A DNA stretch of 63,432 nt, filler included, from Asterionella formosa (lineage: Eukaryota): NCBI GenBank assembly GCA_002256025.1. It is 16 parts of 16 records of this genome, joined end to end, with 100 filler letters (N's around TTAATTAATTAA, not from the genome) between each part and the next. Parts side by side here need not be neighbours in the genome. Positions count along the whole stretch, not along the records: positions 1 to 31,657 come from NKIB01000613.1; positions 31,758 to 33,779 come from NKIB01000616.1; positions 33,880 to 35,901 come from NKIB01000617.1; positions 36,002 to 38,023 come from NKIB01000619.1; positions 38,124 to 40,144 come from NKIB01000620.1; positions 40,245 to 42,265 come from NKIB01000621.1; positions 42,366 to 44,385 come from NKIB01000622.1; positions 44,486 to 46,504 come from NKIB01000624.1; 8 more parts are not named here. One strand, given 5' to 3'. Numbering within the stretch: the first letter of the stretch is position 1; each line of letters opens with the position of its first letter. Position numbers and translations under genes: made by a program. Below the pieces are notes generated by a model, which saw only the letters and a list, made by a program, of their open reading frames with translations, ran no database searches and was not told where the DNA came from. Shown here piece by piece: positions 1-63,432 of this stretch.

Positions 1-321
1 GTTGGATCAGCAGTAGACAACTCAACAATATCTTCGACGTCCTCATCAGCTACAACGCATTGCTTCTCTTCCGAATCAATGCGAATAGAGGCAGCATCAG
101 AAGTTTCAGCCGTACCCACTACTTTGCAGCTCATTGCGCCAATTAATCGAGATATAGTCGATGTTGGAAGATTGGTATAGAGATGAGCGGACTACTGATT
201 CTTGTATGACTCACGAAGCTGAAAGGTAATGTATACAGAGTACCGTAGTATATATATAACAAAAAATAGTTGGCGCAATATTTAATAGTGTTGTGCTTGC
301 GTATTTACAGTTATTTTATCA

Positions 322-543
322 GTGGCAACGGACGTGATACACAGTGATCAACGGCTTGATCAGTGATACAGCATTGGTCAGGGGTCCAAAAACTGTATCA
401 GTGATACACCCATGATACACCGGTGATCAGACCAAAAAAACCGTTGGTGATACACAAAAAAAAACCAAACCGCCATTTTTGTATCATATTTCGGCGATGA
501 TACACCAATGACAACAAATAACAGAATGATAAGAACGGCCCTA
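322..543 (-). mobile_element. Putative DNA-transposon terminus (hAT-like) with subterminal TGATACA repeats
   Basis: About 8 TGATACA/TGTATCA motifs are clustered in about 200 bp. Read on the minus strand, the cluster starts TAGGGCCGTTC at 543, an hAT-type terminus. A minus-strand ORF starting at ATG 134 (MSCKVVGTAETSDAAS...) runs off the window. The other end is not visible. Confidence 0.4.
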
Positions 544-2506
544 GTAAAGGAAATAAATTACTTCATATGATTGCATTCTAATATCGGTTTGTATAAACTG
601 CTGCAAAGATTATATCGACAGTAAACAATGTCCATTCAGCATCATTAGTGGAGGTTTGACTTCTGTTGTATCAGAAAGTGTTTTTGGTTTGTCAAACCAA
701 TTTGTTTCATCAGATACATCTTCGAGTGTACAGTATCCCTTGCCACCATTTGCAATCGAGGAATGGAGATAGGTACCTGAACCTTTCATAATTTTGAAAC
801 TATTAGTAAATGTGTTCTAAAAGTAATGATTTTTAAATGTTCTATTGAAAGGTTTGAATATTTATTGCATCACATGTTTTTTACATTATAGATTATAAAT
901 CTTGGAATATTTTCAGCAATGCAATGGCAAGTTCAAATCTAAACTAATTAAATCGATAGATAACAAACATTCATTTTATTTATTTTTTAATCCTTTTAGA
1001 AACTGGTTGGAAACTAGTGTACTCTTGCTTCTTTGGGATCCTTATTCTTGAGAATCAAACAAACCCCCTTCCGGCAACAATCTGGAAGTTCCATGTGGAT
1101 GCCTTTACCCAATAAACCACAGAATTTCTTGACAAGAAACTTGTGTTCAAGGTGTCTTCCTTGACCTGGCGTGATTACATCTCTCAAAAGGGCCAATCTT
1201 AACAGAGATACAAAAATCAATTGATCCAATGCCCAATGCTCCTTTGGTTGGGCTTATCTTCCAATTGTCAGGAAGCTGGATGTAGTACAAGGTACTTCAC
1301 ATATTTGGCAAATTATTCTTGATGTTGTCACCAACAATGGGTTTAAGCAACCTCCGGCTAATGTATTGCACCGATGGCGTGAATTGACTGAAATAGGAAA
1401 ATGTACTAGCATACAACTAAAATGGAAGGAATTTGATTCAAAGGTAATAACATGAACTAAGTAGAAATATAATTGCTAACCTAATTATGATTAGATGCAT
1501 CCTCTTCAGCTGTTTGTATGAGAGCCACAGAATTCGTGGTCAGTGCATCCATAGCTTCAAAAAATTCAACAAAACTGACATTCTCTTGATACTCTTTACC
1601 ATCACATTTATGTGACACTTCATTGCTTGCTACTTCAGCCTGAACTTTCTTTAACTTTTTGCGGTACATAATTATAACATCCATTAGTTCCTTCTCTTGT
1701 TTTACAAGAAAAGTTGCTTGAGCAAATTCTGATTTGGAACATTGAGAGGCAATTGTTTGTCATTTGGGTACAGCATTCATTGCATTTGAAAATTCTATAA
1801 GAGCTTTGATAACTTGTTTGGATGTGTTTTCAAACTCATTGATGCTATATTTTCTCCCATTTTTTGTTGAACAGGTAGTTTTGCAACATCATCCTCTGCA
1901 GGAACGTGAATTCGACTGTCCATAGCAACACCATCACTTAAACTTGGTACTGCATACTTAGGCATGGAAATGTTGCACCTGTTGAAGCCATAAATGATGG
2001 TACAAACAATGAATCCGGTTTTGAGTGAAATTGTCAAAGTTATCGTGTCGACCAGCAACTTTGTTAATATATTGAAACAGATCCGTCAACATTTTAATTT
2101 TTGCCTATCTTTAGGGTTTCAGCTCCCTGAGAAATACCATATTTTTAATACTTGTGTTCGTCTCTGTTGAGCGTTAGGGTTAGGGTTAGATCGGCCCTTG
2201 TGACGAAATAATCTCTGTCCCGATGCTGTTTTTCACAACAAATCTACCAACTCAACTCATTCAATAAGCAAACGCTTGTGATTTCCATGTTATTGCTCAT
2301 TACTATCTACACTTTCCTCGGAGTATAGAACACAGTATAACGTCACGCATCAGCGAGAGATTCAAGTTTGTTTCGATCTGATGATTCGTCTGGCCGATAT
2401 AACAGCAGACTCTTTTGCGTTTTTCATTGCAAGGTAGATCGACCAAGTCAAGGGATCACCCACCGGCAGTGCCCGACGATCATACCGGATACCTGCAAAG
2501 CAAAAT

Positions 2507-3565
2507 ATGGCTGTTACGGTCCATCTTGCCAATCAACCATGGGGCACAAAGTTCCTCAACTTCTTATGCCTCATGTCACCAAGAACATGGCTCGGTGCTC
2601 TTCAATTTCAAGCGTCGTCTCCTTTTCGTACGCTGGACCTCAAGGAACTTACTCAAGGCACGTTGGGCGTCCTCGTGCCTGCGGTTGTATTTGGCATCAT
2701 GTCCTACATTTTCGGCGCTCATCTGCTTCTTGTCTCAACCCTATCGCCCTGGACCATAGCGTGTGTCAAATCAGTCATCCCGCCGCTTGCGGTGCTTACT
2801 TCCAACTTCCAGTCGTGGGCAGCCTTTCGGACTACAGCGTCACACGAAGTTCTCATGCACTTTCAACATCGAATAAGTAACCATCGGGCCTTTCGTTACC
2901 GTAGATACGATGTATTTTTGCCGCAGCAATACAAGGGTAAAGCTATTCTATTCTTTCCTGGTGCTTTCGTGGATCATACAGACTATTCAGAAGTTGCAGC
3001 GACCTTGAGCGACAAAGGGATTGTGGTTGTAGTGGTGTCGATGGAACCATTTCGGCTAGCTGGGAACAATCTTCTGGGTGCTGACTCTGTCCGGGTCAAG
3101 CGAATCATGGCGCTCGTACAGAAGCGACATTTGGCCTATCCTGCGGATTGGACTCTTGGAGGCCATTCCCTCGGTTCGTTTGCGGCAATGCGATTATTGC
3201 CTTCGTTGTGCATGTCACGATTAGTCATGTGGGGTTCCGCTGATTTTCCCAACTCAAGGACTAAACTCTCTCACATTATCGATACTCGCGCTCTTGTAGT
3301 TCAAGGCTCTAACGATAAAATGTGTCAAATGACCGAGGAGGGCCTGGAAAATTTCAGGAGTGACCTTCCTCGAGACACGACATTTCATGTCATAGCTGGG
3401 GCTTCCCATAACCAATTTGGCTCTTATCTCGGCAACCCACGCTTTGATGGAGACCCATCTATTTCCAAAGAAGAGCAACACGAACGAATCTGTAAAGTCA
3501 CAGCCGAATTCATTTTGCAAAGTACACCTACAGGCGCTAGCGAAAGAAAGAAAGTTATAATATAA
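2507..3565 (+). CDS. Alpha/beta hydrolase (Abhydrolase_5-like), 352 aa, with N-terminal hydrophobic segments
   Basis: FFPGA oxyanion strand, GHSLG nucleophile elbow, QGSND acid and GASHNQFG catalytic His motif; ORF intact. Confidence 0.85.
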   Translation: MAVTVHLANQPWGTKFLNFLCLMSPRTWLGALQFQASSPFRTLDLKELTQGTLGVLVPAVVFGIMSYIFGAHLLLVSTLSPWTIACVKSVIPPLAVLTSNFQSWAAFRTTASHEVLMHFQHRISNHRAFRYRRYDVFLPQQYKGKAILFFPGAFVDHTDYSEVAATLSDKGIVVVVVSMEPFRLAGNNLLGADSVRVKRIMALVQKRHLAYPADWTLGGHSLGSFAAMRLLPSLCMSRLVMWGSADFPNSRTKLSHIIDTRALVVQGSNDKMCQMTEEGLENFRSDLPRDTTFHVIAGASHNQFGSYLGNPRFDGDPSISKEEQHERICKVTAEFILQSTPTGASERKKVII

Positions 3566-3709
3566 TACCTGGAATTGGTCTCACAAGGCTTTTGATTGTT
3601 AAATTTTGAATAGTTATGAACAATGCGGCGACATTCTGGATGCTCCTCAGTGGCGCAAGTGTGGGTACCTGAATTGTTGGCACACACATGCGGTGGAATC
3701 TCCCGCATT

Positions 3710-4966
3710 CTAGCATAGGGCTCGGATATCGGTGAAAAAATTGGCTGCGGCTGAGAGTCCAATCTTTTTTGCAATAATCATGGGAACCATTGGAGATCGG
3801 ATGTGGTTCACATTTATCATAAGGCATCGGGAGTCTTCTGCTCCCTGGATCTTCCTTATAATATTGACTCCCATCAAAATTTCACTTCTCAAGATGCTGC
3901 CATCAATCAGAGAAACACCGTCTGGTCGGGTGACCGCTCGGCTTACCAACAAGAAACCACTTCCATCGTCCAGCTCCTTGGCATGCAAAATGCTGGTGAA
4001 CTGGAGAGTTTTCCTAAGCATAGGTGGACGCGATTCACTTTGCATGACCTTCGTAATGGATTTCCCAAATGGTCCATCTTTTTGCATATCTTCTTGAAGT
4101 ATCAAGAGATCAGTTCTTCCGCAACTAATTTTGTTGTACTCTTTGACACGGGTACTATCTGCGAGAAGGTCGGTGAGATCCTTCGCACTCATATTCACAA
4201 TGCCCGCCGCTCTTACGCATGGAAGGTCGCTACCATATTTTCCATGCATAAAGTTTCCGGACCACACCAGCACGTCCATGTCACCATCAAAATCGCCCGG
4301 AAGCGATATAGGTCCTTTTGATTGCCAGGCCATGGCTGACCAAGATTTGCTTGCCTTGAGTAACTTTTCCGTTCTGTAGTCAGCCTTCCACATGTTGATA
4401 TCCAAGCAGGTATCAAGACCGAACCGTGCAAGTGCTTGAATGGCAAACGGAGCAATCGGCGCATGCGACCCATCACCATCATCAAGTGCAATCCATTCTT
4501 CATTCGGGTCGTGTTTCACACCAGGAGGAGGGTCGGTCGAAGGGTGATGAAAATTGGGATGCAGCTCTGTTCTGGCTCCATTCGACGTACCGCCTGAGCG
4601 CAACGTCAAGTTCAAATCAGCCACTCGAATGAAGGAACTGGCCATTCGCTTGAAGACCACTGGCGCCACTTTGAGAGTCTCCGCAATCTTTCCATCCGAG
4701 AGGAGTTTGATAAGGGACGCCTTAGTTTTCAATGACGGTGTTGTGTCTGTGCAGGCTTCTAGGGAGGTCATGGAAGTAGACGACGACATGTCCCCCCGTT
4801 TGTTCGGACTTGGCACAAACGAAACCTGGCCGCTGACTGGAAACGTACCAATGCCCAGTGAAGTGCCCGTGTTTCTATCGCTGATGCGAGGATCACTCGG
4901 CAACGAATCAACCTCCACTAGGATTGTTTTCTTTGAATTACCTCTCTTTCGGAACAATGCGCTCAT
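3710..4966 (-). CDS. START/lipid-binding domain protein
   Basis: The C-terminal half has START-like features (LADSTRVKEYN, FLLVSRAV, RSEILMGVNIIR, terminal helix AAANFFTDIRALC). First ATG is at 4966; the ORF track uses TTG at 4996. Confidence 0.7.
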   Translation of the reverse strand: MSALFRKRGNSKKTILVEVDSLPSDPRISDRNTGTSLGIGTFPVSGQVSFVPSPNKRGDMSSSTSMTSLEACTDTTPSLKTKASLIKLLSDGKIAETLKVAPVVFKRMASSFIRVADLNLTLRSGGTSNGARTELHPNFHHPSTDPPPGVKHDPNEEWIALDDGDGSHAPIAPFAIQALARFGLDTCLDINMWKADYRTEKLLKASKSWSAMAWQSKGPISLPGDFDGDMDVLVWSGNFMHGKYGSDLPCVRAAGIVNMSAKDLTDLLADSTRVKEYNKISCGRTDLLILQEDMQKDGPFGKSITKVMQSESRPPMLRKTLQFTSILHAKELDDGSGFLLVSRAVTRPDGVSLIDGSILRSEILMGVNIIRKIQGAEDSRCLMINVNHIRSPMVPMIIAKKIGLSAAANFFTDIRALC

Positions 4967-5655
4967 TTCTGTTTTCTGTGTTTTATGGAACACCAAAATG
5001 ACACGAACGGCCGCTTTGAGTCAGCGAGACACGCTTCTAAAAGGAAAGGTACGACCTGATATCTGATACCTGATGGGTCTCACTCGCTGCTCCAACAACC
5101 AAACACGTTGACGTTACTCTATTACCAAGGTAATGCTGTCGGACTGAATGGCAGATGCTGCCCAAGGTAGCTACGGGAGAGCGAGGATGTGAGAACAATT
5201 GATATATACCACGATGTTAACGGGAGACGACAGGGAAACGTACGATTCGCTATGTACTGTAGATGTGTGCGTCATACTGTGATCATGATGAGGCCTCAAT
5301 CGTATAATTATTCATAAATATTTTTATAACTCGCATTGTATTTCTTTTTAGCCTCTTGCAATTTCCTCATGTTTGTCTACAGCAGTAACTGGTACTACTC
5401 CGAATACTGGATACAGGACTGGCGAGTCACAATAAATAAGTATGGATGGGGGGGGGGTGCCACGCATGCACTAGCTATGTAGAACAATTGTAACCGGCAT
5501 GAATCTTTTCTTCCTCTGCTTCTTGCGTGGTCTTAGCAAAAGTTATAAAGGGCTTATACCATCTGTACATAAGCAAAATGCGGGTGGACACGGCGAATGT
5601 TAATACGTTGAGAGACAATACAACGGAGTACCTGGTACATGGTCCTCGTACCTGG

Positions 5656-5869
5656 TGAAGTATCTAACTAGAAGTGGTAGTATTTGTTATATATATGAGC
5701 TTATTTGTTAATCCTTGTGTGTAACTCGTTCTCTAAGTCGACACCAAAGTATACAATAAGGGTTAGTCGATCTCTCTCATTATTGAGTCTCATTATTGAG
5801 TTCTGATATACCGGTATATGATCTAACGCTAACCCTGTATATATCTGTATTGATGTGCAAGATCGCTCA
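5656..5869 (-). mobile_element. Solo LTR of a Ty3/Gypsy family with 5-bp TSD CCTGG
   Basis: TG...CA ends with CCTGG on both sides (5651-5655 and 5870-5874). Homologous to the LTRs at 31037-31233 and 45080-45280, which abut a PPT and integrase C-terminus. Confidence 0.85.
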
Positions 5870-6124
5870 CCTGGTACCTGGTACCTGAGGGTTATGTGGA
5901 CAGGGCCATTTGTGTACCGGTATATCTGTGTGACAGTATGTGGCCTGCCAATCAGTGCTGGGGGTCATTAATTTCAGGAGGATGTATACCCAGCGGATGA
6001 CTGTAATTCGGTCATCGATATTGTATATATGGGGAATACGAGATTTGTTTTCCTTGTTGGCATTGGAAGCACCAGGTACCAGGTAACCTGTTTATTGCAT
6101 ATGGTTCCCAATTCACCGCCCCTT

Positions 6125-6151
6125 TTTTAAGGTTCCTGCATTTGAACCCCT
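6125..6151 (+). repeat. Shared putative transposon terminus TTAA-GGTT(C/G)CTGCATTTGAACCCCTAG
   Basis: A near-identical 27-mer occurs in reverse orientation at about 51337-51364. TTAA followed by GG is compatible with a Kolobok-type end. Partner ends were not found. Confidence 0.4.
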
Positions 6152-9100
6152 AGCTCGAGGTAGGGTTAAAATAATAATAATAATGATAGTGAGTCAGACT
6201 ATTCAAACACCTACTTTTCACCTATAGAATAAAAATATGTGTAACACTCAACAGAGCTTTCACCATTAGACACCCTTTCCATATGCTTACATACATGCAG
6301 TCTTCGGACAAAGTAGGGGTGTAGGTCCACTCAATATGTTGTCAGGATATAGGATCTGGCGTGAAACTTCAGAAAGGACCTTCGGCTTTTTTACTATGCT
6401 AAAAAGACTAGAAAATTCGGGCGAAATCTGTTAATTTGTTTTAGTAAAAACAAAGTTACTTTCTGCAGTTTCTCGCCAGAAGATATATGCTGATGCTATT
6501 TGAAGGTTACCTATGTATGTATTGACATCGCCTTCAGACCCAGTCAACGTTGAGCTATGCATCATCATCCAAAAGTTCGACAAAATCGGCCTTTTTCTCC
6601 AGAATATCAGAATCACTAATCACCAAAACGTCATCATCGGAATGGTAGTCTTGTAAAAAAATTTTCAGTCGTAAAATCTGATGTGCAAAAAGTTCCATTG
6701 TAAGGGCCCGCTGCATTATGCATACTATTCTGATTGGTTATACTTACATCCATTCGATTGGTCTGATTTGCGAGGTCTTGCAATCCCATGCCCGCCGCAC
6801 TGGATACAAACAATTGCAACATTTTCTTGGGTGTTGGCCGATACAATATCCATGGGCTGACCTGGTATGGAGTAAGAGTATCTGGCACCCCTGGTACCGG
6901 TACCAGTAGCTGATCATCATTGGTCGTGGTAGTGTATGCAGACCATCAGTACATTTCAAGAATGCAATTTCATATATTTTCCAAGACACCGGGTCATACA
7001 TATGACACATATTTGTTGAACTGAGTATAATTCTGGTAGAGTAGCTATATTAACATTCAGCGATGGCGACTGTGCAAGTAAAGCAGACAGGGGAGACAAA
7101 TTACACCAACAAACCCTACACATTTATTCCGAAGTCTTCAATGACAAAGGCTGCCTACAGATAGGGGAGACATACTACACTGAAGACATTGAACAGACAT
7201 TTCGAAGCCTATGATGGAGAAGCCTGCCTTATTCTCTTGACATGGCAACAACATCATGCAGTCTTTGTCCCAGACAATACCATGTTACTAACTAATGCCG
7301 GAGGAAGGCATTGGATGTAACTGGGAAGAACTATGCACACTTGTCAGCTACCAAATGAATTGATAAGCGAATTCAACAATTCATTCAGAGATTCAGGCTG
7401 CAGCAGATCTGTGTTATAACTGGCTGTTACAATCATCTGTTGACCCTAATTCTGGTTAACACATTGAATTAAGGGGAGTAGCAGAGGAATATTGGAGCAT
7501 GCCACTGATATAATCATCATTCAATGGTGAACAGGAAGAGTAGTATGGTGATGACACGTATGAACAAAAAGGTACATATGTTGCATATGAGGAGGCCAAA
7601 CTTGAGTGAATGGATTTATGGGAGAATGTCTACTACTGCTACTGGCAGTATACCGGTAGTCATCTAGCCAACATCATATGTACGTGGTACCCGGTACTCG
7701 AAACAACAATGCATGGTTTAAGCTAAACTTTAATGCTTACTTTGAACACGTTATCATATTATCGCTGGAGACTCGGAAATGTTGAATTATATCGTTCACA
7801 TATTCATTGATTTTACGTACCACTGTATGCCCAATTTCGTCCTCACAATTATAATTCTCACTCTATCCTGCCTGCCGTTGCTCTTTTCAGGCTTGCAACA
7901 GGCAACATTTGTCTTTCTTTGATCCCATCATCTGCTGCATGTTCCACTTGTAAGAGCGGATCGGTGAGTACAACAGTGAAACACTGAATGTGGATTGTAG
8001 ATCCTATTTATTGAATTTCCAATTTGATTGCTTCCATGGTCTGTTTTGATCGCTTCCATCATTGTTTGTCGTTCCGAACTGTCATTTTGTTTCGATTGTA
8101 CATATCTACATAAGAACCAATGTATTTATCAATGACTACTCTTTGAAGATGTGGTATTGTGCTTTTGTTGATTTGTATAGTCGTTGAGTGACAATGCTGT
8201 CAATATTGCCGCCAAGCAATGCTTTTCTTGTACTAACGCGCTTTGCTACATTACTACTATGAGTTCTTATCAGAAGCTACGTATATTCAGCTAGAGGGAG
8301 TCGATGGTGCTGGAGCAGCCTGGCGAGTATTCTCAATCATAATGGATTGGATTGGAATGATGATCAGGGTTGTTTGGTGGGAGGAATGACTGTGGCGGAA
8401 AGACTGCTACTACTGGTGTCAGGCTAGTACAGCGATGTGCATGGTTGCAGCAACCAGATCATCTACACAACATAACGATACAGGTCTAAATTGGGTTCAG
8501 CTTTTTCCCTTCTTATTTCGGATTGTGTGGTGATGGACATTCAATTGCCTCTGTAAGTACTACAGTACAGTGTCACAATGCATATGCCTCCATTGAAACT
8601 CTCCATTTTACTTTATTTCTAACCCAAAACAATTTTTTCTGTTTTCTCATTTGATGCCACTTATTACATCGCATTTCATACTTTGGTTGCTCCAAGCATC
8701 ATGTTCAATTTTCATTTATGTTGCATGTCTCAATCATTCTCGTGTTTTTACGCTTGTTTTACCCTTTTTATGCATTTTACCGTTATTCTGGCTGTCATGC
8801 TAAACTCGGCAATTTTAATGCCGAAAAATTCGATGTGCCCCATATTGCCCCTAAATAAAAATAATTTAAGAAATTACTTAGAGCCTAAAAATTACTTAGA
8901 AGCACCCGAATGGCAAGACTATAGCTGGAGTGGGAATTGCCGCCATAAGTTTTGTCTCCCCATTGTACATCTGACACTCTGTATATATGACTATGAGCCC
9001 AAATATTTTGCAGAAAAATGGACATGTTATTTTTCTATTATAAGGTATAATAACTTTGTGTATCTTTGTGCTGGTCTAATTAAAAACAATACAACATGAT

Positions 9101-9220
9101 ATTACTGGAATGCATCCTATAATTTTGTTTGGTACCCTGGGAGTCTACTCAGGCAGCGTACCACCAGAAACAAACGTAATAAAAAAGTATATTCAAATTT
9201 TAAGTACCCAATAATAAATG

Positions 9221-9395
9221 AACTCAACAATTGTGGAGGTTGTGAAGTCTCATTGTGGCCCACTAAAGGGCCTTAGACCAGCTGGGGGCCTTACCACCTG
9301 GATCCCAAGGGACTACACAAACAAAGTGGGTGGAGAATGCCAAAACAATTAAACCCAACACCTTGGAAGGTGGGCTAACCACTAAGCCATTCCCC
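9221..9395 (-). mobile_element. tRNA(Ala)-derived SINE, copy 1
   Basis: The minus strand begins GGGGAATGGCTTAGTGG (A-box), has a degenerate B-box and closes with ATTCTCCA (acceptor stem with G3:U70). The roughly 110-bp body is shared with 17021-17199. Confidence 0.6.
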
Positions 9396-9592
9396 TCAGT
9401 ATAAACCTAATACATACCATCATCAAAAAGAAATCCAATTGTTATGGAGAAACCCTTGGCCTATGTGGTGTCACAAATGGAACAATCTGTGTGTGCAACA
9501 TAAATGCTGTGGAGCTCATAATAATACTTGGTTTTATTAGAAAACCAGCCATACTTTGGAATCATCATTGGCACAGCATGTGACAGTCACTG

Positions 9593-10273
9593 CTAGGGAT
9601 AAACATCTGGGCGAATCCAAGGTATCATGGCTAGTTGAAGTGCATGTTCATAGTAGTGTGATCTATCAATCAACCCATTTGTTAAAATTCCCACTGTTCC
9701 AGAGCCATGCTTCCCATTCACACGAGAAAATACTTGATCGTCTGCATCACCTAACTCAAGTCCTCCCCGTACAAGCTCACAAACTTTGGGAGGCAGGGAA
9801 AAAGCAGCCGTCTTGGCTAGACCCCAACTTTGTTTTGCTGAATTTTTGTTCATCATTGCAAATTCACCACAGTCCTTGGAGGCGGTCCAGTCCAAGATTG
9901 ACTTTGTTCGCTTTCCGTAGATGGCCATCCATGCCATACATACCAACCCGCCTTCTGCTGTCTCTTCCAACCCACCTTCTAATCCAATCGCCAATTGAGG
10001 CTCTTTTTGAAACAATTCAACAAACATTTCAAAACACGCCTTGGCTCGATTGCAAGCACCCAGTTTGGTCTCCGAATCACCCATGGGTTGGGCCGGAACT
10101 CCGGATGGAACAGAGAAGCCATGCAGTTCCAAAGTCGGAGCATGCACGTTGCTACTGTTGTCATTCGCTTGGTCAAGTATTGCCTTGAGCGCGCGTTGGA
10201 CTGACCGGATCTTGGATGGATTTGTTGATCCTACCGCTACATGAAAAATTGTCTCCTGCTCGGACGATGGCAT
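9593..10273 (-). CDS. yjjX: Non-canonical purine NTP phosphatase (inosine/xanthosine triphosphatase, YjjX/PRRC1 family)
   Basis: Motifs VAVGSTNPSKI, VPSGVPAQPMG..ET..GA.NRA, IGLEGG, ELGDADD, GTVGILTNG...RSHYYEHALQLA. First ATG at 10273. Confidence 0.9.
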   Translation of the reverse strand: MPSSEQETIFHVAVGSTNPSKIRSVQRALKAILDQANDNSSNVHAPTLELHGFSVPSGVPAQPMGDSETKLGACNRAKACFEMFVELFQKEPQLAIGLEGGLEETAEGGLVCMAWMAIYGKRTKSILDWTASKDCGEFAMMNKNSAKQSWGLAKTAAFSLPPKVCELVRGGLELGDADDQVFSRVNGKHGSGTVGILTNGLIDRSHYYEHALQLAMIPWIRPDVYP

Positions 10274-10708
10274 AATCAGGACGAACGAATGCACCGGGTA
10301 GGTAGATATTTGCTTACTAATATGTATGATCGAATTGGCCGGTACTATACTATCGAGTGTTTACCTTCTTCCTTTTTGTAATTGTTGGTGTGAACACAAA
10401 GCGAGACTGAAGCAAAAGTTTGAGTCGCTCGTCGTCAGCATTCCTGAGGATTGCTTTGTTGTTTTCTGAGCATCGTTCCTGCTTATTAGTGGAGCATACC
10501 AGGTACCAGGTACCGTAGTCCATTGGGTCGAAAGATATTTACTAGATCCAATCTGATATACAGGATTTATATTAATGCCTGAATATTTTTTATGTAATAT
10601 TTTATGATAAAAAGCTGAGCGATCTTTCCTCGTGCTCATCTTGGATGTTCGGATGACACCTTTTGTGTTCTGAATGGTATCTTCAACAAGAAATAGCCTT
10701 TGACCACG

Positions 10709-11530
10709 ATGACAGTACCTGCTACCGCTATTGCGTTTGTGGTTCGTTCACATGCACAAGGAGGTGTTGCCCTTCCATCCGTTGCTAGCAAGCTCTTGCC
10801 AGTAGTGATGGCACAACAATCATCCAGCACCTCGCTCATGATGGCGAATGCGCAAGTCGTCAAAGATTGTACTGGAGCGGCGCTAGGTTTCTTTGGAGGG
10901 ATCCGGACCCCGGCGTCCCTGCTTGCGGGTTCTTCCTTGGCTATCATGTTTACTTTGGTTCAAAAAGCTGATAGAATAAATGAAAAGCTCAGTCGTCTGG
11001 AGCGCATCGTCTTTGTGTTATATCACATTTTGGCACTAATGGCCTTCGTTCTGGCCATGTCAGTGATTGTCATCACGACAGCTGCATCTACTACACTGTT
11101 GATGGGAGGATCGTTTAATGCAGAAGGAATCAGCGCTCATGTCTTCTTAACACGTGAAATGAACTTTGACTTTGTGGTGTCCAGATGGTCGTTCATGGTT
11201 AGCAATCTAACCTTTCTTGGCGCTGTGCTCGGAAGAACCCTGTTGGAGTTTGATCTCTTGAAGAAAGATCGCCGTACTGGAGGAATGCTTGTAATATGTA
11301 GCATTGGTGGCCTCATGGCACACTTGATCAGCTACGTAAACACTTCGCCCGGTTCGTCGTCGAGCATCGTTCATACGACTGGAGAAGTATTTCGGCTACT
11401 CCTCAATCGTGCAATATCAGGTACAACTGTCCGTCCCATGGGCACCATTGCACTCTTCGCTTCGGCCGGAACTATACTACTCATGTGCAAGTCCCTTTAC
11501 AAGAACATAGGAAATCAATTTGGGGAGTAA
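10709..11530 (+). CDS. Hypothetical multi-pass membrane protein
   Basis: About 273-aa ORF with several long hydrophobic segments (e.g. FFGGIRTPASLLAGSSL, SRWSFMVSNLTFLG); no family recognised. Confidence 0.7.
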   Translation: MTVPATAIAFVVRSHAQGGVALPSVASKLLPVVMAQQSSSTSLMMANAQVVKDCTGAALGFFGGIRTPASLLAGSSLAIMFTLVQKADRINEKLSRLERIVFVLYHILALMAFVLAMSVIVITTAASTTLLMGGSFNAEGISAHVFLTREMNFDFVVSRWSFMVSNLTFLGAVLGRTLLEFDLLKKDRRTGGMLVICSIGGLMAHLISYVNTSPGSSSSIVHTTGEVFRLLLNRAISGTTVRPMGTIALFASAGTILLMCKSLYKNIGNQFGE

Positions 11531-11619
11531 ATCGAAACGAATGCGCCAAATGGTTGTAGAACTTGACGTATGTACTATGCATCCATGGTGATTTAGAAAA
11601 CTTGTTGCTTATATGTTCC

Positions 11620-13080
11620 TTATGTTCCAAAATTTTTCAGTTGGACATGGTTCACAAACCGAGCCAACTCTGTAGATAGCCATGTTGTAGATGGCGAGAC
11701 TTCATCGAGCCCCTCGACCTGATGGAAGGCGAACCCCAAGTGGCCGCCGTGGCATGTACGATGAAAATTGATCGGGGCCTTACCACCAAATGTTTGTGTC
11801 TTTTCAAGAGGGAAGACCTGTGGATCTAGAATAGGATCATCTGCTGACCGAACGACATATGTTGGGACTGCAATACGTTCCAGGTAGTGGATGGAGGAAG
11901 CCTTTCTTCTATACTCTTGCGTACTCGCAAATCCGTACACATGCTTGACAAACGCCTCGTCAAATTCAAGGATTGTTCTTGCGGCCATGACTCCGGCATA
12001 GTCAAAAAGAGGGGTATCCTCGTTCCCATCGCAGAGCAAGTGTAGTTGATCTTGAATTTTGCCACGGAAACTATTTAGCAAGATCTTACAATATACCATC
12101 TGATTGAAACCAGGTTTGTCCAAATATTCAATATCCCGCTCTTGGTCCAAAGGTGGGGATGCAATTGCCGCACCTTGGATATTGTACCGGTCCACAGCGG
12201 ATTCGCCAAGCTCACCTAGAGCCTTCAACACAACATTTCCACCCAATGAAAACCCAGAAAGATATAGAGGAGGCAGAGCCGTGTGTCGTCTCCGATGTAG
12301 CTTTAGAAAGTATTTCAAATCATCTGTGAAACCAGCATGATATCCACCCAGCTTGCCAGCAGGTACACCGGAGCAACCCCGAAAATTCAAGCATACGACG
12401 TTCATGTCTTGCTCCGTGTAAGCTTGCGCAATATCCTTGGTTAGTGGCGATTCCGAATTGGCTTCGAGACCATGCAGTAAAATAACAAGACCCCTGGGGT
12501 TCGGCACAAACTTGTAGTCAGCATGAAAAAAATCTCCATCAGGAGTGTCAACTCGTTCACGAATATCCCAATACTTTGTGGAATGATTCCGGGATACAAT
12601 GACGTTAACAAGCTTTCCAGCCAATGCTTTCAAACCTGGTCTCCAGTCGTTGTTATGAATGTACTTGAGCTCGGGCATGTCTCTAGTGAACATACCTCCA
12701 ATGGTTTGCACATGTTTATTTGATAGCCAAGGCACTGGTGAAAAGTGATTGGGGATGAATGAGGAGGCAATGGGTGCCGCTTGAGATTGGCAAGCTTCTA
12801 GTCGCGGCACAAGCGCGTCACCATTAATCAGTTGTCTTTCTTCCGAGAATGTTCGTGATCGTTGACGGGGTAACCTATACAGTCGGTCTCGTCGAGGTCT
12901 GTTGAATTTTTTTTGAGAATCTGATGGGGTATCTTCAGGGACACTTACACTACTTTGATGCAAGGCCGATGATGATCTGGTGCGCCAAAACGGTCGAAGA
13001 GAGCGTTGGGGTGCATTTGAGGGTAACAGCGCCCTTGCGGCTTGGCAAAATGCCAGTAGAAGGAGAAGCCATTTGATCAT
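11620..13080 (-). CDS. YheT/ABHD1-3-like alpha/beta hydrolase, probably plastid-targeted
   Basis: Motifs HVQTI, ILLHGLE, NFRGCSG, YHAGFTDD, GFSLGGN (Ser), ADDP (Asp) and HGGHLG (His). Signal peptide MIKWLLLLLAFCQAARA is followed by a Ser/Arg-rich transit-like stretch. Confidence 0.9.
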   Translation of the reverse strand: MIKWLLLLLAFCQAARALLPSNAPQRSLRPFWRTRSSSALHQSSVSVPEDTPSDSQKKFNRPRRDRLYRLPRQRSRTFSEERQLINGDALVPRLEACQSQAAPIASSFIPNHFSPVPWLSNKHVQTIGGMFTRDMPELKYIHNNDWRPGLKALAGKLVNVIVSRNHSTKYWDIRERVDTPDGDFFHADYKFVPNPRGLVILLHGLEANSESPLTKDIAQAYTEQDMNVVCLNFRGCSGVPAGKLGGYHAGFTDDLKYFLKLHRRRHTALPPLYLSGFSLGGNVVLKALGELGESAVDRYNIQGAAIASPPLDQERDIEYLDKPGFNQMVYCKILLNSFRGKIQDQLHLLCDGNEDTPLFDYAGVMAARTILEFDEAFVKHVYGFASTQEYRRKASSIHYLERIAVPTYVVRSADDPILDPQVFPLEKTQTFGGKAPINFHRTCHGGHLGFAFHQVEGLDEVSPSTTWLSTELARFVNHVQLKNFGT

Positions 13081-14746
13081 TCCAATTCGCTTGTTGGTTA
13101 CATGCAACCCCGTTCAATGAACGTGACAAGAGAACGTATTAAAGGAATGTCCAACAAGAAAGAGTTTTTGAACGAGAAAGCAGCGAAAAAAGGATCGTCT
13201 TTACTGCTCAATCGAGATAGCATTAATTACAATATATATATTATTCAAAAATATAAATTCGAAAACAATATGTGCCGATCGGAATGCAATTGCTTCGATT
13301 TTTATCGGAGGTGGACCATCATAATGGCTGAACTGCACGTTTCACGCGTTTTGTGAAGCAACGGTTAATCCTACTACCGGTGTACGCACATAGCTAGCAG
13401 ACTTACTGCGAAACAAAACAGCCGATACTTCTTCAGTCGGCTCGGTCACCTCGTTGAGAACTGACGGTCCTGCCGTCTGAGTTTCCCGCGTCAAATCATA
13501 CCATTCTGGAATAACTTTGACATACTCTCCTACCGGCACTGCCTATACTTTATGTATGAATAGAACTACCAGGTCAGCGATACGAGTACCAGTACATGTT
13601 GCTTTGATATACCGGTATGCCGGTGTACTACGGTATACGGTAAAGTGGTTATATGTCTTCTTGTGATAAAATTTAACAAAAACATATTTTTATCACAGCT
13701 GTATTCAAATAATTCTGGAATTATTTGTACAGTACCAGGTACCTGGTACCTGGTGGTACCTTGAATATCCTGTAAACAGAAGTGGCTAAGGTTAAAAGCT
13801 GAGTATCAGTATTTTAGGGAGAGCAGCAAAAGTGTGGTACTTCCGGGCTAGCCACAGTGGAGGTGTGGTGCATTACTATGTTCTGACTTGTCTGTATTTT
13901 GGTGTTCCAGTTTAATGAAAACACAAAAGTACTCCCCATTCCAGTCATCATAATTGTTGGGATGATTATCCTGGGCAGGTGAAGTATTTCAAAAAGCTGG
14001 GCTGTGACTCTGAATGCAAGGAAGTGCCATGCAGGCACCACTACTACCCCTTGAGCCGTTTTGAGGCACTTTATAAATGAGGTACTACAGTATATTATGA
14101 AAACACAAAAGTAAGAAGCTGGCTGTTTCAGTAGGGATTCTGCCTATATACTCTGATTGTAGACTGGTTTGCATTGAGAAGTTGCACATTGTAACCCAGC
14201 AAGTTATGGTAATTTTGTTGAAACTAAAGATTTAGCACTCTTTATCCTAGATTAAAATATTAGTTGGAGCAAAATTACTGCAACTTGCAGATATCTGTAC
14301 TCTTGTTAAGCTGGCTATTTAGACCTGGTATAGGCATAATTGTGCCACACTGGTAGACTACCAGAAGCCTGTTATTGATAGATATAAACTTATTATTATA
14401 GGTCTAGAGCCAACTCCAAGTAACTCAGCAATAGTGCGGTCGAGGCCAAGGAATACCTAAAGAATGCATGAATTCGTCCATCACATGGACCATGGTATGG
14501 CAAAATATCCATCATTGGGTGAGAACAAGTACTGTGAGAATAGAAATTAAGAATATAAGGTCCTGGTTTCTCCGTGCTATGTTTCCTTGGCTGTTGTTGA
14601 TGTGGTTAACACATTGCGAAGAAGCCATGATTTACTTGAAGGTGTATATAAGTTGAAATGAACTTATTTGTATTTGAATCGCCTGTCTGCTGTGAGAATA
14701 AAAGCAAATCACAATGACCTCCATCAAAGCTAGCGCATACAAGCAT

Positions 14747-15577
14747 TTATCTGTTGTCCTGTATCCATTCATGTACTACACAGCGGGCCTCCAGCTTCAA
14801 GGTTTGCCCCAGGGGTTTTGCTTCCTCGCTTGCTCGTTTGAGCCGACGTTCAACCTTTTTCAAAAGCCCCTTCAAGGTGCTTTTCTTGAGTTGATTATTT
14901 TTGTATTCCATGTGCACAGACCATGCCTTGTTCAAGGCACTTGGGGATTGTTCACGATTCAACAGACCTGCTGTTTCCAGGTAAATCTTGCCAAGTTGTC
15001 CCTTACCATTCTCCACATAGTAAATTCCCAGCTTGCGCATGGCACTTGCAACAGCTTGTAGGGTTTCATTTATGATTCGCTTTTGCAAACATTCAGACTT
15101 TACCAGGACCTTTCTAGATTCATTGAATTCGCCATTATTGAACAAAATCTCCCCCAACTGATAGAGTGCTGCTGAAATCGCAATTTTTTCTGAATGAGCG
15201 ACTGTTGTTGACATTTGCATGAGACGGGCTGACACAGCTTCAAGGTATTTGGTGGAGCTGCTGCTTGTAGCAACGGCTTGAGGTACGGGTTCCAAACGGT
15301 CCAATGACATTTCTCCAGTTGATGTTTCTGATGGAGACACCGGCATCCCAAGTAAAGGCGTCGTCAGGTCGTCGTTGTCTTGATAGACACATAGGGAGCT
15401 GAATACCTGGTTTTCTTCCAGCATGGTGAACATTCTGTTGGCGTAGTGGTCTCGAATCGTCATAAAGTAGCTAATAAACAATGGTGCAACCAAAATGAGG
15501 CCAGCCATTGTTTGGCGGGATATACCGCCTTCGAAATGCGGAACCATGGACCCCATAGTTGATATGTTGGCACCCAT
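14747..15577 (-). CDS. Hypothetical protein with one TM segment and TPR-like helices
   Basis: Likely start MGANIS at 15577; hydrophobic AGLILVAPLFISYF; TPR-like AALYQLGEILFNNGEFNES and AMRKLGIYYVENGK. Confidence 0.6.
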   Translation of the reverse strand: MGANISTMGSMVPHFEGGISRQTMAGLILVAPLFISYFMTIRDHYANRMFTMLEENQVFSSLCVYQDNDDLTTPLLGMPVSPSETSTGEMSLDRLEPVPQAVATSSSSTKYLEAVSARLMQMSTTVAHSEKIAISAALYQLGEILFNNGEFNESRKVLVKSECLQKRIINETLQAVASAMRKLGIYYVENGKGQLGKIYLETAGLLNREQSPSALNKAWSVHMEYKNNQLKKSTLKGLLKKVERRLKRASEEAKPLGQTLKLEARCVVHEWIQDNR

Positions 15578-16154
15578 TATGATCGCTTTACAAGAGGATG
15601 GACTAGAATAAATGCGCACACGGCATTGATGAAGGTTGGTAAAAGTCGTGCCTTGAAAGGATCTGTGATATTGGTACAATGAGAATGATCCTGGGGTTAA
15701 CATTTGTTGCAAGCAAGATTCATCATGTCGCTTCTTCCTCTTTCGCTTAAAACCCACGACCTAACCTCACAACGGTACCTGATGAAACTACCGGTAGCAC
15801 ATTAACACAAACAGGTATACATAAATGTATACCGGTAGGAATCCTGCATGTAATCATTCGATTGCTTGTCGGTGTTCGCATGCGTGTCAGTTATTCATCA
15901 TAACGTTACTATTATATTATAACCGGCACTTCTTGCTTCGCTCTGTTGTCAAATGGCAAACCTACCGGTACTTGTTATGGAGAATCTGGCGCGCCCGGAT
16001 GGTGCTCAGGTTCGGCTGTGGTGGAATGGGCTATAATTCTCGCTGCGAAAACCCGAATTCTACCATGATGAAAAGCAACCATGATATGTATCGATGACGG
16101 AGTTGTGTGTTGGTTTGTTGGCAATCAAATTCTCCTCACCAAGACGGTGTAAAA

Positions 16155-16700
16155 ATGGACAATCAAAAGATAAAACGACGGCGAACTACAGGCTTTCGTT
16201 GTCAATTACCACTGCTGGTCCTTACTTCCTCTTTAGTCTACATTCACACATCCTACAGCTACACTCACAACTACAGAGTGCGGTGCTCCATTCCGAATAA
16301 AAATCAAGCTGAAGTGTTTCAACGATGCCTCAATGGGTGGAGAGAGGATAATTTCCAGCTCCCTCTCAACCCTCCAATTGTTCTTCGGCGAGGGGACCAC
16401 GAGACTGGGAAAGGCTTTGAGTTGATCCGGATACCACCGTTTGGTCTTCGAGAGGCAATCGTCGATAACGTCAAGGGCCCAGATGGTACATTGACGATGG
16501 TATACAGAGTTATGAATCCGGGGTGGCTCACTTTTCCGGTTTCAAAGCACGAGGGGGAAATTGTATTCAGTCCGACTGACAATGGTGGTACCGAGTTGGT
16601 TTGGAATATCCACTGGACACCACTACCATTTTGTGGTGGAATTACTCAATTCTTTACTGAGCTTATCATCAACCAATGTGTGAAATTTGTGGTAGACTAG
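16155..16700 (+). CDS. Hypothetical SRPBCC/polyketide-cyclase-like protein
   Basis: LREAIV...MVYRVMNPG...HEGEIVF...GGTELVWNIHW pattern fits a helix-grip fold; N-terminal hydrophobic stretch. Confidence 0.6.
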   Translation: MDNQKIKRRRTTGFRCQLPLLVLTSSLVYIHTSYSYTHNYRVRCSIPNKNQAEVFQRCLNGWREDNFQLPLNPPIVLRRGDHETGKGFELIRIPPFGLREAIVDNVKGPDGTLTMVYRVMNPGWLTFPVSKHEGEIVFSPTDNGGTELVWNIHWTPLPFCGGITQFFTELIINQCVKFVVD

Positions 16701-17020
16701 CTGGACCATGTTGAGATGTCGCAGTTGCATGCGTGATCATAATGGGACACGACATTTCAAAATTGTCAAAAAGGAGAGAAGTTGCTGATGACTTGTCCAA
16801 AGGGTAGCTATATTATCGCTCATTTTACTTTTGAACCACCGGTATTCTTTCTGCTGGCTTGAAAGAACAAAAAAGGCAATGCCCAGATGCTATTAGATGT
16901 TTTGTCCAGGGCTGTATGTTATTGCTCAAACTGGATAAAATTACATATTATACTGTAGCAATTAAGTGATGTATAATAATAAAATTATTAAGTAAATTTT
17001 ATAGTATGCTATTGTTAAAG

Positions 17021-17199
17021 AACTTGACAATTGTGGAGGTTGAGAAGTTGCACTTGACCCCTAGGAGGGCCTTAGACCTGCTTGTTGTCTGCCACACCAC
17101 CCAGAAACCAAGGGATAATATAAACAAAGCAGGTGGAGAATGCCGAAATCGAATCTGCTAGTACCTCAGAAGGTGAGCTAACGACCTAAGCTATTCCCC
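17021..17199 (-). mobile_element. tRNA(Ala)-derived SINE, copy 2
   Basis: Head GGGGAATAGCTTAGG...GATTCGATTTCGGCATTCTCCA; body homologous to 9221-9395 (GGTCTAAGGCCC...CAACCTCCACAATTGT). Confidence 0.6.
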
Positions 17200-19794
17200 A
17201 ATGTAAACTAATAATAAAATATATAAAGCTAAAATCAAATCAGCAATCATCAATCAATATTGTTGCTGTATCTCTGAGTCATTCCAGTTTTCATTATATA
17301 CACAACTGCAATGTATTTCTCATTGGTCATGTCACATGATCCTGTTTTTGCTGTTCCTGTTGTGTTCTTTGCAATTGTTCTTGCTATCCCTCATGTTGTT
17401 GCAGTTCCTGTAATTGTACCTGCTGTCCTTGTCCCTGTTTCCTTCAATGTAGTGGTTGTTCCAGATTGCACATTGGCACTCATTGTCTCTGTTGTCTCCT
17501 TGTCTTCAGTCATTGTTCCAGCTTGCGCAGTCCAGTTTCAGAAGTTGCTGGCCTTTGGTATTCCTCCTTTTATGCATTCTTTGTTCCACCTTTTTTATTC
17601 ACACTCATTGCTTCTCTCGTTCTACATGCACCACCACTGCAGACAGTGGCTTTGCCTTCATTAGATGAACATGAAAAACTATATGAGAATACACTGAACA
17701 CATACTCACTATCACTACTGTCTTTTTGTGATTCTTCAAAATCTTCACGCAGAATAAGAGGAGCTTTTACAGTGTAAGTACAAGATGAATGCTGTGAGCA
17801 AATCAATAGATTTGGTTGTTGTATTCACTTCTACTGAAGATTCGCTACAATTAGCTGTGTCATAGCTGCATGTAGCTGCAAGTATGTATTTGGCTGCTTT
17901 CACTTACTCATTCTCCTATCTAAATAAATCCAATGTATTGATCATAGAGAAAAGAGTTATTGAATGGAAAAAGCTTTCATGGATAAATCAGGTGACCTGC
18001 AGTAGAAATATTTACTGGTATATATAATGCATATGAGCTAAACAAATTTATTTTAAAACACATTCAACCTTCCCCATACTGTAGTCAAATATTGCAATAA
18101 ACCGAGTTGTATTAGCCTGATTTTTCTATAGGTGAAACTTTTTTTGAGATTTCACCGAAAATATAGTTCAGCCTTTCAACAAACTTCTATAGTACTTTAT
18201 GTTACTCCATGCTTATTTTGGAAAATTTGGCATTTAGAAAACCACTAGGAATGCTTAATCAAGCAACTGATCGACAGTGGTGGTGCTATTGGTACTACCG
18301 TAACAGTCGTGGTGACCTCCTAATAACAGGTTTAATGATAAGAACAGACTAGCAATTGAATGGATGATTACAGGCAAATCATAATATTTCTTGGGGCAAT
18401 TTGTCAATCTGATGGATCTGTAGAACGTTTGCTAAGTGATTTGCATGCAATGGCATTCTAAATAATGATTAATCATGATCAATCCACCTTAGAATCGTAT
18501 TTTCCATAGAATATCTCGTTTAGTAGTTCTTCCCTTCCCTGGCAGTCCCCTAGTACTATCTGTTGATTGCTGTGTTGCTTGACACCTTCGTCAATTGGTT
18601 CCTTGTCTTTCTTCTTGGCTGTGTCGGACTTGAAGGATATTTTGGTTTCCATTGCGAAGGTTATCTATCAAATCAATCCATTTCCTCATATCATCATTAT
18701 CGCTGCTTCCACAAGGAAGAAAAATTGAACTTCACTTATATCAAGCGCTTTGATACTACTACTTCTCATTTTCTAGAAGGATAGACCATGTAGCGCTTTC
18801 TGACGTTGCCAGCCCTGATATTCATGTACTTATTTACCAACCCAGCAGGATCATCCCAACAAATGTGGTGACTTTTGGTGCTGGTGCACAGGGATTCCAC
18901 AAGAAATAATAGGAATGAAAAGGAATAACTGAGTGCGATTCTGGTGGACAAAGATGTATTACTATATCCTGTCTGCTGCTTGTTACTTACAGGGCTATGA
19001 GAAGGTTTCTACATTGTTTGTCACATAAGGGACAATGTCCACAATTCCCTTGCTTAGTTTCAAGCGGCTACCTGAACACTATCACAATCAACCTGGGCGA
19101 TGCTGCAAGGCAAGACACCAGTCAAGCAATCAAGGCAAATGGAGGACAAGGATGAGAATACCAGAGATGTGTGTGATGATTTAATATGTATGGTTCACTG
19201 TACTAGCTTTACCATGTTGTGATCAGAGGGAGAAAAAAGTCAACATATAAGGAGCAGTGATGAATCTCCGAAATTATGAAATCACCACGATGTGCGATTT
19301 TCGACTTCTTCATCTCTTGGCAAATCTTGGCAGCATTCCAGACTTGTGCTTTATCAGAAGAGGTGAAGAAGTTGAAAATTGAAATGACAGCAATTGACCT
19401 TCACTTTGCATCACTTCATTGGCATCATGAAACAGCATTTATTTAGCTAAGAAACACAAAACTACCTTGAATTCTTTTAACATTGATTTTCTATTGCCCT
19501 TGTCGTCTACAAAAGTTTGAAGCACTAAAGGTTGCATGTGAGATTTGACAAGCTCATATCATTTTACCATCAGCCAGCTGAAGAAAACCATTCAGCTGAA
19601 ATGACGTCATTGATCGCGTCATTGCTATCATCCTCATTTGAACGAAAAAGATATTATTCTCCTTTTGTACATGCCAAATACTGGTTTTTCTATTGGTTCT
19701 CCTGTGTCACTTACTACTTCTGACGAAGCCGTCATCGCTCCTTGGACTGATACCGATGCTCTTCCTACTCATCACGAGAGGGGCATTAAGCTGT

Positions 19795-20994
19795 ATGCTC
19801 CTTCTTCATGTTATAAGCGTGCTGTGCATCCTCACAGCAGCATTTGTTGTTGTTCCCGTCCGCCTCCCAGTCGACACGGCGTCGTCCTCGTCACTCCATC
19901 ACTCTAACTCTCAGCATGATACGTTTGTGGTATCACTGGATGGCGCATTGGCCAATACGGTAGAATGGAGGATACGGCATGGAATCCAAGCCGCGGCAAG
20001 AACGTGGCCGCAGCAGTTGCATTGCATTGTATCTTCCTCCTCAAACGACGCTGTTGATGCTGTGTTGGACAACAACGAGTGGTTGTCCAACAAGATGAAG
20101 GCGCTGAGTCATGTGATGATGGAACGACCCGGACTTAGTTTGACATGCGACTTCGCTCTGTTGGCTCGGATGTTAGTGGAAGAACAAGAATTGGACCGAG
20201 GGAGGTCGGTGGGGCTCAATGGAAAGTATGCCTCCAAGTTTCATCCGTCGACACACCTGTCGTCATCCACTAGTACGACGTCGTATGCGTCCACCGAATC
20301 ACAACGACGAACAAACGATGGGAGTACCGGTAGCCGGCCTCTCACAGTGGGAGAAATATCTGCTAATTGGTCGGAGGGGGCATTATTGAGTGACACAGTA
20401 ATGGTGAAATACAATGTTGAGGGGAAAAACCCACTGCCTATTCTTCAATCTGCCGTTGAAGACTTATTGTTAGAAGACGAAAAAAAGAGTGTGCTGCCCT
20501 TTGTATGGAACGACGGTGTCTGCGCTGCCTTGTCGCAATCCCTTGGCCGCGTCATTGTGACAGTCAGTCATGAATCGGAAATACCGATGCTACAACGTTT
20601 GTTGCATCAGACCCCACTCGGTGCATCGTTCTTATTGCTGGACAGCGATGAGTCCAAATCTCAGCAGCGTCTTTCAACAACAACGTACTCGAAGACCATT
20701 GTACATCAATCAGTCATGGACGCGCCCAAGGACTCGACAGTTCATGTCATTCATAGTTCTTGGAAAACCTTGCTTCAAGCAAAGCCGTGCTTTGGTGACA
20801 ACATTCCACGTCATGGGAAAAGAGCGGCAATAGCGGCGATTGGAGATGGTTCCGTGCAACTTTCTCTTAATTTACCGCAATGGGCGGAGAATACACATTG
20901 GTGTCAACACAATGATGCTGAAATGGACCCATGGACAAATTTAATATCAGAAAATGACTTTACTGAGCTTGTTTCAGATAGCATTTGGTCCTAA
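19795..20994 (+). CDS. Plastid-targeted HAD-like protein (degenerate motif I)
   Basis: Signal peptide MLLLHVISVLCILTAA-F; motif I-like VVSLDGALANT, in which the first Asp is replaced by Ser; long intact ORF. Confidence 0.65.
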   Translation: MLLLHVISVLCILTAAFVVVPVRLPVDTASSSSLHHSNSQHDTFVVSLDGALANTVEWRIRHGIQAAARTWPQQLHCIVSSSSNDAVDAVLDNNEWLSNKMKALSHVMMERPGLSLTCDFALLARMLVEEQELDRGRSVGLNGKYASKFHPSTHLSSSTSTTSYASTESQRRTNDGSTGSRPLTVGEISANWSEGALLSDTVMVKYNVEGKNPLPILQSAVEDLLLEDEKKSVLPFVWNDGVCAALSQSLGRVIVTVSHESEIPMLQRLLHQTPLGASFLLLDSDESKSQQRLSTTTYSKTIVHQSVMDAPKDSTVHVIHSSWKTLLQAKPCFGDNIPRHGKRAAIAAIGDGSVQLSLNLPQWAENTHWCQHNDAEMDPWTNLISENDFTELVSDSIWS

Positions 20995-21887
20995 GAAGAA
21001 ATTGAAACATTCAATGGAATAGCAATCATCCAATTCCCATATCGTCGAATTCAGTTATGAACTCAGCAGCACTTTAAAACCTAGAGCAGGTTAATCTTGA
21101 TCAAAGATTCACTGAGAACAAGGACGAGATACATGAACCAGAGAGGAACATGATACAAGGGAGGTACAGGAGAAAGAGGATGACATCCGCAAGAGAGAAG
21201 AGGATGAAGTGGTATCCTCAAGATGCCCAGTAATGGAGAGCCCCACGAAAAATTTGAAACAGAAACCAAACATGAAGAGCCATCAAATCAAATCACAACT
21301 TTAGGGAACTTATCATCCAAAACTCTTCAAGATATACTTTTGCAAAAGACATTATTGATCAATGCCTTGAATGAAGGGGAGTAAGGAAAAAAGCTACACA
21401 AAAATTTCTAGTTCCATTATTGCAGACAATAAACATGCCAAGCAGCATATATTCTGAAACAACAGAATTCGCACCTAGTCATCCTTCAGCTGGTCTGACA
21501 CATTTGAGGGGATAATTATTGGTTGCATTTAGATAAGCATTATTCATGAAATAGGATACGATTTACAAATTATCCTGTCTTATCCATAACTTTTAAGGGC
21601 TGTATCATAACAGTTGCCATGTTCTCTGGGTATCAGGTATACCGGTGGCACTAGACAAAATAGTAGCGGGGCACCGGTATTGAAGGTAGAGTATTATACC
21701 ACAGCAAGTAGACTAAACGTACTACCACTTAGTACCAGCTAACCGGTACATAAAGTACCAGTAGTACTTCATGTACTTCAGAAGCACCACCAATAGGGAG
21801 TACTTCTTGACTCGAGCGAATAACATAATCTACTGATGCTCCGACTAAATTACCGGTAGTTCTTGCTGTATTTATGATGAAACACAA

Positions 21888-22652
21888 ATGGAGCAGAACA
21901 AACGTACTCTTTGTCCACGATGCACAAGGCCGACCCCTCGGGGTTGTATCTGTGAAGGCATTCCGGAAGAGCGCATCGCCTTGAATCGAACTCAAGTTAT
22001 TGTCCTTCAGCATCCAAATGAATTGCGACATAAGAATCGAAGTCTTCCACTTTTGGAGCTGTCATTGCGACCAACTGACCTTCACGTGATCCATCTCCGC
22101 AGGTTAGGGGAACAAGTAGACAAGGAACTTATGGCGCAGATGAACGATGCTACTCATCCATTGATACTGATGTACCCAGGCAATGATTCTATAACCCTCC
22201 AAGAAGGGATTGATCGGGTTCGAGAAAACTATCCTCCCCACTGTAAAATTAATTTGTTCGTTCTGGACGCAACATGGAAGTATGCACGTGAAATGGACAT
22301 GGCCAACCAAAGAGAGAAACAATATCCTACTCATATGATTCGCATAGCTCTTTCAACAAAGGATTTTCCAGCTACCTTTTCCCCCCGTAGATTTGATATA
22401 CGAACTCCACCATCAATAGACCACCTGTCCACAGCAGAATCGGTTGCCTGGGTCTTGACTAAATTTGAAAACAATCCTAATTTGTACGACACACTCATGA
22501 AACCTCTTGATGCCATGGTTCAAAAGTGGTCATCTTTTTCTGACACACGAAGTGCCAAAGACACAATGAATGAAGAGGAACCTAGCTATCAGGAGCAACT
22601 CAGAACAAAACCTGGATCAAAGAAAAGAAAGCATGTTAGAATGGAGCGCTGA
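21888..22652 (+). CDS. DTW-domain tRNA-uridine aminocarboxypropyltransferase (TapT/DTWD2-like)
   Basis: N-terminal CPRC..P...CIC, VIVLQHPNE, LMYPG, VLDATWKYA (DTW motif), IRTPP...LSTAESVA. Confidence 0.9.
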   Translation: MEQNKRTLCPRCTRPTPRGCICEGIPEERIALNRTQVIVLQHPNELRHKNRSLPLLELSLRPTDLHVIHLRRLGEQVDKELMAQMNDATHPLILMYPGNDSITLQEGIDRVRENYPPHCKINLFVLDATWKYAREMDMANQREKQYPTHMIRIALSTKDFPATFSPRRFDIRTPPSIDHLSTAESVAWVLTKFENNPNLYDTLMKPLDAMVQKWSSFSDTRSAKDTMNEEEPSYQEQLRTKPGSKKRKHVRMER

Positions 22653-22896
22653 ATTCATTTACCCCAGCAAAGTGGAATGCGTCGAAGGAGCTAGTACGTC
22701 TCTGTTATGTTAAGAAGATTGTTCATTATAATGCAATTATAAAAAGTTTTTATTGATTAACAACTTACGTAATACTAGTGAGACAACTACCAGTATGATC
22801 CTGTGGCACCCCCGCCCCGCGCGACGAACTGACCGGAGCAAAGATGTTTAAGTTAGATTTCATAGCGTTCACAAGGAATACATTTTGAGTTGAGCG

Positions 22897-25179
22897 CTAT
22901 AGTGTCAGGCAAACCTCCGAGTAGCTATCGCAGCAATCAGTGCAGCATCCTTCTAGACAGCTTATAAGCGGAGCGACATCTGGGTTATCTGATCGGCAAT
23001 CGGCATCAATTTCCTTCAAACCTCTTGAACTACGGCGTTCGCAGACTTCAATCGGCATTGTGCCATTAAAATTGTTGAGCTGGAGCCAGAGGGTATCAAG
23101 TGTAGTGATATTACCCAATTGACTTGGGATGGTACCACTGAATTGGTTGCCCCGAATACGATAAAATGCCAAGTTGGTCAATTTGGCGATGCTCGAGCTG
23201 ATGGTTCCGGTCATGTTGCAGTCGTATACATCAAACCGGTTCAACTGAGCCATGTTGTAGAACTCCTCAGGGAAAGTTCCAGTTAGACTATTGAAATGAA
23301 TTCTCAAATCATTCATGTCTCGAAGTTTTCCAAATTCGGAAGGAATAGTACCAGAGTATAGATTTCGATGGATCCACATCTCTTGAACCTTTGTGAGGTT
23401 TCCAAGCTCGGTGGGGATCGTTCCGGTCATGAAGTTACGACCCCAACGCGTAAATGACAAAAACTTCAAGTCGCCAATTTCCGTTGGGATGGTACCATTG
23501 ATCATGTTTTCAAAAATGAAGAATCCCTTCATGGAACTTAGTGTACCAATCTCTGTTGAGAGCGTCCCCGTAAGCATATTTGCTCCAATATTGAGGCGCT
23601 GGATAGATTGTGACGAGTACCATGTTGCAGGAACTGAGCCAGTTAAAAAGTTATAGTGCAACTCAATATTGAGCAAATGTTTCATTGAAGCCAATTCAGT
23701 TGGAAGAGTACCGACTAACTCGTTCCAATTAAGTGTGATAGACTGCAAGTATGGCATAACAGCGATCTCAGTAGGGAAAGTTCCTCGTATTTTCAGCCCG
23801 GCTGGAGGGGATGTAAATAGAAATTTGAGGGATTAGAACAACAAAACGAGTGGCTACAAGTGCTTCAAAGGTATGGGATGAAAGAGACACTTACGAAGCT
23901 CAATGGCCCTGGTCTGGTTGTTTGCGTCACAAAAGACACCAGCCCAATCACATTCATGTTCTGATGTCAACCAACGGAACCAGGAAACATCTTCGTATAC
24001 CTCACGAGGGAAAACTTGAAGAAGTTTTTTGAATTGACAAGTATTATCTTCGCCCTCCATGGGCTTATTGCATGAGAGCCACGGCTGAATCTGGGTGGTG
24101 GATATATAGAAGAGCGCAAGGATGTAACGCTGTACAAAATTGTCAGCCTCAGGCGACAGTTCGGCAATATCTTCGTTTATAATCCAGTCCAAAGCCAGAG
24201 ACTGTGGCGAGTTGGGGTCAATCAGAAATTTCTCTCCAATGACCGAAGCGATCTGAGCTTGGATTCCGATGTTTTCTCGAACGGAAGTTGGCGCAAGAGT
24301 TGGTTGTGTCGCATTCCCCGAGAGAGTCACGGCGACAACTACTCCAACAACAATAACAATAAGTAGGATCAAAGCAATACAAGCATAAAGACGAACCCGG
24401 CGATTCTTACAAATCGGCGGCTTCGCACCTGGGTCGTACTCAATGGCCGCAGGAATGAATATCTCTTCCTCGTCCTCGTCCTCAGTAACAGCGACGGCTA
24501 CAGCAAGTCCTTGTTCGTATCCATGACCTCGCCCCCCGTTACTTCCGAATTCTAAATCAGGTTCGTTGATCCTACCTCGCGCAGTGGTAACTCTTTGAGG
24601 AGCAGACTCTTCAGTTTCCTTGTTCTTCTTCTCCTCTTTCTCATTTCCCTCCGGGCCACTGTTGAATTGTTGGTCGCCATCCATTTCGTCCCGATAGTCA
24701 GTTGACTTGACGACTGTAGTCGAACGACGAGTACCACGAACCTTGGCATTGATGCGGTTGTCCAATCGAGACACAATCTGGTCTTGGTCGTTGTGGTTGG
24801 CCGCCAGCATTCCACGAGAAACGTTGGTATTTCCAGACTGTTTCAAGGACACGGGAGTTTCCGACGTAGTCCTCCCATTGCGGAGGCTGACAGCCGCACC
24901 GCGATCCGGTTCATTGCTGTGAACTGAAGACGTGTCTCGTGGACATCTGGCAGGAGCGCCTGTGGAATTTGCAGCAGAAATGTCCGCTTCAAAGTCATTC
25001 AATGGCTGCCTGGTGGCCAGTGCTCTTCCCGGGTTCTGCTTTGCAGCAATACGTTCGTCGAGAATGTCGATTTCGGAGGTTCGGGCAGAATGAGCACCTG
25101 GTCTGCTGCTGTCGCTACTGGCATTAGATGTGTTCGGGAGTGCCGTACTCTTGGCAACTGATGCGTCTCGTGCCTCCAT
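22897..25179 (-). CDS. Type II membrane leucine-rich-repeat protein (2 exons: 25179-23895, 23801-22897)
   Basis: GTAAGT donor at 23894 and CAG acceptor at 23802 give a 93-bp phase-1 intron joining ...RAIEL-P-GLKIRGTFPTEI. Architecture: disordered N-terminus, TM helix, EC.WAGV.C cap, LxGTIPxEIGxL repeats and a Cys-rich ADC...CCTDCC end. Confidence 0.85.
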
Positions 25180-25190
25180 GATGGTGGACT

Positions 25191-25193
25191 CTG

Positions 25194-25247
<54 letters not shown>
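25191..25247. repeat. (CAG/CTG)n microsatellite, about 19 units, just upstream of the LRR start codon
   Basis: Read directly. It is not translated in the LRR frame: an upstream TAA precedes it and there is no ATG before 25179. Confidence 0.95.
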
Positions 25248-25249
<2 letters not shown>

Positions 25250-26639
25250 TCTTAGAGTCAGGTTCCCGCAGTTGTGTTTGTTGACCAATGATGAGAGTGA
25301 GAAGGATGGTTGTTGCTTTCACTGCAGTGCCTACATGTCCATATATTGCATATCTGTCGGGTTTTGGAAACAAAAGTGTGATATTTGCAAAAAGGCCCAG
25401 ATGGAAAAAGGTCATCCATGCAATCACGAATATGACACGAGAGAAAATGTCGGTACAGTATTCAACGCAACATTGTATTTATGCCGCGGTCACATTCGAG
25501 GGTATGTCTTTGTGCACAATCACGCTCTGGCAACAGTCAACATTAACACACACGGCAATGCAATGCAATGCAATCAAGCAACCAACAGGAGGCATGAATG
25601 TATTAACAAACACAAGCAAACAAGATGATTGCCACTCGTACCTCTCGATTGGAAGTTTCGACTCAACTGTTGCAACAAAAATCAAAGTGAAACGTCAATT
25701 TCTCCACTTGCTACTGATATTACAAAATAGCCAAAAATGGTGGAGTATACCGGTGTACCCAGTAAATGTTTCTGCTGCTGAAAAATAATGATAGGGCGGG
25801 CGGAAGAGCGATGGTTGTATAATTTACTACATACATATATATTACAGAAAAGGACACTCGACAAAGTCTACAAACCCTGATCGTGTACCTGTATATATGG
25901 ACGTACATAATTATTAACAAGCATACCATAGTACCCGTACCACTTCTGGTTGAAACAGATGAGAAAATGTCAAATATTTGTAAAGAAATATGACATACTG
26001 GTATACCAGTAGCTGATGCATACAATCCCACATAACAAATACCCGAATGTCATGTACCGGGATATTTTTACCGGTATATACATCAGCATCCCGAATGATC
26101 GCCAGGCCGGGACTGGCTACGGGTAGAATTTGTACCATTGAACCGTCCAGTAAATATTCAGTACTGGCAGTCAGTGTAAAATTGAACCGTCCAGTAAATA
26201 TTCAGTACCTGGTACTGGGGGGCAGTCAGTGTAAAAGCCCTTAAGGTAAAGCAACGAGGCAGGCTTGCACGACAAAAAAACATGATTCGATGTATGTTTT
26301 TATGATATATCGGTATACAATTATCCCATCGCGAAGAAAAGGTCATTCAGAAACGGAACGAAAAATGAGCATTCTTCAGTTGGAAACGAGACTTCTTTTT
26401 TTCAGATACCTGGTACCAGGTACCAGCTGTACATATATGTGCCGTATTAATGGTTTACAGTTTACAAACCAGTGTTGTAAATTTAAAACAATTACCTGTA
26501 AAGCGTGATACTGGGCAATATATGTTTTGAGATAGTTCCAGGGACCAGGTACCAGAAATATAGAAAATAATGACCAATTTTATAGCCCATTCGCACTCCC
26601 CTATTTCTAGGCAAGTATTCATTGTCATATCTGCCAACA

Positions 26640-26921
26640 TGACCTGTGCTTCCCTAGTTTTGTTAGCATAGGTGAGTCTCCAACCACCAATGATGAAAGG
26701 TGATTGTCTTAGCCACAGTCTGAGGGGAAACTCCAATAGTCTAGGAATGCAGCACAAGCTGCTTGTAGGGGGAGGGAGGAGCAACCCACTATTTTTTGCA
26801 CACCTGGTAAGGCTGTGTTGGAGTCAAACCCAACAATTGCTTCTCAAAACATAATTGCAGGAATTGAACCACACAACTTTAGATCAAAGGCAACATGCTC
26901 AACAATGCTAAGCCATTCCCT
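26640..26921 (-). mobile_element. Possible second tRNA-derived SINE family
   Basis: The minus strand starts AGGGAATGGCTTAGC (A-box) and has GGTTCAATTCC (B-box). The body is unrelated to the other SINEs and the 3' boundary is uncertain. Confidence 0.35.
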
Positions 26922-27189
26922 ACTTACCGGTCATACATGTACCTCATGTTGACCATCATGTAAATATCATTGGCAAATACCTCAGACCTATTTTCTGTAC
27001 TCATATAAAGATAGTAGAATACTACCGATCCCTACAAGAAACCTAGTATTACCTGTTTTTCATCGTGGTCATTTGGGCTGAAGGACGCGGACAGGCAGAG
27101 CTAAAACAAAAAAAATAGTCCGCATTGTAAAAAATATATTTCATGTCATATTGTGTTGATCCATGCTAGTATACATCAGTAAAAAAAGA

Positions 27190-29897
27190 CTAGTGGCGAA
27201 AAAGTTCGACACAATCGCCTTTAAAGGAGTCGCAACAACTTGTGCAGCACCCCACTTCGCAGGTAACAAGTGGTTCGACTGCAGGGTTGCCCGATCGGCA
27301 ATCCGCGTCAAGCCTGACCAACCCATCAGGACTTCGAAGTGCACAGACTGCACTAGGTACAGTACCAGCTATGTTATTGTGATTGATCCAGATAGCATTG
27401 ATGCTTGTAATGTTGGCCAATTCAGTTGGGATAGTACCACTGAGGTCGTTGTCACTAATACGGAAAATTGACAGATTCGACAGCTTACCAATTTGGGTGC
27501 TGATGGTCCCCGTCAAATTGCAGCCAAACGCGTCAAAACGGCTTAGCTGATTCATATTATAGCAAAGCTCAGGGATGGTCCCAGAAAAAAAGTTGCTATC
27601 TATTCGCAAGTCTTTCATGAATGCAAGATTCCCCAATTCGGAAGGGATTGCACCAGTAATCTGGTTGTCATAGATCCAGAGCTCTTCAAGCACGGCGAGC
27701 ATTCCAAGCTCGGTTGGAAGCGTCCCATGGATGACGTTGTGTCCCCAACGTGCATATGTCAAATACTGTAGCTTGCCGATTTCTGTGGGTATGGTGCCGT
27801 TAATCATGTTGTCAGCGAAGAAAAAACCGCTAAGGGAGGTGAGTTGGCCAATCGCTGTGTCTATCTGTCCTGTGAGATAATTTCCGGAAAAACTAATGCG
27901 ATCGAGGGCTTGAGAAGAGTACAATTCCTTGGGAATTACACCGGACAAGAAGTTGTATTGCAACTCAATGCTGACCAAATGTCTCATTTCAGCCAACTCT
28001 GATGGAATCTGGCCGTGGAGTTCGTTCCAGACTAAGTTTAGAGACTGCAAATATGTCAGTTTAGTGATAGCAATAGGAAGTGTTCCTTCGATTTGCTGTC
28101 CCGCTGGAAGTAGAAGACACAGTGTCAGAGTAGAAAAAGCATAACTCAATATACTCTCGCAAATGCGACAGTTTCCTTACAAAGTTCAATGGATCTAGTA
28201 TAGTTGTTATCGTCACACCCGACACCAGCCCAAGTGCACTCATGTTCTTCAGACACCCAACGATTCCATTCTACGTCTTCGTAGGTCTCATTAGGAAAGG
28301 TTTGAACAAGTGCTTTGAAAATACAGGAAGAACTTTCGCCTTCCTTGGGCCGGTTGCACGAAAGCCATGGCTTCACCTGCGTTGTGGAAATGTAGAAGAC
28401 GACCATGAGATAGCGCTGAATAAGGTTTTCGGCTTCCGGCGGAAGCTTGGCTGGATCCTCGTTAATGATCCAATCCATAGCAAGATATTGGGAGGAGTTG
28501 GGGTCGCTGAGTGCACCCTCTCCAACCACAGCAATGATCTGATCTTGTATTTGGAGGGTTTCACGCAGAGTGGTAGGAGTAAGCGTAGGCTGCTGTGGCT
28601 GCTGCTCGCTGCCGCCCGAATAAATCACACCGACAGCGACCCCAATCGTTACAACAACTAATAGGATCAACGACACAAAACCACAAAGAAGAGTCCGATG
28701 GTTTCTGTAAAGATGCTTCTTGGCATAGGCGTCATACTCGATTGCAGCAGGAATTTCCGATTTTTCCTCGTCGTCTTCCAGGACTGCTTTGGCGATAGCA
28801 AGTTCCTCGTGTTGGCATGTTCCGCATTCGACATCGTTTTGATTGATTTCGCTATCATCGTTATTAATAGCAGATCGATCATGCTCCTCTATGCATCCCT
28901 TTTTGTCAACAACTGGAGCCCCATTTATCGTGCGGTTGGTATGTGTACCGTTCCAGGTGCTAGATTCCTCTACGGGGTCCTTACTGATAGCACGAACACC
29001 TCGAATCTTGGCATCGATGCGTTCGTCCAAACGGGAGACACCATTACTGTTGTTTGAATTGATACTACGAGATGGCGTTAGTTCCGGGAAGGAACTCGGC
29101 TGGGACATGGAGGACATTGATGATGTGGATGCGATACTGTGAGCACGACTTCCCTTGACACGGGCCTTCGCAGCGACCTTTTCTTCCATTGATGCCAATT
29201 GACCGGAAAAAGTAGTTGTAGATGCAGAATGTGCAGACGTGGCGTCGCTACCACCAAAACTAGAAGGAACAAAGCCAGAAATTTTGGCAGCGATGCGCTT
29301 GTCCAAACTATCTACCTGATTCTCCCCAATAGACTGGATTCCATTGGCAAGACGATCACGACGCCGGGCAATGGAGTTGTCACGAACATGTGAGTCGCGA
29401 GCGTCAGCTTTGACATGCTTTTGAACGAGGCCCAGTCCTGAGCTCGCTGGTTCACTACAGCGAAACGATGACTTGACAGCAATTCGTGCATCCAGGCGAG
29501 CAGCCTCGTCCCTGCCGATGGCGATAGCTCCTGGGGTGGTAGCAGGGGAAGGGGTGCCACAATCTTTTGACATTGTTACAGAGTCAGCTTTCGCCTCATT
29601 CTTCAATGCTTGTTTCCTGGAAGATGAGCCTTTTGTTCCCAACAAACGTCCCTGATTTAGCTTAAGGGCAATGCGTTGATCCAAGCTAACAGCTGGAGCC
29701 CCACTAACGCTTTGAGCACCTGGGGAGATAGCATTGGTGGGATAAAACATGTTGACCTTCCTTGCAATACGCTTGTCAAGCTTTGTCGCTTCATCGTTTC
29801 CAACTGATTGAGCACCTACTGTTCCCGTGCCGAATTGACTGTAGTGGGTCTTGCTTTTGGCGAGAACTTCTAGTTCTTTCATTGTTTCTGATTTCAT
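27190..29897 (-). CDS. Type II membrane leucine-rich-repeat protein, tandem paralog (2 exons: 29897-28181, 28103-27190)
   Basis: GTAAGG donor at 28180 and CAG acceptor at 28104 give a 77-bp intron at the same position and phase as in the paralog (...RSIEL-S-GQQIEGTLP). Same TM, cap, LRR and C-terminal Cys motif. Confidence 0.85.
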
Positions 29898-30543
29898 TGT
29901 TTCTGATATAGATTTGGCAAACTGAAACGGCTTCTTGCGTCGTTGTTCTCGCGAAGTTCTGAAATTTATGAGATGTTGCGGATTTGGATGAAACTGAGAC
30001 AGTCAGGGTTCCCGGCAAAACTACCAAAGTGTGTAAGAATGCCAGAATGTTTTTTACTGGCATTCTCCGGTGCAAATAACTGATGAGAGTCAATAAATGA
30101 GCGTCTCTTTTCGCGTTGTCGCAAGTCATTTCACATCAAAAGGCAATCGCACGCATGCCCTCTCTGTGGTCTGAAAGCCCAATGAGCATGTAGCCCTCCC
30201 GGAAGGACACAAACAAAATCAGCCGGAAAGCAACTGTAACATAGTCGGGAGCATCGCATCGAAATCCATTCTTTCGATTGGTGAGGTGCTCAGGAGGATG
30301 AAACAATAATCGCGTCAAGCAGGATGAGTAAACACGATTTCGAAACGCGAGGCGGCATGGTCTATAGTTTGTTTTTCTAGAACCAATGTTCGTTACTGTC
30401 CAGCATGGCATACCCATGGAGTGAATGACCGCAGTACCGGTAATAGAGCATAAAATCATTATGATATACAGTAGACATTATGATATTAGAGGTACTGGCA
30501 TTACTACATTTATATGTGTATAAGTAATTTCTAGTACAAGAAT

Positions 30544-30913
30544 TGTTTGATTGAGAATATCACAGATCTTAGTTGAAGATCTACACTTTACAATGTTGCG
30601 ACCTATTCGTTCATAGTCTATCTGATCTTATTCTTTCATGAATATACTCAAGTAATCCCAAACAAAACATCTCATACTTTCCTTGATCAGCATGTCAATA
30701 AGATTTTGCTTGCTAATACAATAAGTAAGCATCTCAATTCAGATGACAATAAATGTGCATCTCAATTCACATGATGACCATAAATAAGCATCTCAGTTCA
30801 TTGCAACATTTAGACATTGCATGTCTTGGTTTCTAATTAATAAAAATTTCGATCCTCGACTCGTAGGATTCCATATATTGCATCATTGGTATTTTATATA
30901 AAGATAGTAAACA
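30544..30913 (-). mobile_element. Probable solo LTR (family shared with 55148-55642)
   Basis: TGTTT...AAACA ends; colinear similarity to 55148-55642; internal CAATAA(G/A)T..GCATCTCA repeats. No clean TSD. Confidence 0.5.
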
Positions 30914-31036
30914 AAATAAAACCGCTAAATATACTATAGTAGCTATAAGCATTATAGTACCGGTAGAGTATGAGATGCTCATCGATTGGTAAACTACAGT
31001 ACTGGTACCGGTATACTGGTGAGAACTGGTACCTGG

Positions 31037-31400
31037 TGAAGTATCTAACTAGAAGTAGTAGTATTTGTTGAATATATGAGCTTATTTGTTAATCCTTGTG
31101 TGTAACTCGTTCTCCAAGTCGACACCAAAGTATACAATGAGGGTTAGTCGAGTTCTCTCATTATTGAGTTCTGATACATATATGATATAACACTAACCCT
31201 ATATACATCTGTATTGATGCGCAAGATCGCTCACTCTCCCACACCAAGGGAAAACCTTTTACCTTTGAAAAGGTTTGATGTAATGGATATTAATTCGTTC
31301 CGTTGTATGCATAGTTTGTTGAAAAGTAACTGTACCATAGGATTCGATAGTGATGTAGGAATAACAATACGTCAAGTATCTCCTGGATTCTTTACAAAAT
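31037..31400 (-). mobile_element. Ty3/Gypsy 3' end: degenerate integrase C-terminus, PPT and 3' LTR (31037-31233)
   Basis: The minus strand reads YGTVTFQQTMHTTERINIHYIKPFQR*, then GTGTGGGAGAG (PPT) and the TG...CA LTR. Outer flank is CCTGG (31032-31036). Confidence 0.75.
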
Positions 31401-31657
31401 ACATGAAATGTATATGATGAAAATTGATAGAGGGAAAATTTAACAGATGTGTTTGGTTTGTTGATTGAGAATGAGATGAGTTGTTTGATTGAGAATCAAT
31501 TGTATATCCAGCAATTGTCTATCATGTATTGAGTAATATTCCAGAGGATATTGAATATTGTCTGCCAAAATTGGATGATTGAGGGAACAGGTAAACAAAG
31601 GTTCATCATCTACTTCAATTGAGAAAGTAGAAATGGATGTTGATGCTGAAGATTTCG

Positions 31658-31757
31658 NNNNNNNNNNNNNNNNNNNNNNNNNNNNNNNNNNNNNNNNNNN
31701 NTTAATTAATTAANNNNNNNNNNNNNNNNNNNNNNNNNNNNNNNNNNNNNNNNNNNN
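31658..31757. other. Artificial contig linker N44-TTAATTAATTAA-N44, recurring about every 2.1 kb to the end of the window
   Basis: Identical 100-bp spacer with stops in all six frames. The joined contigs decrease from 2022 to about 2013 bp. Confidence 0.98.
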
Positions 31758-33779
31758 ACTGTCCCCAGTTGGTACCAGGGCACCGCTCTCCTCCGTCCCC
31801 ACTGCCAAGTCATCAATGAAGATGTTGAACAGTATAGGCGAAAGAGGGCAACCCTGCCGCACACCTCGCAACAGTCTGCAGGGGTCCGAGTACAGGGCAG
31901 TCAAGCCACCCCCCACTCGTACCCTGATTGTACTGCTGCGATAAAGGGCACGTAGAAAAGCAAGGCAACGTCCCCTGATCCCAAACCTGGATAGTTTCGC
32001 AAAGAGCGCCTCGTGGGGCACCGTATCATATGCCTTCTTGAGGTCTACGAATACCACGTAGGTCGGCTCTCCCACTATCCTCCGGCGTTGTATGATTTCC
32101 ATGACACAGGCTACCTGGGTTACACATTCCTCTCTCTGGCGAAAGCCAGCCTGGGCTCGGCTAAACAGCCCTCGAGATTCCGCTTCCACATTTATCCTGG
32201 TACCAAGGATCACACACACCACCTTGAGGACAGTGGCCATGAGCGAAATCCCCCGATAGTTGTTCATATCAGCCAAGTCCCCTTTCTTAGGTATTGAGAC
32301 GACCAGTGACTCAGCCCACGACTGGGCCACCAGTCCCCTCTCATACGCAAAGTTGAGTAGGGTTCCTAGTGAGTCCGTCATTGGAGCGGATGGTGGCGGG
32401 GCGGGCTCCTCTTCCCGATAGTTTTGAAGGTGGGAAAGTAGGGCCCGTTCCTCCGCCAAACATGCCTGTAGCAGTTCAGTGGGTATCCCGTCACCGCCCG
32501 GAGCACGATGGCTCTTCATCTTCCTCAGGGCAGTCCAAATATCGGAGGTTGTGAAGGGTTCGTCCAGCGAACGGATCCCCTCATTTGCCTGTGGGTGCGG
32601 GTCAAATTTCTCCCAATATTGGGCCTCCTGGCTATGACCGGTTTCATCTGCTGCTAGAGAGGCATAGTGCGCTCCCCAGGCCTGATGAATATCAGTCAAA
32701 GCTGTCAGCAGGCGTCCGTCCGGGCCAAGGACCGGTTGGACACCTGCGATGCTGCTCTTCTGGCGCCATCCTGCAGTCGCTGAGGCCCACCGCCAATAGT
32801 GGCGAGGTTTCTCGCGCATATTGACGTGCGCCTCCCTAATTGCCTTATACCATGCCCGCCTACCCGAGAGGCGGATCACCTTCCGCGCCCTCTCTTTGGC
32901 AGCCTTGTACATGTCCCCAAGCCGTGCTACATCTTCACGGTCTCCTCGCGACTCCGCCCTCCGGGTTTCCCGGAAGATCCTCCTTCGGGTCTCAATCGCC
33001 CGACGTACCTGTCCTGTCACTCTTGGTGGGTTTTGTCCCGCCACCCGTTGGTGGAGGTTCAGGTCCTCTGCCACCTGGTGACATGTTGTAGTGAACTTCT
33101 TGGCCATACCATCCAACCTTTCCTGGTGGTAACTGGTGGGGTTTTCGAGTGAATGTGAACACTCGATTACATCCTCCAGGTCCTCCTCCAGCGAGTCAGC
33201 TAGTGGCTGCCAATAATTACTACTAGCCACGGTTACTTTGAGTTCCTTCTTCTCCATCACAATCCGCCGGTACAGTGATTCCGGCCGTGGTGGGGCAATC
33301 CCCATCTCTGGGATTCTGGTAAGCCCAGGTAGGTCCGCAACAACTGGGAAGTGGTCCGAAATATCCCATGTGTCGAGGACCCTGGCAGGGGGGACAGCCG
33401 CCACTGTGTCACCACAATATGTGATGAAATCAATGGCAGGTGTTGGCTGTCCCTCCCGCCGGCTTTGGCGAGTGGAGGCCCCCCCTCGGATGGGTAACAC
33501 CCGAAAGGGAAGCCGCCACGGTCCCATCAGAATCTGCAACTCCGTCATCTTCATGTTGAAGTCTCCCATCATCACAATGGGATCTTCTGGAAACTCCCGA
33601 TGTAGAGCGTCCAAGGCTCGGGGCAGGGCCCTGAGCACTCGGATGCGATCCGCTCTGCATGGGACATAGATTGTTCCCACAAGAATAGGCCTCAAGAGCG
33701 TGGCCCCATAGACTCTCGCAAAAGTCCAAAATGGTGTGGCCTTACCAACTGGGGTACAGTTGAATTTGGTCGACACCAG
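31758..33779 (-). mobile_element. Non-LTR retrotransposon (LINE) ORF fragment: AP endonuclease C-half plus RT N-half, open throughout
   Basis: APE motifs MMGDFN, IDFI, SDHFPV. RT motifs APGGDG, IPKKGD, NYRGISL, QAGFR, FVDLKKAYD, GVRQGCPLSPILFNIFIDDL. Confidence 0.95.
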
Positions 33780-33879
33780 NNNNNNNNNNNNNNNNNNNNN
33801 NNNNNNNNNNNNNNNNNNNNNNNTTAATTAATTAANNNNNNNNNNNNNNNNNNNNNNNNNNNNNNNNNNNNNNNNNNNN

Positions 33880-35901
33880 ACTGTCCCCAGTTGGTACCAG
33901 GGCACCGCTCTCCTCCGTCCCCACTGCCAAGTCATCAATGAAGATGTTGAACAGTATAGGCGAAAGAGGGCAACCCTGCCGCACACCTCGCAACAGTCTG
34001 CAGGGGTCCGAGTACAGGGCAGTCAAGCCACCCCCCACTCGTACCCTGATTGTACTGCTGCGATAAAGGGCACGTAGAAAAGCAAGGCAACGTCCCCTGA
34101 TCCCAAACCGGGATAGTTTCGCAAAGAGCGCCTCGTGGGGCACCGTATCATATGCCTTCTTGAGGTCTACGAATACCACTTAGGTCGGCTCTCCCACTAT
34201 CCTCTGGCGTTGTATGATTTCCATGACACAGGCTACCTGGGTTACACATTCCTCTCTCTGGCGAAAGCCAGCCTGGGCTCGGCTAAACAGCCCTCGAGAT
34301 TCCGCTTCCACATTTATCCTGGTACCAAGGATCACACACACCACCTTGAGGACAGTGGCCATGAGCGAAATCCCCCGATAGTTGTTCATATCAGCCAAGT
34401 CCCCTTTCTTCGGTATTGAGACGACCAGTGACTCAGCCCACGACTGGGCCACCAGTCCCCTCTCATACGCAAAGTTGAGTAGGGTTCCTAGTGAGTCCGT
34501 CATTGGAGCGGATGGTGGCGGGGCGGGCTCCTCTTCCCGATAGTTTTGAAGGTGGGAAAGTAGGGCCCGTTCCTCCGCCAAACATGCCTGTAGCAGTTCA
34601 GTGGGTATCCCGTCACCGCCCGGAGCACGATGGCTCTTCATCTTCCTCAGGGCAGTCCAAATATCGGAGGTTGTGAAGGGTTCGTCCAGCGAACGGATCC
34701 CCTCATTTGCCTGTGGGTGCGGGTCAAATTTCTCCCAATATTGGGCCTCCTGGCTATGACCGGTTTCATCTGCTGCTAGAGAGGCATAGTGCGCTCCCCA
34801 GGCCTGATGAATATCAGTCAAAGCTGTCAGCAGGCGTCCGTCCGGGCCAAGGACCGGTTGGACACCTGCGATGCTGCTCTTCTGGCGCCATCCTGCAGTC
34901 GCTGAGGCCCACCGCCAATAGTGGCGAGGTTTCTCGCGCATATTGACGTGAGCCTCCCTAATTGCCTTATACCATGCCCGCCTACCCGAGAGGCGGATCA
35001 CCTTCCGCGCCCTCTCTTTGGCAGCCTTGTACATGTCCCCAAGCCGTGCTACATCTTCACGGTCTCCTCGCGACTCCGCCCTCCGGGTTTCCCGGAAAAT
35101 CCTCCTTCGGGTCTCAATCGCCCGACGTACCTGTCCTGTCACTCTTGGTGGGTTTTGTCCCGCCACCCGTTGGTGGAGGTTCAGGTCCTCTGCCACCTGG
35201 TGACATGTTGTAGTGAACTTCTTGGCCATACCATCCAACCTTTCCTGGTGGTAACCGGTGGGGTTTTCGAGTGAATGTGAACACTCGATTACATCCTCCA
35301 GGTCCTCCTCCAGCGAGTCAGCTAGTGGCTGCCAATAGTTACTACTAGCCACGGTTACTTTGAGCTCCTTCTCCTCCATCACAATCCGCCGGTACAGTGA
35401 TTCCGGCCGTGGTGGGGCAATCCCCATCTCTGGGATTCTGGTAAGCCCAGGTAGGTCCGCAACAACTGGGAAGTGGTCCGAAATATCCCATGTGTCGAGG
35501 ACCCTGGCAGGGGGGACAGCCGCCACTGTGTCACCACAATATGTGATGAAATCAATGGCAGGTGTTGGCTGTCCCTCCCGCCGGCTTTGGCGAGTGGAGG
35601 CCCCCCCTCGGATGGGTAACACCCGAAAGGGAAGCCGCCACGGTCCCATCAGAATCTGCAACTCCGTCATCTTCATGTTGAAGTCTCCCATCATCACAAT
35701 GGGATCTTCTGGAAACTCCCGATGTAGAGCGTCCAAGGCTCGGGGCAGGGCCCTGAGCACTCGGATGCGATCCGCTCTGCATGGGACATAGATTGTTCCC
35801 ACAAGAATAGGCCTCAAGAGCGTGGCCCCATAGACTCTCGCAAAAGTCCAAAATGGTGTGGCCTTACCAACTGGGGTACAGTTGAATTTGGTCGACACCA
35901 G
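33880..35901 (-). pseudogene. Second near-identical LINE copy with a premature stop in RT
   Basis: Same 2022-bp boundaries as 31758-33779 with scattered SNPs; TAC>TAA at 34180-34182 (GEPT*VVFVD). Confidence 0.9.
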
Positions 35902-36001
35902 NNNNNNNNNNNNNNNNNNNNNNNNNNNNNNNNNNNNNNNNNNNNTTAATTAATTAANNNNNNNNNNNNNNNNNNNNNNNNNNNNNNNNNNNNNNNNNNN
36001 N

Positions 36002-36338
36002 GTTTTACTAGTATGCATGACAAACAAATATTGCTTCCTCAATGGAACAATTTTCATTATACCTTCTGGGGTTGCGGACTTGGCAAGAATTGAAATCCAT
36101 TTGTAAATGTTCTCCTTTCTTAACCAGCTCCTCTGATGGAACAATTTTCATTATACCTTCTGGGGTTGCGGACTTGGCAAGAATTGAAATCCATTTGTAA
36201 ATGTTCTCCTTTCTTAACCAGCTCCTCTGAGTTTCTGTTCTTACCATGAACCCAAAAACTGCATCAAACATCTTGATAGATGAGAGGTTCCCTAAATCTT
36301 GATATAGACTGGTAGATACTCCTATGTTGTATTAGGAA
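36002..36338 (-). repeat. Dispersed repeat, homologous to about 51826-52092; host of the MITE and copia insertions
   Basis: Reverse-complement match to the 51.8-52.1 kb region; contains a 94-bp tandem duplication (36043-36230). Resumes at 37096-37134 after the MITE. Confidence 0.8.
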
Positions 36339-37095
36339 CCACTTAAAAACTGTAAGCCACCGTTATTTTACTCCATCTTCCGACTAAAAAATATTCAAGT
36401 AATATAACAATCGAAACCTGATGCAAGTACGAAGTGTATGTTACACGATGCACTCTTTTCTACGAATAAGAAATCAGTTTCGATTCAGGAGTGTATAAAG
36501 CCATGAAGATCTAATTTTTTTTAAGTCATTAAGATTGTTGCATAGCGGTGGCTTACAGTGCATATTTTTCTACACATACATGAGTATATTTTCCCCCCCA
36601 ACCGTGATTATTTTTACTCCGTTTACACTACAGAAACTATTTTCGTATTACTTTACCTTTTTTGCGAGATGCAGTATGCTTTTTGCCCTTGCATCATCAC
36701 CGAATTCTTCTGATGCATAATGTATTCGAAAGCACAATGACGTCTCGTACACACATTCAATAATGCTAAATTAATTCTATGGCAAGAATTTCTCCAAATA
36801 CATATGCACGTGTAGAAAGACGATGCCAGCTCAATAGAGTAAACATGAAATTTTCCATTTTTCGCAATTTCGCGTCGACAGCAACCTTTGGGCCGTAATA
36901 AGTAGTTGACAACTTACACAATGCAACAATACAAGTACGTACGTACTTACTTGCTATATAAATCTGAACAACTTCTTCGTGACAATAATTAACGTATCTT
37001 CCACACTAAGTTCAAACCGTGTGTTTACTCCCTCCGTTTAGCGGTGGCTTACAGTTCAAAAGTCGTCATAGCGGTGGCTTACAGTTTTTAAGTGG
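36339..37095. mobile_element. Non-autonomous Tc1/mariner-type element (MITE), 757 bp, with CCA...TGG termini and TA target
   Basis: TIRs CCACTTAAAAACTGTAAGCCACCG / CGGTGGCTTACAGTTTTTAAGTGG; inner repeats TAGCGGTGGCTTACAG at about 36543 and 37039. Flanks are AA (left) and TA (right). The homologous empty site near 51867 has a single TA. Confidence 0.85.
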
Positions 37096-37134
37096 TATAC
37101 CATGATGTACAACATGTATGTACCCCAATGTAAC

Positions 37135-38023
37135 TGTTGAGGGGAACCTTATCGTGAATAAAGGTGAACTACAATATTATGACTATTCTATTGCTGTTCC
37201 AAGTACATCGTTGTTAGCACTCATGCATGTACCTAATCTGGTGGCTGTGCCGGTATGGTTTGTATGGCGCATGTATGGAGCATCATATGCAGATATTAAC
37301 ACACCCTCACCAACAGATGCAGACAGAAGAACAGGAGCGGGGGTGGAGATGATATCAGCATCGGAAGCCAAGCAGGCATAATAGTTAGGAGGACTAGGGA
37401 GGGATGGAGGGCAATGGAGATAGTGCGGGTGCATCAACATATGATGGGAAGCGGGATGATGTTTAGTGAAATAATCAGCATGATTCAAACTAACTTTTTT
37501 CCAGTAGACAAGAAATTGGCCTTGGCGAAGCTGATCGCGTACCCAGTAATAACGCATATCCATAGCTTTGGAACGTTTTTGTCGGACGGTATCATTGGCA
37601 ATGCCACTGGCAGTGCTATTATCGGTGACAATATGGGTAGAAGGTTGGGGATGACCAAGCATAACAAGAATGTTGCGAATAGCATATGCCTCTTTGCCAT
37701 TGTGGAACAAAGCAGCTAATTCAGCCTCAGCAGCACTTGATACAACCTCCTTAAGAATTTGAAAGTGAACGTAAATAGCACCGTTAAGAGGAGGGATGGA
37801 TGGAGTGAGGCTAGGTGAAGACAAGGGTTTACAGCTGAGAAAGTGAATGCCGGCAGCGCGGGAGCGACCACGTGTTTCAGAGAGATAGGAAGCATTGCTT
37901 TCAACATGGAGGACCATGTCACTGGCAGTAAAGCGAAGTGTGGCCTCAGGATGCGTGGCACAATAATTGAGAAGGTGAGTAATAGCAGTCAAGGTAGCCA
38001 CAGTGGGGGTTGCTTGTTGTGTA
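37135..38023 (-). mobile_element. Ty1/copia (CoDi-type) 3' end: RNase H, PPT and 167-bp LTR (37135-37301)
   Basis: RNase H motifs VSSAAEAELAALF, TDNSTA, SKAMDMRYYWVRD, NHADYFTKHHP. The first catalytic Asp appears as N (ESNASY). PPT GGTGAGGGTG precedes the LTR, which reads TGTTAA...TCAACA on the minus strand. Confidence 0.9.
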
Positions 38024-38123
38024 NNNNNNNNNNNNNNNNNNNNNNNNNNNNNNNNNNNNNNNNNNNNTTAATTAATTAANNNNNNNNNNNNNNNNNNNNN
38101 NNNNNNNNNNNNNNNNNNNNNNN

Positions 38124-40144
38124 AACGCTTTTATTTACAAAGCAGAAAGAGGGAGAAAGTCTACAAGACTACACCAAGAGATTCCGTGTGGCACGTGATG
38201 TGCTCAAGTCACACATGGGAGGACCCATTATCCTCACCAAGTTCGTTGAAGCCATAGATGGATACAACGAGACCGACATCAAGCAACGAGATAAATTTCG
38301 TGAACAAGCTTTCAGTCAATTTATGGCATATTTATATCTCGATAATGCCGACAAGACCAAATACGGATCAATTATGACCGGGCTGAACACTCAACAGTCA
38401 CTCGGCAACGATCAATACCCGAAGAGCATCACCGAATCAAACAATGTTCTCAGCAACCATCGGTTTGACGTAACAAATAAATCTGTCTACAAGAAACCAG
38501 GAGATAATGATAAAGAGAGGAAACAAAAGGATGGAGGCAAGGAAGACGAAGATGTGAACTTATCGTTTGCACAGTTAGAAGGAAAATGTTACTGCTGCGG
38601 AAAAGCAGGTCACAAATCTCCTTCGTGTCGAGACAAGAATAAACCCAAAGAGGAATGGGCAATTAACAAGGCCCAAAGCCATGCACAGGCACAGGCTAAT
38701 ACATCCGACACAAGTACAGTTACCTCTGTTAATTCCAACAACCCACCGTCATCACAAGCTTCACAACAAGCAAATGCCAATCAATTTGGATGGATGGGAG
38801 CTCATATGAAACTACAATTTTACCAAGCATCTGTGATGCGTGACTGGATACTATTGGATAATCAATCAAGTGTCACAGTCTTTTGCAATCCAAAAATGGT
38901 TAATAACATTCGAATGTCAACCAACGGAAGCATGCACCTGGCCATAAATGGTGGATCCATGGTAACTAATATGAAGGCTGATCTTCCAGAATGGGGAGAA
39001 GTATGGTTTAATGAAAAGGCAATCACAAACATCTTCAGTTATGCCGAAATGGCAGATAGGTACAGAATTACCTATGACTCTGAGAAAGAAGATGCATTCA
39101 TTGTTCATTTGCCTGACAAAACAGTTCGATTTGAAAGAATTGGGATGAACTTATATGTTTTCAAGCCAACTACAAGAACGAGAGCGGAGAATGCTCAAAT
39201 GTTAAATACACTTGAAGAAAACAAAACATTTTACACTGAACGTCAATTTCAGAGAGCTAAGCGAGCTCGTGATCTATTTCATGCCTTGGGTACACCATCA
39301 ATTAATGATTTCAAGGCAATAATTCGTATGAATACGATCAACAATAATCCAGTGACTACCGATGATATCAAAATTGCAGAGAAAATTTTTGGGCCTGACA
39401 TCGGAACACTAAAAGGCAAGACAACTCGTCGCAAGCCGCTGCCAGTCGTGAACGACTACATCGAGATTCCTAAGGAGCTTATCCAAGCTCAACGCGAAGT
39501 GACTCTTTGCATGGACGGAATGAAAGTCAATGGACAATCATTTCTCACAACAATTTCTCGAAACATTATGTACAGGACAGCGCAATGGGTCAAGAATCAG
39601 ACAGCTGAAGTCTATCGAGATGCTTTGATTCAAGTATTCCGTGTTTATAATACCGGAGGATTTAAAATTACAACAATCCACTGTGACAACGAGTTTCGAC
39701 CTTTGATGGAACAAATTTCCAATGAATTTCAAGTCACTATGAACTACGCAAACCCACAAGAACATGTTCCCGAAGCGGAGCGAAATAATCGAGTGATTAA
39801 AGAACGCGTGCGCGCAGCTTATCATCGATTACCTTTCAAACATTTGCCGCGACTGATGATTAAGATTCTAGTCACAGAATCTGCAAGGAAACTGAATTTC
39901 TTTCCGGCAAAGAACGGGATATCCCCGTATTACAGTCCTCGTATGATTTTACATCAACGAAACCTGGACTATGCTCGACATTGCCAGTATACATTTGGCA
40001 CTTATGTCCAAGCACATGAAGAACCTGTGTTTTCAAACACAAATGCACCTCGCAGCCTAGATTGCATTTTTCTACGCTACAATGACAATGTGCAAGGAGG
40101 TCATGAATTGTTACACCTACCTACAAATTCATTGATCACTAGAC
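38124..40144 (+). mobile_element. Ty1/copia (CoDi-type) gag-protease-integrase fragment with intact ORF
   Basis: Zn knuckle CYCCGKAGHKSPSC, protease WILLDNQSS, integrase LCMDGM / HCDNEF / EHVPEAERNNRVIKER. Open across the whole contig. Confidence 0.95.
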
Positions 40145-40244
40145 NNNNNNNNNNNNNNNNNNNNNNNNNNNNNNNNNNNNNNNNNNNNTTAATTAATTAA
40201 NNNNNNNNNNNNNNNNNNNNNNNNNNNNNNNNNNNNNNNNNNNN

Positions 40245-42265
40245 CGGGCCAGAGCTTATGCCAAGGCCTCGGGTCTCAAAACCTGGCTTCAGGAATTGGT
40301 CCTAAGACCATTCCGAAGTCAGAAATGGACATGGTGCTCGGGGGTTCCGCGCTGGCTGAAACGCTATGCGCTCCCCCATGCGCCAGTGTCTATTGTGGAG
40401 AGGTACCGGTACTTGGGTGCTGGATGGCAGAGCCTGGAACCAAAGGTACTGGCTGAGGTAGTGAAAGCATGCATCTTGGAGAGAGAGTGTGGGATCCGAC
40501 GGAATTTGACTCGTCCGTCGGGGGCCCGCACAGTGTGGTATGAGGGAGCCGGATTTGACAAGCATCCACTCACACGGTCACGTGTGGGGGGCAGTCCCAA
40601 AGACCAAGCAGGACTGGCTTTGATAGTTCGGTGTCGGATTGGGGCATTTGTAACTGTCCCCACCTTGGTGGGGTGGAAGCGAATGCCTCATAGGTATTTG
40701 AGGAAGTGTCCATTTTGTGGTATGGATGAACCAGAAACGCTGGAACACTTAGTGTTCACGTGTGGTCGGTGGCGTGGTCTACGCACCGAGCCACACATGG
40801 CAGAATTGATCGCGAAAGTTCGGACAATCAGGGTACGAGTGGGGGGTGGCTTGACTGCCCTTTACTCGGACCCCTGCAGACTGTTGCGAGGTGTGCGGCA
40901 GGGTTGCCCTCTTTCGCCTATACTGTTCAACATCTTCATTGATGACTTGGCAGTGGGGACGGAGGAGAGCGGTGCCCTGGTACCAACTGGGGACAGTCGC
41001 ACATGGCGGAACTCCACACTGACAGTGGGATGTACCCTCTTTGCTGATGATGCGGCCGGAATCTGCCCCTCCCTGGAGGCGGCCAAACGGTTCTGTACGC
41101 ACGTTACCAACTGGGTTACAGCTAACGAGATGAGTGTGGGCATAGGGAAGTGCGGGCTGATGGAATTCCTACCGCCAGACCCAGACCCGGCCACCGAACC
41201 GCTTGTCCCTGGACAAGATGTGGCTGGACTGGAACTGGAGGGACTTCCACTCCCTGTTGTGGACAGATATATGTATCTGGGTGTCCTCATGACACCAGGT
41301 CTGTCTATCTTGTCTATGGTGGACCATAGAGTCAAGCAAGGGCGGGCCACAGTTGCCACCTTGGTACCGTTTCTACGGTGCCCGGTGGTACCAATGGCCA
41401 TGCGTTTGCTGACTGTTGCAGGAGTAGTTGCCCCCCGCCTCCTTTTTGGGGCTGAGCTGTATGGTATGAACCGTCACCTTACGGACAAAATGCAGGTTCT
41501 TCTGAACCGATGCCTTAGGGCTAGCATTGGAGCCAGGAGGGCAGGGGATGTGCCATCAGTAGGCCTTTGGAAGGAGGCACGGATGTTGCCAATGTGTGCC
41601 TTGGCGGGTGCCCGACGGGCCAGAGCTTATGCCAAGGCCTCGGGGCTCAAAACCTGGCTTCAGGAATTGGTCCTAAGACCATTCCGAAGTCAGAAATGGA
41701 CATGGTGCTCGGGGGTTCCGCGCTGGCTGAAACGCTATGCGCTCCCCCATGCGCCAGTGTCTATTGTGGAGAGGTACCGGTACTTGGGTGCTGGATGGCA
41801 GAGCCTGGAACCAAAGGTACTGGCTGAGGTAGTGAAAGCATGCATTTTGGAGAGAGAGTGTGGGATCCGACGGAACTTGACTCGTCCGTCGGGGGCCCGC
41901 ACAGTGTGGTATGAGGGAGCCGGATTTGACAAGCATCCACTCACACGGTCACGTGTGGGGGGCAGTCCCAAAGACCAAGCAGGACTGGCTTTGATAGTTC
42001 GGTGTCGGATTGGGGCATTTGTAACTGTCCCCACCTTGGTGGGGTGGAAGCGAATGCCTCATAGGTATTTGAGGAAGTGTCCATTTTGTGGTATGGATGA
42101 ACCAGAAACGCTGGAACACTTAGTGTTCACGTGTGGTCGGTGGCGTGTTCTACGTACCGAGCCACACATGGCAGAATTGATCGCGAAAGTTCGGACGTTA
42201 GGGCCGAATTTCGCCCTCGGTTTTGACCAACAACGGTTGGCATGGCTCCTCGGAGGGAGTTGTGA
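40245..42265 (+). mobile_element. LINE 3' region (RT core LFADD, C-terminal CPFC..HLVFTC zinc finger) with an in-frame 1371-bp tandem junction
   Basis: 40245-40825 repeats at 41616-42196. The RT segment overlaps the copies at 31758 and 33880 (IRVRVGGGLTALYSD...PTGDS). Confidence 0.9.
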
Positions 42266-42802
42266 NNNNNNNNNNNNNNNNNNNNNNNNNNNNNNNNNNN
42301 NNNNNNNNNTTAATTAATTAANNNNNNNNNNNNNNNNNNNNNNNNNNNNNNNNNNNNNNNNNNNNAAAAGGTTTCTTATGCAATCAGATCGCTTAACAAA
42401 CAGCCAGCTGAGTGGACAGTAGTACTAGCACAAACAAAAACAATGGCAATGTGGTACTACAAGCAAGCAGGCGATCTTCCATGATCAACAACGAAACAAC
42501 TTTTACTTACCAGAGTCCATGACACCATGATGCGTGGTGACGCTGCAGTACCATTTGCAATTGCTGTCATGGCCCCACTTCCTCAGCACCATTTGGTTGC
42601 TCCAATTACACAACAAGGCAGATATGATGGGAGGACCACAAGTCTAAGAATGATGCAACAACTACTGCGAAAAAGTACGAGGAGACAGAAACAACAAGAA
42701 TACCATCAGTCTAAAAACAATGCAATAACTCCCCAAAAAATGTAATATTTTCTAACCGCCACCTATAAAAATATCTTAATGTATATTAAAATTTTAATCA
42801 AT

Positions 42803-43001
42803 TGCTTTGAGCCACTTCGACCGTTTTTGTCACTTTTAAAATGGATAGATCTCAGTTAATAAGTCTTCAAGTAAAGAAATGATCTAATTCTCATGTAGCT
42901 TAATGAACTAACTAATCTCGTGCCAAAGGGGATAGAGGAGATCGATTTTAGCAATTTATTGAATTAGTCAGAAAACGATATAATAACGTGGCTCAAAGCC
43001 A
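42803..43001. repeat. About 200-bp element bounded by 12-bp inverted repeats GCTTTGAGCCAC / GTGGCTCAAAGC (solo LTR or MITE)
   Basis: The inverted repeats are read directly and the outer dinucleotides are TG..CA; no TSD recognised. Confidence 0.4.
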
Positions 43002-44879
43002 TGTACAACTGCTACCGGTACCTTTTACCTTGAACCCGTGAATCTACATGCCGGAGTTACGGGGTACTACCGAATTCTACAGAGTGACGAATCTACCGGT
43101 AGCAATTTACCGATGTTGCGTTCCCTGGTAGACAACCGTTGCCGGTAAATGCTACCTACAAGTCGCGGTCATTCGGCAAAAAAAAATTTAATTTAGGATA
43201 AACATAGCTAAAGTTTTAGATACAGCACAATTACAGCAACTTGCTGGTACCTGGTTAACTACCGTTACCTATGTGGCTGCTGTGTGCCAGGTATCTGATA
43301 CCTCTTGCCGGTAGATGTGATTAACAGTACGGTATGCTAGACATTTTCCATTTCTACATCTGTCTCGAAATGCGGTACAAACTGGAACCGGTTGACCAGG
43401 CACTGGAGTACCGGTACCTGGAATCAGGTGCGTACTCCTAGTATACTGGTATTCAGCCAATCCTCCAATCAGGTGCATCGATTTGCAGCGACCAACGTAG
43501 GAGGGTACATCCACCCCATGGACATTCCTGTCGTTGCTGTTTTCATAACCATACTAGACCCGGTAAGCAGGAAAACCTGACGACGATTTGTTGATAATGC
43601 TTGATTACGTCATGTCACGATTCAATCTTAAATTCAGTACTTTTTTTCCTGCTGGGATGATACCGGTAGTTTCTCTTTGAGTCTTGTGCTTGCTTCCTGA
43701 ACTTTGAGACCAGGTACAAGGTAAGCCATGGTACGCTCCGAACACAATTTAATGGAAATAACGAATTACTTCCTGTATGTATGGTTCAGGAAGAAGCACA
43801 AAACCTCCCGACATTCGAGGTCAATATTTTTAGTACATACGTCCTTATCATATCAGAAATATTGCTCAGCCTAATAATGTTACATGGTACCAGGTACCAC
43901 CAAGTGCCGTACCCGGAGCAATACAAAAAGATTTACCGAGTAAAGACAACGGAATATTATGGCTACGGTACTACCGGTATTTTTTTTGTAGTTTGTATGT
44001 ATGCATGTATGGCTGTCATCAGCTCCGTACACTTATGTATTTCTTGCTCAAATGAAAATGTGAGTTCGTGTTCTGCAAAGGCAGGAAAAGTGCCGGCGTC
44101 ATGCTTCTTCCGCCATTTTATGTGTTTTTTTTCAAGTGTTTCTGCTATGATCCACATTCACCATTCTTTCCTGATAGCAAACTGTGACGTGCATTCTTTG
44201 AGTTGACGGCATTCCGAAACAACTCACTGTTGCTCTCACACTTTCACAATTACTCAATCATCACACGCAACAGTTAGGCCAGCCATTATAATGAGCAGCG
44301 ATAAAGACGAAAGCTGCTTGTCTCTGTATGGGCCATATCCATTGGCCATTCCGATTCCCTACGTAAGCAAGGACGAAGCCCCAGGNNNNNNNNNNNNNNN
44401 NNNNNNNNNNNNNNNNNNNNNNNNNNNNNTTAATTAATTAANNNNNNNNNNNNNNNNNNNNNNNNNNNNNNNNNNNNNNNNNNNNCTTGTCATACCGATA
44501 TTTGTTTAAGGTCACTTGTCATACCGATATTTGTTTAAGGTCACACTTGTAGCATCAAAATTTTTCCCTTTGAAGTAAGACTGCGCCAGGTTTTTTCATG
44601 TAGATTGTAGGTTCTGTTGGTACAAAGATGAAGTCATGGCTGCGCCAGGATTTTTGACCCTCTGAATTCATAAAGACAACATTTAACCACCACTGTGCAC
44701 AATATATGTTTTCAACATGGGGACGACCCTTAAAAGCAGCATCCCCTTCTAGCTTTTCAGCGCCTCACCATTAACAAATCCTACATCAGCCAAGAACTCA
44801 CATATTGTTTGTTGAAACAATAGAAGGTGGAATGACACAACATTGAGATCGTAAGCAATCAATGCTTTTAAATGATATT

Positions 44880-45280
44880 TCGTAAAGTGACAAGATTTTA
44901 ATATTATTGGATAATCCTACTACTTTGGATAATCGTGGATGAGGTCCTTATACTATTATTCAAGTACATGCCAATGGTACAGTTACTTTTCAACGCACTA
45001 TGCACATTACAGAACGAATTAATATTCGTCGTATCAAACCTTTTCATAGGTAAAAGGTTTTCCCTCAAGTGTGGGAGAGTGAGCAATCCTGCACATCGAT
45101 ACAGATGTATATAGGGTTAGGGTTATATCAAATATATCGGAATTCAATAATGAGAGAACTCGACTAACACCCATTCTATACTTTGATTTCAGTTCAGGAA
45201 ATGAGTTGTACGTAAGGATTAATTAATAAGCTCATATACCGGTATTCAACAAATACTACTACTTCTAGATAGATACTTCA
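44880..45280 (+). mobile_element. Ty3/Gypsy 3' end: integrase GPY/F tail, PPT and LTR (45080-45280)
   Basis: Reads LLDNPTTLDNRG*GPYTIIQVHANGTVTFQRTMHITERINIRRIKPFHR*, then GTGTGGGAGAG and TGAGC...TTCA, followed by CCAGG. Confidence 0.85.
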
Positions 45281-45719
45281 CCAGGTTCCGGTACCGTAGT
45301 CTACCGGTAGTTTCCTCGGAGCAGTGCACCGGTACATCCTTTCTCTACGGCAGTTTCTTCCGTCATTTGTTCCTGTGTTAATATATATATATATAGGTAT
45401 ATCAATATATATTCTACATGTAGAAAACGCACAGAGTGAATGCCGCGCACCCACCTGGTCAAGTACTCCAGGTAGCGGTAGTACAGGTGTGTATGTAGTA
45501 TAAGCCATCATCATCATCATAATCATCATTTTGATGCTTTCATTGTGTGCCTCACCTCACCTCACCTTGCCTCGCCTCGCCTTTGTTGTTGTCTAAAGCA
45601 AAAGAGAGGATCAACAGCAACTCTGTTGTAGCGCCTCCCATGGAATAAATCAAGTTTGTTTGCGCTCATTCATTCATTCATTCATTCATTGTCGTCATTT
45701 GAGACGTGCACGTCTCAGA

Positions 45720-46504
45720 ATGATATTGCAGCAGCTGATTGTTGTCGGCTATTGTTGTGGTTTGGCATTCTCCACTATTACTACTTCCACAACTACTACT
45801 GAGACTCGTCGAAATGGCATCAATTGGCGCAATCGAGACTACTCACATAATCCAGTCACCATTCGAGAATCCAATTACATTTCGCTTCGAGATGATTCAG
45901 GTATTTCTGCAGCTGTCTGTCATCGCACCTTGTTTGGTAACATTTCACTCGATCCTATCTTTGCCTTTGTCTCCTACTATCGACTGCTTGGATTTGATCA
46001 TGTTTTCTTTTGGTATCGTCCAGAAGTTGCAAAGCTCCAGAGATTTCAACAGCTCCATGATTTACCCTATGTCACCATGACACAGTACGATGGTGGAGGC
46101 AGAGAACATGGACAAGAGATTGTTCATCATTTGTGTTTGAAAAATGACACCTATGCTGGTACTTATGATTGGGCTCTTATTATTGATATTGATGAATATC
46201 TTTGGTTCAAAAAGAAACAATCTATCAAATCATTCATAATGGAATATCAGCTAGTAAGGAACAAGACATATATCTCGTTTGGGAAATGGATGTACACTGT
46301 CAAACATTCTACAACAACATTGGATTCAGGATTTGGATTGGATGAATATCCATATACAATAGCCAAGTCATATTGCCTTTTCAAAAATGACACTTCCAAA
46401 TGGTATGCCATGGGAGCAAGTTACTGTCCTACATTTCAAGGTCGAGCCAAGATATTAATCAAGGTGACACATTATCCAACGTTTTATACTAAATTTCTTA
46501 TTCA
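45720..46504 (+). CDS. Glycosyltransferase family 92/GT-A-like protein (3'-truncated by contig end)
   Basis: N-terminal hydrophobic segment; FVSYYRLLGFDHVFFW, Q....HLCL and YDWALIIDIDEYLW (DxD). Confidence 0.75.
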
Positions 46505-46604
46505 NNNNNNNNNNNNNNNNNNNNNNNNNNNNNNNNNNNNNNNNNNNNTTAATTAATTAANNNNNNNNNNNNNNNNNNNNNNNNNNNNNNNNNNNNNNNN
46601 NNNN

Positions 46605-48623
46605 ACAGCCCTCGAGATTCCGCTTCCACATTTATCCTGGTACCAAGGATCACACACACCACCTTGAGGACAGTGGCCATGAGCGAAATCCCCCGATAGT
46701 TGTTCATATCAGCCAAGTCCCCTTTCTTCGGTATTGAGACGACCAGTGACTCAGCCCATGACTGGGCCACCAGTCCCCTCTCATACGCAAAGTTGAGTAG
46801 GGTTCCTAGTGAGTCCGTCATTGGAGTGGATGGTGGCGGGGTGGGCTCCTCTTCCCGATAGTTTTGAAGGTGGGAAAGTAGGGCCCGTTCCTCCGCCAAA
46901 CATGCCTGTAGCAGTTCAGTGGGTATCCCGTCACCGCCCGGAGCACGATGGCTCTTCATCTTCCTTAGGGCAGTCCAAATATCGGAGGTTGTGAAGGGTT
47001 CGTCCAGCGAACGGATCCCCTCATTTGCCTGTGGTTGCGGGTCAAATTTCTCCCAATATTGGGCCTCCTGGCTATGACCGGTTTCATCTGCTGCTAGAGA
47101 GGCATAGTGTGCTCCCCAGGCCTGATGAATATCAGTCAAAGCTGTCAGCAGGCGTCCATCCGGGCCAAGGACCGGTTGGACACCTGCGATGCTGCTCTTC
47201 TGGCGCCATCCTGCAGTCGCTGAGGCCCACCGCCAATAATGGCGAGGTTTCTCGCGCATATTGACGTGAGCCTCCCTAATTGCCTTATACCATGCCCGCC
47301 TACCCGAGAGGCGGATCACCTTCCGCGCCCTCTCTTTGGCAGCCTTGTACATGTCCCCAAGCCGTGCTACATCTTCACGGTCTCCTCGCGACTCCGCCCT
47401 CCGGGTTTCCCGGAAGATCCTCCTTCGGGTCTCAATCGCCCGACGTACCTGTCCTGTCACTCTTGGTGGGTTTAGTCCCGCCACCCGTTGGTGGAGGTTC
47501 AGGTCCTCTGCCACCTGGTGACATGTTGTAGTGAACTTCTTGGCCATACCATCCAACCTTTCCTGGTGGTAACTGGTGGGGTTTTCAAGTGAATGTGAAC
47601 ACTCGATTACATCCTCCAGGTCCTCTTCCAGCGAGTCAGCTAGTGGCTGCCAATAGTTACTATTAGCCACGGTTACTTTGAGTTCCTTCTCTTCCATCAC
47701 AATCCGCCAGTACAGTGATTCCGGCCGTGGTGGGGCAATCCCCATCTCTGGGATTCTGGTAAGCCCAGGTAGGTCCGCAACAACTGGGAAGTGGTCCGAA
47801 ATATCCCATGTGTCGAGGACCCTGGCAGGGGGGACAGCCGCCACTGTGTCACCACAATATGTGATGAAATCAATGGCAGGTGTTGGCTGTCCCTCCCGCC
47901 GGCTTTGGCGAGTGGAGGCCCCCCCTCGGATGGGTAACACCCGAAAGGGAAGCCGCCACGGTCCCATCAGAATCTGCAGCTCCGTCATCTTCATGTTGAA
48001 GTCCCCCATCATCACAATGGGATCTTCTGGAAACTCCCGATGTAGAGCGTCCAAGGCTCGGGGCAGGGCCCTGAGCACTCGGATGCGATCCGCTCTGCAT
48101 GGGACATAGATTGTTCCCACAAGAATAGGCCTCAAGAGCGTGGCCCCATAGACTCTCGCAAAAGTCCAAAATGGTGTGGCCTTACCAACTGGGGTACAGT
48201 TGAATTTGGTCGACACCAGTATTGCCACACCTCGCTGCGACGCTGTCAGGTCCCCCATTGCTGTGAGGCAATGGTAACCTGGCAAACGAAGCTGCCAATC
48301 CGTTGATCGTAGCAGCGTCTCCTGCACTGCCATAACATCACACCGGGTTTGTTGCAACAGAAACCGAAGATCGGTTTTTTTCCGCTGCAGCCCGTTGATG
48401 TTAAGGGTGCCCACCACCAGTGGTGCCCCAAAGCCATCTGGTGGTATCGTGGGCGTTGGGGATCCGGGTGGGTTTATCTGAGCACCTGCGGCCGCAGGTG
48501 CCAAGCTTGGTCCCACCCTCTCCAAATACGGTATGTGGTGTCGGAAATACCACCCATACCGCGCCTTTCCAGGTTCCATCTTCCCCAAGAATGTAGCAAC
48601 ATAGGCGCTTGTTACCCAAATGT
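46605..48623 (-). mobile_element. LINE copy containing the complete AP-endonuclease domain and the start of RT
   Basis: GTLNINGL, DVMAVQET, GVAILV, GDFN, SDHFPV; same family as 31758 and 33880. Confidence 0.95.
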
Positions 48624-49929
48624 NNNNNNNNNNNNNNNNNNNNNNNNNNNNNNNNNNNNNNNNNNNNTTAATTAATTAANNNNNNNNNNNNNNNNNNNNN
48701 NNNNNNNNNNNNNNNNNNNNNNNACGAGACGAGACGAGCAATTCAATTGACGAAAACTTACATTATTTGTTTGGCATAAAACACTGTTCGTCGTATTCTA
48801 TGAGCAAAACCGTGGCAAAGCAAAAATTGAATAGAGTCAAGGCAAGCAAGAGGCAACCACATCAAATCGAAACGACCACGATTCAAGTTGATATATATGG
48901 ACAATGTACAATAAATAGCTCGAAATACTTCAGTCTAATAGGCTCACCTATTTTATTTCTGCTATATCTATACTGTACTAACCGCTATGGCATTGAACTT
49001 TAGGTCTCTTCTCCAGATTGGCTATGACTGATGATATTTTTGGACTGCTTGTCGATATGTATACGTCATAAGGCTGGTTGCATCAAAATAATAATTATAG
49101 TAGCCCACGTAGCGCTGGTACAAAATGTTATCCTTATCCCTACCGTAGGAAGGAATATCCCGCCGATTTGTTTGCTTCGATCGGCTCACCATGTTGCTCA
49201 ATATCGCCGCCGTTTCCTGTGCAAAAGTGATTCCCCGAAGGCTTTTATATTCTTTTGTATAGTCATGAGTGAAATGCTTTTGGGGAATCACTTTTCACAT
49301 GATATTCAAAAAGTTATAGCAATATCCGTTATGGCCGCCATCAGTGACCCTGCCATTCATGGTGTTTGGTTGCCGGTCGATCAATTCAGGGAACATCTTC
49401 ACGAAAAGTACTCTTTTGGCGATAACATACAATTTAATACTAATGGATTGATAAGGTATCTCAATAAGGTTTTTCCAAATCAATCTTTGGAGTCAAACGA
49501 AGTCACAATTTCCACAGGCAAGAAGGTGATGGTATTTCGACATGAGTATCAAATCAACTATTAGAGAAAGAAGTTACTCTACATACTGCCTTTGATTCAA
49601 ATAGTAAAATTACTATGACTGGTCTAGGAGATGAATTGAATTCAAGGAAAAGGACAAGTGAACAACAAGAAGGAGAAGAAGAAGGCAAAGAAGCAACTAG
49701 TAGACTATTATTGCTAGGGGGGGGGAGTGATGAACCATCAGAACACCATTTGTTAGAGAATTCGAATATGGGGCAAAATCAGAAGGCTACTGGTCCTATC
49801 AACACATGGTATTGCAGCTCGAAGATTGCATTGATGTTCTCAAAGTACTCTACCCTCAATTCGATTTCTTGTTTCTTTTTGATCACTCCTGTGGGCACGA
49901 CCGTCAGAAAGAAGATGGCTTAAATGTGG

Positions 49930-50740
49930 AATGAATGACTAAGTCCTATGGAGGTGCCCAGAAACGGTTGAGGAAAATGGCAAACACCTGGTTACCTGGG
50001 ACCTCACTTACCTTAGCTGAAAAAAACGCAATCAATGCAATCAATGTTATTCAGAATAGATGACACCGGACCATTCTGGATGACTGAAGCTGAACGAGAT
50101 CAAAAGCGCCATGACTTGGTACTGGAAGGGCAAACAATCACAAGACAATACACAAAGGATGAGCTCCTTAAACAACTAAGGCAAAGAGGAATGTTAGCAA
50201 AGGGTAAGAAGCAAGCAATACAGTCTAAGGCGCAAGAACACAACTTACCAAGAATTGAAGAGACTAAAGCAAAAGTTGTCGAAGGATGGGAAAATAAACC
50301 AAACGGTCTGTTGCGGATACTTTGGGAGCGTGGATTTATTGACGAATTGAGATTGGAGAACTACATGTTGAATGGAAAGCACGATGCATTTGGATTTGTG
50401 CAGAAAGATTTTTCTTTGAAGTCGCTGAAGGGAAACTGTCTTGATTTCGAGGAAGAGGAGACACTATTGCAGTCAATGGGAAAGGAAATGGGAGTACTTG
50501 TTGACCGAACGCCGAAATGTCACTGTGAACTTGCAGGAGAGGGAATCGAGTATTCTTGGAGTTGCGCCAAGAAAATTTTTACCGTCGGGTTTCTCTGAAG
50601 AGGAAAAGGGTAAAGAGAATTCAGGTCTGTGGTGTGAGAGAGCATGTCAACAGAAAAAGTGTTAACAACAAAAAGGATAAGACATTTTTCAAGGCGAGCA
50701 AGACAATATATATGTGCATACTTCAAGATTTGGAAAGATC
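49930..50740 (+). pseudogene. Decayed IS630/Tc1/mariner-like DDE transposase
   Basis: GWENKPNGLLRILWERGFID, CLDFEEEET, TPKCHCELAGEGIEYSWSCAK (P..H.EL..IE..W motif); a frameshift follows, then RIRHFSRRARQYICAY. Confidence 0.65.
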
Positions 50741-53589
50741 NNNNNNNNNNNNNNNNNNNNNNNNNNNNNNNNNNNNNNNNNNNNTTAATTAATTAANNNN
50801 NNNNNNNNNNNNNNNNNNNNNNNNNNNNNNNNNNNNNNNNATTCACGACGGGTACCAGTAGATGATCATCATTGGACATACCGGTACGCGTACCGCTCCT
50901 TGGGTGCACTTTCAAATATTTGCCGAGCCGCCGGGTCGTATACATGACCCATATTCGTCGATAGGAGTATACATTGTAGTACTGGTGTATGCACATGAAG
51001 CGATGTAGAACCTAAATATATATATATATTTATATATGTGTATATTAAACGATTTGAATATCTCGAACGGATTCAATGCATAGCATATAAAATCGTTAAT
51101 CGGAGTATAGAATGTCCATGAATACATGTTGATCGTATTTTTAGCATATATATACATACAGCGACTAAGAGTGTCAATATATATATTTAGCGATTTTGAC
51201 AAGGAATCTATGTACGTATTCGCAAATTTCCACTGATTCAAATATTTCAAATGGAATCACGTCATTCAAAAATAGCTAATTAAATTCTTAATTCCAGGGA
51301 ATTTTCGCAACCCTAAGCAATATTTTAATTTTTGCCTAGGGGTTCAAATGCAGCAACCTTAAAAAATAAAACACTTCTTTTATAGTGTACTGGTACAGAG
51401 GTGTCAGTACAACAGGTACATAAATTAGTATTTAACATACCGGTAGATTAATGACCCCGAGGGTCATTTTAGCTTACCCGGTATTCTGCTAAGCAAAATT
51501 CCGGAAATGGATTGAGAATTTTTCCCTTTCCACTCGTACCGACAAAATGTTGATACAAAAGCCTCCCAGACAAAAAGGAAAGTGAGAAAGTAACCTTGCT
51601 TACTGGTACCATGTTTCTGTCTCACGATCAACCCGCTATCATGAATGCATCTGTGTCGTTTTCGTACCCGATACCGGTAGTTGGAATACGGTTGCGTCTA
51701 CTACATTACCCCCGAACCTGGTACGTTCAGTTACAGCGCAGTCTGGGCGGTATATGCTAGTATAAATAGCCGGTACAAATACATTCATTGTAAACACAGT
51801 ACACAGCTACCTGGTACGGCTGTATTGTTGTTACATCGGGGTACATACATGTTGTACATAACGGCATACCTAATACAACATAGGACTAACTTCCAGTCTA
51901 TATATCAAGATTTGGGGAACCTCTTGTCTATCAAAATGTTTGATGCAGTTTTTGGGTTCATGGTAAGAACAGAAACTCTGAGGAGCTGGTTATGAAAGGA
52001 GAACATTTACAAATGGATTTCAATTCTTGCCAAGTCCACAACCCCAGAATGTATGCATAATGAAAATTGTTCCTTTGAGGAAGCAATATTTGTTTGTCAT
52101 GCATACTAGTAAAACAAGGAGACAAGATTTGATCAAATCAAAACATTTGAAAAAGTATTTGTTAATAGTGCAACAACTGGAAAGAAGTGGAAGCCAGAAG
52201 CAACTTGTATTCCAAAATACAAATTAAATACAAATAATTTTCTCCACAATTGGCAGCTTTGTCACAAGCAAAGAAAAACAACTATGCATTATGGAACATT
52301 GGATCCGCTAATTGATGTATTCCACATGCTACAAAGGGACCTGCTCTAGGGTCCACCCTTGGACATCCAATCAAATATCTTGATCTTGTCACCAACATGA
52401 CCTACTCTAGATTTGAGCGTCGTCATGCTGCTTCATTTGAAGTAGCTAGTGATTGTTTCACTGTGACATTGGTTTGGTCAACAGAACTACTCTGAAGATT
52501 TTCATAAGTTATTAAAAGATCCTGGAAGTATTCGTACATGGACTAGAAGAGTTATTTTAAGGGCTCAGTTTTCGGAGCATGTAAATATAATTTCACAAAA
52601 GGTTCCTGTTAAATGGTGGGCTGATATTGCCCAGAGTCAGTCATTACCATTGAGCTCCAAGTGGATAATGTTTTCAACATGGATGAGACTTTCATTCTTG
52701 TCTACCCTGGTTAAGACAAGGTACTTTTACTAGTTCTGATCAAGGCAGATATTATGTGGCTTGATGTCACAATGAAACAGACCGATCTTGGCCTCTGTAC
52801 CAGTATGAAGATGATGGATGGCATCAATAATCTCAGACATGATTTTAACTCGGATCTNNNNNNNNNNNNNNNNNNNNNNNNNNNNNNNNNNNNNNNNNNN
52901 NTTAATTAATTAANNNNNNNNNNNNNNNNNNNNNNNNNNNNNNNNNNNNNNNNNNNNGCAGTACTGGAGCGCGCTAGAGTGGCGCCATATATTTCAACAT
53001 ATATATCCGTCCAGGTTTTCGTGTTTCTCCCTACCAGTACGTAGCATCCTGTCACTGATGTGCACAGTCCATTATACCGTTCTACCGGTACCGTCATCAT
53101 CTGCTTCACTGGTATGTTTTCCAAGTTTAAAAAAAATGATTCCAGGTGGAAGCACATGAGGGAACGGAATCTTGGTTTCAGAATGCGAAGCAAAGCGTTT
53201 GGACCTGCACCTGCCCGCCTAAGGACGTATGCCCGACTCGATCTGCAGGATATTCTGGTACCGGTACTGTAACACTCGTGGTATGTATGTACTGTACCGG
53301 TACCAGGTACTACCGGTATCTACATCCCGATAGTCTGACAATGTTGACACATACGTACTTAGAAATAACTACACGTTTTAAGGTAATCAAGCTAACAACA
53401 TACTTTCGGAAGTAAATTCTAGATATTGTGAGTTAGATTAATCTGTACTATATTGACTTTGGGAGTCAAAGAGTAATCAAAACTGATGGCAGTTGACACA
53501 TTGGAACAAGTGTGGATATAATAAAATATATACCAGTAACTGCAGCAAAAGAACAATGGAAGCCAATGATGTGTGATGTCATAAAAGTT

Positions 53590-53830
53590 ACCATGAGATA
53601 TAATATCACACACACAGCGGTGTGTTTTGAATTGTTTGACAAGCTTGTTCTCAATGCTGATGGGTCGGCTTCATGTGTTGTTGGCTGTGTCAACTTTGGC
53701 GTCCATCCTGCTGTCATCTTGTTGTTTGTCAAGATCTTTCCAAACCGTGAAGTATGCAAATATATATTGTCTTGTTTGCCTTAGAAACTGCCTTGTCCTT
53801 TTTGTTATAAACACTTTGTCTGCCTGTTGA
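53590..53830 (-). pseudogene. C-terminal remnant of the same transposase family as 49930-50740
   Basis: ITKRTRQFLRQTRQYIFAYFTVWKD matches 50660-50740 at the nucleotide level; it is followed by KLVKQFKTHRC. Confidence 0.6.
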
Positions 53831-53841
53831 CATCGTCTGCA

Positions 53842-54970
53842 AATAAAAACTATCATATTTCCATAATTCATCATAGGATTGTGATCATCTGATCATAATT
53901 TTTCGTTATATCATCTAATAATTTTGATAAATGCCTTTGTAATTTAAATAGTACCGGTAACCCTTTTGACTACATATATTTAATAATTATATGTATTGTT
54001 TCTATTTGATTCCTGTATTCGAATTTCTTGGTAGGATAATGTACCAGTTCAAGTAATGTAATTTTGCTCGTCATTTCCATCCGTCATCACTCCGATTTTT
54101 GCAACAACAACGAAATACTAGCGATGACAAGCGGAATGAATGTTTGCGATAACGTGCGTCTTCAATTTTTTGGTCAAGTGATCTTTTTATCTTCGAGTAA
54201 TTGTCATGTGCAGTGAACCTTTGTTCATAATCATTCAATTAAGAGTTTACAGGAGAGAAGAAACCATTCGAAATCATAATGTTTCCGCACACAGCGCACA
54301 AAGTATATCTGTTTCGTCCACTTGAGCATGACAATTTCGCCAATCAACCCGAAAAGAAAAACATTCTACTTGTTCTCATTGACATTTTCAATTCTCACAT
54401 GATACTACATCTACCATTGAGATTCAGCATAGAAGGAGATACGAAAATGTGCGTAACAGACTACTGTCCACATAGCTATAGTTATAGAATGATTCTGATT
54501 AGAATGCATTTCATTTTCATATCGCTCACTCGTTTCTGCATTTGGTATACTGTACTTGAATTAACTATTGAACTTGTCCGCATCTTTGATACCATCAAGA
54601 GAGCGAAAGCAAGTGGCTCTTTTCATTGTTGTTTGCTCGTAGGAAGAATTTGATATCTGTATCGTCATTTGCTTGTTGGAATGGTCCGTTGCCTCAAACT
54701 TGCTTGGCGTGTGCGTTCACACACTGTCGACTTGTTTTCAATGGTATGATGTTCTTGTATTCACTGTTGAACTTGTCCGCATCTTTGATACCATCAATAG
54801 AGCGACAAGTGGGTCTCTTCATTGTTGTTTGCTCCTGGAAAAGTCGGTGTCCGTGTCCGTGTCCGTGTCATCCTCATCAATAGAGAGACAAGTTCTTTCG
54901 TTGGAAAAATTGGTACCATATCATCATTTGCTCGTTCGAACCACTGTCCGATGCCTAAAACCTGATAAGC
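53842..54970. repeat. Dispersed repeat of about 1.1 kb, copy 1, with internal sub-repeats
   Basis: Colinear with 57421-58560; internal TTGAACTTGTCCGCATCTTTGATACCATCAA duplication. Confidence 0.85.
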
Positions 54971-55147
54971 GTTNNNNNNNNNNNNNNNNNNNNNNNNNNN
55001 NNNNNNNNNNNNNNNNNTTAATTAATTAANNNNNNNNNNNNNNNNNNNNNNNNNNNNNNNNNNNNNNNNNNNNACAGTCTCACCTGATTTCTCATCGGCC
55101 GTAACCATGTCTCTAGACCTGTAGGTTCGTTTTAAAACGTGTTAAAT

Positions 55148-55642
55148 TGTCTAGTTGAAATATCACAGATCTTACTTTTAAGATCTCTAAAGCTGAAAAC
55201 TTATTTTCACTTTACACTTTGTAATATTGTGAGCTTTCTGTTAATAGTCTATCTAGTCTTGTTCCTGCCTGATTACTCATGTAATCCCGAACAAGACTTC
55301 TCACACTTTCCTTGATCCCGTCAAAATGATCTTGCTTACTTTGACAATAAGTGAGCATATTCATTTGACAATAAGTGAGCAGCACTTATTCTTTTGACAA
55401 TAAGTGAGCATCTGATTCACTTGTCAATAAGTAACATCTCCAGTCATTTGTCAATAAGTAAACATCTCCAATCCAGTCATTTGTCAATAAGTAAACATCT
55501 CCAGTCATTTGTCAATAAATGTCGAAATGTTTTGGGTCTTGGTTTCTAATCACTACTAAGAATATTGATTCTCGATTCGTTGGATTCCATATATCTTATC
55601 ACCCATTGACTTACAAAAATCGTACCATATTTCTATTAGACA
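55148..55642 (-). mobile_element. Probable LTR with an internal array of TTTG(A/T)CAATAAGT repeats
   Basis: TGTCTA...TAGACA ends; homologous to 30544-30913; about 7 repeat units at 55340-55520. Confidence 0.55.
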
Positions 55643-56950
55643 ACTAGTATACTAAATAAAATAGTATGATTCCTATTCGGTTTTTAGTTAGTATTAACCG
55701 AAATTTGAGCGATGTGTATATATATATATTAATCATTTTTAAAGCGCATTTTTAATAGTCTATTTTTAGGTTTGTCTTCTTTTCACAGATGGATAAAGTA
55801 GATATATATTTTATTCTGAAGATTTTTGATTGACATTGTTGGCCCTCCTGATATATTGTCCAGAGCAGCAACAGTTCATTGCAACTCCTTTTGCCAGGCA
55901 GAGGGAGAAAGAGCTTTCTTGGCTGGAAGGGGTCCTGCTGGTGCCATGGTTGATAACAAGCAGTGAATGACAGATGTTCATTTCCAACTGCCTCCAAAAA
56001 ACAATAGTGGAAACTGAGCTAACAAAATTGTCATAACTTGAATCTGATTTCTTTCCTCAATACCCAGAAAACCCTGCGATAAATAATATGTTGCCTGAGG
56101 TGACTGATTCTGGCATGGGTTGCTGGATCTACACAGATGAAAGAGAGCTATGAACGTGTGTGGTAGCTACTACTAGCAATGTTTGGTCAATTCAGATATG
56201 AAACCTGTTTTATATTCATTATTCATGGCAGCAATGCTGATGGTATAGTAACTTACAAATTAGTTGTCATTCTACTCTGAGTTCATTTTTTGGGCTACGT
56301 CTCTATCATCATTATTTTTAAAATAATGTAGTACTAGTATAAAATTTAATTGACAATTGTTACCAATAGTACCTGGTACAATTCTTGCATTCCACCACTG
56401 GTATACAAGTTTTTATGTGTGACTTGGTCTGTACTACTGGTACTGGTAGGCATATTTGAAGGGGATATCATTACTGTCAATCATGAATGAAAATGAATGT
56501 GTGCTGGCTGTGGTGTAAGTATGCTGCATGATGCAACTGCCAGTATGATACTGTACTAGGGTAGCAGTTTGTCTGCGTGTCTGTGAATTGAATTTGACGC
56601 TTGTCTGCTTCCCTTGTTGTCGTCGTGACCATTCGAATTTATGACCGCTGATAACAACAAGAAGAATGAATGATAAATGATGGCCTGCTTGGATAATCGT
56701 GAAAAGACCCGTGAGTAGGAAGGAAACGGTGGTAGGCAAAACCGGCCCATCAGTCATTTCAGGATCTGACATGAGAAGAAGCGCCTATTAAATTGTCAAT
56801 GTTCCAATCCAGAGCACACCAAACATTCGATCTTATACTAAATAATAAACATTCTACCATTATCGATAATCAGAAGTCCCGGTAGTCTACATCAGGGAAC
56901 TGTTCTCCTGATTTTTTACCCACCGTTGCATATTCAAAACTACGAAAAGA

Positions 56951-57089
56951 ATGAACAAGTCGCGCAAAGCAGTATTTGCCATTTCGCTGCTTTTGATTTC
57001 TTCCGCCGACGCCTTTTCTGCTCTGCCGTTCTGCACACGGCACATCCGGTCGAGCCATCTCGACGCTTCCATTCCAGAAAATGACTCTA
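56951..57089 (+). CDS. N-terminus of a plastid-targeted protein (truncated by contig end)
   Basis: MNKSRKAVFAISLLLISSADA-FSALP: signal peptide plus ASAF-type cleavage motif. Confidence 0.55.
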
Positions 57090-57189
57090 NNNNNNNNNNN
57101 NNNNNNNNNNNNNNNNNNNNNNNNNNNNNNNNNTTAATTAATTAANNNNNNNNNNNNNNNNNNNNNNNNNNNNNNNNNNNNNNNNNNNN

Positions 57190-57303
57190 TTCTTGTTGTT
57201 CTTGTTGTTCTTGTTGTTGTTGTTGTTGTTCTTGTTGTTGTTGTTGTTGTTGTTCTTGTTGTTCTTGTTGTTCTTGTTGTTCTTGTTGTTCTTGTTGTTC
57301 TTG
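57190..57303. repeat. (CTTGTTGTT)n/(GTT)n microsatellite
   Basis: Read directly at the contig start. Confidence 0.95.
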
Positions 57304-57420
57304 ATGTTGGGGATAGGGATAGGGATAGGTTCCGTGACGTCATCGGACACCAAAATAAATATGGTGTGTTGATTGAATATTGATGAAGTTATAGGGGAAT
57401 TACCTAGTATTTGGAACGTC

Positions 57421-58560
57421 TGCAAATAAAAACTAGCATATTTCCATGATGCATCATAAGATTGTGATCATCTGGTCATAATTTTTCGTTATATCATCTA
57501 ATAATTTTGATAAATGCCCTTGTAATTTAAATAGTAACCGTTTTGACTACATATATTTAATTTTTATATCGATTGTTTCTATTAGATTCCTGTATTCGAA
57601 TTTCTTAGTAAGATAATGTACCAGCTGAAGTAATGTATTTTGGCTCGTCATTTCCATCTGTCATCACTCTGATTTTTGCAACAACAACGAAATTCTAGCG
57701 ATGACAAGTGGAATGATTGTTTGCGATAACGACGTCTTCAATTGTTGGTCATGTGATCATTATATCTTTGAGTAATCGTCATGTGCAGTGAACCTTTGTT
57801 CATACTAATCATTCAATTAAGAGTTTACAGAGAAGAAATGATTGGAACTCGTAATGGTTCTGCACACAGCGCACATTGTGAATCCCTTTCGTCGACCACC
57901 AGCATTACAATCTCGCCAATCAACCCGTAAACAAACACATTCTACTTGTTCTCGTTGACATTTTCAATTCTCACATGATAGTACATCTAATATTGAGATT
58001 CAGCATAGAAGGAGATGCGAAAATGTAACAGACTGCTTCCACATCCACATAGCTATAGTTATAGAATGATTCTGATTACAATCTCGTTTTAATGTTGCTC
58101 ATTTCCGCATTTAGCATGCTGTACTTGTATTTACTATTGAACTTGTCCGCATCTTTGATACCATCAAGAGAACGAAAGCAAGTGGCTCTCTTCATTGTTG
58201 TTTGCTCGTAGGAAATATTTGATATTCGTATCGTCATTTGCTTGTTGGAACTGTCCATTGCCTCAAACCTGCTTGACGTGTGTGTACACACTGCCGACTT
58301 GTTTTAATTGGTATGTTGTTCTTGTATTCGTTTCACTGTTGAACTTGTCCGCATTTTTTTTACCATCAATAGAGCGACAATTGGCCTGGGTCTCTTCATT
58401 GTTGTTTGCTCCTGGAAAAGTCGGTGTTAGTGTCCGTGTCATCCTCATCAATAGAGGGACAAGTGTGCTTCATCATTGAGATTTACCGCTGGAATAATTG
58501 GTACCCGTGGTATCATCATTTGCTCATTGGAACCACTGTCCGTTGCCTCAAACCTGATTA
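57421..58560. repeat. Dispersed repeat of about 1.1 kb, copy 2
   Basis: Colinear with 53842-54970. Confidence 0.85.
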
Positions 58561-59304
58561 GCGTGTGTGTATAAGCACTGTCGACTTGTTTACATTACAG
58601 GAGTGACTTAGCTACTAAAGTGCGTGTTATAATATCATACTCCATAGTACGATGCAGAATACTACAGTTCCCAATCATCTCATCATGATTGATAAGATGA
58701 TAATGTGATATCACGATAGGTTTACATCGATGCATACATCACCAAAGTATGATCCGTAATATTGAATAAAGTATATCACATAGCTAGTGTGATACATTGA
58801 TCATAGAACTATGATGATTTCTTAAAATGTTTGTGATATAATTTTGATCAAAATATGATCATGTTCAAAATAATAATACAATGACAATAAAATATGATAA
58901 AATATGTACGCAAGTGTTATCAATGCATCATTGAAAATAAATTAATGAATCATAATTATGTTAGCTACTTAATATATAAATTCGACTTTTAATGTATACA
59001 GTGAAAGCCAACAGTTACTATGATAGTATTATACGGTGGATAGGATCAAAGTATACGGATGCATTGATATGTACATCACTATAATATGATTTGTGATATG
59101 GATTGATGCATATCACATACCGGTATCCTCAACAACCAGCCATCACGTTCATTGTTGTGTCGTTTTTCCTTGTTATAGCTATATATATATGCCGGCATGT
59201 GTATNNNNNNNNNNNNNNNNNNNNNNNNNNNNNNNNNNNNNNNNNNNNTTAATTAATTAANNNNNNNNNNNNNNNNNNNNNNNNNNNNNNNNNNNNNNNN
59301 NNNN

Positions 59305-61299
59305 ATTTCTGTAAACTTTTTCAGTACATTGTGATGTTTGGAAACATGTACCTGGACACCACACACACTATCGCCACACTTCCAGATGAGATCAATTGCA
59401 GGAAAATTGGAGTTTCGGGGAACATACATTCCATTTTCGTTCATGATTTCTGGCAACACATTGGAGGGAAAGGTACTCTTTGGGGGAAAAGTTTCAATGA
59501 GATTGCATTTCTTCAATGCCGAAAATCCTTTCAAAAAAGTAACATTTGCATTGGTTGAACAGTGCTTGATCACAAGAAATTCAAAAATCCGACCACGAGT
59601 GTCATTTGTTGTACTAAGATTGGCACAGACTAACAAAAGTGATGCCTCGTGTGTTTCGACATATTCCAGTATGTCCTCCCAAAAGAAGGTTTGATCTGCT
59701 ACCAACACCAAAGGATACAATGGCTCGTAGTGAGTGAACTCCTCCCTCTTGCCAGGAATTGAATACTTTCTGTCATAATACATGGCATGGCCTGTATTTG
59801 ACAAAATGCAACCAACTGCTGATGCTGTGATACCCTTATACTCCAATTCCGTTTTCGTGTCATGCAATTTTCCAAGAGAAAATAGAATTGAGCACAATTC
59901 ACCCTTTTCATAATTGGCAATTGAAAAGTTGAAGGAAATCAGATTCCTCACCTGTAAGGGCACCCCACCAGTCACCTTTAATATTTCTTTGCCGTTATTC
60001 CGTATAGCCACTTCATTAAAAGCAAGCTCTATTTCTGCCAAATTCATTTGGCAAGGGTGATCATACTCCACAAACCCTCGATGACTTTCCCTGTAGGCTA
60101 TCTCGTTGTTTGCGGAAGCTGAAATGATGGAGACAATGCGGTCTCCCTTCATTATGCTGTTGATGAGACGAAAAGAAAAGGGAAGAGTGCCCAGATCAAC
60201 AGATTTGTTTAGCTCTGGTCGAGCAAACAATCTGTTGATCTGATCGAAGACTAGGACCCATTTCTTGTTCATATCTTGAAGAATCAAGTCAATGGCATTG
60301 ACAAAAGTTTGCAGATCTCTTGAATTTTCGATATCATTTGAACAGATCTTCCACTTGAGAGCCGGTAAGGAAGTACCAAATGATCTACAGATTGCAGTGT
60401 ACAACTCGTTAACATCATTCCATTCTTGACAGTCTGGAATGAAAGTTACGAGGTACTTGCAGCTGCTGTTATATTGCAGGTTACGAACCAAGTTGACAAG
60501 TGAGTGCGACTTGCCAATTCCATGCGGTCCTTTGATCATGATTCCAGTCCGACGCTCTTTCTTGAAGGCATCTTCAACAACTTTCATCATTTCATTCACA
60601 ATTTTAGGGCGATATAAGATTCCCCTACTAACACTGTCGTCGAACCGCACCTGTTGGACATTTTCAATCCAGTAACTATCAGTTGGGGAAAAAGCGGGTA
60701 AAGTAGGATCAGAAAGAGGTAAGGTAGGGTCAGAAGGAGGTAAAGTAGGAATAGAAGGAATTTTTTTCGGATCAATCATGTAGATATGCATTGTCTTTGG
60801 AATTCTTCGGTCTTGCTGATCCGCCTCCAAGCGCTTGAAATGAACGTTGAGCTTCTCCTTTATAAGCAATATTAAGGACGAGGCTTCATCCTGCTCATCA
60901 TTTGGTTTCTGGCGTTTTGTCGCTCCTTGGCATTTCCAACAGTAGCGTGAGTATTAGGAGCTGTGACCTACAATACAATAGAAGGTATTCCATGAGATCA
61001 AAACACGTACCAATATCAGGTGCAACAATCACGAACGCATTCTTGCTGCTAGTTCCCCAATTCAGATGAACAACCAGACCTCCAGGATTCAAGGTTGGAT
61101 CATCAGCTCCCTCAGGAACCGGCACTTGAGTTCCAGTTGGGTACACACGGAGCTGCGCTGAGGAAACACCTTGAAGATTGTCACCACATTTGATCTTCAC
61201 AGCTTCCATCAAGTCAGCAATGACATCATTCTTCTTCAACGTGACATAAACTGGCAATAGTCCTGCGTTTCCAAGAAACAACTGGAACCAAACCTTCAT
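59305..61299 (-). CDS. Crinkler (CRN/CR)-type protein: ubiquitin-like header + P-loop NTPase + PD-(D/E)xK-like nuclease (exons 61299-61011 and 60925-<59305)
   Basis: Header MKVWFQLF...VIADLMEAVKIK...AQLRVYP...AFVIVAP. An 85-bp intron (GTACGT donor, CTAAT branch, AAG acceptor) joins it in frame to GATKRQKP. Walker A IKGPHGIGKS, Walker B VLVFDQIN; RGRIFEFLV and NFPAIDLIW...GVQVHVS. Confidence 0.75.
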
Positions 61300-61419
61300 T
61301 GTTTTCTAACTGATGGTGGNNNNNNNNNNNNNNNNNNNNNNNNNNNNNNNNNNNNNNNNNNNNTTAATTAATTAANNNNNNNNNNNNNNNNNNNNNNNNN
61401 NNNNNNNNNNNNNNNNNNN

Positions 61420-61973
61420 TGCCTGGCAACAAAAGGCATAACGAAATGGTTGAACACGAGCAACAAAAGGAGAAGTACGACATGAAACAGCAAACCAGTG
61501 ACGATGAACACAATGCTCGTTTTGAAGAGCTCCAGGCCATGAAGCGAATCGAACACGATCAACGTGAAAAATCAATTCCTAGATTTTCTAGAATGTTGCC
61601 GAAGGGACCTCCTGTGAGCAAACCAGCGTCTGTGGACGACGAGAAGGATGAATCGTCCTTGTCATTGAACTCGTCGCTTGCTTCAATGGAGGAAAGCTTC
61701 CGTGGACTTGAAAGAGCCACCCAGAAATCTTTTCGCCGAAGCGCCCAAGATGTTCAAGATACCGAAGAATTAGAGGCAGACGATAAAGTTGGAAGTGATG
61801 TAACCCCCAAAGTTGACCTGGACTCCCTTCAAGCAAGTGCCGCTCCTCCGGCGTTCCGTCGAAAACCATTAGTTGCACAGAAAAATGGACCTGGAGACTC
61901 GCCCAAAGGTCCAAGCAGGTCCATGTCTGCGATGCCAAGTCTTGGTGAAAATTCGGGTCCTTTTCAGAATTAA
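61420..61973 (+). CDS. 3' part of a hypothetical low-complexity protein
   Basis: 175-aa open frame extending to the contig start; charged and Ser-rich; no domain recognised. Confidence 0.5.
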
Positions 61974-62598
61974 CGAATGGTGCGAATGCCTAGATGATCA
62001 GGATTTATGGATTTTTGATTACCTGTTGCTGAAGGTAGATTAATGTCATGTCCGAGGATAACGTAACGCATCTATTTTGTCCAATGAAACCAGCATACGA
62101 TATACCATCGAGACTACAAGTCGCTAATTTCAATGCCCAAACAATTGAATAGTAACATAGACCCTACGTCAAGTTCAAGACCATTAGTTATGAAGGTTCG
62201 CCAAGCCACCACGAGAAATCGTGCTGGCGTTGTACCAGGTACCATATCTAAGTTCCTACCGGTGTGTCGTTTTAAAGGACAACGTATGGGAAGCAAGAAA
62301 TCGTCGTAGAAGATCAAGGGGAGAAATGTATTTAATTTAGCTCGAAGGAACCGTTACTTTAAGTGCTCCTGTGTGGTGGACGTATTCCGTCTTGCTACAT
62401 GTAGACCGACCTGATCGTCATCTAATAAGCATCCTACTTCATTGAGTTAGCATTTCCATGAGTTTTACAATTTCCGCGCAATGATTTAGAAAACAATAGG
62501 GACCTGCACAATAATCGAACACTCAGTACCAATACAGAAATCCAGACTAAAAGTTCCGCAAATCGATGCCGCGATAATTGTATTTGCCTTTCGCATTT

Positions 62599-62979
62599 TC
62601 ATTCCCAGTCTAGGTCCCCCGTGTCCTTTTCCCTGACAACGACATGAAGTGGTTTTGCCCGTTGAATCCCGAGAAAGGCCATGACGTCAAGTTGTTTTGA
62701 GTGAGGTAAGAGCTTCAACTCCGCTGGAATTTCGCATTCGTCACAATCTTCTCCACACGTCTCCCCCGTAGACAAGTCCCAGGATGGCGCCTCATCGTCA
62801 ACTCGAAATATTGAGAAATCCATGGGATTTTGCACAAATACACGTTCTAACTTTCGTCGATGTGAATCAAGTTCACTGTCGCTTTTCATTTTCAGTGATA
62901 TAGCACCTAGTCTCAGTTTCGTCTCACACACCCATGAAGCTGTTAGTGAAGGGAGTAGGAGAAGAAGCCCTTTCGTCAT
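62599..62979 (-). CDS. Small hypothetical plastid-targeted protein with a CxxxCxxC motif
   Basis: MTKGLLLLLPSLTAS-W signal peptide; ETCGEDCDECEIP; LDVMAFLGIQRAKPL. Confidence 0.6.
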   Translation of the reverse strand: MTKGLLLLLPSLTASWVCETKLRLGAISLKMKSDSELDSHRRKLERVFVQNPMDFSIFRVDDEAPSWDLSTGETCGEDCDECEIPAELKLLPHSKQLDVMAFLGIQRAKPLHVVVREKDTGDLDWE

Positions 62980-63432
62980 TGTGCCGGCACATATATTTCT
63001 TTGACTAGATAATATTATTGTTTTCGTTTTTTCTATTTTCTGCCTGTAGATTGTGCAGCTTCGGCGCATTTGCATGATGAACAAGATGATGAGGCGGAAC
63101 CCCGGATATACTCCAAGCAAGGAACACCAACAACGCTACAAGATGTACATACTAGATGTCCTGAAAATTACTCTACCTGTACCAGGTACCGTCGCTACTT
63201 GCTATATACCGGTATATTGATTTCCCGGTACCCTGGTACCAGTACCTTTGGCTGGGTTGAAGCGTCAGTCCGTTTTGCTTCGTACCAGGCACCAGATACC
63301 AGGTACCAGGGTACAGTATGAGCGCTGGCTGATCAGGAGCCTCAGCCAGCAGGCAGAGGTGTCAAAATTGATTCATCGCTCATGCGAGATGGGTCATACC
63401 GGTTGACCAATTAATAGTGACACCTACCGGTA

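Follow-up and report, generated by a model that had tools for sequence, protein, structure and literature searches.

Candidate excision footprints of TA-inserting transposons in the intergenic DNA of Asterionella formosa and a second diatom set

The window, by which we mean the whole stretch of 63,432 nucleotides of DNA from the freshwater diatom Asterionella formosa that was analysed, is not contiguous. It consists of one 31.6-kb piece and 15 small contigs, which from position 31658 on are ~2.0-kb pieces in descending order of size joined by 15 linkers (N44-TTAATTAATTAA-N44). On the + strand it contains 34 copies of TACCGGTA, 10 of TACCAGGTA, 7 of TACCTGGTA, 10 of TACCAGTA, and 8 of TACTGGTA, a total of 69 matches, all at or after 5629. 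A first-pass annotation described such motifs as abundant in spacers throughout the window, which, given the linker-joined contigs, means throughout a 31.6-kb piece and 15 small contigs; those small contigs that consist of retroelement ORFs have none. The abundance itself is real. In 100 dinucleotide-preserving shuffles of the window the mean count was 0.43 for both TACCGGTA (largest 4) and TACCWGGTA (largest 2), and the observed counts of 34 and 17 were reached in none of the shuffles. TACCGGTA is the commonest 8-mer in the window, where an order-3 Markov background predicts 2.0 copies. TA-anchored chains make up ~1% of the window DNA outside ORFs versus 0.1% in shuffles. The same motif-bearing DNA was recovered in contigs from four runs belonging to four studies; for example, contigs from run X2 span 8890-11002 with 2 differing letters and 13720-15879 with 6, in both cases with no gaps. 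Thus, the motif DNA is not an artefact of the assembly of one data set.

The motifs avoid coding DNA. Using stop-to-stop ORFs of at least 150 aa, 63 of the 69 matches lie outside ORFs (2.05 per kb versus 0.19 per kb inside), whereas the difference in TA dinucleotides is only 2459 outside to 1290 within ORFs; the rarity in exons that had been claimed holds for long ORFs. Among the 6 matches within ORFs is a copy of TACCGGTA at 20325-20332 that forms an in-frame 6-nt unit in an ORF of 450 aa. At base 20328 of this copy, run X1 has C whereas runs X2, X6, and X7 have T, and the T gives TACTGGTA. The most enriched single-substitution variants of TACCGGTA are TACCAGTA and TACTGGTA, with 18 observed, 12.6 times the expected number. 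These two words had been taken as footprint types of their own; in the window species they behave instead as CpG-transition products of TACCGGTA, and such decay fits them better than separate footprints do.

The motifs are also clustered, and the stacks pointed out by the first-pass annotation are present. Gaps of 100 bp or less between neighboring motifs number 14 versus 6.2 for random TA sites outside ORFs, and the most extreme of 2000 simulations only just reached 14. The window has 47 arrays, 43 of them single units. The stack ACCTGGTACCTGGTACCTG (5869-5887) lies at the truncated end of an LTR-like copy, and the first 14 nt of it (5869-5882) are 100% complementary to its inverted partner in the stack ACCAGGTACCAGGTA at 6071-6085. 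Contigs that end in the stack TACCAGGTACCAGGTACCG (10497-10515) with unlike flanks number 35 in X2 and 18 in X6, indicating that the same stack occurs at many other places in these two runs. Stacks at 13733-13760 (TACCAGGTACCTGGTACCTGGTGGTACC) and 26407-26425 (TACCTGGTACCAGGTACCAG) have mixed A and T centres. The chain TACCGGTACCAGGTACTACCGGTA at 53295-53318 is within the longest TA-anchored chain of the window DNA outside ORFs, which is 29 nt long when the TACTG before 53295 is counted, and a cluster at 63180-63313 packs six motifs and half-motifs into 134 bases.

Comparison of repeat copies showed how the motifs arise. Repeat copies in the window yielded 100 indels. Four of them span 6 nt, and three of these four are exactly +CCGGTA at a TA; one more indel is +CTA at a TA. 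The TACCGGTA at 5809-5816 is private to one LTR-like copy, with TA in its place at ~31200, at ~45150, and in the fetched locus L108. The TACCGGTA at 45237-45244, in the same LTR-like repeat, is likewise private (ctcataTACCGGTAttcaac versus ctcataTAttcaac in three other copies). Since each TACCGG in the four-copy alignment is confined to a single copy, these are insertions. Another TACCGGTA at 53952-53959 is found in one of two repeat copies that are 85% identical (aatagTACCGGTAacc versus aatagTAacc at ~57535). Outside the table of 100 indels, a tandem pair read by eye has +CCTGGTA at a TA: the second unit has TACCTGGTA at 26206-26214 and the first unit, at 26162, has a TA inside GTAC (attcagTActggcag versus attcagTACCTGGTActgggg). 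All four comparisons on which the first-pass annotation relied are thus upheld, and the motif consists of CCGG plus TA, or CCWGG plus TA, added at an existing TA, leaving a short insert between two TAs in place of the single TA of the empty site. Among the 12 of 40 indels listed between strains of the window species, none is at a motif. Several run contigs differ from the window by 7-13 letters in length.

We found the same pattern in a second diatom set (set B, 311 kb) obtained from a metagenome scan; because the motif itself served to select this set, it is a biased sample, and it may comprise more than one species. It contains 273 copies of TACCWGGTA, none of which is in the 192 kb of ORFs, all being confined to the remaining 119 kb; 2 of 23 CCGG-type matches are in ORFs. 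TA-anchored chains make up ~8% of its DNA outside ORFs versus 0.6% in shuffles. The central letters of neighboring units are random (AA 15, TT 15, AT 15, TA 14), in the 2:1:1 ratio of same to AT to TA that is given by independent events. Two contigs of this set are 99.9% identical over 7,790 aligned bases, and the only indel between them is +GACTA at a TA, which creates TAGACTA.

The enrichment of CC(W)GG between two TAs, noted in the first-pass annotation, is real, and the signal is wider than these words. In both the window and set B, a TA followed by a self-pairing core and a second TA is enriched for the cores GC, CWG, GWC, CSG, CCGG, and CCWGG. Such TA-bounded cores top the observed/expected rankings in both, and when palindromes of 6, 7, and 9 letters are compared by their outer dinucleotide, TA comes first in both. 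In set B, observed and expected counts are 286 and 69 for TAGCTA, 103 and 19 for TAGTCTA, 86 and 18 for TAGACTA, 63 and 17 for TACGGTA, 107 and 36 for TACTGTA, and 273 and 6 for TACCWGGTA. Other TA-palindromes (for example, TAGATCTA, TAGGCCTA, and TACATGTA) are almost missing from its DNA outside ORFs, with one or two copies each. The dominant core differs between the window and set B.

We put the probability at roughly 55% that these motifs are excision footprints of TA-inserting cut-and-paste DNA transposons of the IS630/Tc1/mariner type. Transposon agency, overhang pairing, a 4-5-nt stagger, and local re-insertion are what we infer from the patterns above. Under this model, insertion of an element would double the target TA, and upon excision the terminal letters of the element would stay behind as overhangs on each flank. 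The two overhangs would be identical because the ends of the element are inverted repeats, and would pair when self-complementary. CCGG overhangs would pair perfectly and yield TACCGGTA, and CCAGG overhangs would leave a central A-A mismatch that, resolved to A or T, would yield TACCWGGTA. The extra TA in each footprint, together with nearby re-insertion, could produce chained footprints. Selection would purge footprints from coding DNA, and over time the CpG within TACCGGTA would decay to TACTGGTA or TACCAGTA.

Known transposons offer partial parallels. The Mos1 inverted repeat starts with CCAGGT, which would suit a TA|CCAGG junction, and mariner footprints consist of TA, 3 letters, and TA. 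The motifs share the TA target with Mos1-type mariner elements. The words that would correspond to mariner footprints, TACCATA and TATGGTA, do not stand out (7 and 2 in the window; 36 and 31 in set B). The full join TACCATGGTA, predicted by the proposal of the first-pass annotation that the elements had CCA...TGG ends, has 0 copies in the window and 8 in set B, as opposed to 273 copies of TACCWGGTA; that version of the model requires revision. According to PMC6943129, excision by Tc1/mariner elements leaves 3' overhangs and a footprint formed by the first or last 2-4 letters of the element between TAs, and Sleeping Beauty leaves TACAGTA or TACTGTA. As in Sleeping Beauty and Tc1 (PMC6943129), the putative scars here keep a TA on either side with a few letters, here putative element ends, between and a small, fixed net insertion; the random A or T centre is also shared, with CAG ends giving TACWGTA much as CCAGG would give TACCWGGTA. 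TACWGTA itself is enriched ~3-fold in set B. In contrast to Sleeping Beauty with its 3-letter core, the dominant cores here have 4 and 5 letters (CCGG and CCWGG), the putative scars are so dense that they form the top 8-mer, and the source element was not found in our scans. The cores GC, CWG, GWC, CSG, and CCGG fit the 2-4-letter rule; CCWGG has 5 letters and CTCGAG has 6. The length of CCWGG, beyond that given for the superfamily, counts against a footprint reading.

Two other systems resemble this one in part. HIP1 is the highly iterated octameric palindrome of cyanobacteria; it is frequent within genes and its origin is unconnected to TA or insertions. As with HIP1, a single 8-letter palindrome is far over expectation in the window. 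Unlike HIP1, 63 of 69 copies here avoid ORFs, new copies are 6-7-nt insertions at TA, and abundance extends to coding DNA in neither the window (6 of 69 in ORFs) nor set B (0 of 273 W-type copies). The likeness to HIP1 that had been drawn is descriptive only. Excision in Paramecium is precise and developmental, leaving one TA and 0 inserted letters. The internal eliminated sequences concerned are TA-bounded and are cut by a domesticated piggyBac transposase (PMC3464196). The putative scars here would resemble this elimination in TA-centred cutting by a transposase-derived enzyme and in the link to Tc1/mariner-like ends, and differ from it in holding inserted letters and a second TA.

We scanned for the source of the putative footprints. 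Inverted-repeat scans at several stringencies found no element of the form TA|CC(W)GG...CC(W)GG|TA in the window and 634 kb of fetched loci. Together with a generic scan for TA-flanked inverted repeats and a comparison of sequence beside half-motifs, these scans yielded motif stacks, known retroelement repeats, one unrelated TA-flanked element at 36344-37090, and a 40-bp candidate relic; the flanks of 390 non-stacked TACC(W)GG ends have nothing in common beyond such retroelement repeats. Among 69 window ORFs we found no Tc1/mariner transposase, and among 163 set-B ORFs none of Tc1/mariner type, both being small, repeat-poor samples; the sole DNA transposase in the set-B ORFs is a piggyBac-like long ORF in locus L047. 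This relic, a 40-bp mini inverted repeat, TA-CCGGTGGCAC...GGGGCACCGG-TA, at 21640-21679, is our sole candidate for the remains of a CCGG-ended element; 8 of its 10 terminal bases match and it is single copy by depth, and it could be a chance match. For an origin in transposon excision, insertion at TA, ORF avoidance, clustering, and the Sleeping Beauty parallel speak in favor, and the failure to find the element and a Tc1/mariner transposase speaks against.

Several other candidates were rejected. The 'mariner-like' end at 26809 (CCAGGTGTGC...) has no partner end and adjoins a SINE-like repeat. The repeat of L050 and L055 that begins with TAGACCTGG is not an element end since homology continues across that point, and in the L047 foldback (14990-15115), with TACTAGTA at each end, the inverted repeat reaches further out so that TACTAGTA is internal. 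In L044 and L064, CCCTAGGTGAGA proved to be the repeat of a 21-bp satellite. The ORF at 38125-40143 has no relative among solved structures; its Atlas neighbors are diatom zf-CCHC and Copia-type gag/pol clusters, making it a retroelement rather than a transposase. A scan of viral contigs gave 10 single matches and no lead. We also considered whether the W-type motif is a GTAC target plus CWG. Of the 7 isolated window copies, 6 agree with this, as does the empty site at 26162, but G and C are present on both sides in only 47 of 160 isolated set-B copies, and the shared target is still TA.

It is unlikely, in our view, that TA-specific break-and-repair, for instance by a domesticated transposase or nuclease cutting at TA, writes the palindromes with no resident element. 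Such a process would accommodate the source element and Tc1/mariner transposase not being found in the window and loci scanned, the long piggyBac-like ORF in set B, and the extreme uniformity of the products (34 identical 8-mers). However, the constant CCGG and CCWGG letters require a template, which the flanks cannot be since they vary between sites; several distinct cores coexist, as several element families would give; and we know of no TA break-and-repair process that writes such palindromes.

A rather less probable reading has the stacks as relics or termini of a miniature inverted-repeat family with GGTACCW 7-mer ends and the single motifs as its last remnants. The perfect 14-nt inverted pair formed by the stacks at 5869-5882 and 6071-6084, 188 nt apart, would suit it, as would a repeat in L077, L078, and L112 whose ends are GAGGTACCAGGTACCAGGTACCAGGTCGATTT and its near-complement. 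That repeat, however, is from another organism (GC 0.55) and has no TA flank at its CC end; there, the 7-mer array belongs to the inverted termini of the repeat and is not a scar. Such a family would predict A...A followed by T...T, but AT and TA occur 15 and 14 times in set B and 40 and 38 times overall. Copies with a common interior and terminal inverted repeats were not seen at the 390 non-stacked ends compared, and where repeat copies differ by one 6-nt insertion at a TA, such a family is not needed.

We regard as similarly improbable that slippage of TAC/GTA or GGTACCW micro- or minisatellites made the palindromes, which would then be a side effect of units mixed with their reverse complements. 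L015, L029, and L082 do contain homogeneous arrays in which 5-6 units are identical, and therefore some arrays expand by slippage; (TAC)n runs reach 124 nt in set B, and over all fetched loci, from mixed organisms, alike neighbors outnumber unlike ones (126 versus 78). In set B, on the other hand, the independence of neighboring A and T centres (30 same versus 29 mixed) argues against slippage. Neighbors are thus not mostly identical, nor is growth restricted to existing arrays: single units prevail in the window, and new copies have arisen at a bare TA that offered no earlier unit for slippage. Slippage also leaves the enrichment of self-pairing cores alone unexplained. Least probable of all is that the motifs are sites for dimeric DNA-binding proteins selected in spacers for promoter or chromatin function, since, although they are palindromic, spacer-restricted, and clustered with a free central W typical of such sites, they arise by insertion within decaying repeat copies, decay through CpG transitions and other substitutions whose ratios look neutral, differ in dominant core between the two diatom sets, and have a stack spacing set by the common TA. 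Some scars may nonetheless have been co-opted as binding sites.

Returning to excision footprints, a broader statement, which we hold to be less likely than not, is that repeated hit-and-run activity of TA-targeting transposons wrote a measurable part of the intergenic DNA of two or more diatom lineages. Some of these transposons would cut 4-5 letters inward from their ends, a stagger that is not known for the superfamily, and leave self-pairing overhangs that are ligated almost error-free. Past transposon families could then be read from the scars, which would also keep supplying promoters with new palindromes. Excision footprints are usually seen as rare, hard-to-spot by-products. If this reading is correct, they would be the most over-represented words in the spacer DNA of a eukaryote, would provide a direct count of past cut-and-paste activity where elements have vanished or are unassembled, and would indicate a transposase with an unusual cleavage stagger. 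Diatom k-mer and motif-discovery studies would otherwise take such words for regulatory elements. Footprints would also account for some of the makeup and growth of intergenic DNA in diatoms and constitute a mutational supply of palindromic promoter sites.

The most frequent 8-mer of the window is TACCGGTA, a palindrome with a CCGG core between two TAs. It occurs 34 times and TACCWGGTA (TACCAGGTA or TACCTGGTA) 17 times against an expectation of 0.43 for each, and none of 100 dinucleotide-preserving shuffles came near these counts. With the single-substitution variants TACCAGTA (10) and TACTGGTA (8) there are 69 motifs, 63 of which lie outside stop-to-stop ORFs of at least 150 aa, giving a density of 2.05 per kb outside versus 0.19 per kb inside; the TA dinucleotide itself is just about two-fold denser outside ORFs. 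The motif saturation of spacers reported in a first-pass annotation is real and stronger than claimed. Of the six motifs within ORFs, two belong to copies of a single LINE-like repeat, two fall in a 178-aa ORF that is doubtful, one lies right where an ORF begins, and one, at 20325, is in frame. Stacking was also confirmed, with 14 neighbor gaps of 100 bp or less where random non-ORF TA sites average 6.2; the maximum of 2000 such simulations only just equals 14. Motif-bearing DNA was recovered almost letter for letter in contigs of four sequencing runs from four studies. Contigs terminating in the stack at 10497 have dissimilar flanks (35 contigs in run X2, 18 in run X6), so the same stack is present at many other loci in these runs.

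The second half of the window is not contiguous but strung together from small contigs. Between 31658 and 61419 there are 15 artificial linkers (44 N, TTAATTAATTAA, 44 N) separating pieces that measure about 2.0 kb each and are ordered by descending size, and the apparent enrichment of TTAATTAA is an artefact of their recurrence. Several small pieces after 31658 are retroelement fragments, as seen from RVT_1 and Exo_endo_phos ORFs and from a 673-aa ORF with diatom zf-CCHC and Copia-type gag/pol clusters as its Atlas neighbors. Window genes are mostly long, uninterrupted ORFs. One of them (9596-10360) is inosine/xanthosine triphosphatase-like and shares about 50% identity with its named relatives, which are from pennate diatoms; its sole 100% match is to a contig. 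The stretch 5600-15500 is present in at least 20 runs from 15 studies, labeled mostly as freshwater or lake-water metagenomes. In run X1, the summed contig depth of segments 5600-6933 and 7601-8934 is elevated about 400-1300-fold relative to neighboring single-copy bins, and these segments are therefore part of very high-copy repeats. Dispersed copies of a repeat about 260 bp long (9177-9439, 16974-17240, and ~26740-26930; 72% alike, with the common words GGTGGAGAATGCC and CTAAGCCATTCCC) look SINE-like.

Comparison of repeat copies bore out the proposal that the motif arises from one TA. Aligning every repeat pair within the window yielded 100 indels. Four were 6 nt long, and three of these were exactly +CCGGTA at a TA (53952, 45237, 5809), the fourth being a tandem unit, GTGTCC. 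Among the 3-nt indels, one was +CTA at a TA. Two 13-nt tandem duplications pass a formal TA-X-TA test and were left out of the count. A +CCTGGTA at a TA distinguishes the tandem units at 26134-26240, read by eye. When four copies of an LTR-like repeat were aligned (TGGTGAAGTATCTAAC...GTAACTGTACCA; three window copies and one from L108, a locus of a related organism), each TACCGG was found in a single copy only, so the ancestral state was motif-free. These comparisons show that the motifs originate by insertion at TA. The LTR-like repeat is preceded by ACC in all four copies (5649, 31030, 45293 [minus strand]; L108:186) and each copy start thus reads (T/A)ACC[T/A]GGT, which is footprint-like. 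Either its true start lies further out or it inserted beside footprint-like sequence.

Scanning metagenome contigs for TACCWGGTACCWGGTA gave at least 132 stretches, representing 128 loci and 634 kb. Among the matches listed, three loci were window-like and about 25 were long, with GC of 0.43-0.46 and long uninterrupted ORFs encoding DUF6824, DUF6818, and HSF domains as well as ordinary eukaryotic enzymes. We take DUF6824 and DUF6818 to be diatom-typical, and interpret these loci as coming from one other diatom or a few (set B). The 311 kb of set B contain 143 copies of TACCAGGTA and 130 of TACCTGGTA, where about 3 of each are expected, and just 23 of TACCGGTA; the loci were picked by the motif, giving at least two per locus by construction and a sample skewed to motif-rich regions. 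None of the 273 W-type motifs falls within the 192 kb of set-B ORFs. Two nearly identical set-B loci, L048 and L071 (99.9% over 7,790 aligned bases, 3 mismatches), have as their sole indel +GACTA at a TA, creating TAGACTA, which is among the enriched words. A piggyBac-type transposase domain (DDE_Tnp_1_7, E 3.5e-38) is encoded in an ORF of 1006 aa on a set-B contig (L047:16014-19031); about 1 kb away there is a 126-bp foldback (L047:14990-15115) whose 51-nt arms are perfect, as well as one more arm copy. L044 and L064 contain a 21-bp tandem satellite, CCCTAGGTGAGAACCATGTTG (e.g. L064:5517-6200).

When TA-X-TA words were ranked, self-pairing cores came out on top in both sets (GC, CG, GWC, CSG, CWG, CCGG, and CCWGG). 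We compared all 16 outer dinucleotides in the window and set B. Among palindromes of 6, 7, and 9 letters, strict or centre-free, the TA-bounded ones had the highest mean observed/expected in both; at 8 letters TA was also highest in set B, and TT came first in the window because of the linker. No general preference for TA-palindromes is behind the enrichment; TAGATCTA, TAGGCCTA, TAGCGCTA, TATCGATA, TAAGCTTA, and TACATGTA each occur once and TACGCGTA twice in set-B non-ORF DNA. Motif flanks in set B are periodic (TA-S-[motif]-S-TA), indicating that the motifs stand in TA chains spaced by short C/G-edged cores. Chains of at least two units occupy 7.9% of non-ORF DNA in set B versus 0.6% in shuffles, and 1.1% versus 0.1% in the window. 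Set-B non-ORF DNA also holds 17 copies of TACTCGAGTA and 21 of ACTCGAGT (4 expected for the latter), and CTCGAG is a possible sixth core of the same kind.

The variants TACCAGTA and TACTGGTA had been assigned to footprints of their own, CCA+G and C+TGG. This CpG-transition pair is the most enriched of the 12 single-substitution variant classes of TACCGGTA in the window (18 observed, 12.6 times the order-1 expectation); the corresponding ratios are 2.9-7.3 for other transitions and 0.9-4.4 for transversions. At base 20328, run X1 has C where X2, X6, and X7 have T, which converts TACCGGTA to TACTGGTA. In non-ORF DNA, CpG observed/expected is 0.70 and TpG/CpA are in excess (1.25). For the window species, decayed TACCGGTA is therefore a better reading of the two variants than separate footprints are. 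The argument fails for set B, where non-ORF DNA has 112 copies of TACTGGTA plus TACCAGTA versus 21 of TACCGGTA, and the two words may be W-type scars that have been shortened.

A published account (PMC6943129) describes Tc1/mariner transposases as cutting a few letters into the element on the non-transferred strand, leaving 3' overhangs; end joining then leaves 2-4 of the first or last element letters between TAs, and the Sleeping Beauty footprint is TACAGTA or TACTGTA. Because element ends are inverted repeats, the two overhangs would be identical and, if self-complementary, would pair with each other. All enriched cores are self-complementary or have a central mismatch only, and we infer that the products are uniform because such overhangs pair. 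TACCGGTA would imply CCGG ends and a 4-letter stagger, and TACCWGGTA would imply CCAGG ends and a 5-letter stagger. The CCA...TGG ends originally proposed need revision, since the join that they predict, TACCATGGTA, is absent from the window and has 8 occurrences in set B. A literature search of limited coverage returned the motif words just as incidental occurrences in primers and barcodes, and no paper on diatoms together with excision footprints, mariner-like elements, or Tc1-mariner that reports a signature of this kind.

Inverted-repeat scans of the window and fetched loci found no element with ends matching the motifs, and no Tc1/mariner transposase was found among 69 window ORFs and 163 set-B ORFs. 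This absence is weak evidence because repeats are poorly represented in metagenome assemblies and 2-kb contigs. The sole candidate relic is a 40-bp TA-CCGGTGGCAC...GGGGCACCGG-TA at 21640-21679, and the link from motif to transposon is one that we infer. A TA-flanked inverted-repeat element of 747 bp (36344-37090; 23-nt inverted ends, AAAACTGTAAGCCACCG...; related copies at 51869-52115) has ends that match no enriched core. That the stacks are themselves element termini is a reading kept alive by three loci of another, GC-richer organism (L077, L078, L112), in which a repeat of about 115-140 bp has an array of three GGTACCA units built into its inverted ends, with TTTAGGGG-like repeats adjoining.

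The 1:1 ratio of TACCAGGTA to TACCTGGTA is uninformative because the two are reverse complements. The order of neighboring W-type units in set B (AA 15, TT 15, AT 15, TA 14) is as expected for independent events, whereas fusion of two inverted ends predicts one mixed order only and slippage the same type only. Across all fetched loci, which are of mixed organisms, same-type neighbors exceed mixed ones (126 vs 78) and some runs of 5-6 units are homogeneous, so some arrays expand secondarily. Although the matching element was not found, transposon excision footprints are the best available reading of the motifs, at a probability of roughly 55%, and the signal is broader than the CC(W)GG palindromes first reported.

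What the first reader, a model, noticed from the sequence alone, without database searches (positions are those of the whole stretch)
5651..5874. Gypsy LTR family appears to insert specifically into CCWGG, the core of the footprint motif
Seen: the solo LTR 5656-5869 has a perfect CCTGG TSD, and removing it restores TACCTGGTA. The two other copies have the same 5-mer at their outer edge: TACCTGG|TG at 31030-31038 and CA|CCAGG at 45279-45285. Their more distant flanks differ. CCTGG is not part of the LTR, because the opposite end abuts the PPT in those copies. Inference: a sequence-specific integrase targets the abundant intergenic motif, possibly using DNA-transposon footprints as safe havens. 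Only 3 of 3 copies support this.
Basis: partly seen in the sequence, partly recalled or inferred. Interest (0 to 1): 0.75.

Follow-up and report, generated by a model that had tools for sequence, protein, structure and literature searches.

The report
Diatom Gypsy retrotransposon targets host palindrome
An abundant jumping gene of a diatom lands, copy after copy, at exactly the same position inside a short palindrome scattered through the alga's non-coding DNA, so it appears to choose its insertion site by DNA sequence, which is rare for this kind of element.

Summary
Confirmed and extended. The solo LTR (5656-5869) has a true CCTGG duplication and belongs to a high-copy Ty3/Gypsy family. Genome-wide, 209 of 310 outer 3' junctions read exactly CCWGG and 242 of 310 carry TAC right after those five bases; local background is 0.6% and 3%. 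5' junctions mirror this (68 of 98 listed). A Copia family in the same genome has CCWGG at 3 of 85 junctions. The real target is the longer palindrome (G)GTA^CCWGG^TAC(C); GTACCWGGTAC occurs 17,533 times. The equally common TACCGGTA is hit in 1 of 92 junctions. The integrase has no chromodomain or extra targeting module. Direct sequence readout by the integrase is the best explanation (about 65%) but is inferred, not shown. The motif does arise by insertion at TA; that it is a transposon footprint, and the 'safe haven' reading, are unproven. It works like Drosophila errantiviruses but is not one. The scan found the same phenomenon before on other DNA of this genome (e1-7617215, e1-7548179, e1-7563312).

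The parts
5648..5655 (+). Left half of the target palindrome: GTA + first copy of the 5-bp TSD CCTGG (5651-5655)
   Evidence: in three other public runs 10-14 contigs each leave the window sequence at exactly 5648 (table 7)
5656..5869 (-). Solo LTR, 214 bp, TG..CA, sense on the minus strand; carries a TACCGGTA inside that the 31037 copy lacks
5870..5885 (+). Second TSD copy CCTGG (5870-5874) followed by TACC and a further CCTGGTA unit: (CCWGGTA)n array
31029..31036 (+). Outer flank of the 3' LTR: GTA + CCTGG (CCAGG-TAC on the element strand)
31037..31233 (-). 3' LTR of a young copy (197 bp; 19 of the other 29 loci fetched match it at 100%)
31234..31244 (-). Polypurine tract GTGTGGGAGAG abutting the LTR
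31245..31657 (-). 3' end of the internal region, cut by the contig end
   Evidence: (83% to 44971-45309)
44486..45053 (+). Degenerate 3' internal region ending in the integrase C-terminus (…ERINIRRIKPFHR)
   Evidence: same C-terminus in open copies
45069..45079 (+). Polypurine tract
45080..45280 (+). 3' LTR of the second subfamily (other contig); carries a 6-bp TACCGG insertion
45281..45288 (+). Outer flank CCAGG-TTC (one mismatch to CCWGG-TAC)

Best explanation
A recently expanded Ty3/Gypsy LTR retrotransposon of a diatom integrates by the ordinary intasome reaction (two strand transfers 5 bp apart, giving a 5-bp TSD), but its integrase reads the target DNA directly and symmetrically: GTA on each side just outside the cuts and CC-W-GG between them, i.e. 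(G)GTA^CCWGG^TAC(C). The host genome supplies about 17,500 perfect copies of this word in non-coding DNA, so the element finds abundant sites that lie outside reading frames. Shown: the register, the TSD, the motif, its family specificity, both orientations. Inferred: that the integrase rather than a host protein does the reading, and that the preference sharpened in this lineage from a weak general integrase bias for GT(A)/(T)AC outside the cut.
For: Exact LTR 3' end 539 times; 229 are 5' LTRs; of the other 310, 209 continue CCWGG and 242 have TAC at +6..+8. 68 of 98 listed 5' junctions end in CCWGG (hand count on the first 100 of 246 rows, 2 PPT rows dropped). 92 distinct junctions in fetched loci: 69 CCWGG, 76 TAC, 64 both; 12 of the 23 non-CCWGG junctions keep TAC; central base A 41 / T 43; about 16 bits over 13 positions. 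Both ends readable in 15 insertions: 11 identical TSDs, all sharing the central A/T (about 1 in 2000 if the flanks were independent), 2 with one mismatch, 2 unmatched. TACCGGTA is as common in the same flanks (46 vs 50) but is used in 1 of 92, so spacing matters. The cut is centred on the palindrome, as expected of a two-fold intasome; a bound host protein would rather cover it (inference). Integrase = HHCC + DDE + GPY/F and stops at the PPT; no Chromo hit. It has Gly at the position of HIV-1 S119 / PFV A188 (DNG-G-EF; alignment to a lentiviral integrase), and Serrao 2014 (PMC4005685, passages) shows that a small Ala there favours G-3,T-2 / A6,C7, the same bases as here. ZAM integrase binds and nicks its target directly (PMC2527525, abstract). 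Copia control: CCWGG at 3 of 85 junctions.
Against: No biochemical or de novo insertion data. A third of junctions are not exact CCWGG. The Gly is shared by several relatives, and the 5 outer junctions readable in 78 metagenome loci of relatives are not CCWGG, so that residue cannot be the whole story and no residue responsible was found. The Copia control family also shows a weak TAC bias just outside its 6-bp TSD (16 of 85 by hand; background 2.4%), and both full-length Copia elements with two LTRs found in 20 stretches sit at CCTGG or CCAGGG, which hints at a shared host-side attraction to motif-rich DNA. Counts come from a fragmented assembly and include some duplicated flanks (3 extra rows among 52) and both ends of the same insertion. 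No empty allele of the solo LTR was seen in 4 runs.
Confidence: 0.65

Rival explanations
1. A host protein that binds the GGTACCWGGTACC motif (a transcription or chromatin factor, or a transposase) tethers or bends the DNA and positions the intasome, as TFIIIB does for Ty3 (recalled).
For: The motif is host-wide (17,533 copies) and non-coding. Other LTR families also lean towards it: weak TAC bias and motif-rich flanks for a Copia family; two Copia elements with CCTGG and CCAGGG TSDs. Distant relatives in other hosts show no CCWGG (0 of 5).
Against: The cuts fall inside and symmetrically across the motif, not beside it; degenerate cores are used if TAC is kept (12 of 23); the sister motif TACCGGTA is not used (1 of 92); the integrase has no tail beyond the GPY/F module.
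Confidence: 0.22
2. Indirect (shape) readout: the integrase has no base-specific code but strongly prefers the bendability or groove shape of TA-CCWGG-TA steps, and open promoter chromatin supplies these sites.
For: Flexible TA steps flank the cut; retroviral integrases favour bendable targets (PMC4005685, passages); all LTR families have palindromic target motifs extending beyond the TSD (PMC3276498, passages).
Against: Information content is high at almost every position (1.2-1.5 bits at 7 of the first 8 positions), more than a shape preference usually gives (recalled); many TA-N5-TA sites exist but CCWGG dominates.
Confidence: 0.1
3. No targeting: random insertion followed by selection against genic copies, segmental duplication of a few insertions, the LTR simply ending in CCWGG, or motif insertions arriving at LTR ends afterwards.
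For: The motif is abundant and does insert into old LTR copies; the assembly holds some duplicate flanks.
Against: 49 different 40-bp flanks among 52 3' junctions and 16 of 16 5' junctions; 5' LTRs end in CA|CTTTG; TSD central base matches in 11 of 11 CCWGG pairs; selection cannot fix the register to one base; the Copia control under the same selection has 3 of 85; later insertions need a TA and duplicate TA, not CCWGG.
Confidence: 0.03

Closest known systems
Drosophila errantiviruses and two-ORF derivatives (gypsy, ZAM, Idefix subgroups)
   Same: Ty3/Gypsy elements that insert into a defined palindrome (TATA, CGCG, ATAT; PMC5408687, passages); ZAM integrase binds and nicks its target (PMC2527525, abstract).
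   Different: 5-bp rather than 4-bp TSD (PMC3276498 table); ordinary TG..CA ends; no room for env (integrase stop is about 25 bp before the LTR); an 11-13 bp GC-cored motif; diatom host. The review calls such specificity exclusive to errantiviruses and their derivatives.
GyDi (Ty3/Gypsy elements of diatoms; Maumus et al. 2009, PMC2806351, passages)
   Same: PR-RT-RH-IN order (plus DDE motif), diatom host; nearest Atlas clusters are mostly labelled Bacillariophyta, on 1-2 members each.
   Different: No target specificity is reported in the passages read; GyDi sequences and the supplement with their structural features were not compared.
Retroviral integrase target bias (HIV-1 S119A, PFV A188; PMC4005685, passages)
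   Same: Same preferred bases at -3,-2 (GT) and +6,+7 (AC) around a 5-bp cut; small residue at the equivalent position.
   Different: There a weak statistical bias; here about 80-90% per position plus a fixed core.
Tethered yeast elements Ty3, Ty1, Ty5, Tf1 (named in PMC5408687; details recalled)
   Same: Insertion steered to non-coding DNA upstream of genes.
   Different: Those are guided by host proteins and have no fixed TSD sequence; here the TSD itself is nearly fixed.

Membership tests
Ty3/Gypsy LTR retrotransposon | pol order PR-RT-RH-IN | tested here: met
   RVP 148-240, RVT_1 394-551, RT_RNaseH 614-735, Integrase_H2C2 860-915 in a 1194-aa frame of a 98%-identical copy L086; RT-RH-IN also in own-genome L081
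Ty3/Gypsy LTR retrotransposon | TG..CA LTRs, PPT before the 3' LTR, 4-6 bp TSD | tested here: met
Ty3/Gypsy LTR retrotransposon | tRNA primer-binding site after the 5' LTR (usual, not universal) | tested here: not met
   5' LTR is followed by a 12-bp palindrome TTTGAATTCAAA, not TGG; palindromes of other sequence in relatives. No comparison with host tRNA sequences was run.
Errantivirus | env gene (third ORF) | tested here: not met
   pol ends about 25 bp before the 3' LTR
Errantivirus | 4-bp TSD with TATA/CGCG/ATAT core | tested here: not met
   5-bp CCWGG
Errantivirus | palindromic sequence-specific target (works like) | tested here: met
Errantivirus | RT/IN phylogeny inside the insect clade | not tested
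   no reference sequences held; nearest Atlas clusters are diatom-labelled
Chromovirus | chromodomain at the integrase C-terminus | tested here: not met
   no Chromo hit at E 0.1; protein ends after GPY/F module
GyDi (diatom Gypsy) | RT clusters with GyDi1/GyDi2 | not tested
Tc1/mariner excision footprint (for the host motif) | arises as a short insertion at TA with TA duplicated | tested here: met
   one 7-bp TA-CCTGG-TA and 4 rows of 6-bp TA-CCGG-TA insertions among 159 gaps in old copies; 6-bp allele difference at 5914 in 2 of 4 runs
Tc1/mariner excision footprint (for the host motif) | inserted letters equal the ends of a resident TA-targeting transposon | not tested

The most novel reading that the evidence does not exclude
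A diatom Gypsy integrase has evolved near-restriction-enzyme specificity for an 11-13 bp palindrome that is continually created in non-coding DNA by the excision scars of a DNA transposon: one mobile element has adapted to use the pre-tested, tolerated scars of another as its landing sites, with a compact integrase and no host tether.
Probability: 0.3. Interest if true: 0.8.

Novelty: new variant of a known kind. Interest (0 to 1): 0.6.

Why it matters
Strict sequence-specific integration is rare among LTR retrotransposons and retroviruses, and one review calls it exclusive to insect errantiviruses and their derivatives (PMC5408687). A second, independent case with a longer target (about 16 bits), a plain integrase, close non-targeting relatives and hundreds of natural junctions makes the question of how a DDE integrase acquires base-specific target recognition directly testable, and could give a site-directed integrase for algal genetics. 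It also ties retrotransposon placement to a self-renewing promoter-side motif.

Tried and rejected
Segmental duplication, CCWGG as part of the LTR, selection alone, and later motif insertion: rejected. Capture of cDNA at an excision break: rejected by inference, since intact TG..CA ends and a matched 5-bp TSD point to integrase. LTR TSDs as the source of the host motif: rejected, the motif insertions duplicate TA. Empty allele of the solo LTR: not found in 4 runs of contigs; the one joint skipping 5630-5921 has 20 foreign letters and 25-base sides and is not a clean empty site; absence proves nothing. A second LTR family at GTACCWGG|TG: none evident in the first 100 of 1780 rows. A genome-wide count of CCWGG alone was not obtained; background comes from contig C613 and local flanks. 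Clade-wide targeting: only 5 of 78 metagenome loci gave an outer junction (CAGAG, AACCC, GAGGA, GTCTA, and TTTTG on a 5' side), none CCWGG; most are assembled LTR-to-internal; weak evidence. No residue unique to this integrase was tied to the target. No structure prediction was run. Literature: 8 searches found no paper on target-specific diatom Gypsy elements; the library lacks most subscription journals and Repbase Reports, and I did not open the supplement of PMC2806351, which lists TSDs of GyDi elements and may bear on novelty. Papers seen: PMC2806351, PMC5408687, PMC4005685, PMC5445492, PMC3276498 (passages); PMC2527525 (abstract and outline).

Full report
Observation. The LTR at 5656-5869 runs TG..CA, is flanked by CCTGG on both sides, and the flanks without it read GTA-CCTGG-TACC. 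The copies at 31037-31233 and 45080-45280 are 3' LTRs preceded by the polypurine tract GTGTGGGAGAG and followed, on the element strand, by CCAGG. The window is a string of contigs; only 1-31657 is one contig.

What the element is. A Ty3/Gypsy retrotransposon: PR-RT-RH-IN in one frame in a 98%-identical metagenome copy and RT-RH-IN in an own-genome copy. The integrase has the HHCC finger, the DDE triad and a GPY/F module and ends about 25 bp before the LTR; there is no chromodomain and no env. A search with the integrase gave 567 candidates, 150 scored, dozens with identical score and no stop, and 19 of 29 other LTR loci are identical to the 31037 copy, so the family expanded recently. The nearest Atlas clusters of the integrase and of a neighbouring host gene are mostly labelled Bacillariophyta, so the host is very probably a diatom.

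The target, genome-wide. The last 19 bases of the LTR occur 539 times. 229 continue with internal CTTTG and are 5' LTRs, which fixes the LTR end at CA. Of the other 310, 209 continue with exactly CCWGG and 242 have TAC at +6..+8. On the other side, 68 of 98 listed junctions read CCWGG|TG (hand count on the first 100 of 246 rows, two PPT rows dropped). In the loci I fetched, 92 distinct junctions give 69 CCWGG, 76 TAC and 64 both; per-position backgrounds are 0.57% and 3.1% in the same flanks and 0.20% and 1.6% in contig C613. Of 23 junctions without CCWGG, 12 keep TAC. Among CCWGG junctions 64 of 69 continue TAC, against 54% of CCWGG in local flanks and 24 of 128 in C613. The target is therefore the palindrome (G)GTA^CCWGG^TAC(C), about 16 bits by my sum of the uncorrected column values, used in both orientations (A 41, T 43). 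Flanks are independent: 49 different 40-mers among 52 3' junctions, 16 of 16 5' junctions. For 15 insertions both ends could be read (contigs chosen by me from the listings for having both ends): 11 identical TSDs, all sharing the central A or T, 2 with one mismatch, 2 unmatched. In three other public runs from two studies, 10-14 contigs each share the window sequence from the LTR out to 5648, the G of GTACCTGG, and then diverge: other insertions with the same flank. No clean empty allele was seen there.

Controls. GTACCWGGTAC occurs 17,533 times (reversed control 117), one per 3.9 kb, far too rare to be hit by chance in register. The sister word TACCGGTA is as common in the same flanks (46 vs 50) but is at the junction in 1 of 92 cases. 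A Copia family of the same genome has CCWGG at 3 of 85 outer junctions (91 rows, 6 PBS rows dropped; hand count) and varied 6-bp TSDs. Against a purely family-specific story: that Copia family has TAC just outside its TSD in 16 of 85 (background 2.4%), and two other Copia elements sit at CCTGG and CCAGGG. Relatives at 43-58% integrase identity gave only 5 readable outer junctions in 78 loci, none CCWGG.

The host motif. In C613 none of 13 CCWGGTAC lies in an ORF of 150 aa or more, against 30 of 64 CCWGG overall, with ORFs covering 49%; the sites cluster upstream of genes. Old copies of the element have gained one 7-bp TA-CCTGG-TA and a few 6-bp TA-CCGG-TA insertions (5 rows of 159 gaps), and a 6-bp allele difference is seen at the TACCGGTA at 5914. 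So the motif is born by insertion at TA, as earlier notes of this scan say; I did not look for the transposon that would leave it, so 'footprint' remains a lead. 'Safe haven' is true only as 'outside reading frames'.

Mechanism. Shown: integrase-type insertion with a 5-bp stagger centred on a palindrome. Inferred: the intasome reads the bases. The symmetric cut across the motif, the tolerance of core changes when TAC is kept, the rejection of the 4-bp-core sister word and the absence of a tethering module all point that way. In HIV-1 and PFV, the residue at S119/A188 contacts the bases three positions outside the cut, and a small Ala favours G-3,T-2 and A6,C7 (PMC4005685); this integrase has Gly there and prefers the same bases. 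That residue is shared with relatives, so something else must add the strength and the CCWGG core. I give direct readout 65%, a host tether 22%, shape readout 10%, no targeting 3%.

Comparison and novelty. It works like Drosophila errantiviruses (palindromic targets; ZAM integrase binds its target) but fails their membership tests (no env, 5-bp TSD, TG..CA ends). It is probably a GyDi-type diatom Gypsy (not tested by phylogeny) and not a chromovirus. Palindromic target motifs as such are general for LTR elements; the strength and length here are what stands out. Eight literature searches found no description for diatoms, with the limits given above. Three earlier notes of this scan report the same behaviour on other pieces of this genome; they are not independent support. 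Verdict: real, new variant of a known kind, interest 0.6.

Noticed in passing
after 5' LTRs, e.g. L033:655-670; relatives L087, L140, L143, L161, L088, L110: A 10-12 bp perfect palindrome stands where the tRNA primer site should be (TTTGAATTCAAA here; CTGTAATTACAG, CTGTTATAACAG, CTTTGATCAAAG, CTATTATAATAG, TCTGATCAGA in relatives). Similar to the Conserved Hairpin Site of fungal GalEa Copia (PMC5445492, passages); already noted elsewhere in this scan.
   Followed up: partly
L202, L238, L239, L241 (Copia family): A Copia family of this genome also has a palindrome (CGCTTTAAAGCG) at the PBS position, makes 6-bp TSDs (5 identical pairs and 1 with one mismatch in solo LTRs) and has a weak TAC bias just outside the TSD.
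   Followed up: partly
L199:1097-1101 and 6722-6726; L208:2931-2936 and 8201-8206 (approximate): Both two-LTR Copia elements found in 20 stretches have motif-like TSDs: CCTGG (LTR with AG..CT ends) and CCAGGG inside GGTA..TACC.
   Followed up: no
L034:1247-1260: Two elements of the family inserted one heptamer apart in the same array: CA|CCAGGTACCTGG|TG.
   Followed up: no
window 6127-6400+: A second very high-copy repeat starts at TTAA-GGTTCC (depth jump and many loose ends at 6127; short match at 51336-51366); other end not found. TTAA followed by a purine pair recalls Kolobok-type DNA transposons (recalled).
   Followed up: partly
window 31658-63432: The second half of the window is about 15 short contigs of about 2 kb joined by N runs and a TTAATTAATTAA spacer; several hold near-identical (99%) pieces of a non-LTR retrotransposon with RT and APE-type endonuclease (31758-35901, 38124-42265, 46605-48623).
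   Followed up: no
L070-L082 against L086: Old copies carry many 3-4 bp insertions at TA (TAC, TAG, CTA, GCTA, TAGC) besides the 6-7 bp motif insertions, like footprints of other TA-targeting transposons.
   Followed up: no
window 22897-25251 and 27190-30002: Tandem pair of LRR genes, 66% alike.
   Followed up: no
L032, L033 and window 31245-31657: A large share of copies (LTR subfamily of 31037) have decayed or deleted internal regions with no long ORF yet identical LTRs and the same target: probably non-autonomous copies moved in trans.
   Followed up: no

Follow-up and report, generated by a model that had tools for sequence, protein, structure and literature searches.

The gene described here is almost certainly a member of the CR (Crinkler/RHS) class with the NTPase-REase architecture of that class, and it belongs to a large, transcribed birth-and-death family in the diatom Asterionella formosa, comprising head-to-tail arrays, in-frame double headers, and nuclease-less and decayed copies. 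The window, that is, the whole stretch of 63,432 nucleotides that was analysed, consists of 16 contigs of the genome assembly joined by artificial N-TTAATTAATTAA-N spacers, and adjacency within it is not genomic; window neighbours were therefore ruled out as gene context. The focal gene is the sole gene of one 2015-bp contig (G000:C632, positions 59305-61319) and lies on the minus strand. The first-pass annotation had read it as a Ubl header, an NTPase and a restriction-fold nuclease hidden by an intron, and each of these domains was recovered in the present analysis (Table 1).

Table 1. Features of the focal contig and its bordering spacers, in window coordinates.
Feature	Position	Strand	Remark
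Artificial contig spacer, not biological	61320..61419	.	
Exon 1, 96 codons, CR-Ubl (Crinkler N-terminal) header	61011..61299	-	ATG at 61299
AQLRVYP, LxLFLAK-equivalent, strand 3	61138..61158	-	header residues 48-54
AFVIVAP, HVLVVVP-equivalent, predicted strand 5, header end	61018..61038	-	residues 88-94
Phase-1 GT..AG intron, 85 bp, at header boundary	60926..61010	-	RNA joints X6, X2
Exon 2, incomplete at contig end; remaining 63 codons and stop found on overlapping contigs	59305..60925	-	
KRQK, NLS-like basic motif	60906..60917	-	
Pro-rich 7-residue repeat linker, variable copy number	60684..60746	-	
P-loop NTPase	60030..60674	-	Pfam AAA_22
Walker A	60507-60530	-	
Walker B, hhhhDQ	60234-60260	-	
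SASANNE, sensor-like	60102-60122	-	
Helical lid and winged helix (limits approximate)	59675..60029	-	
PD-(D/E)xK-fold nuclease	59305..59674	-	paralogue model
RGRIFE	59580-59597	-	
PAID	59391-59402	-	
GVQVH	59346-59360	-	
Artificial contig spacer, not biological	59205..59304	.	

The focal reading frame has no stop in the window, as the contig ends first. Its final 127 bases overlap exactly with the ends of five other contigs, which supply the missing C-terminal codons and stop; a truncated gene is ruled out by these overlaps, and the frame breaks off at a branch of the assembly. A metagenome copy assembled independently (L113) is complete and 96% identical to the focal gene. Exon 2 also occurs at 99-100% identity on three other contigs, with other headers or none, and hence the focal pairing of header and body may be one path through the repeat graph. 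Elsewhere in the window, four 2-kb contigs (31758-35901, 40245-42265 and 46605-48623) have a GC of 0.56 against about 0.42 for the assembly; one frame is open nearly throughout them, two look near-identical, and they could represent a GC-rich repeat or another organism. Positions 54243-55029 and 58159-58479 share translated text with L070:2520-2931, where it directly follows a header-only copy, and the three are seemingly one dispersed non-coding repeat.

The proposal that two separate open reading frames are joined by a canonical 85-bp intron at the header boundary is borne out by RNA. Three RNA runs (X6, X2 and X9) and one DNA run (X1) were compared as contigs, so no expression level is implied. 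A joint at 60924/61010 that skips 85 nt with matching ends occurs in X6 and X2, two of the three RNA runs, and was not found in X9 or in the DNA run; the loose end present in X9 at 61011 can be read as the splice form of the paralogues. Depth in the intron bin is 60 in X6 and 207 in X2, against thousands on either side, with no drop in the DNA. X6 possibly derives from the same sample as the assembly, and X2 is a separate study. More than half of the sampled words are present in 10 RNA runs from 7 studies, and spliced natural paralogue proteins (P0047, P0259) are found in databases. Among the 21 in-frame donor/acceptor pairs listed, 61010/60926 has a GTACGT donor and spans 85 nt. Upstream TAG and CAG acceptors were ruled out as out of frame; an 88-nt intron is in frame, but the 85-nt joint is the only one among those listed. 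The intron, in phase 1, falls at the header boundary, as had been claimed.

In most paralogues the intron measures 115 bp and has its acceptor 6 nt further upstream than that of the focal copy, in which the intron is 36 nt shorter and the acceptor AG of the paralogues is lost. Because two other copies (L006 and L032) also lack this usual AG, the RNA joint proves use of the focal acceptor within the family, not uniquely in the focal copy. An L018-type copy is without an in-frame acceptor near the usual place. In L018/L019 (intron region 2590-2737) the full body is stop-free and the last 30 nt before the basic patch contain no in-frame AG; this copy may be spliced in a non-standard way or translated from an internal start. 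In the metagenome copy (L113:492-2720), the 123-nt intron is in frame and stop-free, and unspliced RNA would read through it.

The header was modelled with AF2 (pLDDT 65) as a beta-beta-alpha-beta-beta arrangement of beta-grasp type. The top rows of a VIA structure search were ubiquitin-like (best Z 6.5), as were those of Foldseek (best E 0.004), although Foldseek gave no match at E<=0.001 for either the header or the tail model, and fold scores for both are middling, all with Z <8. The two motifs had been placed at positions equivalent to LFLAK and HVLVVVP, and in the model they fall on strands 3 and 5; the portion of PMC5289972 consulted likewise puts LxLFLAK on strand 3 of the header. All 30 of 30 Atlas hits of the header are PF20147 (Crinkler) clusters (score 0.93, 208/256 features), the nearest being fungal. 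The suggested search against PF20147 came out in two parts. The focal header has no Pfam match and is not among the 9 of 15 aligned headers that match PF20147 at E<=1 (best 2.4e-6), whereas the C6017 header, 67% identical to it, reaches 27.3 bits over a cut-off of 24.6; the profile control of this C6017 header matched 0 of 14 control genomes. The paralogue matches stop at profile positions 51-53, near the AQLRVYP motif. Assignment of the header as a Crinkler-type Ubl is supported by this model and by these profile and cluster matches. Canonical oomycete CRNs are recognized, in the part of PMC3607596 available, by LxLFLAK within 66 residues and HVLVVVP. The focal header lacks literal forms of both and has only diverged equivalents, so that by its literal motifs the gene is not a canonical oomycete CRN.

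Beyond the intron, the body begins with a basic patch followed by a linker, an NTPase and a nuclease-like tail. The KRQK motif stands where it had been reported and is kept in 24 of the 25 intron types listed (KRKK in the remaining one); it is NLS-like by the usual consensus of such signals. The linker had been described as three TLP.SDP units; a repeat linker is indeed present, with two full units and the third only partial. Unit number differs between copies, and RNA and DNA joints in this region go back 42 and 63 nt. The NTPase matches Pfam AAA_22 at 27.9 bits (cut-off 27), with weak matches to NACHT and ATPase_2; NCBIfam hits are all sub-cut-off, including orc1/cdc6 TIGR02928 (E 9e-6), which lies far under its cut-off. 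Both Walker motifs are in place. G132, G137, K138 and S139 of Walker A are invariant in 43/43 aligned bodies, and the hhhhDQ form of Walker B is found in 39 of 43. Walker B motifs usually carry a hydrolytic E, the position occupied by Q here.

The tail was modelled from a complete paralogue tail that is 60% identical, not from the focal copy, with pLDDT 90. Residues 1-67 of this model resemble the C-terminal winged-helix domain of an archaeal AAA+ ATPase (2fna_B; Z 5.9, rmsd 2.3). VIA rows for the tail include N.BspD6I (Z 7.3), Card1 (7.1), FokI (6.3) and McrC (6.2); most top rows are restriction-fold nucleases, and the best aligns 143 residues at rmsd 5.2. Taking the established roles of PD-(D/E)xK motifs as a guide, the putative catalytic residues E448, D511, Q524 and H526 (exon-2 numbering) are conserved in 35, 41, 40 and 41 of 43 bodies, respectively, across rows with identity down to 27%. 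The nearest Atlas clusters of the tail are oomycete (0.97), and the third hit is Euglenozoan with 14% RHSP PF07999 (0.96); the recognition value lies below 2300, the mark set by the tool, which makes this a weaker lead. The paralogue model supports a PD-(D/E)xK-fold nuclease, in line with the nuclease-like RGRIFE...PAID...QV tail proposed earlier.

Paralogues and header shuffling, expected from the first reading, are abundant. In the assembly (G000) the NTPase region is matched 107 times, the header 75 times and the tail 114 times, figures that do not count copies. At 97% identity, 15 types are distinguished among the 30 best NTPase loci; stops occur in 10 of these 30 matches, and the focal type and four more sequence types have a stop-free full body. 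Five loci (L006-L010) share one new tail and a stop just after the NTPase, without a nuclease, and this subfamily could possibly act as a decoy or modulator. Two headers about 490 bp apart occur on 11 contigs; the four double headers that were read are all in frame, and the join is present in RNA contigs. Decayed copies lie head-to-tail upstream of the header in L050, L068 and L096 and downstream of L113. Identities to the focal copy are mosaic, with 93% in the header and 100% in the body of L001, and 96% in the header and 80% in the nuclease of L020. Median paralogue dN/dS, computed over non-independent pairs, is 0.55 for the NTPase, 0.61 for the nuclease, 0.71 for the header and 0.87 for the linker, and dN is below dS in 45/45 NTPase pairs (range 0.35-0.78). 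Values of 0.55-0.9 would fit relaxed constraint as well as mixed selection. Comparison of 5' and 3' flanks among copies, which lie on short contigs, gave no common terminus, and no transposase was seen on the copies read; together with the tandem arrays, this favours duplication over transposition. The TpA observed/expected ratio of intact copies (0.49-0.54) lies within that of three host ORFs (0.45-0.60), and thus gives no sign of TpA-erasing hypermutation above the host level.

A dispersed repeat of about 230 nt, with a TTAGGG-like start and two short palindromes centred on CTAG, was also found (L102:4742-4974; L071:1670-1840; L104-L112). It has 41 exact 16-mer hits in G000, of which three are beside or in a CR copy among those read (L021/L071, L102, L108), and 8/9 loci fetched by the repeat pattern have no CR match. 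In L102 it directly follows a truncated NTPase, and this junction is present in RNA. No Rfam family was found for it. CR-specific telomere healing or a subtelomeric position was rejected, as the TTAGGG runs belong to this dispersed repeat and lie mostly away from CR copies.

In other organisms, 386 representatives match at E<=0.001, several body relatives lying on Mb-scale contigs and some being multicopy. Five bodies of the present genome form one clade among 36 rows (SH-aLRT 100, quick tree). The distant relatives examined are header-less single ORFs or have SAM or coiled-coil N-termini, and many of those at 35-40% identity are intronless. The header profile found none in distant relatives among 383 proteins, its 7 hits being all of the near-identical lineage. 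The NTPase-nuclease core thus looks diatom-wide, to judge from these sequences, with the header as an exchangeable part. Pattern scans gave one weak hit in viral contigs (26%, E 3e-5) among at least 601 pattern matches, and 0/71 in prokaryotic genomes; scans of this type miss distant relatives. Some relatives (P0055, P0176, L125:1-663) show two N-terminal SAM domains, a duplicated NTPase, and a different nuclease-like tail gene directly upstream.

That the gene stands alone on a 2-kb contig, and that its nearest Atlas clusters are fungal for the header and oomycete for the tail, could suggest that the contig derives from a parasite present in the culture, either a chytrid or an oomycete. Such contamination is very unlikely, with hardly any weight left to it. 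Copies occur on 14-92 kb contigs amid host genes, the GC of the focal contig (0.42) equals that of a long host contig (0.43), and the only two organism-named body relatives among 120 listed profile hits are both diatoms (Amphora coffeaeformis and Attheya sp.). The header is moreover joined in frame to a HECT gene, and the named homologues of that gene come from diatoms. The check for a contaminating parasite that had been proposed therefore places the family as native to the diatom.

This header-HECT fusion also links the family to the DNA of the diatom. Three contigs show the header running without an intron, right after its FVIIAP motif, into a NEDD4-like HECT ligase (HECT E 9.5e-48); the fusion loci are L060:119-2652, L059, L061 and L120:2560-4026, and the join is the HVLVVVP-equivalent site, in frame. 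A database protein, P0263 (cluster of 17), is the full 877-residue header-HECT product without genomic introns, and a loose end in RNA run X6 matches the fusion. P0263 retains the whole ligase to the C-terminal HECT end and is 51-70% identical, in the region searched, to homologues including named diatom proteins; those of Grammatophora, Nitzschia, Cylindrotheca, Odontella and Thalassiosira begin with a Met of their own and have no header. Fused and unfused HECT forms from this organism group together as sisters (100/100). Duplication has also affected the HECT gene, which has 21 matches in G000, many on near-identical contigs; on four contigs it is unfused with its own 5' region, in one case (C6017) 5.6 kb from a CR copy. 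In the metagenome loci L119 and L120, a decayed CR copy lies head-to-tail before the fusion. The simplest reading is that recombination placed a header exon of the array in the 5' region of a HECT duplicate next to it. A complex prediction between the HECT-fused header and the focal header and body scored 0.00 with no alignments used, and it weighs neither way. A CR header fragment is also found about 4.6 kb from a second HECT paralogue, which is 50% identical, the two being in head-to-head orientation (L092/L075, G000:C4697).

The product is predicted to be an intracellular protein of about 700 residues, with a Ubl header, an NLS-like patch, a repeat linker, a P-loop NTPase with winged helix, and a restriction-fold nuclease. 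It would enter the nucleus via its basic patch, where nucleotide binding by the NTPase and winged helix would gate a nuclease that cuts DNA; because Walker B has Q in place of the usual E, the switch is likely to be slow. The alga may use this kind of rapidly diversifying conflict nuclease to attack DNA that invades the cell or to kill the cell once it is infected. Its spread would have occurred by tandem duplication and unequal crossing-over and not by self-transposition, while the boundary intron and a shared promoter would make the header an exchangeable module, giving rise to double headers and to the header-HECT ligase. We give a host conflict role of this CR nuclease family about an even chance. 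The accessible part of PMC5289972 (section 11) names NTPase plus REase as the commonest CR tail and suggests that some non-secreted plant CR proteins act on intracellular invasive DNA.

Tandem arrays, the many decayed copies and the mosaics may also be explained by a selfish family, in which breaks made by the nuclease near its own loci are repaired by homologous recombination that spreads and shuffles copies with no gain to the host; nuclease-less copies and the header-HECT ligase would then be suppressors or debris. Other genomes show separate expansions, each on a single Mb-scale contig (clusters 3, 5 and 8), which point the same way, as do the link of NTPase-REase pairs to mobile elements and a CRN-like selfish gene in animals, reported in the portions seen of PMC5289972 (section 11) and PMC12957317, respectively. 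Yet the flanks compared show no shared terminus, the copies read carry no transposase, the TpA ratio of intact copies is host-like, and spliced transcripts occur in polyadenylated libraries across several studies, and we consider this reading possible but somewhat doubtful. It is distinctly unlikely that the protein is exported, with the Ubl header carrying the nuclease into the cells of a parasite, a grazer or a competitor in the way that CRNs of oomycetes reach the nuclei of plants. The header is of PF20147 type with both motif equivalents, and CRN N-termini mediate translocation in oomycetes (PMC5289972, in the part available); however, a crude check found no strongly hydrophobic N-terminal run (9-residue mean hydropathy <=1.8), a core whose 35-40% relatives are so often header-less or have other N-termini works without the header, and the header is also fused to an intracellular E3. 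High dN/dS, frequent stops and the L018-type copy without a nearby in-frame acceptor might indicate a once-active family that is drifting, its expression a by-product of a strong promoter. Such decay is highly doubtful, as the full body is free of stops in at least five sequence types, dN is below dS in all 45 NTPase pairs and the catalytic residues are kept.

Returning to the host conflict role, a more elaborate and rather unlikely form of it would be a complete toxin system with its own control, assembled from Crinkler components. In it, nuclear nucleases under NTPase gating, diversified in tandem arrays, would provide innate defence, nuclease-less and double-header copies would be modulators, and the header-HECT E3, formed in the array from a neighbouring host gene, would regulate or destroy members via the shared Ubl header or direct ubiquitination to the target of the header. 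If true, this would be the first defence-effector system for diatoms, whose defence against parasites is described as poorly known in the part consulted of 10.1101/2025.10.10.681168, and it would allow a direct test of the CRN header outside pathogens. The occurrence of a transcribed, expanding CR family in one diatom and of a header-less core in others shows that the Ubl header and the NTPase-nuclease module combine and separate independently of each other. With a host E3 joined to the header at the classic site of recombination, nature has provided an experiment on what the header does, and the fusion shows that new host genes can arise from such arrays.

The nearest known systems are the CR proteins of Phytophthora, Rhizophagus and chytrids, for which a CR-Ubl, CR-NTPase, HTH and CR-REase type is described (Zhang et al. 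2016, as far as available via PMC5289972). These share the domain order and a Ubl header with motif equivalents, and likewise show recombination right after the HVLVVVP-equivalent, tail-to-head arrays, many pseudogenes and an NLS-like patch; the lineage-specific expansion with recombination at the header boundary that marks the class is also found here. The present family differs in belonging to a free-living diatom, in its diverged motifs LRVYP and FVIVAP, in its in-frame double headers, in a header fused to a host HECT E3, in most distant relatives being header-less, and in having its header boundary marked by a spliceosomal intron; introns were absent from the ten P. capsici CRNs that were tested, according to the portion of PMC3607596 seen. 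Diatom NEDD4-like HECT E3 ligases have the same C-terminal ligase as P0263, but theirs is without a Ubl header. Trypanosomatid RHS proteins (PF07999) are likewise a multicopy NTPase-nuclease family in tandem, with an RHS header in place of the Ubl header, and the 43 bodies gave no PF07999 match among the first 25 of 31 families. Animal AACRN(L), as presented in the accessible text of PMC12957317, is also a CRN-type gene amplified in free-living eukaryotes, with the host E3 TRAF6 reported as antidote; it has an ADP-ribosyltransferase tail and a degenerate header, whereas an NTPase-nuclease tail and an intact header are present here. Prokaryotic STAND/AAA+ NTPase-nuclease defence proteins and archaeal ATPases (SSO1545, Avs3, Cdc6/Orc1-like) share the NTPase, winged helix and restriction-fold nuclease, and the structural rows of the body are 2fna, 2qen and 8dgc. 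In contrast to them, the diatom protein has a eukaryotic header and an intron and ends after the nuclease, with no NLR/STAND C-terminal sensor repeats and no repeat family among those listed. CR proteins are known from free-living chlorophytes, land plants, amoebozoans and animals (from the parts seen of sources including PMC5289972, PMC12957317, PMC9815663 and PMC6131194). Two model diatom genomes served as CRN-negative controls in which none was found, in the part of PMC3607596 available, and the literature searched contained neither diatom CR genes nor a Crinkler-HECT fusion; the supplements of Zhang et al. 2016 may list diatoms. The basic design is already known, and what appears to be new, judged by this literature, is the diatom clade, the boundary intron, the double headers and the header-HECT fusion.
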